From Malacoraja senta (lineage: Eukaryota), in assembly GCA_038087875.1 (NCBI GenBank), contig CM075990.1, positions 1,366,001-1,430,000 on the forward strand: 64,000 nucleotides of DNA, in the 5' to 3' direction. The notes below the pieces were generated by a model, which ran no database searches, was not told the DNA's origin, and saw nothing but the letters and a program-made list of their open reading frames with translations. Shown here in pieces: positions 1 to 64,000 of the stretch; the first letter of the stretch is position 1; the number at the start of each line of letters is the position of its first letter. Position numbers and translations under genes: made by a program.

Positions 1-997
1 CTGTGTTGGGGCCGCAACTGTTTACCATATATATTAATCATTTAGAAGAGGGAATTAGGAGCAACACTAGCAGGTTTGCGGATGAGACAAAGCTGAGTGG
101 CAGTGTGAACTATGAGGAAGATGTTAGGAGGTTGCAGGGTGACCTGAACAGGTTGAGTGAGTGGGCAAATGCGTGGCAGATGCAGTATAATATAGATAAA
201 TGTGAGATTATCCACTTTGGCGGCAAAAATAAGGGGGCAGATTATTATCTCAATGGGGTTAGGTTAGGCAAGGGGGTGGGTGCAGGGGGACCTGGGCGTC
301 CTTGTACACAAGTTGGCGTGCAGGTACAGCAGGCAGTGAAGAAAGCCAACGGAATGTTGGCCTTCATAACAAGAGGATTTCAGTATAGGAGTAGAGGTTA
401 TTCTGCAGGTGTATAGGGCTCTGGTGAGACCACATCTGGAGTGTTGTGTCCAGTTTTGGTCTCCGAATTTGAGGAAGGGCATCCTTGTGATTGAGGTAGT
501 GCATCGTAGGTTCACAAGATTGATCCCTGGGATGGCGGGACCGTCATATGAGGAAATATTGAAAAGACTAGACTTGTATTCACTGGAGTTTAGAAGGATG
601 AGGGGGGGTCTTATAGAAACATATACAATTACAACAGGACTGGACAAGCTAGATGCAGGAAAAAAGTTCCCAATGTTGGGCGAGTCCAGAACCAGGGGCC
701 ACATTCTTAGATTAAAGGAGAAGCCATTTAAGACAGAGGTGAGAAAAAACGTTTTCAACCACAGAGTTGTGAATTTGTGGGATTCCCTGCCACAGAGGGC
801 AGTGGAGGCCAAGTCACTGGATGGATTTGAGAGAGAGTTAGATCGAGCTCTAGGGGCTAGTGGAATCAAGGGATATGGGGAGATGGCAGTCACGCGTTAT
901 TGATTGGGGACGATCAGCCATGATCACAATGAATGGCGGTGTTGACTCGAAGGGCCGAATGATGCACCTATTTTCTATGTTTCTATGTTTCTATGTT
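1..997 (+). mobile_element. CR1-type LINE, 3' part of ORF2 (RT C-terminus) plus 3' UTR; frameshifted, starts before the window
   Basis: ORFs 3..416 and 409..903 give LGPQLFTIYIN, RFADETKL and YRALVRPHLECCVQFWSP, typical of CR1 ORF2; ends in a (TTTCTATG)n tail at about 971-997. Confidence 0.93.
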
Positions 998-2110
998 CCT
1001 CTTGACCGATTGTAGAGGGGAGCGAAGGGAGTGACTGGGGGTGAAACTCCTTGATTATGCTGGTGGCCCTTCCGAGGCAGCATGAAGCGTACAGTATATG
1101 GGCGTATTTGAAGGGAGGTTGGTTTGTGTGTTGGCCAGCTGCGTTCATAATTCTCTGTAGTTTCTAGCGGTCTTGGATGGAGCTGTTTCCAAACCATGCC
1201 GTGATACATCCCGAAAAAAATGCTTTATTGTAAGCAAATCTAGGTAAGGATGGAAGGTGTTGGGGGCATGCCGACCATTTTTATAAGGAGGCGTTGCTTT
1301 GCTTTCTTGGTCATTGCGTCGATATGGCTAGTCCAGGACAATTTAAAGTGATATTTACTCCGAGCAACTTGAAGATTTCAACCATTTCTACTTCGGGGCC
1401 GCCATTGTATATCGGGGTATGTGTAGCGCTCCGCTTCCTGAAGTTAATCACTATCTCCGTTGTCTTGCTAACACTGAGAGAAACGTCTTTGTATTTACGC
1501 CAGGTCACGAGGTTCTCAATCTTCTTCCTGAACTCCGCCTCGACATTGTTTGATGTCTGGCCTAAAAATATGGCGTCTTCCACGAATTTGTAAACTAATA
1601 TGGATTCGTACCTGGCTGTTCAGTCGTGGGTGAATAACGAATAAAGAACGCGGCTACGTTTGCATCCTTGCGGAGTATTGATGATTATCGTAGATGATGA
1701 TTTGTCCCCTATTCTCACTGATTGTGGTCTGTTGGTCAGGAAGTCGAGGATCCAGTTGCAGAGATGAATGCTGACTCCAAGTGCATGAGTTTGGTGATGA
1801 CCCTGGATGTGTTAATGGTGTTAATACCAGAGCTTTGAATGAGCTGTGAATCGAAGTATGACGTATATATTTATTTTATCCAAGTGTTCCAGTGATGAGT
1901 GTAGGGCCAGGGAGAGGTCATCAGCCGTGGACCTGTTTTGGCGGTATGCGAACTGCAGTGGGCCAAGGCTGCTTGGTGGACTAGATATAATGCTCCGTAA
2001 CCAGCCTCTCAAAGCACTTCCTGACGGTGGATATCAAGGCCACTGGATGCTAGTGATTGAGGCATGACATATTGCTTTTCTTACGCACAGGGATAATAGT
2101 GGTCGAATTA
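994..2110 (-). mobile_element. Decayed Rex1/Babar-like LINE RT fragment
   Basis: Minus-strand ORFs give LGPLQFAYRQNRSTADDLSLALHSSLEHLD and LSVSKTTEIVINFRK, matching the Rex1-type RT seen at 9324-10236. Confidence 0.8.
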
Positions 2111-2269
2111 AAGTGGGGGGTGTATACAGTTAACGTCAACAACCCCTAACTGCATTGGTGTGCGCAGGCATATTGAGACAGATCAGTTTCGTTTGTGTTT
2201 GGCAACGTGTTCTCCCAAAAATTGTGGGCCGAACGCTATGTTCCAATGACGTGCTATTTTCTGTATTGT

Positions 2270-2880
2270 AACAAAGCTATGGACTTTTTAAAGGATGTAA
2301 AGAGAGAAAGAATAACCGAGAATGGCGAATAGGGTGTCAATCATATATTCACGACTTTGATTGTGTTATATAGGATCGGCGAGTAACATGATCATGCTTG
2401 GCTTCCAAATTATCTAGCGACAACAAAGGGATAGGATAAATAAATCTACCTGATTTCCAGTTGGTAGGCGGTGACAACGCGGGGAACACAATTAGGATAC
2501 ATCGGTTACAATCTCAATTGATGATTTTGTATGAGGGAACCAAATGTAAATTTCAGTCGCTGGCGATCCTAATGAAATTGCGATTTATGAGGGATATGCC
2601 GAAGGATGCAGACGGATGGAGTAAATGTGATCACAGGCTGATCCCTGTAACAGTGCTAAACGTGACGTTATCCATTTTAGCAAGGAAAATTTAAATTTAG
2701 AAAATTATTTAAATAGTGAGAATGCAGCAGTTTCTGAAAACAATGATTCATACGCAGCAATTATCTTCAAAAGCAAATGACATGCCGGCCATCATTGTAA
2801 GTATTGCTGGGTACAGCAGCAGAGAAATGTTGCTGCAAATGTATGCGTCCTCAGCACGAAAATACTTGAACACTTAAAGA
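2270..2880 (+). mobile_element. Old, highly decayed CR1 fragment
   Basis: Patchy nucleotide resemblance to the CR1 RT region elsewhere in the window (e.g. GACGTTATCCATTTT, GAAATGTTGCTGCAAATGTA). Confidence 0.45.
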
Positions 2881-4154
2881 ACTGGGGAACTAAATCGATA
2901 AGTCTGAGTTCATTGATCCGTGTTATGAGTAACTAACAGTGTAATGTGTGAGATAGTTGGAGGTAGAATCAGGGAGAATGTTTTAACTTGGTACATTATA
3001 AACCAACGGCTACACACGACGAGCCTGAGAAAAGATTTGTCATTCAGAGGGTAATGACCACGTGAAATTCTCTCTACATCGGCAGTGGAAGACGTCATTG
3101 AATAATATTGAAAGATGATCCACATAGCTTTTTCTGACACAAACACATCAAGGGCTACGGGGACATAGTGGATACATGGTGTTGAGAAATGTTTCGCCAT
3201 GATCTTATGGTCAGGGCAATCAGGAATAAGGGCCTCAAGGGTGATTCGTGCGCTTTATTTTTTGCTTCCATCGGTCTGTGAGTTGGCTTTACTTCGTTTG
3301 GGTCAATATCCAATCGGCGGCCGTTATACATTTAGCAATATTATTTGTAAATTTGTATATCTTGAATAACGACAACTCTAATAATAATGCCAATGCAAAT
3401 TGGCCTCCGGCCGGTATAGGCAGTAGTCCTGAAAATGGTAGTTTAATGCTAATTGGAATATCATGCAATAAAAGATTCTGGTTTACACCAAACATAGACA
3501 CAACATCCTGGATTATCCTATCTACTTGCTCCAGAGATGATGCCCGACCCGCTGAGTTACTCCACCGTTTTTTGTTGGTTTTGAATAGCCTGAAGCACTC
3601 AGGTTTGTACCAAGGCATTACAGATATGATCTTATATTAAGGAAGTGATAGAGATGAAGGGCAACATCTGACCGGTCGCTAAGGTTCACCGTGGATGTCC
3701 ACAGCGCATAATTGCACTGCCTCTGACCTGATCGTAAGACAGCAACTTTATTGTTGCGCTCAGTAAGAGCAGTTTCTATTGTCATTTATCACAGTGCCCG
3801 ACCCCCTGACCCCCACCCCCCTCCCCACCATCCCGCTGCTCTCCACGGATCTAATCAAATGCTAAGCTTCCATACGCTGGCAATTCTGGCGTTAAATCTG
3901 CAATTATCAGAGGCATCTTTAAAAACATTGAACGCTGCGACCCACATTGTGGAGGGCTGAACTGCTCGTTCTCTCCACGCAGTTTGCTCATGTACTTAAT
4001 CCCTGCAGTTAATTCGGTATAGCGACAGGCATGAAGAAACGTGGATCCGTGATTGAGAAGTTTTCATTTGGGAAACTACAAAACGATACCGTAGTCATAC
4101 CGATTGAATATGTATGCATTGATACCCAGTTTCCGTTCTCTTCTTCTTCTGCAG

Positions 4155-5062
4155 TGAATTTCGTGGCGATTGTGATCCTTTCCCGTGGAAAGTGCGGCCT
4201 GTCCACCTGCACCACTAGCTACCTGGTGGCCATGGCTGCAGCGGATCTGCTAGTTATTATTATTGATGTCATATGTTATCGCATCAATCGTTATCTTTTC
4301 CCGGTGAATTTCCTGGACATTACGCCCGTGTGTTGTAGTGTTAACGTATTGGCTCGTACAGCCAAAAACTGTTCTGTCTGGTTCACTGTCACGTTCACTT
4401 TTGATCGATTTGTCGCCATATTTTGTCAAAAACTGCAAACAAAATAGATCACCGGAAAAACAGCGGCTTTGGTTCTTCCAACAATTGGCGTTCTGCTCTT
4501 TCTGAAAAACGTCCCCTTCTATTTCGCGTATAACCCAAAGGAAATAATCGACAATGTGCCATTCTTCTGTCTGGGGAAGAGTAGTTATTACATTCACCCC
4601 GGGTGGATAGGATTTGACACGATCCATAAGATCGTGACTCCGTTGCTCCCATTCACAATAATCCTATTGCTCAACACTCTGACAGTCCGGCGCATTTTAG
4701 TGGCCAGTCGGGCCCGTAAAGGGTTGAGGGGTCAGAGCAATGGGGAAAACCGAAGTGACCCAGAGATGGAGAGCAGGAAGAGGTCGGTGATTTTATTATT
4801 TACCCTCTCCGGAACCTTCATCCTCCTGTGGCTGTAGCATGTGGCAGAATTCATCTATGGTCAGATTACTAGAACGGCATTTGTGAACACGGAATCTGAA
4901 AAGATATTTGGTCTGTTTGGAGTTTTGTTGAGCATCCTCAACTGCTGTACGAACACTTTTATTTACGCGGTGACACAGTCTAGGTTCAGGCAGCAGTTAA
5001 AGGCCGCACTGGTGTGTCCGGTCATGTCATTGGTTCAGTTGATGAGGAAACCCACACACTGA
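4155..5062 (+). pseudogene. GPR139-like class A GPCR pseudogene, copy 1 (main exon; exon 1 not found in the window)
   Basis: Polypyrimidine tract plus CAG acceptor ending at 4154; translation NFVAIVILSRGKCGLSTCTTSYLVAMAAADLL...FTFDRFVAI...PLLPF...DPEMESRKRS...NCCTNTFIYAVTQSRFR; in-frame TAG stops at 4445-4447 and 4835-4837. Confidence 0.88.
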
Positions 5063-5084
5063 GCACAGCCCAAATACTCCCTTA

Positions 5085-5415
5085 GAAGTTCATAAGACAT
5101 GGGAGCATTATTAGACGATTCGGCCCATCGAGTTTGCTTCGCCATCTGATCAAAACTGATTTATTCCCCCCCCCCCACCTACCTCTCATAACCTCATGCC
5201 CCTGCCTTCTCCCCGTAACATTTGACGCCCTTGCTGGTCAATAACCTATCGATCTCCGCTTCAAAATACCCGATGACTCAACAGATTCACCACCACATGA
5301 CTGAAGACATTCAACCTCATATCCATTCTAAGTGTATGTCCTTTAATTTTTAGTCTATCACCTCTGGCCCTAGAGTCTCCCACCTCTAGAATATCCTCTC
5401 CATGTCCACTTTATC
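5085..5415 (-). mobile_element. CR1 3'-end fragment
   Basis: Reverse-complement resemblance to the CR1 3' UTR (ATTCGGCCCATCGAG...CCTGCCTTCTCCCCGTAA). Confidence 0.6.
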
Positions 5416-6253
5416 GCAGTCTCGTTGTCTCCTGAAGATATCTTCCGCATCCACAACGGCTGATAGTTATAACATCGTAATGTTGTGCAACACATAAATA
5501 GTTCCCTCGTGCCACTGGCGCGGTACCGAACGCCATGCCAATTTACATTCGCCCTCTTGCCTGAATTAATTCAATATCCCTCTGTGTTTTTTTCTCGTTG
5601 AAGTAGCAGTGCAGATGCCACCTAAATCATGTTGGAGTTCCTGCCTTCACCACCTTCCCGTTGCAGATGTCACGTGCCCTTTGTGCGTACCACTCGGTAA
5701 CCATTTGAGCGTAGCACTCGCTCACACCGTAAACCCATCAGCTCAAGTTCTGCACAGACCACATAGTGGGAAACTGACTGTCGATCTACTCTATATATGC
5801 CGTTCATAAAAGTATGCACCTTTGGTTATTCACCTCTCTGCTTTGCTGGTCCAGGAAAACATTTCATACCTATTAAACATATCCTCATAACTCAGGCCTC
5901 CAGAGTGACCTCCCCTACGTCACGTACCCATGAACAATGATGTCCCAAATATTATAGTCATGCATTGGTCGATCGCCAATGGCACCATTTGCCTCCTGTG
6001 GAAGAAAATAATTTGGAGTGAAATTAATGGAAAATGAAAAACGGAGACTGCGCAAATTTGCTTCGAGATTTTATTGCATGATATCATGGAGAGATGGCTG
6101 CAACAAACTGCTCACCAGTTCTCTGACTTCGCAGCAGAATTAGCCGACAGTAATACAGTGCTGTAAATTACTTTTGTTTTGTGTTAGATACAGCTATACG
6201 AAAATATACTATCTACTACATGGGTTCCAATTATTTCATTAGTCATAACATAC

Positions 6254-6568
6254 TTTTTTATTTATGTCAATCTTATTCAACAAAAGATGAATAATACAAG
6301 TTACACACAGTACAAGGGCATCTTGACATTATTCTATCTTACCGTTCAGGCGGCCCACGCTACCATCCCCTCTGCGAGCCAATCATAAGCCCCCCCATTT
6401 ACAGTAATATTTCTATGTCACTTGTGGTAGAGGGCGCGGGTGGTCTACTGTAACTCCTCACTGAAGGGAAAACAAGCTTCGTTATCTCCTCTACTATTTC
6501 ATGTTTACATTTACTATCCACCCTTCAGACCCTTCAGATTTCCAGACAAGAGTCTAATCTTACTTTGC
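6254..6568 (-). mobile_element. Possible L1/Tx1-type LINE 3' end
   Basis: T-rich tail with a minus-strand AATAAA-like signal; the minus strand reads ..LVWKS..W.., like the extreme C-terminus of L1/Tx1 ORF2; weak. Confidence 0.35.
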
Positions 6569-8432
6569 CGATTCCATCGAACCTCTTCTGCACCTGGTCA
6601 AGCGAAAGCTGCCAATTGTCACATCCAAGCACCCTTCAAGAATCAAGTCAAGATTCAAGATTCAATGGTAGACACATTGTCTCCGCCTGTTCGTGCCCTA
6701 CCGAACTCATTTCCACCTACCTTCACTCCATCCTATCCCCCTTGGTTAAATCCCTCCCTACCTATGTTCAAGACACCTCAGACACTCTCCGTCGTCTCCG
6801 GGCATTGCATTCTCTAGGCCCCCATCCCCTCATCTTCACCATGGACGTCCAATCACTCTACACCTCTATCCCCCACCAGGATGGTCTCAAAGCCTTCCGG
6901 TTCTTCCTAGACCGGAGAATCAACCCATACCCGTCCACTGATACTCTCCTCCGCCTAGCGGAGTTGGTCCTTACCCTCAATAACTTCTCGTTTGACTCCT
7001 CCCATTTCCTCCCAATACAAGGCGTAGCTATGGGCACGCGCATGGGCCCCAGCTATGCCTGCCTATTGGTCAGGTACGTCGAACAATCCTTGTTCGAGGC
7101 GTACCAGGGCCCCATCCCCGACCCCTACCTCCGCTACATGGACGATTGCTTTGGTGCTACCTCCTGCACCCACACACATCTAACTGACTTAATCCGCTTC
7201 ACCGCTAACTTCCATCCGGCACTTAAATACACCTGGACCATTTCCCACACTTCCCTACCATTTCTTGACCTCACTATCTCCATCGCAGGTGATAGACTTC
7301 TGACCGACATCCACTATAAACCCACTGACTCCCATGTCCATCTAGACTACTCTTCTTCCCACCCTGCTTCCTGTAAAGACTCCATCCCCTACTCCCAATT
7401 CCTCCGTCTACGCCGCATCTGCTCCCATGATGAGGTGTTCCACACCAGGGCATCGGACATGTCCTAATTCGCCAGGGAACGGGGGTTCCCCTCCCCTACT
7501 ATAGATGAGGCTTTCACCAGGGTCTCTTCCATACCCCCGTAACACTGCTCTCTCTCCCCATCCCCCCACTCGTAACAAGGGCAGAGTCCCCCGAGTCCTC
7601 ACCTTACACCCCACTAGCCGTCACATTCAACAAATAGTCCTCCATCATTTTCGCCACCTCCAACGTGATCCCACCACTCGCCACATCTTCCCATCTCCCC
7701 CCTGTCTGCTTTCCGCAAAGACCGCTCCCTCCGTAACTCCCTGGTCAATTCTTCCCTTCCCTCCCGCACCACCTCCTTCCCGGGCACTTTCCCTTGCAAC
7801 CGCAAGACATGCTACACTTGTCGCTTTACCTCCCCCCACGACTCCATTCAAGGACCCAGGCAGTCGTTCTCGATGCGACAGAGGTTCACCTGCATCTCAT
7901 CCAACCTCATCTATTGCATCCGCTGCTCTAGATGTCAGCTGATCTACATCGGTGAGACCAAGCATAGGCTTGGCGATCGTTTCGCCGAACACCTCCGCTC
8001 GATCCGCATTAACCAACCTGATCTCCCGGTGGCTCAGCACTTCAACTCACCCTCCCATTCCGAATCCGACCTCTCTGTCCTGGGCCTCCTCCATGGCCAG
8101 AGTGAGCACCACCGGAAATTGGAGGAGCAGCACCTCATATTCCTCTTGGGCATTCTGCACCCTAGCTGCATAAACATTGAATTCTCCAATTTCCGGTAGC
8201 CCCCTTCTCAGCTCTCCCTCTCTCCCTCAGCCCTTGGGCTCCCCCTCTTCCCTTTTCCTTTCTTCTCCCCACCCCAACCCCCCACCCCCCAAACCTACAT
8301 CAGTCTGAAGAAGGGTTTCGGCCCGAAACGCTGCCTATTTCCTTCGCTCCATAGATGCTGCTGCACCCGCTGAATTTCTCCAGCACCTTTGCTACCTTCG
8401 ATTTTCCAGCATCTGCAGTTCATTCTTAAACA
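6569..8432 (+). mobile_element. Penelope-like retroelement, 5'-truncated: RT, GIY-YIG endonuclease and terminal repeat (pLTR)
   Basis: ORF 6565..7467 has TMDVQSLYTSIP, QGVAMGTRMGPSYA, YLRYMDD and LPFLDL; ORF 7873..8199 has NLIYCIRCSRCQLIYIGETK (GIY-YIG); a stop at 7467 interrupts the coding region. Confidence 0.95.
8305..8332 (+). ncRNA. Minimal hammerhead ribozyme-like motif in the Penelope pLTR
   Basis: CTGAAGA-A-GGGT-TTCG-GCCC-GAAAC: CUGANGA box, stem II with a UUCG loop, GAAA box; the cleavage triplet reads GCT in this copy, so it is probably inactive. Confidence 0.65.
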
Positions 8433-11400
8433 TCAAGTCAAGAGAGTTTTATTGTCATGTGTCCCAGAGAGGACAATCAAATTCTTGCTTGCTGCAGCAC
8501 AACAGAATATTGTCGGCATAAATACAGAACAGATCAGTGTGTCTATATACCATAGACCATATATACACACAAAAATAAACAGACAAAATGCAATGTTCAA
8601 GAAGGAACTGCAGATGCTGGAAAATCAAAGGTAGACAATAGTACTGGAGAAACTCAGCGGGTGAGGCAGCATCTATGGAGCGAAGGAAATAGGCAACGTT
8701 TCGGGTGGAAACAATTCTTCAGACTGATGCAGGGTGGGGGGGGGGGGCGGGACGAAGAAAGGAAGAGGAGGAGCCAGAGGGCTGCGGGGGGGGGGGGGGG
8801 GGAGCTGGGAAGGGGAGGAGACAGCAAGGGCTACTCGATATTGGAGAAGTCAATGTTCAAGCCGCTGGGGTGTAGACTGGCCAAGTGGAATATGAGGTGC
8901 TGCTCCTCCAATTTCCGGTGGAAAAAGTGCAATAGGCTGTTATAGTTCAGAGTTTTTTTGAGGTTGTGTTTAATAGTCTGATGGCTGTGGGGAAGTAGCT
9001 GTTCCTGAACCTGGATGTACCAGATTTCAGGCTCCTGTACCTTCTAGCTGATGGCAACGGAGGGATGAGTGTTTGGCCAGGATGGTGTGGGTCCTTGATG
9101 ATGTTGGCAGCCTTTTTGAGGCAGCAATTGCGATAGAACCCCTCGATGGTGGGGAGGCCAGAGCCGTGATGGCCTGGGCAGCGTTTACAACTTTGTGCAG
9201 CCATTTCCGCTCCTGGACGCTCAAGCTGCCGAACCGAGCCATGATATAACCAGTCAGCGTGCTCTCTACTGTGCACCTGTAGAAGTTCGAGAGAGTCTTC
9301 CTTGACATACCGACTCTCCGTAATCATCTCAGGAAGTAATGGCGCTGATGTGCATTCTTTTTAATTGCATCATTGTGCTTGGACCAGGAGAGATCGTCGG
9401 AAATATGCACGTCCAGGAATTTGACATTCTTGACCCTTTCCACCATCGACCCGTTGATATAAACGGGACTGTGGGTCTCTATCCTAAACCTTCCAAAGTC
9501 CACAATCAGTTCCTTGGTTTTGCAGGTGTTGATAGCCAGGTTATTGTGCTGGCACCATTTGGTCAATCGGTCGATCTCACTTCTATACTCTGACTCGTCA
9601 CCATCAGTGATTCGTCCTACAACAGTTGTGTCGTCGTCGAACTTGATGATGGAATTCGCACTATTTCCAGCTACACAGCCATGAGTATAGAGTGAGTACA
9701 TCAGGGGGCTAAGCACGCAGCCTTGAGGTGCTCCCGTGCTGATTGTTATCGAGGATGACACATTTCCACCAATACGGACAGACTGTGGTCTGTGAATGAG
9801 GAAGTCGATGATCCAATTGCAGAGGGATGCGCAGAGACCCAGATCTGCGAGCTTTGTAACTATCTTGGAGGGGATGATGGTATTAAATGCCGAGCTGTAG
9901 TCAATGAATAACAGTCTGAGATGTGAGTTTTGTAGTCCAAGTGGTCCTGAGCGGAGTGGAGAGCCAGTGAGGTCAGATCCACCTGTTGTGGCGGTAAGCT
10001 AACTGCAATGGGTCCAGGTTCTTGTCGAAGTATGAGTTGATATGCGCCATGATCAATCGCTCAAAGCACTTCATCACCACAGACGTTAGTGCCACTGGTC
10101 GATAGTCATAGAGGCACGTCACCTTGCTCTTCTTGGGCACCGGTATTATTGATGCCCTTTTAAAGCAGGTGGGAACCTCAGACCTCAGAAGTGAGAGATG
10201 AAAATGTCCGTAAAAACTCCAGCAGTTGGTCCGCACAGGTTTTTAAAACACGACCGGACATACCATCAGATCCGGCGCTTTCCGAGGGTTCACCCCCCTG
10301 AAGGATTTTCTAACGTCGGCCTCTGTGACTGTGACCGAAACACTATCACGGCGAACAGGGGCTCGGGAAGGTACATCCGTGTTCTCCCTATCAAAGCGTG
10401 CATAAAATGCATTGAGCTCGTTAGAGAGTGGCACTTCGCTGACATTTGAGCTGCCTCCTGATTTTGCCTTGTAGGAGGTGATTGCATTAAAGCCCCGCCA
10501 CATTGTCGAACATCCGTCTCATCCTCCAGCTTGGAGCAGGTCCCTTTTTACCTTTTAGATGGTCTTACCAAGGGCGTAACTGGATTTCTTGTAGACCTCT
10601 GTATCTCCAGACCTGAATGCCCCCCCCCCCCACAACCTCTGCACAGTCCTCACCTCTGGGGGTGCACACTTCAATTGCTGCCTGTAGGCAGGAAGCAGCA
10701 GCACCGCAGTATGGTCGGATTTACCAAAGTGAGGGCGAGTGATGGAGCGATAGGCGTCTTTTATGGTCGTGTAGCAGTGGTCGAGGATGATTGATCCTCT
10801 GGTGCTGCAGGAGACATGTTGGTGGAAGTTTGGGAGCGATTTCTTCAGGTTGGCTTTGTTGAAGTCCCCGGCTGTGGTGGTAAATGCCTCGGGGTAAGCC
10901 GTCTGGTGCTTGTTGACCACGGCGTGCAGCTCCCCCAGTGCCAGATGGACATCAGCTTGGTTGGGATGTAGACCCCGGTCAGGATGATGGAGGGGAATTC
11001 CCTCGGTAGGTAGAAGGGGCGACACTTCACAGCCAGGTGTTCCAGGTGTGAAGATCAGAAAGAACTGCCACGTCTGAGCACCACGCAAAGTTGACCATGA
11101 GGCAGACGCCCCCTCCTTCTCCCTTTCCCAGAAGCCAGTGTACGGTCCACGCGATGGATGGAGAAACCTCCAGGCTGGACTGCTGAGTCTGGGGAGCTAG
11201 GGGTGAGCCATTGCATTTAAATCCTCCACTTTATTCCACAGAGCATTTAAGTCCTCCGCTTTATTTTCAAGGGACTGTACGTTGGTCAGGAGAATGGTAG
11301 AGTGAGGGGTAGGAAGTCCCCTGCGCGTCAGTCTGACCTGAAGTCCTGCCTGTCGGCCACGTTTCCGGACACAATGGAGGCCTCGCCGTTGTTTCCAGGT

Positions 11401-11620
11401 ACTGTGCTTACTGTACCTGGTGTTTCTGCGAACCTGCGCTGGAACGGGGATCCCCTTGCAGACGGCAGCTCCAACTCCGTTGCGAACGGGGGTTCCCTCA
11501 CAGACCGCAGCTCCAGCACCGTTGCTCCAGGGAAATCCTGCTCGTCGGCTATCCAGGATGGGAGCCGCAGCGGTTAAATTGCTGCGCAGCCAGCTGACAC
11601 CCCACATCTACCCTCGATGT
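8433..11620 (-). mobile_element. Rex1/Babar-clade LINE, near full length, decayed (APE endonuclease plus RT)
   Basis: Minus-strand ORFs: RKRGRQAGLQVRL..ILLTNVQSLENK, CRPFYLPREF, GDFNKANL..LDHCY..SDH (APE), [41 protein letters not shown] (RT); CTTGA-type tail at 8433-8442. Confidence 0.93.
8593..8920 (-). mobile_element. Penelope pLTR fragment nested in the Rex1 3' UTR
   Basis: Reverse complement of about 8112-8432; flanked by AAAATGCAAT / AAAGTGCAAT, a TSD-like duplication; the uninterrupted UTR is visible at about 30100-30135. Confidence 0.85.
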
Positions 11621-13384
11621 GTATTTGAAACAGACCGCGAGACTCAGCGGTGAGAGCCCCATGTCTTTTCAGACACATTCATCCTGGGAGTCACACTTTG
11701 TACGAAGCCCTAGGCTCGAAACGTCACCCATTCCTTCTCTCCAGAGATGCTGCCTGTCCCGCCACGTTACTCCAGCGGTTTGTGTCTATATTCGTTGTAA
11801 ACCAGCATTTGCTGTTCCTTCCTACACACTCCAAGTCTTCACTCCAAGAGTGATGTGTAGCTGGCACCCTTCCGACCCAATTATTTAAACTGTATTTTGA
11901 AACTTCGACAGAGAACTAGCAATTATCAGATTGTATTTGGACTGGTTATTAGAGTGCAGCTTCCTATTGGTAATTAGCGTTTATGAGAATGTAGATATAC
12001 CGTAATTCAGATGCACAAAATTCCAACGGATTAATGTTGACCTTTCGCTGCAGAATGTGAGAGCAGCACTGTGAGTGGGACTCCTTGTGTACAAGTAAAT
12101 AAAGTGTGTCTGGGGAATAAATGCATGTTTTCAGAATCCAGTTGATCGTCGACGTCAAGGTGATTGGTGATATTACTGATATGGTTTCTGTATAATGATT
12201 TAATTGCGCGTGATATTACATTATGATAAAAGGAGCAAGGCCAAGTTGCTGTATCGCAACTTGTCACATTGAGCTCACTAACCGAGAACTCAAACGTCAG
12301 CAATAATCACAATAGTATTCCGTGCACAGTGTGATACGTTTTCCACATTTTTCTCTGAACTGTTTATACTGCAGGTAACGTCTCCAAATGTGGTGTAAGG
12401 ATATACATTCACAGAATGCAATGGAGGAAGTTTGCGGGAACAGTGATATTTCAACATACTGCAGGTGGACAAACAGATGATGACACGCCAGAGAAATTCC
12501 TGCTTTTACTCTCAGTTCAGAAATGTAACTGCGAGACACCTATGAATGGTAAATCTGAGCAGACTAGTTGACGTCTATATGGTCGTTTTTTTTTAACCTG
12601 TTTCAGTGATCAGCAAATCCATTTCTCAGTTGGTTCATTCAGAAACGCATTTCCAAATGCCAAGGATCTCTGAAATCATTCAGCTGCCGTGGTTGACCTG
12701 AACAATCCGGGATCTCTGTGCGTTATTGAAATACTATGACACGGCAACCAAGCAGATTACGCAAACTTGTGCAACGGTGGCAATGTATTGCATTGACTAA
12801 GACCAATAAAAACTTGCTTCGATAATATTGTACACCAATCTGATTCAAATGTGTACAGTCCCTCAAGCCAATTCTACAGCTCGAACTCACACATACTCTC
12901 AAAACGAAACCTCTTTTCAGCCCGTCAACGTTTGTTAAAAGGCATGTTCATTAAACAAAAGAAAGCCGTCTGAATCTATCACATCGGATCGGTACAGAAA
13001 ATCCATATAAAATGATTTCAGCATACAAACCGTGAAAATAAAACATTCGAAATAGAATCCGTTACGGACAACAAATATAGACCCTTAAATTGGCTCTAAG
13101 AACATAAGATTAAAATAAGATGATGATCCGTAATAACACTGGCTCCGAAACGTTAAGATCCTTGAAATAATACTGGTGTTGAAGTAAAGACCTTTCCTCC
13201 AAGTGATAAAACACCTCACACCGACGCCAATTTTACTTCGGGGTCACGTGAGTGACTACGTGAAGAAGGCCGTCACCACGCATGCGCGTCATTACGTCTG
13301 ACGCATTGCGCAACGACTGACTGGCGGGCGCGTTGCTCCTTCCAGCGGTAAGTTTAAAACGCTCAGGTAACTTATCTGAGGTCG

Positions 13385-14677
13385 TTGCTTCCGGTTCGGG
13401 ATTTTTGGTTACCTTTCAGCATCGGACTTCGGGAGAACATGTCCAAGGTAAAGAGGCGGGCGGCGACGAAACCGTCTACGGAAGACCGCGGGTCTGCGGG
13501 CAGCGGGCGGCCGCCAAATTCACCTTCAGGGTCGCAGGCAGAGGAGCCAGCTGCTACAGACCTGGTGCTGCCAGAAAGCGCCTTGGCTAATCCGCGAGGG
13601 AGGAAAGCCATCAGAAAGTCTGTTTGGGCCCTGGACTCAGATGAGTCAGGCCAGGAGGTGGAAATTTCCCCTCCTTCTATGGGCAGTGTTATTGGCAGGC
13701 TGGCCCACATGGAGAACCTGGTGGAGAGGTTGCTCCAAAGAGATATGCTCCATAGGAGGGAGCTATCGGAGCCCGGGGATTACAGAGAACCCGAGGCAGC
13801 GGCACCTGTGTCAGGGCTGCAGAATATCTTCCTCTCTGATGAGGGGAGCGTACGAGGCCAGTGTTATACTGACCCAGAGTACGGAGGCACAGTTGGGCAG
13901 CATGCTTCATGGCATGAGGGGAAAACATCGGATGTACCCCCTATGGCATCCAGATTTGCTATCCCTGCCCTAACAGGGGAGCTATTGGGAGAAGAGCTCG
14001 CCATGAGCATAAATTATCTGGCCTCCCATCAACTCCAAGACCAAACTATGGAGGAAACTACAGCCAAGTATAATACTCCACTGAACTGTGCCTCACTAAG
14101 TGTCCCGGTTGTAAACTAGTCTATCTGGGTACACATTAGAAGGGGCGTCAGAGCCCAAGAGGTTAAAATTCAAAATATTCTCCGGCACCTTGCCTCAGGC
14201 ATCACGGCCTTTGCCAGGTCAGTGGATGGGGTGCCCCTCTCTGATATCCAGTAGGACGCGATGGCATTAATGTGCAATACACATATTGAAATTAATTGCC
14301 TCAGGAAGAATGCCATCCGTCCTGCACTAAACCCAAAATTTGCTGGGCTGTGCAAGCCGGGGAATGTCCAACCCCCAAACCTCCTGTTCGGAAAAGACCT
14401 GCCTGAACAGGTAAAGGAGCTGGATGAGGAGGCTAAAACCGTCGGCCTTATCAAGGCACCTCCCAAGGTATCATCTTTCCGGCGACAGTACCCCTACCCT
14501 CCTCTCCACACCAGACGGTTCGCCGGATATGGTGGACGTGGTTCCGAGCAACAGGCACAGAAGCCTTTTTTAGGGCAGGGCCCAAGCCGGGCCATGTTCA
14601 AGATGCGGGGATGGCGTCCTCCAACAGACCTACCCCCCAGACCTCGGGGGCAGAATCAGAGACCATACCGCCGGTAA
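13385..14677 (+). pseudogene. DIRS gag-like ORF1, broken by stops
   Basis: Same-frame ORFs 13385..14119 and 14261..14677 (PLNCASLSVPVVN, LRKNAIRPALN, LLFGKDL) in the gag position. Confidence 0.7.
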
Positions 14678-14709
14678 CCACTAAGGTAAGTGAGCCTGCG
14701 ATAGATCAG

Positions 14710-16130
14710 TTACAAGTTGGGGGGAGATTACAATTTGTCTTACATGAATGGCATTGGATAACATCTGACCCGTTTATACTGCACAGCATACAAGGTTTCG
14801 AAATTGAGTTCATTTCTGACTCGCCTCCACCTAGCCGCACTTTTGTGGTTTCACAACAGGAGTGTATGAGTGCACAAGGAGAAATTGAGTAGTTGCTCAA
14901 GAAAGGGGTAATTGAGAGGTCGAGTCGTGAGCCTCACCAGTTTGTGTCCAACATATTTACTAGGCAAAAGAAGGATGGAGGATGTCGAATTATCCTTGAT
15001 TTAAAAGAGCTTAACACCTTTGTGCAGTATAAACACTTAAAAATGGAAACTTTTGTCTGCCAAATAACTGCTTTTCAAGGCATGCCACGCGGCAGGCATT
15101 GACCTCAAAGATGCTTACTATTCAGTGGCCATTCATGAAGATCACAGGAGATTTTTGAAGTTTAACTGGATGGAGCAGTTGTGGCCGTTTAAAGCATTGC
15201 CTAATGGATTAACCTCAGCCCCCAGACTATTCACTAAATTGCTAAAACCAGTCCTGGGGCTACTCAGGGCACAGAATCATATAGTATGGTCATATTTGGA
15301 CGACATCTTAGTCATTGGGAGGACTTTGGAATTAGCTGAATTATCTGTGTCAGCTACAAAACTCATTTTTGAAAAACTGGGGTTCTTAACCCATCCACTT
15401 TAAATTGGTACCATCTACAATAATTAACTATTTGGGATTCACCATTAACTCAGTACACATGTCAGTGATTCTGCCTCGGGGCAAGGAATTAGAGTTAATT
15501 GAAGCCTGCAGGAAACTCATTGTTAATAATCAACCTTCTATTAGACATGTGGCTAGTGTAATTGGAAAATTAGTAGCTGCTTTCCCAGCTGCTCAGTTTG
15601 GGCCTTTGTACTACCAAAACTTAAAGCGTGCAAAGGAACAGGCACTCAAGCTTCATAGAGGTCGCTTGGATAGACCCATGCAATTGCCAGCTGAAGCCCT
15701 GGCTGAGTTACAATGGTGGGTTACCAATATTCAGTATTGTTCTAGTACTATATTAGTCGATACACCATCAGTTATCCTGCAGACTGATGCCAGAGCGCTA
15801 GGTCGGGGTGCTACCGACACCGTCTCGAGCTACGGTGGCAAATGGGATCTGCAGGAATCATCGATGCTTCAGTCACACGGTATTAACTACTTAGAGCTGT
15901 TGGGAGCACTCTATGGGGTAAAGGCTTTTTGTACCAACATGCATCATGTGCATGTCCAACTTCAGATTGACAACACTACAGCAGTAGCGTACATTAATCA
16001 CATAGGTAGAAGTAAGTATGTATCCTATGATAAATTGTCTAATCTCATCTGGCACTGGTGTATTGCGAGAAACATCTGGGTTTCAGCTATCTACTTACCA
16101 GGTGGCAGACACCAGGTCACGAGAGTTTAA
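14710..16130 (+). pseudogene. DIRS reverse transcriptase / RNase H, frameshifted
   Basis: VGGRLQF..W, CRIILDLKELN, ALPNGLTSAPRLFTK, SYLDDIL, LQTDA, INYLEL, IDNTTAVAYIN. Confidence 0.92.
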
Positions 16131-16557
16131 TGACAACAAAGAATGGATGTTGAATCACGAAGTGTTTAATGACATTGTCCTTCGTTATGGTGTACCGGAC
16201 ATTGATCTGTTTGCTTCCAGGCTTAATCATGAGTTACCAATTTACGTGTCATGGGAGCCAGACCCAGGGGCAGTAGCAGTAGATGCATTCTCGCTACACT
16301 GGGGTGGAAATTTGCTGTATGTTTTTCCCCCATTCTGCCTCATTAGTCGATGTTTGGCCAAAATCAAGCAAGACTCCGCCTCTGGCATATTGGTAGTACT
16401 AGACTGGCCTACTCAGCATTGGTTCCTACTGGTTCTAGCTTTAATTACACAGCCTTTTATGGCAGTGTCCAAGAGCAGAAATCTGCTGGTACACCCGGTG
16501 ACAGGGGAAAACCACCCACTTCATGACCGTATAAATGTATTGGTTTGCAGATTCTGA
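16130..16557 (+). pseudogene. DIRS DNA adenine methyltransferase-like domain
   Basis: EW..IDLFASRLN...VDAFSLHW..LYVFPPF, the MT domain that follows RNase H in DIRS1 elements. Confidence 0.85.
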
Positions 16558-17480
16558 GGAGACCATTCCTGGGGCTCGGGCTTTCAGATCGTACGATAGA
16601 TGTCATCACTGCGGCCTGGAGGAAGAGCACCCAGATACAGTACATCACTCACATAAGGAAATGGGAGATGTACTGTTCCCGCTCTAATATTTCATATGAC
16701 ACGGCTTCTGTCACGGACGTTTTGGAGTTTCTTTCGTCACTTTTCTATGATCACAGGCTCAGTTACAGTGCCATTAACAGTGCCAGGAGCGCTTTGTCAT
16801 CTTATTTATGGCTGGGGTCAGGGAACCACACGGTAGGATCTCACCCTTTAATAACAAAGTTTATGAAGGGCATTTTTAACTCCACTCCCCCTAGGCCCAG
16901 GTATTCACAAATATGGGATATGAGTGTGGTTCTCACGCTGCTCCGTCAGTGGGCACCAGCTTCATCTCTGTCTCTGCACCATCTTACACTTAAAGTAGTC
17001 ATGCTCATGGCGCTGGCCTCAGCACAACGGGTCCAGACATTACATAAACTCAGACTGGACAGTATGGGTACATCTTGTAATAACATCACCTTTTTTGTTC
17101 ATGACCTCATTAAGCAGAGCAGGCCAGGGATGTTGGGGCTCAAATTGAGTTTTATGGCATACCCCTCAGACCCAGGATTGTGTGTGGTGTCACACATACT
17201 TCAATACATAAAGGTCACTATAAGCCTGAGAGGCTCGGAACTCTCCTTCTTTGTAAGTTATACCAATCTTTATAAAAAGGTTACGGTGCAGACCATCTAT
17301 AAATGGATTAAACAGGTTCTGGCGTGTGCAGGAGTGAACACTTACACTTTTAAACCTCATTCCACCAGGGGCTGCATCGACATCAGCAGCAAGGGATATG
17401 GTCGTGCGGGATGGTCAAATGAGCGGAGGTACCAAAGGTTTTATAACAAGCCTATCGCCAGACCCTTTTTTTTTGGCTGA
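16545..17480 (+). CDS. DIRS tyrosine recombinase (lambda-integrase family); the C-terminus after HSTR looks frameshifted or deleted
   Basis: 311-aa ORF: LSYSAINSARSALS, HPLITKFMKG, MALASAQRVQTL (catalytic R), FKPHSTR, GWS..F. Confidence 0.88.
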   Translation: MQILRRPFLGLGLSDRTIDVITAAWRKSTQIQYITHIRKWEMYCSRSNISYDTASVTDVLEFLSSLFYDHRLSYSAINSARSALSSYLWLGSGNHTVGSHPLITKFMKGIFNSTPPRPRYSQIWDMSVVLTLLRQWAPASSLSLHHLTLKVVMLMALASAQRVQTLHKLRLDSMGTSCNNITFFVHDLIKQSRPGMLGLKLSFMAYPSDPGLCVVSHILQYIKVTISLRGSELSFFVSYTNLYKKVTVQTIYKWIKQVLACAGVNTYTFKPHSTRGCIDISSKGYGRAGWSNERRYQRFYNKPIARPFFFG

Positions 17481-18519
17481 TTCTGTTTTAAGTTCTGTTT
17501 CACATTTTCCCCCTGGGTGAGAGGGGTCACTGTTATTGTTCTTTTGTTATTAAAGCATCAGTATTGTTTAACCATGTAATGTTTGAATGCATTCATATTG
17601 TTCTCACTCGTCCTGGTCAATTGATGCAGTTGTGACGCGTGGACTCGTTCCTCAGCATGAAATCACAGAGCTTCAAAATCTTCACGTAGTCACTCACGTG
17701 ACTCCGAAGTAAAATAGTAAGATTAAACGAGAACTTACCAGTTGGAAGTTTTATCTTTATTTTATGAGGTGTTACGATGAGCGATTACGTGCCATCCGCT
17801 CCCGACACTCGGAACGTAAAGATCTTTCTGTAAGTTCCAGTCAACTCTAATCTTACTATTTTAGTTCAACAACTCTTCTCTGTGATTTCACACCGCTGCT
17901 TTGAAGATTGACGCGCGTGCGTGGTGACGGTCTTCTTTACTTAATCGCTCATCGTAACTCCTCATAAAATAAAGATCAAACTTCAAACTGGTAAGTTCTC
18001 GTTGAATCTTACTATTTTCAACTTGATGCAGGCCTGTAAGTTCCAGTCCTCGTCACCAGTTTTGAAGTTTTGAAACTGTAGATCCTTCAAACACTATAGC
18101 CATTCAACGTTAGACTTTGCCATCACAAAGAGCACAATATAACTGAAAGCGTTAGAAATTAGTGATAAGTGAATATAACAGCCGAACGACTGAGTTAAAG
18201 AAGGAATGAATAAATGAATAGATCTATCAATCAATAATTTAATCAATAAATGGGGAAACCAAATCAATATTAAGGAGGGACCGGGAGATAGATGGAACGA
18301 CCCGACATTTTTATAGATACACCGTCAGACCTACATTTCTGGTTAAAGGTATTCAGTCTCTGAATGCAAATGCAGCATTTAGACATGAAAATATAAAAAC
18401 AAACTGTGCACACATGCACAAGAATTAAATCTCGTGCACTTAAATGTAACGTTGAAGTTCAAGTTAGAAATAAAATATCAAACCTACAGAAACGCTTCGC
18501 GAAGAAGAAGGGGCAGAAC

Positions 18520-18792
18520 AGGCGGCAAGGTGGCGCAGTGGTAGATTTACTATCTTACAGCGCAGCGCTTGCAGCACCGGAGACCCGTCATATATCCCGA
18601 TTACGGGTGCTACCTGTACACAGTTTGTACGTTCTCCCCGTGACCTCGTGGATTTTGTCCGCGATCTCGGTTTCCTCACACTCTCCAAAGACGGACAGGT
18701 AATTCGGTCCATTGGCTGGGTATAAGTGTAAATTGGCCCAAATGTGTGCAGGATGGTTTTAATGTGCGGGGATCGCTGGTCAGTGCGGACTA
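18520..18792 (+). mobile_element. tRNA-derived V-SINE (HE1-like)
   Basis: A-box GGTGGCGCAGTGG, decayed B-box, V-domain-like core GTTTGTACGTTCTCCCCGTG...GGTTTCCTC..CCAAAGAC. Confidence 0.75.
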
Positions 18793-19146
18793 TGAAGAGA
18801 TGCAGGAAGTAATTTATTGAAACAAATTAGAAACAGGTAGTTGAGCAGCAAATGGCGCTGCTGGGTATCACGGAAGAGGACGTCGAACTGTAAAAACGTG
18901 GCTCAAAATGGCAGAGTGCAGTTGCATGGAATCCGCCGCCAATCCCCCTAAACCAAAGAGGGGGCTTGAGAGATTGTGGAGGGATTAGTTGTGATCTTTC
19001 AGATTCACAAGTGTCGGGAGTGGTTCCAGACGAATAGAAAATTGCCAATATTTGTACTAGAAGGGACTAGAAGTGTAGTTGAAGTGTTGTGTAATACACC
19101 TGATTTGATAAGGGAACTTGAGGTTAAGGAGCCATTAGGAGGTAGT

Positions 19147-20303
19147 GGCGGCGCCTAGTGGCTGCGGTTCACCTGCAGTCCGTCTGTCTTTTTTCTTTTT
19201 TTTGGTCTTGTTAGGAGTATGTTTTTGGTTTATTTTTAGTTGTGTATATGTGTGTGTGTGTGTGTGTGCGTGTGTGGGGGGGGGGGGGGTTGGAGGGAGT
19301 GGGGGGTGGAGGGAGGGGTGGGCGGTGAACTTTTTAATCTCTTCCTTTGACGGAGACGCGACCTTTTCCTTGACGTGTCTCCGTTTCGCTGGGGTCTAAC
19401 ATCGTGGAGCTGGCGGCCTCCAATCGGAATCGACCTGAGGGCTCCAGTCGTAGAGCCTGCGGACTTACTTACCATCACGGTAGACAAAAATGCTGGAGAA
19501 ACTCAGCGGGTGAAGCAGCATTTATGGAGCGAAGGCAACGTTTCGGGCCGAAACCCTTCTTCAGACTGATGCAGGTTGGGGGGGGGGGGGGGGGGGAGAA
19601 GAAAGGAAGAGGAGGAGCCAGAGGGCTGAGGGAGAGCTGAGAAGGGGAGGAGACAGCAAGGGCTACCGGAAATTGGAGAAGTCACTGTTCAAGCCGCTGA
19701 GGTGCAGAGTGCCCAAGCGGAATATGAGGTGCTGACCCTCCAATTTCCGATGGTGCTCACCCTGGAAATGGAGGAGGCCCAGCGGAGCTGGCTGACTCGG
19801 AGGCTGTGGTGGCATGGCGGCTGCGGCCCGATTTCGGAACTTCGGAGGCTTCGGCCGCAGGCCCTGCGGAGGGTAAAGTCGGGAGCTCACAGATCCCTGG
19901 TAGGAGACCGGTTTTCTGGAGCTCCCGCAACGGCAACTTCACCCGCCCCGAATCGCGGGGTTTGAATCGCGGTGTCGCTGGGCCTTACATCGCCGGCGCG
20001 ACTTAATCCGCTGCGGGACTTACCAAGGCCCGCCGGGGGCTTTAACATCCTGAGCCTCGATCGCCTCGACGCAGCAGTTTGACTGCCTGACCGTCGGGAG
20101 CAGAACAGAGAACAGAGAAGAAATAAGTATTTTGCCTTCCATCACAGTGAGGAGGTGTTTGGAGATTCACTTTGATGGATGTTTGTGTGGAACTGTGCTA
20201 ACTGTGTGTTGTGTTTATTTTGCTATTATGACTGCAGGGAACGAAATATAGTTCAAACCTTTGTTTGTTTGAATGACAATAAAGCATTCATAATTCTAAT
20301 TCT
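19147..20303 (+). mobile_element. GC-rich non-autonomous retroelement, interrupted by a Penelope pLTR
   Basis: Same architecture as 32355-33100, 38035-38965 and 55038-55895; AATAAA plus an (AATTCT)n tail. Confidence 0.6.
19480..19790 (-). mobile_element. Penelope pLTR fragment with a hammerhead core at 19536-19564
   Basis: Reverse complement of the Penelope 3' end (HRKLEGQHLIFRLG); the minus strand reads CTGAAGAAGGGTTTCGGCCCGAAACGTTG. Confidence 0.85.
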
Positions 20304-22135
20304 AGTGACCATAATATAAATTGTAATCTACAATTTTAGAGCGAGAAGCTAAATCGGAGGTCTCCCTGTTACAGTTGATCAAAGGGGACTATGCAGCCAT
20401 GAGGGAGGAGCTCGCCAAAGTTGACTGGAAAGTTACCCTAGCAGGGATGACAGTGGAACAACAATGGCAGGTATGTCTGGGAATAATACAGAAGGTGCAG
20501 GGTCAGTTCATTCCAAAGAGGAAGAAAGATTCCAAGGGGAATAAAGGGCGACCGTGGCTGACAAGGGAAGTCGGGGACAGTATAAAAATAAAAGAGAAGA
20601 ATTACAACGTGGAAAAGATGAGCGGGAAGCAAGAGGATTTGGGTAATATTTAAAGAGCAACAGAAGATAACAAAAAGGCAATACGGGCAGAAAAGATGAG
20701 GTACGAAGGTAAGCTAGCCAATAATATAAAGGTGGATAGTAAAAGATTATTTACGTATGTGAAGAGGAAAAAATAGTTAAGGCCAAATTTAGACCCTTGA
20801 AGACTGAAAAAGTTGAGCAAAGATATGGCAGACGAGTTGAAGAGGTACTTTGGATCCGTCTTCACTAAGGAGGACACAAACAATCTTCCTAATGTACTAG
20901 TGGCCAGAGGATCTGAGGTGACGGAGGAACTGAAGGAAATCCACATTAGGCAGGAAATGGTGTTGAGTAGACTCATGGGACTAAAGGCTGATAAATCCCC
21001 ATCGCCTGATTGTCTGCATCCCAAGGTAATTCAGGAAGTGGCTCTAGAAATCGTGGATTCATTGGTGATCATTTTCCAATGTTCTATACATTCAGGATCA
21101 GTTCCTGTGGATTGGAGGGTAGCTAATGTTATCCCTCTTTTAAAGGAAGGCGGGAGAGAGAAAACAGGGAATTATAGACCAGTTAGCCTGACATGTGGAA
21201 GGTGCTGGAGTTAATAATAAAAGATGAAATAGCGGCACATTTGGAAAGCAGTAACAGGATCGTTCCGAGTAAGCATGGATTTACGAAGGGGAAATCATAC
21301 TTGACTAATCTTCTGGAATTTTTTGAGGATGTAACTTGGAAAATGGACAAGGGAGAGCCAGTGGATGTAGTGTACCTGGACTTTCAGAAAGCATTTGATA
21401 AGGTCCCACATAGGAGATTAATGGGCAAAATTAGGGCACATGGTTCTGGGGGTGGAGTGCTGACATCGATTGAAAATTGGTTGGCAGACAGGAAACAAAG
21501 AGTAAGGATTAAGGGGTCCCTTTCAGAATGGCAGGCAGTGACTAGTGGGGTACTGCAAGGCTCGGTGCTGGGACCGGAGCTATTTACATTATACATCAAT
21601 TATTTAGATAAATGGATTCAAAGTAACGTTAGCAAATTTGCAGATGACACAAAGCTGGGTGGCAGTGTGAACTGTGAGGAGGAAGCTATGAGAATTCAGG
21701 GTGACTTGGACAGGTTGGGTGAGTGGGCAGATGTATGGCAGATGCAGTTTAATGTGGATACATGTGAGGTTATCCAATTTGATAGCAAAAACAGGAACGC
21801 AGATTATTATCTAAATGGTGTCAAATTGGGAAAAGGAGAGGCACATCGAGATCTGGGGGGTCCTTGTTCATCAGTCAATGAAAGTAAGCATGCAGGTGCA
21901 GGTGCAGCAGGCAGTGAAGAAAGCGAATGGCATGTTGACCTTCATAACAAGAGGAGTTGAGTATAGAAGCAAAGAGGTCCTTCTGCAGTTGAACAGGGCC
22001 CTACTGAGACCACACCTGGAGTATTCTGTGCAGTTCTGGTCCCCTAATGGGAGGAAGGACATCCTTACATTGAATGGCGGTGCTGCCTCGAAGGGCCGAA
22101 TGGCCTACTCCTGCACCTATTGTCTATTGTCTATA
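20304..22135 (+). mobile_element. CR1 LINE, 5'-truncated, decayed ORF2
   Basis: [50 protein letters not shown]; jumps to the 3' UTR with a (CTATTGT)n tail. Confidence 0.93.
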
Positions 22136-22136
22136 T

Positions 22137-22477
22137 ATTTCCCTGTTATCTCTCTCCCGCCTTTTCTTAAAACGTGGGATTACATTAGCTACCCTCCAAT
22201 CCACAGGAACTGATCCTGAATCTATAGAACATTGTAAAATGAACACCAATGCGTCCCCGATTTGTAGAGCCACTTCCTTATGTACCCTTGGATGCAGACC
22301 ATTAGGCCTGTGCATTTATCAGCCTTCAGTCCCATCAGTCTACGCAGCACCATTTCCTGCCTACTGTGGATTTCCTTCAGTTCCTCCGTCACCCCAGATC
22401 CTCTGGCCACGAGTACATCAGGAAGATTGTTTGTCTCCTCCTTAGTGAAGACGGATCCAAAGTACCTGTTCAACTCA
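22137..22477 (-). mobile_element. Inverted CR1 internal fragment
   Basis: Reverse-complement similarity to about 20835-21175 (RYFGSVFTKEETNNLP; DSGSVPVDWRVANVIP). Confidence 0.85.
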
Positions 22478-22849
22478 GAATCCTGATAACAGATTGGAAG
22501 AAGGTATTCTGAGTCTGGTGTTATGTGCTTTAAAGCAGTTGTATATTCTGCGCGATGGAAGCAGGGAAAGACCAAGCTGTTGAAAGGATCCCGGATTATG
22601 GTATCTGCATCTCCCCATTACGGTGAAATATAGATGGAGTCAATGGTGGGGATTCGGGTCTGTGCGATATATTGGACGATATTCTCAATGCTCTGCAAAC
22701 TCTTGCGGTAAGGGGCGGCGCTGTTCCTCAACTAATTTGTGATGCAGCTCGCTTGCGTGGAATACTGCTTTTCTGTCTGTGACACGTGGAGTCCTTGACC
22801 GATTGGTGTTGTGTCTACTGCTGTTTGTTAACCGTATCACCGACAAGTA

Positions 22850-23490
22850 CATAGTTTCACGAAAGTGATGCCGCAGCTAGATAGGTTGGTTAAAACGTAT
22901 TTTGGTGCATTGGCGATTATATAGGGAATTGTGTACATAAGTGGAACCTTACGATGCAGTTGTACAAGACATTGAAGGACCGCACCTGTTGTATTTTGTG
23001 CAGTATTGGACACCCAGCAGAGTAAAGTTGCCGTGAAGCTGAAAAGAGCGCAGACAAGATTTCTGAAGATATTTTCGGGACTCAAAGTTCCAAGCCCGGG
23101 GATGCACGCTAGGAGTTTATTCCATGAAGTGCAGGAGGTTGATGGGCAATCTTATTAAATTATGAGGGAAATAGTTATGGTGAAAGTATGGAATCTTTTT
23201 CCCAGGGTAGGAGAATCAAATACTGGAGGACATCAATTTAAAGTGAGAGCGGCAAGATTTAAGAGAATTTGAGGTGCAACGTTTTATTGAGTGGTGGGCA
23301 TATGGAATGAACTGCCAGAAGAAGAATTTGAAATACCGCATTAAAACGACATTTGGATAGGTGCTTAGACATGAATGGTTTAGATGTATACGTGTGAAAC
23401 AAAAGAGACCAGATTATTTGAGGCATCTTGATCGGAACGGACGAGTTGGAAGAAGGGCCAGTTTCTGAGATGTTTGTCTTGGTGAATCTA
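22850..23490 (+). mobile_element. Old CR1 3' fragment
   Basis: Decayed match to the CR1 ORF2 end and UTR (GACCGCACCTG..TATTTTGTGCAGT; GAAGGGCCAGTTTC). Confidence 0.65.
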
Positions 23491-23903
23491 CCTTTATAAA
23501 TCTACAGTGTCATCCACCAGAACTTTAAGCCTCCATATCGGCGTAATGTTTTCCTGCTATTAAGACTGTATTCATTCCGAGCAAACTAGAGAGAGAACGG
23601 CGGAGAGAAGTGGTCAATTCAGACGCAGAGCGAAATAAATTATTTTTAAAAAAAACAATCAGATAAACAGTGGGATGGATGGATGATGTGATGGTGTTTG
23701 AAGCATTGAGGGAAAAATCATATCCCACTTTTTCTCCCATCACCATGATCCGATTTTCCGAATTTCTAAATTCACTGTCAGAGCTAAATAAAGTCTGGTC
23801 CTGCGGATGCTCCCCACAGTTGTCGTCATCTGTACACCCGGTTCAATGGAATACCTATTTATAACTGTTGTCATTTCCACGTTCCAGTGGAGACTCGTGG
23901 CAG

Positions 23904-23910
23904 TATAAAA
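23904..23910 (+). promoter_or_regulatory. Candidate TATA box for GPCR copy 2
   Basis: TATAAAA 84 nt upstream of the exon-1 ATG at 23988. Confidence 0.4.
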
Positions 23911-23987
23911 ACACTATAGAAGTGTCAACTGAAACTTTGCTGGAGGGTTATCCTGCCACATAACTGTATACACCTGTTACTGCAGAA

Positions 23988-26512
23988 ATGCTGAGTACAT
24001 ACCGCGATGTCGAGAAAATAATGTACGTAATAATTGCGTTCATTGGAGTTCCGGGAAAGTGGTGGAATATTATTTTCTGAAATTATTACGACGAAGGAAA
24101 TGGCAAAGCAATAAACCAGTTTTTTTCAAAGGCAAGGGGCTGGAACAACTTTACATCAGTGATGGGAATTGTTAGTGCAAGGAAAGCACAGCACTCAAGC
24201 CAATTGGCACGTTAAAAGACAGCTCGAGAGATTGTGGGATTGAAACTGTCCAGGACCCTAAAACGTGATGCACAGCCAGACTTGATAAAATGCACAAAGA
24301 AGCACTCGAACAGGTAGTTATGGAATTATTCGATGCGTTTGTTAACATCCGTCAACAATTTATAAACGATGTTAACGTTCCTGCAATATGGGGAGTGGCT
24401 GCATACTGATTATGATAACACCGCAGTAACATGTCTAAGGTCATGGGTGGTGATCGTATTTAGTCTGGTAGTCGGTCTGTTATTCTGCATGGGTCTGTGC
24501 TGGGTGCGCGATCACGTCTGATACAATATAATTGGCTTGGGCATAAACGTAGATGGGTTGGTTCGTAAGTTTGATGAGACACCGTGATTGCTCGGGTTTC
24601 CCATGATGAAGAATGTTATCGAAATTAATAGCGGGATACTGATTAATTGCAGACATGAACGGAGACTTGGAAGTTGTTGATTAATGTGAGGAAGTATTTC
24701 ACTTTGTGTAGTTTAGTGTATTGTGTCGTGTACCGAGGTACAGTGAAATGTTTTTTGTTGCATGCTAACCAGTCCACGGATAGACTATACAAGATGACAA
24801 TTGAGCCGTCTACAGTTTACAGATACACGATAAATTCATGAAAGTTTAGTGGAAAATAAAGTCCAGTGAGGCCCGATTAAATATAGTCAGAAGGTCTCCA
24901 GCGAGTTTGAGAGTAGCTCAGGATCACACCCTCGTTGTTGATCGGATGGGCCAGTTGCCTGATAACAGCTGGGAATAAACTGTCCCTGAATGAGGAGGCG
25001 TGTTTTTTCACCTTCTGTTCCTCTTGCCCGGGGAGAGGGGAGTGAAACTCCTTCTCGATTAATCTGGTGTCCCTTCCGAGGCAGCGTGAAGCGGGGGTAT
25101 TTGAAGGGAGGTTGGTTTGTGTGTTGGTCGGCTGCGTCTTTAATTCTCTGCAGTTTCTTGCGGTCTTGGATGGAGCTGTTTCCAAACCATGCCGTGATGT
25201 ATCCGGAAAAAATATTGTACGCGACTCCAGATAAAGTGGGAGGTGTTGGGGACATATCGACCTTCATCATAAGCCTTATAAGGAAGTGGAGGGGTTGGTG
25301 TGCTCACTTGGCCATTACGTCGATAAAGCTAATCACTTTAAAGGTGTTATTTACTCCAAGCAACTTGAAGCTTTCAATCATTTCTTCTTCGGGGCCGCCA
25401 ATGTATACCAGGGGTATGTGTACCGCTCCGCTTCCTCAAGTTAATCACTATCTCCGTTGTCTTGCTGACATTGAGAGAAACGTTGTTGTATTTACGCCAG
25501 GTCAAGAGATGTTTTCGTTAGGGAAACTACAAAACGATACTGTAGTCGTACCGATTGAATATGTATGCATTGATACCCAGTTTCCGTTCTCTTCTTTTTC
25601 TGCAGTAAATTTCGTGGCGATTGTGATCCTTTCCCGTGGAAAGTGCGGCCTGTCCACCTGCACCACTCGCTACCTGGTGGCCATGGCTACAGCGGATCTG
25701 CTAGTTATTATTATTGATGTCATCTGTTATCGCATCAATCGTATCTTTTCCCGGTGAATTTCTTGGACATTACGCCCGTGTGTTGTAGTGTTAACGTATT
25801 GGCTCGTACAGCCAAAAACTGTTCTGTCTGGTTCACTGTCATGTTCACTTTTGATCAGTTTCTCGCCATTTGTTGTCAAAAACTGAAAACAAAATATTGC
25901 ACCGGAAAAACAGCAGCTTTGGTTCTTCCAACAATTGGCGTTCTGCTCTTTCTGAAAAACGTCCCCTTCTATTTCGCGTATAACCCAAAGGAAATCATCG
26001 ACAATGTGCAATTTTTCTGTCAGGGGAAGAGTAGTTATTTCACTCACCCCGGGTGGAGAGGATTTGACACGATCCATAAGATCGTGACTCCGTTGCTCCC
26101 ATTCACTACAATCCTATCGCTCAACACTCTGACAGTCCGGCACATTTTACTGGCCAGTCGGGCCCGTAAGGGAGTGAAGGGTCAGAGCAATGGTGAAAAC
26201 CGAAGTGACCCAGAGATGGAGAGCAGGAAAAGGTCGATGATTTTACTCTTCACCCTCTACGGAAGCTTCATCCTCCTGTGGCTGTAGCATGTGGCAGAAT
26301 TCATCTATGGTCAGATTACTAGAACGGCATTTGTGAACACGGAATCTGAAAAGATATTTGGTCTGTTTGGAGTTTTGTTGAGCATCCTCAACTGTTGAAC
26401 GAACACTTTTATTTACGCGGTGACTCAGTCTAGGTTCAGGCGGCAGTTAAAGGCCGCACTGGTGTGTCCGGTCACGTCATTGGTTCAGTTGATGACAAAA
26501 CCCACACACTGA
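23988..26512 (+). pseudogene. GPR139-like GPCR pseudogene, copy 2 (exon 1 23988-24054, exon 2 25606-26512)
   Basis: Exon 1 MLSTYRDVEKIMYVIIAFIGVP+G joins in phase to TA-AAT (VNFVAIVILSRGKCGL); donor reads GAAAGT rather than GT; 1-nt deletion at about 25742; DRF changed to DQF; stops at 26285-26287 and 26396-26398. Confidence 0.9.
24700..25510 (-). mobile_element. Rex1-like LINE 3' fragment in the GPCR intron
   Basis: ITAWFGNSSIQDRKKLQR and FRDSLFPAVIRQL; collinear with about 994-1510. Confidence 0.75.
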
Positions 26513-27371
26513 GCACAGCCCAAATAGTGCCTTAGAAGTTCATAAGACATGGGAGCATTATTAGACGATTCGGCCCATCGAGTTGGCTTCGCCATTTGAT
26601 CAAAACTGATTTATTCCCCATCCCCCTTAAACTCATTCCACTGCCTGCTCCCCGTAGCCCTTGCTAATCAAGAACCAGCGCCGGATTTTGATGAAGAGAG
26701 GCCCTAAGCTGTTCCACTTGTGAGGCCCCTCCCAATCCCCCACCCCCCACGACTGGAGGAAGATGGTCCACCAGATTGACACCGATTTGCAGCCGAACGT
26801 GGCCAATGAGATAAGGGGCTGGAAAGCTGCGCTTTTTATTTATTTATTTATTGCCAGTGCTGGTGTCGAGTTATTGGCTTAAAACACTATTATTCTGAAA
26901 TGAAGGGCAAGGAAAATTACTGAAGGGTTGTTTAGAGACTACAGTGCGTTGTGACTGCATATGTAAGAAAGGCCTATGACAGTGTCAAAAATATTATACA
27001 CCTTGCAGGGCTCTCACTTAATTTTTTTCTCTGTTGTCAGCCGGGCAAACGTGGCAGCTTTTTAAGTTGCCAAATGACAATTTAGGTGGTCTTTTAAGAC
27101 GGCTTGCGAGACGCATGCGATAATGTGCTCGGACGAAGTGCATAGTTACCAGTCGGAATTATGCTCAATGAAGCATTCACATATTATTTCTGCTTCAAAT
27201 AAAGTCACAAATTAAACATATTCACCAATCAAGACATGATATATATCACAATGACATGCAGCAAAATTATAATACAGTATCTCAACTCTTTTTACACATT
27301 GCAATGAATGCAATTTCTATTATTTCTTTCCACCTCCAAAGAAAAATGTGGTTGGATTATTCAGCGTATGA

Positions 27372-28548
27372 TCAACCTCGGTGAGACCAAGCGCAGGCTT
27401 GGCGATCGCTACGCACAACACCTCCACTCAGTTCGCAATAACCTACCTGATCTCCCGGTGGCCCAACACTTCAACTCCCCTTCACATTCCGAAACCGACC
27501 TTTCTGTCCTGGGCCTCCTCCATGGCCAGATTGAGACCCACCGCATATTGGAGGAGCAGCACCTCATATTTGCTTGGGTAGTTTACACCCCAGCGGTATG
27601 AACATTGGCTTCTCTAATTTCAGGCAGTCCCTGCTTTCTCCCTCCATTCCCTCCCATTCCCAGCTCTCCCACAGCCCACTGTCTCCGCCTCTTCCTTTGT
27701 TCTTCGTGTCCCCCCCGACATCAATCTGAACAAGGGTCTCGACCCGAAACGTCGTCTATTCCTTCACTCCATGGATGCTGCCTTACCCGCTGATTTTCTC
27801 CAGCGTTTTTGTCTACCAATGGGATGCCACCACTGGCCACATCTTCCCATCTCCTCCCCTGTTGGCTTTCCGTAGAGACCGCTCCCTCCGTATCTCCTTG
27901 GTGAATTCGTCCCTTCCCACCAAAACCACCCCCTCTCCTGGCACTTTCCCTTGCAACCGCAGGAAATGCAACACTTGTCGCTTTACCTCCTCCTTGACTC
28001 CATTCAAGGACCCAAGCAGTCTTTCCAAGTGCGGCAGAGGTTGTTCACCTGCACCTCCTCCAACCTCATCTATTGCATCCACTGCTCCAGGTGTCAGCTG
28101 CTCTACATCGGTGAGACCAAGTGTAGGCTTGGCGATCGCTTCGCCCAACACCTCCGCTCGGTCCGCAATAACCAACCTGATCTCCCGGTCGCTCAGCACT
28201 TCAACTCCGCCTTCCATTCCGAATCCGATCTATCTGTCCTGGGCCTCTTCCATGGCCAGAGTGAGGCCCACTGTAAATTGGAGGAGCAGCACCTCATATT
28301 TCGCTTGGCAGTTTACAGCCCAGCGGTATGAACATTGACTTCTTCAATTTCAGGTAATTCCTGCTTTCTCGTCCCCTTCCCAGCTCTCCCTCAGCCCACT
28401 GTCTCCGCCTCTTCCTTTCTTCTTCCCGTCCCCCTCCCCACCCTCACATCAGTCTGAAGAATGGTCTCGACCCGAAACGTCGCCTATTTCCTTCGCTCCA
28501 TAGATGCTGCCTCACCCGCTGAGTATCTCCAGCATTTTTGTCTACCCA
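27372..28548 (+). mobile_element. Two tandem Penelope 3' ends (GIY-YIG tail plus pLTR)
   Basis: GETKRRLGDRYAQHL and LIYCIHCSRCQLLYIGETK, each followed by a pLTR with a hammerhead-like core (27726 and 28454). Confidence 0.9.
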
Positions 28549-28589
28549 TTCACACAAGTTCTGTTATCCCACTTTCCTCACCCACTCCC

Positions 28590-28770
28590 TACACATTAGG
28601 GGCAATTTTACAGAGACAAGTTAACCTACAAAGCCAATGCGTCTTTGGGATGTGGGAGGAAACCCACACGCTTGCAGGGAGAATGTGCAAATTCAACACA
28701 GACAGTGCCGGAGGACAGGATCGAACGCAGATCTCTGGCGTGCGACGCAGCAAGGCTACCAGCTGTGCAC
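28590..28770 (-). mobile_element. V-SINE fragment
   Basis: TCTTTGGGATGTGGGAGGAAACC..GGGAGAATGTGCAAATTC is the reverse complement of the V-domain core. Confidence 0.7.
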
Positions 28771-28919
28771 TATATTTTGTTTTCCAACACACCAAAAAAT
28801 TATATGTTGATAACTTTGATTACTAAAAAAATGAAAATATACATTTTCAGTTTTAATTCTCCAAGTGATGCTATGTCCCCCTTTACAGCTACTGTATGCT
28901 TTAATTAAGTTCAAGACTA

Positions 28920-29745
<826 letters not shown>

Positions 29746-31112
29746 CCCAGAGGGAGTCTAAAGAAGGGTCTCTACCCGAAACTTCACCCAATGTCTTCTA
29801 TCCAGAGTTGCTGGCTGCTCCATGGAGTTCACCCGCACATTCAAAGCATGGAATAGTCTTCACCCTACCATAGTTACCCAACCAGACGTAACTAAATTTA
29901 AGGCACCTCTTTTCCCCCCAAGAACCCTTTTTTGGTTAAGTCCAAGCCAAGAGTCAAGCGAGATTTATTGTCATGCGGCCCAGATAGGACAATGAAATTC
30001 TTACTTGCTGCAGCACAACAGAATATGAATACATAATACAGAACAGGAGATAAAAGTTCAGTGAGTTTATATACCATAGACCATATATATACACAATCAG
30101 TAAACAGATAAAATGCAATAGGCTGTTATTGTTCAGCCCTCTACCACCTCCAGTTTAAATTCCATTTAGAATATTTATGGAGGACCAGGAATCCAGAACA
30201 AGAGTTACTCCAGGGAGTTACTCCAGATCCTGGGTCAGGGTGTGATTCTGCGTTGGTTTTCAGCGGTCGCGGCGAGGCGGCGGCTGGACGGCAATGGCGG
30301 CCAGATCTCCCACAATTCAATGCGAGAAAGTGCCCAGCGGCGACCAGTTGCCGTGGCAGTGCGTATGCGCAGGGCGGCCGATCATGTGCTGGCCATGGTT
30401 GTGCGCATGTGTAGGGGGGAGGCTGTGCTGGCCGAAGCAGCGCGCATGTGCAAGGCGGCCGGCCGTGCCGGCGGATGAGGATCGGGCGGAGCCCGGCGGC
30501 CCGGGATACGGATGGCGGGCGGAGACGGAGAGCGACAAACAAGCGAGAGAGATAGATTGAGAGGGGGGCCCGCTCAGAGTTGAACGGCAAGGGTCCTGCC
30601 TTGGCCGGAGGCTGCCTAGATTTCGAGGCCCTCGGCTTAAGCCTATGAAGCCTAGTGGTAAATCCGGCTCTGCGAGCCCCCCCCCCCCCCCTAGATCTCG
30701 AAGCCCTAAGCTTAAGCTTGTCACGTTTATACGTAACTCCGGCCCTGTGAAGAACCTATCGATCTCCGCTTCAAAAGTACCCAATGACTCAGCAGATTCA
30801 CCACCACATTACTGAAGAGCAGGCACAAGCCACGAGTGATTGCTCAAGGTAGGCAGGCAGTCGCATTTATTAAAAAACTTAAACCGCGCATGCATAGATT
30901 GTTCTTTCCGTAAAAATAAAACATAAAAATAAAGAGAGTAACAACTCAATTTGACCAAGGTTTCAAAGTCTCCTTTATTCTGAATTACTGAATGGGTGGG
31001 GGTTGAAGGGTGACTGCAGGTGGAAAGATGGTGGGAAAAACCGGAGCACACCGGGACAAGTTGAATCAGTTGTCATCTTATTGAATGACAATACTTGTTC
31101 AAGTGACCAATT

Positions 31113-31757
31113 GGGGGGAGAGTTCCTTTCACAGCGTGTGGAGAGTCTGGCCAGGGGTAAAGTTGCGGGGAGGACAGGAGTGTTGAGAAGGAGAAGGTAG
31201 GGGTTCATGCTGCGCTCCGGTCTCGGAGTAACCGCATTGTGGCCGGGGAGCGGCCGCCGGGACCCGACAGCAGAACTGGCCGCCACTTCAGCGCCTTCTG
31301 CCAGCCCGCTCACCTTTGACAGTGCTCTCCGTCTGAACACCTCTCACCTGTCGCTTGACGACTTCGCTCATGTAAGCCGCTTCCCGCAAATCCTTAAATT
31401 CCCACAGCCGAGTAACCTCAATCGCGCTGTCGGAATTTAAGGATTTGCGGGAAGCGGCTGACATGAGTGAGGCTGGCGAGCGGCAGGACATCAATTTTTT
31501 AGATGGAAAGCTGCCAGAGGTGAGTGGGGGCCGGAAGAAGGCGCTGAGGTGGCAGCTGGTTCCGCTGTCCGACCCGGTGGCCGCTCGCAGCCACCCGAGC
31601 TACTTCCCTCCCCGGCCTCAATGCGGTGGCTCCATGCAAGGAGCGTCGCAAGTGGGTTACTGGCATGATCCCGATCCCATCCTTCACAACGCTCCTGCCC
31701 TCCCCGCAACTTTACCCCGGGCCAGACTCCGCATACGCTGTGAAAGAACCCCCCCCC
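31113..31757. repeat. Long imperfect inverted repeat (fold-back), about 650 bp
   Basis: Inner arms CTCATGTAAGCCGCTTCCCGCAAATCCTTAAATTCCCACAGC / GCTGTCGGAATTTAAGGATTTGCGGGAAGCGGCTGACATGAG; the outer arms are also complementary. Confidence 0.9.
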
Positions 31758-32354
31758 CTCCCCACCCCGGGAAATACGGCATTTAATCACACACAGCACC
31801 AAGAAATGTACTTACCACATTATCGGTACACAAACTCCATTCTTCTTTCTTTGTTTCTTAAAATACGCTTAAGATAATGGAAATCCACATTTGAAAAACC
31901 AGCCAATAAACTAGCGCTGCGCATGCGCAGTAGGATGCTGCGCTTGCGCAGTACTGCAAAAGCAGAATTTCAGCTGCCTTCAGACCTTCGCGTGTTGCAA
32001 GTGCAGCGGTTAAAAGGCACGGAGAATTATGCCTACCTAAGAGATTGATCTCTTAGATGGGATTAATTCTCGCAAGCCTTTACTATTTATATTCAGTGAT
32101 TACCGTTTTATAATTTTAGTCAGGGCAGGCAGAAGAGATGAAGCAAAGATACTGGTCTGATTCTGAAGAAGGATCTCGACCCGAAACGTCGCCTAATCCT
32201 TCTCGCCATAGATGCTGCCTCGCCCGCTGAGTTTCTCCAGCATTTTTGTCTAATTTCGGTGACCAACAGGCAAAGACTAAGACTGTTGCGTAGTTTTGTA
32301 ACATTGTCGGCGCCAACACGTGGAGACAATTGTGTACTGCATTGGTTATATGCA

Positions 32355-33100
32355 AATCAGAATCAGAATCAGAATCACACTTTATTCGCCTAGTATGTTT
32401 TGCAACATACGAGCAATTTCATTCCCCAGGTAAGTCATATAATTAAAAGCAACAGATCACTCAAAAACATATTTTAACATGAGCAACTACCACAGTGACT
32501 CCTGCACATTCCTCACTGTGATGAAAAGCGAAATAAAGTTCAAGTCTCTTCCTTTTGTTCGGTCGTGGGCCTCGAGCCCTCGTTGACGGGACGATCTTGC
32601 GTCCCGCAGCCGGCGGCGTTCGGGCCCTCCGTGACGACGTGATCAGCTCATGCATCGGGGGAGATGTTAGCTCTCCCGCGCCGGGCGATCGAACCTCGCG
32701 TCGGGGCTGGTCGAACATTCCGCGACGATGGAGCTTCCAGACTAGCCTCTCCCGACTGCGAGCTTGATGGTAAGTCCGCAGTGGTCGCGGTGGGAGCGAT
32801 CCCAGGCATGGGATCAGCTCCGATGTTAAGTCGCGCCCCGCGGTGGGGCTCATGACAGTCCGAGGAGGCTTCCAGCTCCATCCACGGTGGGCCGCAGAGC
32901 CCGGAGAATGTGATCCGAAAATTGATCACATCTCCGAGAAGGTAAGACCCAGAAAAAAAATTCCCCCGATCCCCTCCCCCTCCCCCCACATGAAACACAC
33001 CGGACAACATTAAAACAAACTTTTAACGCACTCAAACATAACACAAATAGAGAAAAACACACAGACTGCCGACAGGGCAGCCATCTCCCCGGCGCCCCTG
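32355..33100 (-). mobile_element. GC-rich non-autonomous retroelement
   Basis: (AATCAG)n tail plus TTTATT at the low end; shared block CCTCACTGTGATG..AA; 5' end GGCGCCGGGGAGATGGCTGC. Confidence 0.6.
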
Positions 33101-33153
33101 GTGGATATTTCACTGCACCTAAGTACCCTAGGTACATTTGAAAATAAAGTATT

Positions 33154-33284
33154 ATTCATTCATTCATTCATTCATTCGTTCGTTCATTCATTCTTTCATC
33201 ATTCTTTCATCATTCATTCATTCATTCATTCATTCATTCATTCATTCATTCATTCATTCATTCATTCATTCATTCATTCATTCA
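33154..33284. repeat. (TTCA)n microsatellite, probably an expanded retroelement tail
   Basis: Directly follows AATAAA. Confidence 0.95.
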
Positions 33285-33739
33285 ATTCTGTAACTGATCT
33301 ATATCTCACTGTAAACCTTGAAAGTCTTACACACAATCTATGATCCCAGCAATCTTGGTGTCAACTGCAAATTTACGAACCAACCGTCTACATTTATGTC
33401 CGAGTCTATATATATTATAAACAGCGGATCAAAGATCCCTGTGGAAGTCTCTATTGTGATCAATCAATCCTGTTGAATGGGGTTTTACGAATACGACTGA
33501 AACGCAGGGGAATCCGACACCCCCCACCGTCACAGCTTCCTCCCAACACCCATCAGGCTATCAAACTCTACAAAACACCAAATAACTATGGTCTATGTTG
33601 GCTGCACACGGATTCTGGCGTTGTGACACTAATTATGGGGTTATTCATTATTTTTTAATGTTATCTGAGCATTGTCTTTTCAGGTTTATTATGCTACTCC
33701 AAGTAAGCATTTTGTCGTGCCGTTGTATGTACGTATGAC

Positions 33740-34975
33740 AATAGACAATAGACAATAGGCGCAGGAGTAGGCATTCGGCCCTTCGAGCCAGCACCACCAT
33801 TCAATGCGATCATGGCTGATCATCCACAATCAGTATCCCATTCCTGCCTTCTCTCCCTATCCCTTAACTCCGCTCTCCCTAAAACCTTTATCTAACTCTC
33901 TCTCGAAAGCATCCAGAGAACCAACCAACTGATGCAGAGAATTCCACACACTCACAACTATCTTTGTGAAAATGTTTTTCCTCATTTTCGTTCTCAATGG
34001 CTTACCACTTATTCTTAAAATATGGCCCCTGTTTCTGGACTCCTCCAACATTGGGAACATGTTTCCTGCCTCTAGCGTGTCCAAACCCTTAATAATCTTA
34101 TATGTTGCAATAAGATCTCCTCTCATCCTTCTAAATTCGAGAGTATACAAGCCCAGTCGCTCGAATCTATCAACATATGACAGTCCCGCCATCCCGGCAA
34201 TTAACCTTGTGAAACTACGCTGCACTCCCTCATTTGCAAGAATAGACGATAGACAATAGACAACAGGTGCAGGAGTAGGCCATTCGGCCACTCGAGCCAG
34301 CACCGCCATTCAATGTGATCAAGTTTAGAGACCAAAACTGCATACAATACCCCAGGTATGGTCTCACTTGGTCCCTGTACAACTGCAGAAGGACCTATTT
34401 GCTCCTAAACTCAACTCCTTTTGTTATGAAAGCCAACATGCCATTCGCTTTCTTCACTGCCTGCTGTACCTGCATGCTTACTTTCAGTGACTGATGAACA
34501 AGGACCCCAGATACTGTTGTACTTCCCCTTTTCCCAACTTGACACCAGTTAGATAATAATCTAACTTCCTGTTTTCGCCATCCAAATGTATAACCTCATA
34601 TTTATGCACATTAAACTGCATCTCCCATGCGTCTGCCCACTCACCCAACCTGTCCAAGCGCCCTGCATCCTCATACCATCCTCCTTACAGTTCACAATGC
34701 CACCCAGCTTTGTGTCATCTTCAAATTTGCTAATGTTATTTTTAATCCCTTCATCCAAATCATTAATATATATTGTAAACAGCTGCGGTCCCAGCACCCA
34801 GCCTTGCGGTAACACACTAGTCACTGCCTGCCATTCTGAAAGGGACCCGTTAATTCTTACCCTTTGTTTCCTGTTTGCCAACCAATTTTCTATCGATGTC
34901 AGCACCCTACCACCAATACCATGTGCTCTAATTTTGCACAGTATTCTCCGATGTGGGATCTTATTAAATGCGTAT
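33740..34975 (-). mobile_element. CR1 3' fragment (paralog at about 51655-52875)
   Basis: Minus-strand ORFs [31 protein letters not shown] and RLGLYTLEFRRMRGDLI; (ACAATAG)n tail. Confidence 0.9.
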
Positions 34976-36462
34976 GACAATTAAATAATCTTGACTCGAC
35001 TCTCTGGAAAAGAATGGAAGGGTACGGACCAAAACGGGTAAATCCTATTGGCGTCGAGGGCGTCACTGTCGACAGGGACATGGTGGGACTTGAAGGCCCG
35101 TATCTGCGGTCAACGTTTCCATATTTATTTGAATCTAATGCCGAGGGCCTGTTCCGAGATGTGCGAGGAAATTACGAAGCATCCATTGCTTTAAAACTGG
35201 TGCTGATAACGGAGGGAGCGATGATGTTATGAACCATTTATTGAAATCCGGTCCCGGGCCGTAAGGGATTGATGGCGAGGCAGTGAGACACGCTACCGAG
35301 GGAGAATTCCCTTCATCGGAGACTCTGCGAAAACCGGGCAATGAAGTTTCGGTGCTAGTGATCTTAAGTCTCTGCATACTGACGATTACAACGCCATTTG
35401 CAGGTACAGGATCAATCAAATCGATTATTTCAAATGCATGCGGATCTTTACATTGAAATCAAAAGAGGTTAAAGATAGTCGAATTTATGCAGGCACTACA
35501 GGGCAGCTGGTAAATCATACCTATGGGTACTGGCGATAGCGCGCTGGGAAGGAATCGCCAGATGTAGAAGGGGTCCGTGGTGAACGTGACAGACAGATAT
35601 TTCAAAGCCGGGGTGCTGAGAGAGATGACAGCAATTATTGTGTGTAGGATGGAACTGCAGATGCTGGTTTACACAGAAGAGAGACACAAAATGCTGGAGC
35701 AACTCAGCGGGCCAGGCAGCATCTCTGAAGAAAATGAATAATCGACATTTCGAATTGAGACCGTTCTTCAGTCTGACATTCAGGGATGTGGGTAAAACGT
35801 GGGGGGGGAGGGTTTGTCCCCCCAGCTCTCAAACAGGTGCCCCCCCCCCTCCGCCGTCCCCCACAGGATTAACTGGTAGATGTGTTTTCTTTACCGTGAA
35901 ATAAATCGACAAAGGCTGAGAGCGCTCAACTCCGTGACAGCTCTGTGGTTGGTGTTTCAAGTATTGTTTTCAGGAGAACCTCCAGTTGAAACAAAGGTTC
36001 ACATGTACCTCCTCGAACCACATTAACTGCATCCGCTGTTCCTAATGTGGGCTCCTTTACATCGGTGAGACCAAACGTAGACTCATAGAAAAACATAGAA
36101 ACATAGAAAAATAGGTGCAGGAACAGGCCATTCGGCCCATCGAGCCAGTACCGTCATTCTATCTGATCATGACTGATCATCTAAAATCAGTATCCCGTTC
36201 CTGCTTTTCCCCCATATCCCTTGATTCCTTTAGCCCAAAGAGCTAAATCTAACTTTTTCTTGAAAAAATCATGTGAATTGGCGCCCACTGCCTTCTGTGG
36301 CAAAGAATTCCACAGGTTCACAACTCTCGAAAACGTTTTTCCTCATCTCACGGGGAGAGAGAGGGAATGCAGGGGTTACCTGAAATTAGAGACATCAATT
36401 ATCATACTTGCTGTGTTCTTAGGAATTACTTTAGATTTATTTAAGATGTTTCATTATTAGAG

Positions 36463-36684
36463 CAGGGGTTCCCAACGTTTTTAGTCCCGTTTACCCCTGG
36501 CAACTTTTCGAAAGTAAATGTACCCTTACCCTGTTTTGTTCAGTAATTGAGTTTACACTTCTACCATAATAAAGCACCGACAAATGGGAAATTTTAAAAT
36601 ACTGTTTTTAACATTACTATTTTAAGTTCCAGAATCAACAAATTTACCCCCGGGGGTAAATTTACCCCAGGTTGGGAACCCTCT
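36463..36684. mobile_element. hAT/Charlie-like MITE (internally deleted paralog at 53687-53820)
   Basis: TIRs CAGGGGTTCCCAAC / GTTGGGAACCC; internal TTTACCCC motifs and a 24-bp perfect palindrome at 36640-36663. Confidence 0.8.
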
Positions 36685-37180
36685 CTCTAGATCCTTGACA
36701 TCCTTGGTTACTTCCCACCAGTGTATCAGGATCAAAGGGGCCTCACGGTTCTCCAAGCCAGGATGTCACGATGCAACTCTCTCCGACTTTCAAATATGCA
36801 CTGCGTAAAATGGGAATGGGGGGGGGGGGGGGGGTTAGAGATCACAGGTAGGCAAGTACATTAGATTACGGATGATAGACACAAAAGGCTGGAGTAACTC
36901 AGCGAGACAGGCAGCATCGCTGGAGTGAGGGAATGGTAACGTTTCGGGTTGACACCCTTCTTCAAAGTAGATTAGATTATTTTGGCATTATGTTAGACAC
37001 AATTGTGGACCGAATGGGCCTGTTTCTGAGCTCCTGTACTGTATGTATTATGTTAATTTGGAATGTTCAAGAAAGCGATCAATTCAGCAAAAAGATATTT
37101 GATGCTGCCACCATTTATAAATCAAGATGTGCAAAATACGCTTTGGAATTCCAGTGAAAATTTAGAACGACGAAAACTTT

Positions 37181-37243
37181 CTCCCCGTTGAACCCCGGTC
37201 TCCCGCGTGACAGGCGGGATACTAACCACTATACTAACGAGGA
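37181..37243 (-). pseudogene. tRNA-Asp(GTC) pseudogene
   Basis: Identical to 54316-54387 apart from an 8-nt deletion in the T arm and a 1-nt deletion in a G run; 63 nt. Confidence 0.92.
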
Positions 37244-37786
37244 ACCGTTATGTGTTTTGTGTTGTGAAGCAGCATAAGGTGTGTAGGTCGAAGTTGAGGG
37301 GGGGGGAGGAGAAATGGCTGCGAGTCGAAGAGGAAAGTGGGGGAAAGAGTTGTTTGTGGGTTAGTTACATAAGGTTGCAGAATTTCATGTTAGATTTTCT
37401 TTGACCAAAAACCTGCAACTTTCAGACATTCGCTTCTCACTGTTTGACGTGAGCTCTCGGCTTCTTCCGCGATCCGGTTACTTATTCAAGTACATGCTCG
37501 TGTTGAATTCTTTAATAAAGGGGCGCTTTCATTTTCTAAACACATGTAAGCGGAACTGCGAGTCGTGTTCTGTATTTACTGTCACAAGCAGCAGCGGGAC
37601 TGTGTTCGAGTCACAGAGTCACACTGCACTGAAGACGGTTCCGTTCCCCACTCGCCGATGGAATAGTGTGGCCTCCCTTCTGTCTGGTTTACACCGAGTG
37701 CCGAAGATAGACACAAAAAGCTGGAATAACTCAGCGGCACAGACAACATCTCTGGAGAGAAGGAATTGGTGACTGAATGGGGAAGC

Positions 37787-37814
37787 CTGAAGAAGGGTCT
37801 CGACCCGAAACGTC
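37787..37814 (+). ncRNA. Minimal hammerhead ribozyme core
   Basis: CTGAAGA-A-GGGTC-TC-GACCC-GAAAC-GTC. Confidence 0.65.
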
Positions 37815-38034
37815 ACCAATTCCTTCTCTCCAGAGATACTTCCTGTCCCACTGAGTTACTGCAGCTTTTTGTCTCTATATTCGGTTTAAACCACCATCTA
37901 TAGTTCCTTCTTACACCCAGTGCCGTGGGGTTAGGAGGGAGAGATAGATCAGCCGTGATTGAATGGCCGAGTAGGCTTGATGGGCCAAATGGCTTAATTC
38001 TATTCCTATCCCTTATGAACAGAACGCAGGTTCA

Positions 38035-38965
38035 TCAAGTCAAGTCAAGTTTTATTCGTCAAGTCAAGTTTTATTCGTCATTTGCACATAAAGTGCCAGC
38101 GAAATGAATTTGCCAGCAGCGGTACAATTTTAAAAAAGAACACACAATACACAATATAAAATTAACACAAACATCCACCACAGCATTCATCACCGTGGTG
38201 GAAGGCACAAAAATTGGCTAGTCCTCCACCATTTCCCCCCGTGGTCGGGACCTCAACGCTCCGCAGTCGCCGTTGTGGGCGTCCAGATGTTCAGACAAGA
38301 TAAATCCAGGTAGGTGCCTCCTCACCGGAGACCGCGGCTTCAAGTTGGTGTAAGCCGCAGGCCGGTGGTCCACGATCTAAAGTCCACGCCGCGCCCCAGC
38401 AAGAAGCACCGCAGACCGCAGGCCCGGCGGTCGGAGCTCCTCTCCAGGGATCCCGGGCGAGGGACCCGCTTCGAATGGCAAGTCCCCGCCGCGCCCGCGG
38501 CAGAAGTAGGCCGCGGGTCGGCGGTCGGAGCTCTTCTCCTCCCGTATCCCCACCGAGGGATCCCAGGCTCCGGACGCCGCGCCAACTGGAGCTCCGCAGA
38601 CCGCGGCTTCAGGCTGCCGCGGGCCAGCGAACAGAGCGCTCCCCTCCGGCGACCCCCGGCGAGGGCTCGCCCGCTCTGCGACGAAAGCGACCTCGCTGCT
38701 CCCACTGCTAAAGCCCCGGGCACGTCTCCGGGAAAGGCCGCACCGATATTCGATGCTAGACCACGGGGGTGGCGACATGGAAAAAGTCGCCTCTCCGTGG
38801 AAGAGGCGACCGAAACGGTTTCCCCCTTAACCCCCCACACCACCCCGCCCCACAAGACACACAGAGAGACATTTAAAAACACACATTAAGACCCACTAAA
38901 AAAGACAAAAAAAGTAGAAAAACTAACACGCTGCTGGCAGGCCTGACGGCTCGCAGCGCCCCCAC
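38035..38965 (-). mobile_element. GC-rich non-autonomous retroelement (paralog at 55038-55895)
   Basis: (TCAAG)n tail plus TTTATT, GC-rich core and T/G-rich 5' block. Confidence 0.6.
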
Positions 38966-39189
38966 CGACCAGTGGATATTATGTCACAGAGAATATTATG
39001 AATTAATTGATCAACGGCCGAGCACAACGAGGACCATTGTGTCACCGACGGATTATCCCATAAAACTAAAAAATGATGCAATGAAGCGAAGCCTTTTGTT
39101 GAGATAGGAATTTCCCCGAATGAAACGAGATATACGTTGTACACGCGTGTGAACGGACAGTATTTTCTCAAAAGTATCCATTGATAGAA

Positions 39190-39261
39190 TAGCAGAGGAT
39201 GGTTTCGATCCATCGACCTCTGGGTTATGGGCCCAGCACGCTTCCGCTGCGCCACTCTGCT
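39190..39261 (-). tRNA. tRNA-iMet-CAT: Initiator tRNA-Met(CAT)
   Basis: Minus strand AGCAGAGTGGCGCAGCGGAAGCGTGCTGGGCCCATAACCCAGAGGTCGATGGATCGAAACCATCCTCTGCTA, the canonical vertebrate iMet sequence (A1:U72, GATCG T-loop); T4 terminator downstream. Confidence 0.98.
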
Positions 39262-40679
39262 CTCACAGAAACATTGTTAGCGTGGGTGCTCCTTTTGCTA
39301 ATTTCGTTGTTTTCATCTCTTACCTCACACCGTTTGCAGGCTTTGCTTTCTTTTCTCGCGTACCACTTCTATCTTCCATTTTTTTCTCCATCTTACTTTC
39401 TTTATTTGTTACTCTCTACCCCATCCCATTGTTACGACTGTGCTGTCTGTCCCGGTCGGATACACTGTTCCGAGGTTTTAGCAATGAATTTTAAATTATT
39501 TAAATTATCCTATTCCAGCAGCCCTATTGCTGAATATTCTGTTTATCTTCCTCTGTGTCTCTCGCACACCAGACTGATTCCTGGGATGTCAGGACTTTCA
39601 TATGAAGAAAGACTGGATAGACTTGGCTTGACGTAGGAGGGGTCCTTGGACGGAGTCGAGGTGGGGGCGGGTGGGGGCATTGGGACAGGTGTTGCATCTC
39701 CTGCTGATGCAGGGGAAAGTTACTGGGAAGGGGGAGGTTTCAGTGTGAAGAAAGTTGTGAGTTGAGTTGAGTTGAGAAAGGGTGAGTTGAAGAAAGGGGT
39801 GGAGATGGGACCGGGGAGTTGCGCAGTGAACGGGCTCTGCGGAAAGCGGAAAGAGCTGGAAATGGTTCTTTAGACTGCAAATCGGTGGGGAGGAGGGGAC
39901 GTGTCCCATACTCGGATTAGTGAGATTTCCTTATTCAAGGAACGTGGATTTTCCTCTTCTCTAATAGAGGAGAGCCTCACACCACAGTGGCCCGTAGTTC
40001 TGCTCTTGCTTTCTGTTCGCCCAGTCGCAACAAAGGCAGTTCCCCTGATCCTCACTTTCACCCCACCAGACTCCAGCCAACACATTATCCTCCGATATTC
40101 CCGTCACCTCCTGAGGGATGCGACCACTTATCACATCTTCTCATCTCCACCCCTTTCCGCCTTCCCCAGGGACTGCTCCCTCCTCAATTCACTCATCTCT
40201 TCCCACCCACCTCAAGGTAGATGGGAACAACCGGGTGGTCTTACCTTCAGCGCCCTCGAGGTCGGCTGCGGGATGTGCCCCTCGGGGGAATTATAGCTGA
40301 AGAGAGCAGGTGTGGAGAGGGATACCGGATTACGGGACATCCGGAATTGAGGTGAGGGCTGCAACGGGCCTGTGTCACCAGCTACAGCTGCGACTGTAAA
40401 ATGGCGCCGATATGGCACCTCTTGCATATCGACTCAGTGGGGTGCTCTGTGTATTCAGTACTGACTAGGGTGATTATGCATATGGACGGGGATAGTCTTG
40501 CTGAGCTGTATGAAATAATCCGTTGAACCATACCCTACCTAGTTACATTCCCAGCAACCGTAGTAGATGCAACACGTGTCTCTATACCTCCTCTCTTGAC
40601 ACCACCCAGGGACCCCAGGCATAGGCGGAAATTGCTTTTAAAACATGGGGAGGGACACATTGAGGCCTGACATCAAGGA

Positions 40680-41085
40680 AAGGCGTCGGCAACCTACGGC
40701 CCACGGACCGGATCCGGCCCGCAACCCAAAACCATCCGGCCCGCAGACGTATTTTTTTTCCAATTCATTTTCGCGTCCTGGGCGCTACAGCCAGACCTGC
40801 CGGCCGACATGGGCGCTACAGCCATTCCCGAGGCAGGCGAGCCCCTCTGGGCGCAACAACCATTCCCGGGCAGGCGAGCTGACCTGGGCGCAACAGCCAG
40901 TCCCACGGCACGCAAGCGACCTGGGCGCTAAAGCCAGACATAGGCCAAGCGAGCTGACTTGGGCACTTCAACTAATCATGCCAGTCAACCTACAGCTTGT
41001 CGCGGGCCGGGCGAGCCCACCAGGGCGCTACAGCCATTCGCTGGGCAGGCGAGCCGACCTGAGACTGGTTGTTGCGCCCAGGGCA
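40680..41085 (+). repeat. hAT/Charlie-like left end followed by a GC-rich minisatellite (paralog at about 60428-60865)
   Basis: GTCGGCAACCTACGGCCC..GGATCCGGCCCG, then the core TGGGCGCWACAGCCA recurring every 31-38 bp. Confidence 0.7.
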
Positions 41086-41999
41086 CAAAACATGGGGGGG
41101 GAGGGTTTGTCCCCCCAGCTCTCAAACAGGTGCCCCCCCCCCTCCGCCGTCCCCCACAGGATTAACTGGTAGATGTGTTTTCTTTACCGTGAAATAAATC
41201 GACAAAGGCTGAGAGCGCTCAACTCCGTGACAGCTCTGTGGTTGGTGTTTCAAGTATTGTTTTCAGGAGAACCTCCAGTTGAAACAAAGGTTCACATGTA
41301 CCTCCTCGAACCACATTAACTGCATCCGCTGTTCCTAATGTGGGCTCCTTTACATCGGTGAGACCAAACGTAGACTCATAGAAAAACATAGAAACATAGA
41401 AAAATAGGTGCAGGAACAGGCCATTCGGCCCATCGAGCCAGTACCGTCATTCTATCTGATCATGACTGATCATCTAAAATCAGTATCCCGTTCCTGCTTT
41501 TCCCCCATATCCCTTGATTCCTTTAGCCCAAAGAGCTAAATCTAACTTTTTCTTGAAAAAATCATGTGAATTGGCGCCCACTGCCTTCTGTGGCAAAGAA
41601 TTCCACAGGTTCACAACTCTCGAAAACGTTTTTCCTCATCTCAGTCCAAAATGGCCTACCCCTTATTCTTAACCTGTGACCCCTGGTTCTGGACTCCCCC
41701 AGCATCGGGTAGACTTTTCCTGCATCAACTAGATAAATTAACAGTGTGCGGAGTCCATTGTTGTGCTTCAATAAATGTCATCGCGACGGACGTTCAGGTG
41801 CAAAGTTAGGAATGACTTCGACAATGAATGGGTAGAGGATATATCAGAATTGTTGTAAGGCAATTGTTCCGTCCTCTCACCAGCTCTAGAGCGGTCCTGA
41901 CCTTCCATCTACCTCATTGGAGACTTTCGAACTATCTTTAATCGGACTTTACTGGACGTTATCTACATTAAGTTTAAGCATTAAGTTATACATTTAAGT

Positions 42000-42027
42000 C
42001 TGAAGAAGGGTCACGACCCGAAACGTC
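42000..42027 (+). ncRNA. Minimal hammerhead ribozyme core
   Basis: CTGAAGA-A-GGGTC-AC-GACCC-GAAAC-GTC; flanking GT and AC can start stem I. Confidence 0.65.
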
Positions 42028-42130
42028 ACCCATTCCTTCTCTCCAGAGATGCTGCCTGTCCTGCTGAGTTACTGTAGCATTCTGTTTCTCTCTTCAGTTC
42101 AAACCAGCATCTGCATTTCCTTCCTGCACG

Positions 42131-42590
42131 TTTCATATGAAGATAGACTGGATAGACTCGGCTTGTACTCGCTAGAATTTAGAAGATTGAGGGGGGATCT
42201 TATAGAGACCTACAAAATTCTTAAGCGGTTGGACAGGCTAGATGCAGGAGGATTGTTCCCGATGTTGGGGAAGTCCAGGACAAGGGGTCACAGTTTAAGG
42301 ATTAAGGGGAAATCCTTTAGGACCGAGATGAGAAAAACATTGTTCACACCGAGAGTGGTGAATCTCTGGAACTCTCTGCCACAGAACGTAGTTGAGGCCA
42401 GTTCATTGGCTATAGTTAAGAGGAAGTTAGATGTGGCCCTTGTGGCTAAAGGGATCAGGCGTTATGGAGAGAAGGCAGGTACAGGATACTGAGTTGGATG
42501 ATCAGCCAGGATCATATTCAATGGCGGTGCGGGCTCGAAGGGCCGAATGGCCTACTCATGCACCTATTTTCTATGTTTCTATGTTTCTAT
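42131..42590 (+). mobile_element. CR1 3' insertion specific to duplication copy 1
   Basis: SYEDRLDRLGLYSLEFRRLRGDL plus a (TTTCTATG)n tail; empty site CTGCACGTTACCT at about 61908-61920. Confidence 0.92.
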
Positions 42591-42849
42591 GTTACCTTTA
42601 TCTGCAAACTGTGGACAGCTTGATTACAATCATGTAAATTCCTTTCTCATACAGTATTCTATTGTATCTCGCTGCATGATGTAATGGTAAATTTATGTTA
42701 GCTAAATTAAACTGATATATCATGGCCGTCCGAAGAGGGGGGGGTGGTGCGTTGGGTGCGGTCGCATCCCACCTTTTTTTCACAGAATACGAAATATTCG
42801 CGAGGAAAAAAATGGAGCGCAATCAGCGTTTACCCGTTGGGGGAAGTTG

Positions 42850-43600
42850 GGGGAAGCCGGTGACGCACTAGGGACGTAACATGACGCTGTCTTTCCGCGC
42901 GTGCGCAGTGGGTCCGGGCGGGATCAGGTCAGATCAATTTTCACTCCACACCAATGATACTAGAGGAGCCTTTGCTCCACACGATCAGAGATCTCCTCGA
43001 TGCATCGTGTCTACTCAAGGTAAGTAGTGCAATGTTGCGTTGCGGGAGGGGGAGTCTGTTTCATATCCTGGGTGGCAAACTCCGTTTCTCCGACCGGGGG
43101 GGCGCTGCGGTGTCTGTCCATCGCCTGGCGTCCAGGGAGCGGGTCCGCTGCCGGCGGGCGGTCCGGAGAGACCGTTCTCCCGTTGCCGGGCGGGATCCGG
43201 AACGACTGAATATGAACCCGTCGGGCCCTCTCCTCCCCCGCCGCCTCCCCCCCCCCCCCCCCGCTGGGCCCACGCCACCTTTTCCCCGCCCACGCCACGA
43301 CCCACTACCGCCGGGCCCACGCCTTTCTTTACCCCCCCCGCCTTTCTCCCCCCCCCGCAGCGGACCCGCGCCCCCGCGGACACTCGCCCCCCCCTCTTGC
43401 CCCCCCCCCGCCCGCGCAGCGGTCCCTCGCATCTCGCCCCCCGCGCGGCGGACACTCGCATCTCGCCCCACCCCATCCTCGCATTTCGCCCCCCCCACCC
43501 GCAGCGGACCCTCGCATCTCGCCCCCCCCGCAGTGGACCCTCGCCCCCCCCCCCCCGCAGTGGACACAAAGCTGCGCGGGAGGGAGGAAGGTGAAAGAGG
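42850..43600 (+). promoter_or_regulatory. CpG-island/promoter-like block with a candidate first exon (paralog at about 62170-62890)
   Basis: TGACGC half-CRE sites, GCGCGTGCGCA (NRF1-like), GC box, AAG|GTAAGT donor at 43020, CpG-rich tract. Confidence 0.5.
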
Positions 43601-44014
43601 GGGGGGGATGTGAGAGGGGAGGGATGGGAGGGGGAGAGAGAGGTGAAAGGAGGGGAGGGGAGAGAGAGAGATGGGGAGGTAGAGAGAGGTGGAGGGCAGA
43701 GGGAAACGGGGATTATCTTAAGTGACATTGCAATAGTAAGGTAGGTTTTACAGCTATTATATTTTCTCCTCTATATGAATAATATTAAACAATATCAAAT
43801 AATATCAAACATTTGGAACTCCTTTCTTTTCCTTGATAACAATACTGAAAAACATGAATTCCATAGTTTGTTACATTACTACACATTTTAATGGGACCAT
43901 TATATATAGATGAAACATTTCCATTTCGAGATCAAGGGGGTGGGGGGAAATATGCGTCAAGCCGATAGCCTAATCGTTAAAGAGTTAAAAGGCAGCCTAA
44001 TCGATAAGGAGCTG

Positions 44015-45070
44015 AGAACAAGAACCAGAGCTACAAAGGAAAGGTACTCTGAGAAATTGAGGAGCAAATTCTCAGTTAGTGACGCATCTTCAGTTTGGAA
44101 GGGCATGCAAGAAATTACCAACTACAAGAGGAAAGCCCCCCGCTCTTTGGACAATCGTCAGCTGAGCCACGACCCGAATGAGTTTTACTGCAGGTTTCAA
44201 AATCAGAAACGTAACTCTGCTAACCCCTCCCCAACAAACACAGCCAGACCCGTCTGCAAATGATGGACCCTGCTACCTCTCCTTCCCATTCACCACTTCA
44301 CACCTACGTAAGGCAAGACTCCAGTATGAAAAGAGTGGACCCTTTCCCACCCCAACCAATACTTCACACCCACTCACAGCCTGACCTCAATCTACAAAGA
44401 CTAGGCCCTTCTACACCCACCCCACTCCAATCGCCACTTCACACCCAATTACTCATTTTTAACCAGTCCCTGCAAACAAGTACTGTCCCTGTCTGCTTCA
44501 AAGTCTCCACTATTGTCCCTGTACCCAAATAGGCAAGGATTACTTGTCTTAATGACTACAGGCCTGACGCACTGACCTCTGTAGTCATGAAGACCCTTGA
44601 AAAAGCTTGTGCTGGCCAAGCTGAAAAATATCACAATCCCCCTGCTGGCCTCTCTGCAGTTTGCATATTGGGCCAATAGATTTGTGGATGAGGCAGTCAA
44701 TCTGGGTCTGCACCTCATTCTCCAGCACCTAGACCGCCAGGGGACCTATGCGAGGATTTTGTTTGTTGATTTTAGCTCTGCATTCAACACCATTGTGCCA
44801 GAGCTACTACGCTCCAAACTTTCCGAGTTAACTGTGCATGAACCCCTCTGTCGGTCGACCACCAGCTTCCTGGCAGACAGGAAGCAGCATGTGAGGCTGG
44901 GAAAGCACATCTCGGACCCGCAAACGCTCAGCATTGGAGCACCGCAGGGCTGCGTACTCATCCCTCTCCTCTACTCTCGCTACACCAACGACTGCACCTC
45001 CGCAGACACCTCTGTCAAACTTCTCAAGTTTGCGGACGACACAACCCTGATTGGACTGATCCAGGATGGG
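44015..45070 (+). mobile_element. Rex1/Babar-like LINE RT fragment (paralog at about 63275-64000)
   Basis: [40 protein letters not shown]. Confidence 0.9.
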
Positions 45071-45449
45071 GATCTCTGTACTCTTTCCAGTTTGACATCT
45101 TTCCTATAACACGGTGCCCAGAACTGAACACAATATTAAAAATGCGGTCTCACCAACATCTTATACAACTGCAACATGATCTCCCCACTTCTATACTCAA
45201 TACTCTGACTGATGAAGGCCAAAGTTCCAAAATATTTTTGACAACCTGATGTACCTGCGACTCGACCTTCAAGGAACCATCAACCATTCCTCTGCTCACC
45301 TGGCTAAATGATCCAGATCCTGCTGCAATCTTTCACAACCATATTCACTATCTGCAAAACCACTCACTTCCGTATCATCAGCAAACTTGCTAATCTGGCA
45401 CTGTTCTATGACGTTTCACAGAGTGCTGGAGTAACTCAGCGGGCCAGGC

Positions 45450-46015
45450 TGAGTATAGAAGTTGGGAGGTCATGTTGCAGTTGCATAAGAAGTTGGTGAG
45501 GCCGCATTCAGAGTATTGTATTCAGTTCTGGGCACCATGTTATGGGAAAGATGTCATCAAACTGGAAAAGGTACAGTGAAGATTTACGAGGATGTTGCCA
45601 GGACTAGAGGGCCAGAGCTATAGGGAGAGGTTGAGTACGCTGGGACTCTATTTCATGGAGCACAGGAGGATGAAGGATGATCTAATAGAGGTGTATAAAA
45701 TCATGATTTGATTAGATATGGTTGAGTAGGTGAATCGAGGAGCAGAGGACATAAGTTTAAGATGAAGGGGAAAAGATTTAATAGGAATCTGAGGGTTATA
45801 TTTTTCACACAAAGAGTGGTAGGTGTATGGAACAAGCTGCCAGAGGAGGTAGTTGAGGCAGGGACCATCGCAACATTTAAGAAACAGTTAGACAGGTACA
45901 TGGATAGGACAGGTTTGGAGGGATATGTCTCAAACGTGGGCAGGTGGGACTAGTGTAGATGGGACATGCTGGGCCGAAGGGCCTGTTTCCACACTGTATC
46001 ACTCTATGACTCTAT
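45450..46015 (+). mobile_element. CR1 3' fragment of a different subfamily
   Basis: FFTQRVVGVWNKLPEEVVEAG; 3' GGGCCGAAGGGCCTGTTTCC plus a CTATGACT tail. Confidence 0.8.
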
Positions 46016-46619
46016 CTATCTTTCCCTCTCAAACACATTATCTTGCCTTCTCCCCATTACCTCTGACACCCGTATCAATCAAGAATCTATCAATCTCCTC
46101 ATGAAAAATATCCATTGACTAGGCCTCCACTGCTGTATGTGGCAATCAATTCCACAGTTCACCACCCTCTGACTTAAGAAATTCCTGCTCATCTCCTTCC
46201 TAAAGGAATGTCTTTTAATTCTGAGGCTGTGGCCACTGGTCCTAGACTCTCCCACTAGTGGAAACTCCCTCTCCACATCCACTCCATCCAGGTTTTTGCC
46301 AGGCTGGGACAGACTGCAACAGCTTCACACCATATCCTAAGGCTTGTGTCCTGTAACTGCATCACCCAAGCCAGCAGAGACGTTATAGGAGAGGGCAAGC
46401 ACCGTCACAAATTAGCTCATGATGGTTTGGGTAACATTCAGGAATGTCTATGCATGTCACATCATGAATATTACTGAAGAAGGGTCTTGACCCGAAATAT
46501 AATCTATCGTGTGCTTGCCCCTCTTCTCTCTTTCCTCTTCTTTCTATCCTCCTCTCTCTCTCTTCCCCTCTCTCTCCCCCTTCTCCCCCCCTCTCCCTTC
46601 TCTCTCCCTTCTCTCTCTC

Positions 46620-46767
46620 CTCCGTCATCACCCGCGGGAGCGTCCCACAGGCACTGACCGCGGTCGGAGGGAGGGGGGAGGGAAATCACCCTGGATTGGG
46701 GGTTGGGGTCCGATGGCGGTGCATCGCGGTCAGTGACTGTGGGACGCACCCGCGGGTGGAGACGGAG
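46620..46767. repeat. GC-rich hairpin with 43-nt arms, flanked by CT and GA tracts
   Basis: 46620-46662 is complementary to 46725-46767. Confidence 0.85.
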
Positions 46768-48017
46768 GGGAGAGGGAGGAGTGGGGTGGAGAGAAGGGGG
46801 AGAGAGAGAAGGTAGGGAGAGAGAAAGAAGGGAGAGTGGGGGGGAGAGGAGGGGAAGAGAGAGGAGGAGAGAGAATAGAGTGGAGAGAGAGAAGAGGGGA
46901 GAGAGAAGGGAGAGGGAGAGAGAGAGGGGGAGAGAGAGAAGAGGGGAAAGAGAAGGGGGAGACGGGAGCGTGGGGTTCATTTTCCCACACAAGCCATAGG
47001 TGACTGGGCAATCTGAACCCAAGCACCAAGTTGAAAGGAGCCGAAGGTGTGCATCGCTCGGGACAGCCCCCACTCTCCCACGGCCACCCTCCGCGGGCTG
47101 CGGGTCGGGTGGAGCGGAGGTTTGGGACAATGTTCATTTCTTCACAGTGATGTGATGGACGCGGGGGTCTGGACCAATCGCTGACAAGTCCCGCCCCCAG
47201 CAACGTCAAGTCCGTTATTGGACTTTTCTGTTGAGCGGCAGTCAATCCTTTGGCCTGTGGGCGACGCCGCCTTTCGGGTAGGTGGCGTTTCGTCAGAGCG
47301 GCCATTCGGTAAGTTTGCTTTTACGCGACGCAGCTTTTCGGTTCCTTGGGTTTAGGCGTCCCGCCCTTTCGGTTAGTTTGCATTTAGGCGTCCCATCCTT
47401 TCAGTTAGTAGGCGTTTCGTCTTCGGACTCTTTCGGTTTATTGGCGTTTCGGCCTCGCTTCCATTCCGTTCTTTGGCTTCGACTTCTTTGCTTCGGCTTC
47501 TTGTCTGTCGGCGCCACGTCCGGGCACCATAATCTATACCTTTTCTCCAGAGATGCTGCCTGACCCACTGAGTTACTCCAGCACTCTGTGAAACGTCACC
47601 TATCCATGTACTCCACAGATGCTGCCTGACCCACTGAGTTATCCAGCACTTTGTGCCTATTTTCCCTTCACCCATCTGCCCAAACCCACCTTCCCCCTCC
47701 TTTCCTATGTTCCTTTCCACCCATAAACCTCTCTCTGCCTTTACATTTCACCCCTCTTTCAAATCTGCTCTACTTATCTACATGCATTTTTCTTCTTAAC
47801 TTTTTAGTCATAGAATGATGCAGTGTGGAAACAGGCCCTTCAGCCCAACTTGCCCACACCGACCAACATGTCCCATCTACACTAGTCCCACTCACACGGG
47901 TTTGGTCCATATCCATCTAAACCTGTCCTATCTGTACCTGTCTAAATGTCTCTTAAACATTAGGATAGTCCCAGCCTTAACGACCTCCTCTGGCAGCCCT
48001 TTCCATACACCCACCAT

Positions 48018-48325
48018 CATAGAAACATAGAAACATAGAAACATAGAAAATAGGTGCAGGAGGAGGCCATTCGGCCCTTCGACCCTACACTGTCATTCAT
48101 TGTGATCATGGCTGATCGTCCCCTATCAATAACCCGTGCCTGCCTTCTCCCCATATCCCTTGACTCCACTAGCCCCTAGAGCTCTATCTAACTCTCTCGT
48201 AAATCCATCCAGTGACTTGGCCTCCACTGCCCTCTGTGGCAGGGAATTCCACAAATTCACACAACTCTCTGGGTGAAAAAGTTGTTTCTCACCTCAGTCT
48301 TAAATGACCTCCCCTTTATTCTAAG
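48018..48325 (-). mobile_element. CR1 3' end
   Basis: (CATAGAAA)n tail and reverse-complement similarity to about 705-997. Confidence 0.9.
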
Positions 48326-49262
48326 ATGCATCCTTTGTGTGAAAAAGCTACCTCTCAGATTCCTGTTAATTTCTGAAATATTGGTCATAAATTTGATCAA
48401 ATTTATTTGGTCAAAAATGCTCCAAAATAAGGCTCAGAATGCATCAGAGAGCACCTAAAACCCCTGAGCTTCCAGGGCCCTCAAGCAGGCCCTGTACTGC
48501 GGCATCGAGGGACTTCGCGCTTCACATTATTTCACATTAAAAATTTTGTAATCCTGTCATGCCACCCCCCTTTTTGAAAAGCTTCGTGCGGGCCTGTATA
48601 TACATATTGTTTGTGACCAAAGATAGAAACAAAATGCTGGAGTAATTCAGCAGGACTGGCCGCATCTATGGAGAGAAGGAATGGGTGACGATTCGGGTCG
48701 AGACCCTTCTTCAGATCTGCAGAACTTTCCAACACTCATTGTTTGTGACCACATTGCGCGGGATAGTGATGGGCTAGAAAGGTGTCACAGGTGACATTCA
48801 ATGATTGCGCATACTTTCGACGGAACGTATTCGAGGGTCGAAAGACCTCCTCCGATCACTGTGCTTCTGTTTTGTTTTCACAAGTTGTGATCTGGGATTT
48901 GAGTGTCGATCAGACCAATGGGAAAACCTCCTCTACTCCGCCTCTGTCCCAGAATTTGCAACGTTTACAGGGCGTGTGGTTCAGTGACCTGGCCAGTCTT
49001 CATCGGTCAAGGACTGAGGTGGAAGATGGCGAGAATTCTGTTTCTCTTGTCTGGTGAGATCTATATTCCGAAATGACAAAAATGTTCAGCAGCGGGATTA
49101 CCACATCTGATGAACACGGTGCGTTATATTAAAATTGACGCAGAATTACGTGAACGACTATGCCCGGATTTTTGAGTTGGAAGTGAACTGAGTTTCCTCA
49201 TCTCCGTCCAAAATGGCCTCCCCTTATTCTTAAACTGTGATCCCCTTGTTAAGTACTGCAGT

Positions 49263-60357: not shown

Positions 60358-63300
60358 ACCCCAGGCATAGGCGGAAATTGCTTTTAAAACATGGGGAGGG
60401 ACACATTGGAGCCTGACATCAAGGAAAGAGGTCGGCAACCTACGGCCCACGGACCGGAACCGGCCCGCAACCCAAAATCATCCGGCCCGCAGATGTATTT
60501 TTTTCAATTTGTTTTCGCGTCCTGGGAACTGCAGTCAGTCCCAGGGCACGCAGGCGACCTGGGCGCTACAGCCAGACCTGCCAGCCGATATGTGCGCTTC
60601 AGGCATTCCCGAGGCAGGCGAGCCCCTCTGGGCGCAACAACCATTCCCGGGCAGGCGAGCTGACCTGGGCGCAACAGCCAGTCCCACGGCACGCAGGCGA
60701 CCTGGGCGCTAAAGCCAGACAAAGGCCAAGCGAGCTGACTTGGGCGCTTCAACTAGGCATGCCAGTCGACCTACAGCTTGTCGCGGGGCGGGCGAGCCCA
60801 CCAGGGCGCTACAGCCATTCGCGGGGCAAGCGAGCCGACCTGGAACTGGTTGTTGCGCCTAGGGCACAAAACATGGGGAGGGGGGCGGGTTTGTCTCCCC
60901 AGCTCTCAAACAGGTGCCCCCATCCCCCGTCCACCCCCTGATTAACTGGAAGATGTGTTTTCTTTATCGTGAAATAAAACGACAAAGTCTGAGAGCGCTG
61001 AACTCCGTGACAGCTCTGTGGTCGGTGTTTCAAGTATTGTTTTCAGGAGATCCTCCAGGTGAGACAAAGGTTCACATGTACCTCCTCGAACCAGATTAAT
61101 TGCATCCGCTGTTCCTAATGTGGCTCATTTACATCGGTGAGACCAAACGTAGAATCATAGAAAAACATAGAAACATAGAAAAAATAGGTGCAGGAACAGG
61201 CCATTCGGCCCATCGAGCCAGTACCGTCATTCTATCTGATCATGACTGATCATCTAAAATCAGTATCCCGTTCCTGCTTTTCCCCCGTATCCCTTGATTC
61301 CTTTAGCCCAAAGAGCTAAATCTAACTTTGTCTTGAAAAAATCAAGTGAATTGGCTCCCATTGCCTTCTGTGGCAAAGAATTCCACAGGTTCACAACTCT
61401 CTGGGTGAAAACGTTTTTCCTCATCTCAGTTCAAAATGGCCTACCCCTTATTCTTAAACTGTGACCCCTGGTTCTGGACTCCCTCAGCATCGGGTAGATT
61501 TTTCCTGCATCAACTAGATAAATTAATAATGTGCGGAGTCCACTGTTGTGCTTCAATAAATGTCATCGCGACGGACGTTCAGGTGCAAAGTTAGGAATGA
61601 CTTCGACAAGGAATGGGTAGATGATATATCAGAGCTGTTGTAAGGCAACTGGTCGGTCCTCTCACCAGCTCTAGAGCGGTCCTGACCTTCCATCTACCTC
61701 ATTTGAGACCTTCGAACTATCTTTAATCGGACTTTACTGGACGTTATCTACATCAAGTTTAACCATTAAGTTATACGTTTAAGTCTGAAGAAGGTCACGA
61801 CCCGAAACGTCACCCATTCCTTCTCTCCAGAGATGCTGCCTGTCCTGCTGAGTTACTGTAGCATTCTGTGTCTCTCTTCGGTTCAAACCAGCATCTGCAT
61901 TCCCTTCCTGCACGTTACCTTTATCTGCAAACTGCAAACAGCCTGATTACAATCATGTAAAGTCCTTTCTCATACACTCTTCCATTGTATCTCGCTGCAC
62001 GATGTAATGGTAAATTAATGTTAGCTAAATTAAACTGATATATCATGGCCGTCCGAAGAGGGGGGGTGGTGCGTTGGGTGCGGTCGCATCCCACCTTTTT
62101 TTCACAGAATAAGAAATATTCGCGAGGAAATAAATGGAGCGCAATCAGCGTTTACCCGTTGGGGGAAGTTGGGGGAAGCCGGTGACGCACTAGGGACGTA
62201 ACATGACGCTGTCTCTCCGCGCGTGCGCAGTGGGTCCGGGCGGGATCAGGTCAGATCAATTTTCACTCCACACCAATGATACTAGAGCACCCTTTGCTCC
62301 ACACAATCAGAGATCTCCTCGATGCCTCGTGTCTACTCAGGGTAAGTAGTGAAATGTTGCGTTGCGGGAGGGGGAGTCTTTTTCATATCCTGGGTGGCAA
62401 ACTCCGTTTCTCCGTGGGGGGGGGGGCGCTGCGGTGTCTGCCCATCGCCTGGCGTCCACGGAGCGGGTCCGCTGCCGGCGGCCGGCGGACCAATCCGGGG
62501 AGACCGTTCTCCCGTTGCCGGGCGGGATCCGGAACGACTGAATCTGAACCTGTCGGGCCCTCGCCTCCCCCTCCGCCCCCCCCCCCGCTGGGCCCACGCC
62601 ACCTTTTCCCCGCCCACGCCACCCCACACTACCGCAGGGCCCACGCCTTTCTTCCGCCCCCCCGCAGCGGACCCGCGCCACCGCGGACAGTCGCCCCCCC
62701 CGCGGACCCTCGCCTATCGCCTTTCGCCCCCCCCCCCGCGCAGCGGTCCCTCGCATATCGCCCCCCCCGCGGCGCGCACTCGCATCTCGCCCCCTCCCCA
62801 CCCTCGCATCTCCCCCCCCCCACCCGCAGCGGCCCCTCGCATCTAGCCCCCCCAGCAGTGGACCCTCGCATCCTCCCCCAACGCTGCGTGGGAAGTAGGA
62901 AGGTGAAAGAGGGGGGAATGTGAGACAGGGAGGGATGGGAGGGGGAGAGAGAGGGGAAGGAGGGGAGGGGAGAGAGAGAGAGATGGGGAGGGAAAGAGAG
63001 GTGGAGGGCAGAGGGAAACGGGGATTATCTTTAGTGACATTGGAAAATTAAGGTCGGTTTTAGAGCTATTATATTTTCTCCTCTATATGAATAATATTAA
63101 ACAATATCAAATAATATCAAACATTTGGAACTCCTTTCTTTTACTTGATAACAATACTGAAAAATATGAATTCCATAGTTTGTTACATAAATACACATTT
63201 TAATGGGAGCATTATATATAGATGTAACATTTCCATTTTGAGATCAAGGGGGTGGGGGCAAATATGCAAGGGCATATGGAAGGGCATGCAAGAAATTACC

Positions 63301-64000
63301 AACTACAAGAGGAAAGCCCCCGCTCTTTGAACAATCGTCAGCTGAGCCACGACCTGAATGAGCTTTACTGCAGGTTTGAAAATCAGAAACGTTACTCTGC
63401 TAACCCCTCCCCAACAAACACAGCCCGACCCGTCTGCAAATGATGGACCCAGCTCCCTCTCCTTCCCATTCACCACTTCACACCTACGTAAGGCAAGACT
63501 CCAGTATGAAAAGAGTGGACCCTTTCCCACCCCAACTAATACTTCACACCCACTCACAGCCTGACCTCATTCTACAAAGACTGGGCCCTTCTACACCCAC
63601 CCCACTCCAATCACCACTTCACACACAATAACTCATTTTTAACCAGTCCCTGCAAACATGTACTGTCCCTGTCTGCTTCAAAGTCTCCACTATTGTCCCT
63701 GTACACAAAGAGGCAAGGATTACTTGTCTTAATGACTACAGGCCTGACGCACTGACCTCTGTAGTCATGAGGACCCTTGAAAAGGCTTGTGCTGGCCAAG
63801 CTGAAAAATATCACAATTCCCCTGCTGGACTCTCTGCAGTTTGCATATTGGGCCAATAGATTTGTGGATGACGCAGTCAATCTGGGCCTGCACTTCATTC
63901 TCCAGCACCTAGATCGCCAGGGGACCTATGCGAGCATTTTGTTTGTTGATTTTAGCTCTGCATTCAACACCATTTGTGCCAGAGCTACTACGCTCCAAAC

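Follow-up and report, generated by a model that had tools for sequence, protein, structure and literature searches.

We found that the hammerhead-like motifs dispersed through the window (the whole 64,000-nucleotide stretch of Malacoraja senta DNA analysed here) are, by their sequence, minimal type I hammerheads with a palindromic ACGU stem III that lie in the 3' pseudo-LTR of Penelope-like elements (PLEs). We consider it quite probable that the copies derive from at least two PLE families of Neptune type, as insertions anchored at the 3' end and truncated at the 5' end, and that the hammerhead is part of the autonomous element's pseudo-LTR.

Hammerhead cores and repeat ends in the window

A fuzzy search of the window with a window-derived 27-nt motif yielded 18 cores at ≤5 differences, while five shuffled windows yielded none at ≤6; similarly, a generic core pattern matched the window 15 times, against a mean of 0.00 in 100 dinucleotide shuffles. 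Thus, 18 of the 19 cores listed in an earlier note on this DNA are present, none by chance. The exception is 11700, which is without a CUGANGA box: only GAAACGTC and the downstream repeat occur there. The other ten plus-strand coordinates were exact at C3. On the minus strand the cores are also present, but the numbers given mark the low ends of the motifs; C3 lies at 8722, 19564, 35771, 36965, 48714, 53406, 54100 and 57133. Using nhmmer (E < 1e-5), we found 27 repeat ends in the window, 18 with a core and 9 without (3517, 11713, 29099, 37773, 45451, 47529, 47590, 54927 and 57221). Four pairs of cores in a duplicated block (35771/53406, 36965/54100, 37787/54941 and 42000/61785) are segmental duplicates, and because each pair represents copies of one insertion, the 18 cores correspond to 14 insertions (Table 1). 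The high copy number previously claimed for core-bearing ends is supported; the unit length of 100-300 bp is not, as short units measure ~35-135 bp.

Table 1. PLE-derived elements and repeat copies in the window; starts are relative to the core.
Positions	Strand	Feature	Details
3517..3575	+	Core-less repeat end	
6667..8433	+	5'-truncated Neptune-type PLE, family A	Pfam RVT_1 and GIY-YIG, both below curated cut-off; tblastn with PLE proteins; RT part 6670-7464 (frame ends in stop); Cys-rich linker and GIY-YIG 7669-8199; ~108-nt pyrimidine-rich UTR; core 8305-8332 (U16.1 -> C); long 3' end with tail
8593..8921	-	Family A end with last endonuclease codons	Core 8695-8722, stem II broken; long 3' end
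11713..11828	+	Core-less B copy (11700 of the earlier list)	Long 3' end
19479..19782	-	Family A end with endonuclease codons	Core 19537-19564: all boxes, stem II 4 bp, stem I 2 bp, N17=U; short 3' end
27341..27817	+	Family A piece, upstream half of partial tandem	Core 27726, G8 -> C; short 3' end
27816..28546	+	Family A piece (linker, GIY-YIG, UTR), downstream half of partial tandem	Core 28454-28481, G10.1 -> U; short 3' end
29099..29214	+	Core-less decayed B copy, absent from the earlier list	Long 3' end
29755..29830	+	Decayed short copy	Start -3
32162..32253	+	Short copy, A-like sequence	Start ~-1; short 3' end
35641..35795	-	Segmental duplicate of 53406	Cut by a later insertion 24 nt upstream of core; B-type long tail
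36869..36964	-	Segmental duplicate of 54100	Target duplication as in 54100
37697..37917	+	Short B copy	Core 37787, start 0; long 3' end; preceded head-to-head by inverted core-less copy 37697-37773 (- strand)
41997..42129	+	Short B copy	Core 42000: all boxes, stem II 4 bp, stem I 2 bp, N17=C; start -3; long 3' end
46474..46507	+	Decayed core alone	Start 0
47529..47670	+	Two core-less repeat ends, head to tail	
48620..48715	-	Short B copy	Start ~-1; short 3' end; flanked by 14-bp exact direct repeat, 23 nt filler on 5' side
51135..51385	+	Family A endonuclease end with partial UTR, interrupted	No hammerhead after
53293..53631	-	Second PLE family: last endonuclease codons, ~198-nt UTR	Core 53379-53406 (A9 changed); B-type tail with internal deletion
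54004..54099	-	Short B copy	Start 0/+1; short 3' end; AT-rich 15-bp target duplication (14/15 matching)
54850..54998	+	Segmental duplicate of 37787 unit	Cut at +57
57046..57495	-	Compound B-type end	Diverged PLE linker piece 57244-57495; core-less repeat end 57151-57221; ~20 nt UTR; decayed core 57106-57133
61782..61913	+	Segmental duplicate of 42000	One stem II G lost

Structure and decay of the hammerheads

As recognised in the earlier note, features of a minimal type I hammerhead were found: CUGANGA and GAAA boxes, an NUH site, stem II closure and ACGU. Eight of the 18 copies retain every box along with ACGU and H17, and the remainder carry scattered changes. Four copies combine these features with a 4-bp stem II, and two (19564 and 42000) with a 2-bp stem I as well; the earlier observation that several cores are decayed therefore holds, all boxes and stems being kept in only 2/18. 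An extra A follows A9 in every core, and the ACGU palindrome is present in 14/18. Stem II, closed by a G10.1-C11.1 pair, is best drawn with 4 bp and a UUCG, CUCG or CACG tetraloop; its two reported variants exist, but they differ one-sidedly (U-G versus U-A) and are not compensatory. Stem I, reported as 2-3 bp, is 2 bp in 8/18 copies and shorter in the others, with a pairing probability of 0.00 in folds. A longer stem I formed by CAUC/GAUG appeared in the minimum fold of 8305 only and was rejected as unsupported.

Could the motif merely resemble a hammerhead, as a repeat that happens to hold CTGA-GA and GAAA? Such a reading can appeal to the Rfam search that the earlier note called for, in which no hammerhead model matched, with E allowed up to 5 for the window and up to 10 for two pieces of 301 nt, to a stem I of at best 2 bp that goes unpaired in folds, and to a hammerhead fold 7-8 kcal/mol above the minimum. 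Dimer folds with stem II and ACGU reached -13 kcal/mol versus -22 to -31 for other dimer folds, values that are uninformative because nearest-neighbour models ignore the hammerhead core. Mere resemblance is nevertheless scarcely credible: the core fits the published consensus CUGANGAH-G...C-GAAA-palindrome-UH exactly (compared with the PMC4209133 supplement, Fig. S3), it is placed in the pseudo-LTR, and stem I, which lies outside the search pattern, covaries in related families from metagenomes, pairing over 3.2 bp versus 1.7 when permuted (0/2000).

In an alignment of the window copies, core boxes were changed at 7/140 cells, while downstream columns that are not subfamily-diagnostic were changed at 54/618 (p=0.17) and CpG columns at 26/138; no subfamily-diagnostic column lay inside the core boxes. 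These rates are as expected for neutral decay, and decay after insertion looks neutral. Nearly all genomic copies are probably inactive.

Association of the cores with Penelope-like elements

The earlier note placed the cores in Penelope terminal repeats, and our data agree: 6 of the 14 insertions join the end of a GIY-YIG endonuclease, and 6 of the 7 endonuclease C-termini in the window have a core 99-198 nt downstream. An RT followed by a C-terminal GIY-YIG was found; Pfam scores lay below cut-off, and tblastn with PLE-type proteins gave strong matches (E down to 1e-169). The best named matches of the RT are bamboo shark and whale shark proteins (64-71%). The C-x4-C-x2-C linker and CCHH residues (C43, C48 and C51; C86, H108 and H124) are invariant in a 12-protein alignment, the first CCHH cysteine being seen in the query. 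From these motifs we assign the elements to the Neptune clade, provisionally as against Nematis; only Neptune and Poseidon are reported in vertebrates (Li et al. 2026, bioRxiv 10.64898/2026.07.22.740005). No full-length element with an ORF between two pseudo-LTRs lies within the window.

Long and short copies have in common two 3' ends, ~35-40 nt apart, which lie about 92-97 or 128-135 nt after C3; in PLEs, the segment between two RT start sites is the 'tail' (PMC11167929). Besides this tail, we found the partial tandem 27726/28454, the head-to-head inverted copy 37773/37787 and target repeats of 14-15 bp at 48714 and 54100, all known marks of PLEs (PMC8557442, PMC3846280). Of 16 insertions (20 copies) checked for target duplications, 2 have clear ones. 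Compared with endonuclease-joined 35771, the B tails of the short copies score 54-68; compared with family A, they score 34-42. The same architecture recurs in 126 metagenome matches, 27 of which have a PLE protein ≤1.5 kb upstream (25/27 in sense). Viral contigs contained neither a PLE relative (104 pattern matches, none confirmed) nor a match to the hammerhead motif.

These findings support mobilisation by the PLE protein, as previously proposed, by a mechanism that we infer. The RT/GIY-YIG protein would nick AT-rich DNA, as shown for Anolis PAc, and cDNA would start at either of two internal RNA sites corresponding to the observed 3' ends. RT would copy uncleaved RNA across the cleavage site, which all 14 insertions were observed to span, and would then run into the ORF (6/14) or halt at the hammerhead's 5' edge (7/14); inserted copies would then decay neutrally. 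By analogy, the ribozyme of the master RNA most likely cleaves after GUC/GUU only as a dimer, formed via the ACGU palindrome, with protein help.

A sharp 5' boundary at the hammerhead

Seven of the 14 insertions start within a 5-nt window, -3 to +1 of the core, at an initiator-like TCAGT. Another starts at -20, none from -21 to -198, and the six others run on into the endonuclease ORF. Plain random truncation does not yield such clustering. In related families, 10/76 starts fall within 8 nt of the core (p=0.004 versus the window, although boundary methods differ). RNA reads of a relative (run X22) have junctions to mixed flanks at -3 (414 reads; agreement 0.37) and -2 (416 reads; 0.33).

We prefer to attribute the core-edge starts to RT run-off at the RNA 5' end, or to arrest there. 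Run-off at a 5' end set by the initiator-like TCAGT is quite possible, if still tentative, and arrest at the hammerhead or a C-rich tract is possible; some other cause is rather unlikely, and a 3' splice site doubtful. The UTR does contain splicing signals (GT after the last codons in 5/7 ends; a pyrimidine tract and CAG just before the core), and UTR splicing is kept as a low-odds possibility; 20 endonuclease-joined metagenome loci have no AG at the place of the window's CAG, and no read-supported splice skip appeared among 15 of 337 joints listed. Derivation of the core-less copies from cleaved RNA is not supported: their starts spread over ~+10 to +33, the GUC is still present in two of them, and reads were not listed as piling up at 28481/28482.

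Alternative origins of the short copies

The earlier note's main reading was a separate SINE- or retrozyme-like family. It was right that the short copies have no tRNA head: no tRNA adjoins any of them, and no tRNA, 5S or 7SL head was found, the nearest tRNA lying ~215 nt upstream of 54100, outside the target duplication. As the main reading, a separate family is not supported: short and endonuclease-joined copies have both 3' ends in common, the short-copy tail type occurs on an endonuclease-joined copy (35771/53406), and the short copies form none of the tandem arrays that retrozymes require. As a rival reading, the B-type short copies could be a self-propagating, non-autonomous family, copied again by the PLE protein in a SINE-like manner; a solo pseudo-LTR starting at TCAGT would still contain an internal promoter and the signal for RT start and would therefore be transcribed and recopied. 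The fixed 5' start and the X22 junctions favour this idea, as do the predominance of one sequence type among short copies and the clustering of endonuclease-joined copies on the tree (2 changes, 0/500 shuffles); the endonuclease-joined share is 5/6 for type A versus 1/8 for the rest (p=0.026). D. virilis Penelope has an internal promoter (PMC2377424) and lone pseudo-LTRs are movable in trans (PMC3846280). Start clustering and the uneven endonuclease-joined share agree with a short lineage that propagates itself no less than with a hot spot of truncation. However, the B tail occurs on an endonuclease-joined copy, 57133 terminates a diverged PLE piece, short copy 32163 groups with type A, and the short copies are themselves unclustered (5 changes, 139/500 shuffles as low; 1/16 inner branches well supported). 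Reads of the hammerhead segment in the relative's RNA are about equal on both strands (3,025 versus 2,763), as in passive read-through. Their depth, by contrast, counts against simple truncation: it is 957 over the endonuclease and about six times higher, 5,788, over the hammerhead segment, a comparison in which the 80% identity cut would leave a second family's ORF (~70%) uncounted and in which summed contig depths are not copy numbers. The D. virilis start site, against recopying, lies well upstream of the hammerhead, which sits at the 3' end of a 75-nt intron beginning 46 nt after the start. On balance, we regard recopying of the B-type short copies as unlikely. We give equally little weight to its fuller form, in which cartilaginous fish would carry hundreds of thousands of copies of a 95-135-nt non-autonomous Penelope derivative, a run-off product of the PLE internal RT start whose RNA would begin on the first hammerhead bases (stem I 2 bp) and which would propagate itself via an internal promoter.

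It is very improbable that the copies are non-LTR retrozyme monomers whose RNA is cut by the hammerhead and, once circular, serves for reinsertion. In vertebrates, Li et al. (2026) describe retrozymes derived from PLEs and dispersed as monomers, among them those of one cartilaginous fish, where the unit averages 363 bp; in addition, single contigs from the relative's reads have small 'goes back' joints inside the repeat end. Against this stand copies that start 28 nt before the cleavage site and end at PLE RT start sites, rather than running from cleavage site to cleavage site, and a minimal motif that differs from the canonical type I form given for retrozymes in PMC7229834. None of 50 TRF rows is a core-bearing tandem array, and no two or more tandem units each with a complete hammerhead occur in the window; the sole close same-strand pair, 27726/28454, is a partial tandem that carries ORF sequence and in which neither core is undamaged. 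The RNA ends that the earlier note suggested looking for at the cleavage site were not found as a pile-up, nor did any other site have many read starts or ends, in a weak test on one poly(A) library of the relative. No read-supported joint indicating circular or unit-length RNA was among the joints listed, although poly(A) selection would lose circles. Without tandem arrays or a read-end pile-up at the cleavage site, the copies do not qualify as retrozymes.

Discussion

Taking the copies as truncated PLE insertions, we found their closest counterparts among metazoan PLE hammerheads, whose solo minimal motifs were already ascribed to truncated PLEs by Cervera and de la Pena (2014; PMC4209133). 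The two sets share the core boxes, an extra base between 9 and 10.1, G10.1-C11.1, palindromic 15.2-16.2, the pseudo-LTR location and mostly single, dispersed motifs. The window's 2-bp stem I, with a U-A or U-G first pair, is the short extreme of the published 2-6 bp, and 2 bp also occurs in Drosophila, Culex and Oikopleura (PMC4209133). The density of 14 insertions in ~55 kb of unique sequence would, if genome-wide, be far above the published 4,000-9,000 per genome. One PMC4209133 supplement file had 0 matches for Callorhinchus, Leucoraja, shark or skate. In a search that covered neither subscription journals, Repbase nor Dfam, we found no specific earlier description in sharks, skates or rays, nor of such non-autonomous PLEs.

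As described by Craig et al. (2021; PMC8557442), the Neptune clade likewise has an RT, Cys-rich linker and C-terminal GIY-YIG with CCHH, together with 5' truncation, partial tandems, inverted copies at the 5' end and an optional 30-40 bp tail. PAc, an Anolis Poseidon element and thus of a different clade (Frangieh et al. 2024, PMC11167929), resembles the window elements in that RT starts at two internal sites beyond the hammerhead, targets are AT-rich, the template is uncleaved RNA and read coverage is raised towards the pseudo-LTR end. The PAc ORF begins at stem II, while the first candidate ATG here lies ~50 nt after C3, and the PAc ribozyme was assayed and is protein-assisted, whereas ours is known from sequence. 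Non-LTR retrozymes are also short, non-coding, dispersed as monomers and kin to PLE pseudo-LTRs, with type I hammerheads; Cervera (2020, PMC7229834) and Li et al. (2026) define them by tandem hammerhead units and circular RNA, neither of which was found here. The short non-autonomous Penelope elements of heliconiine butterflies (PMC6685494) are similarly short, non-coding, PLE-derived and abundant.

Our results extend the known association of PLE pseudo-LTRs with minimal hammerheads to a lineage that we did not find treated in the literature searched, a modest gain. The sharp 5' boundary matters more, as it bears on two open questions, the role of the PLE hammerhead and the start of PLE RNA. 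The copies show use of uncleaved RNA for insertion in vivo, in agreement with the Anolis in vitro result. If a short self-propagating derivative did exist, cartilaginous fish genomes would be among the richest known stores of hammerhead motifs, and the derivative would provide a natural map of PLE transcription start. Should the boundary prove to be where transcription starts, the first cDNA would have both its ends preserved in a great many fossil copies, and the RNA would carry the ribozyme at its extreme 5' end, where cleavage would remove the cap.

Hammerhead cores and their carrier

A fuzzy search of the window recovered 18 of the 19 hammerhead cores proposed in an earlier note on this DNA; the remaining site, at 11700, lacks the CUGANGA box. 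Shuffled windows yielded no cores at the same match level, and a generic core pattern gave 15 matches in the window against 0.00 expected. A search of Rfam, corresponding to the covariance-model check that the note had suggested, returned no match to the cores. A profile search of the window added 8 further, core-less ends, for 27 repeat ends in total. Because the block at 33.6-44.8 kb recurs at 51.5-64 kb, four pairs of cores are duplicates (35771/53406, 36965/54100, 37787/54941 and 42000/61785, each copy named by C3, the core position used as zero for offsets), and the 18 cores thus represent 14 insertions. All boxes are intact in 8 of the 18 cores, boxes and stem II in 4, and boxes, stem II and a 2-bp stem I in 2 (19564 and 42000).

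Features of the window, which is repeat-rich animal DNA
Feature	Position	Strand	Remarks
Penelope-like element (PLE) carrier	6667-8433		RT piece, C-x4-C-x2-C linker, GIY-YIG domain, then pyrimidine-rich UTR, then core
Segmental duplication, 11-12 kb	33615-44819 and 51530-64000		88-96% identity; probably a tRNA gene cluster unit
tRNA-Met and tRNA-Asp genes in the duplication, tRNA-Phe nearby	39190, 49262, 50869, 54315, 56121		
ORF run, RT/RNase H pieces and tyrosine-recombinase-like ORF (16527-17480)	13358-17480	+	by eye
Rhodopsin-family GPCR ORF, looks broken	25506-26626 and 4055-5176		7tm_1 E 4.6e-10; second copy 95% identical
Decayed RT-bearing LINE pieces	3-843, 21191-22134, 33615-35095, 59044-60266		

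We take the LINE pieces to be CR1-like. The ORF run at 13358-17480, which gave only a weak Phage_int_SAM_4 match below the cut-off, resembles by eye a decayed DIRS-type retrotransposon.

As the note had held, the cores are carried by Penelope terminal repeats: a core lies downstream of six of the seven endonuclease ends in the window, 99-111 nt away in five family A ends and 198 nt away in one end of a second PLE family (53406). In addition, the 57133 copy is preceded by a diverged PLE piece with ~70% identity to family A. Among named proteins, those closest to the RT come from Chiloscyllium punctatum and Rhincodon typus (64-71%), which points to a cartilaginous fish as the probable host, perhaps a skate or ray judging by similar repeats. 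The carrier's layout is that of Neptune or Nematis PLEs as described in PMC8557442; for vertebrates, a 2026 preprint (Li et al., bioRxiv 10.64898/2026.07.22.740005) reports only Neptune and Poseidon. Our literature search, with that preprint's supplements, Repbase and Dfam outside its scope, found a cartilaginous-fish description only for the preprint's one species.

A 557-bp segment with a PLE endonuclease piece occurs at 35794-36350, 41087-41643 and 60880-61428 (two copies 99.8% identical, one 93%); it is a recent insertion or conversion that severed the 35771 copy from its UTR. In the 8722 and 42000 types, an open frame begins at an ATG some 50 nt past C3 and continues through the tail (+47 to +135 of long copies); stops interrupt this frame in several copies. 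Because the pseudo-LTRs of other PLEs hold first codons, this ATG may be a PLE ORF start.

Short copies are PLE ends

The note had assigned most copies to a separate SINE- or retrozyme-like family. That assignment was not supported as the main reading: the window contains no tandem units, so the copies fall outside the retrozyme definition of PMC7229834 and the preprint, and a test for a SINE head was negative in the window. Short copies, which start near the core and lack the endonuclease, are PLE ends like the long ones, and both share the same two 3' stops, at about +91-97 and +128-135 from C3. PMC11167929 shows that an optional tail of this kind, 30-40 nt long, covers the interval separating two internal RT start sites. 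The tails of four short copies of the other sequence type (B) scored 54-68 against the endonuclease-joined 35771 copy and 34-42 against family A. There is also a partial tandem at 27726/28454, a head-to-head inverted copy at 37773/37787, and target repeats of 14-15 bp at 48714 and 54100. The cleavage site lies within every one of the 14 insertions; their templates were therefore uncleaved RNA, as for an Anolis element in vitro.

Among the 14 independent copies, whose selection by motif biases them toward a conserved core, the core boxes differ at 7/140 cells, compared with 54/618 in non-diagnostic downstream columns (p=0.17) and 127/767 in all downstream columns (p=0.00015); CpG columns differ at 26/138. 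The gap between core and all downstream columns stems from subfamily-diagnostic columns, none of which falls in the boxes. This pattern fits selection on master elements with neutral decay of copies.

Metagenome relatives

A single scan of metagenome contigs for a pattern derived from the window motif gave 126 matches in 121 loci; the contigs appear to be animal DNA. PLE protein lies upstream in 27 of the 126 matches, and 99 of the 126 have 300 nt or more of DNA on that side. Stem I was no part of the search pattern, yet its mean pairing across 82 distinct motifs is 3.2 bp, versus 1.7 when permuted (0/2000; related copies are not independent). Because stem I pairs above permutation though outside the pattern, the motif class is, on this sequence evidence, a real, covarying hammerhead; within the class, stem I is shortest in the version found in the window. 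The window motif agrees base for base with the consensus and 56 examples in PMC4209133, where most minimal motifs are described as single elements related to truncated PLEs, a relation that was thus already known.

In 33 metagenome loci (L005-L120), a conserved long-range helix lies 3' of the hammerhead. G[AG]CAC, located some 21 nt past the core in 82 of the 121 matches whose flank is long enough (background 4%), pairs with a GTG[TC]C that lies in the tail, ~69 nt past the core; pairs were matched in 20+11 cases and mismatched in 1+1, a balance whose p-value overstates the support because the copies are related. The window analogue is AGATGCTG/CAGCATCT. This helix is a candidate RT-start signal of the metagenome PLEs.

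Clustered 5' starts

What is unexplained is the clustering of starts at the core edge. Relative to C3, seven of the 14 insertions start within -3 to +1, one at -20 and six at -199 or further, whereas in the metagenome families 10 of 76 starts fall within 8 nt, 26 between 9 and 30 nt and 40 further out than 30 nt (p=0.004, with boundary methods differing between the sets).

Reads of four sequencing runs from related organisms were aligned to 27820-28600 at 80% identity. In the raw RNA run X22, depth was 957 over the endonuclease end, 303-450 over the UTR and 5,285-5,788 over the hammerhead segment; the sixfold step from endonuclease to hammerhead segment is an upper bound, because the second family's ORF would largely fail the identity cut. 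Loose ends among the top six per run lay before -3 and -2 (414 and 416 reads, near-random consensus) and before -5 (420 reads, another family's UTR). Both strands were about equal over the hammerhead segment; over the PLE coding part (27820-28330), X22 reads ran ~2:1 toward one strand. The note had looked to RNA 5' ends after GUC and to circles, and no site in 27820-28600 had many read starts or ends in this poly(A) library, a library type with little power to reveal short or circular RNA.

The five bases directly before the core, TCAGT, form an initiator-like sequence. If PLE RNA starts at the A of TCAGT, stem I would be limited to 3 bp or less, and a cDNA initiated at the RT start signal's 5' copy would run off the RNA 5' end after 95 or 135 nt, lengths that match exactly the short copies. 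An initiator-like TCACT has been noted in a rotifer pseudo-LTR, and an internal promoter has been demonstrated in D. virilis Penelope (PMC2377424); however, RNA of the D. virilis element starts ~120 nt before its hammerhead. Arrest of the RT, either at the C-rich tract or at the hammerhead fold, is as simple an explanation as run-off. A 3' splice site just before the core is possible, as the D. virilis intron ends at helix I (PMC4209133), but the AG is missing in the metagenome relatives and no spliced joint was among those displayed for the aligned reads.

A fixed start would also arise if run-off short copies formed a self-propagating family of very high copy number. Consistent with this, endonuclease-joined copies make up 5/6 of type A and 1/8 of the rest; yet the tree of copies (46474 omitted as too short, duplicates dropped) is weak and its short copies do not cluster, and we consider such a family unlikely.

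Predicted activity

Cleavage is predicted by analogy for the master RNA; nearly every genomic copy is probably inactive. Folding placed the monomer hammerhead 7-8 kcal/mol above the minimum, and both members of the sole close same-strand pair of cores are damaged. Elsewhere, cleavage as a dimer has been reviewed, dimer cleavage was described as weak (PMC4209133), proteins are reported to help PLE ribozyme cleavage (PMC11167929), and eight of nine Xenopus dimers failed to cleave in the preprint. By analogy, cleavage in the window's elements would need a dimer and protein help. Apart from stem I, which has 2 bp in 8 of the 18 cores and fewer in the others, the motif carries the sequence features of the family, and it probably works like a PLE pseudo-LTR hammerhead.
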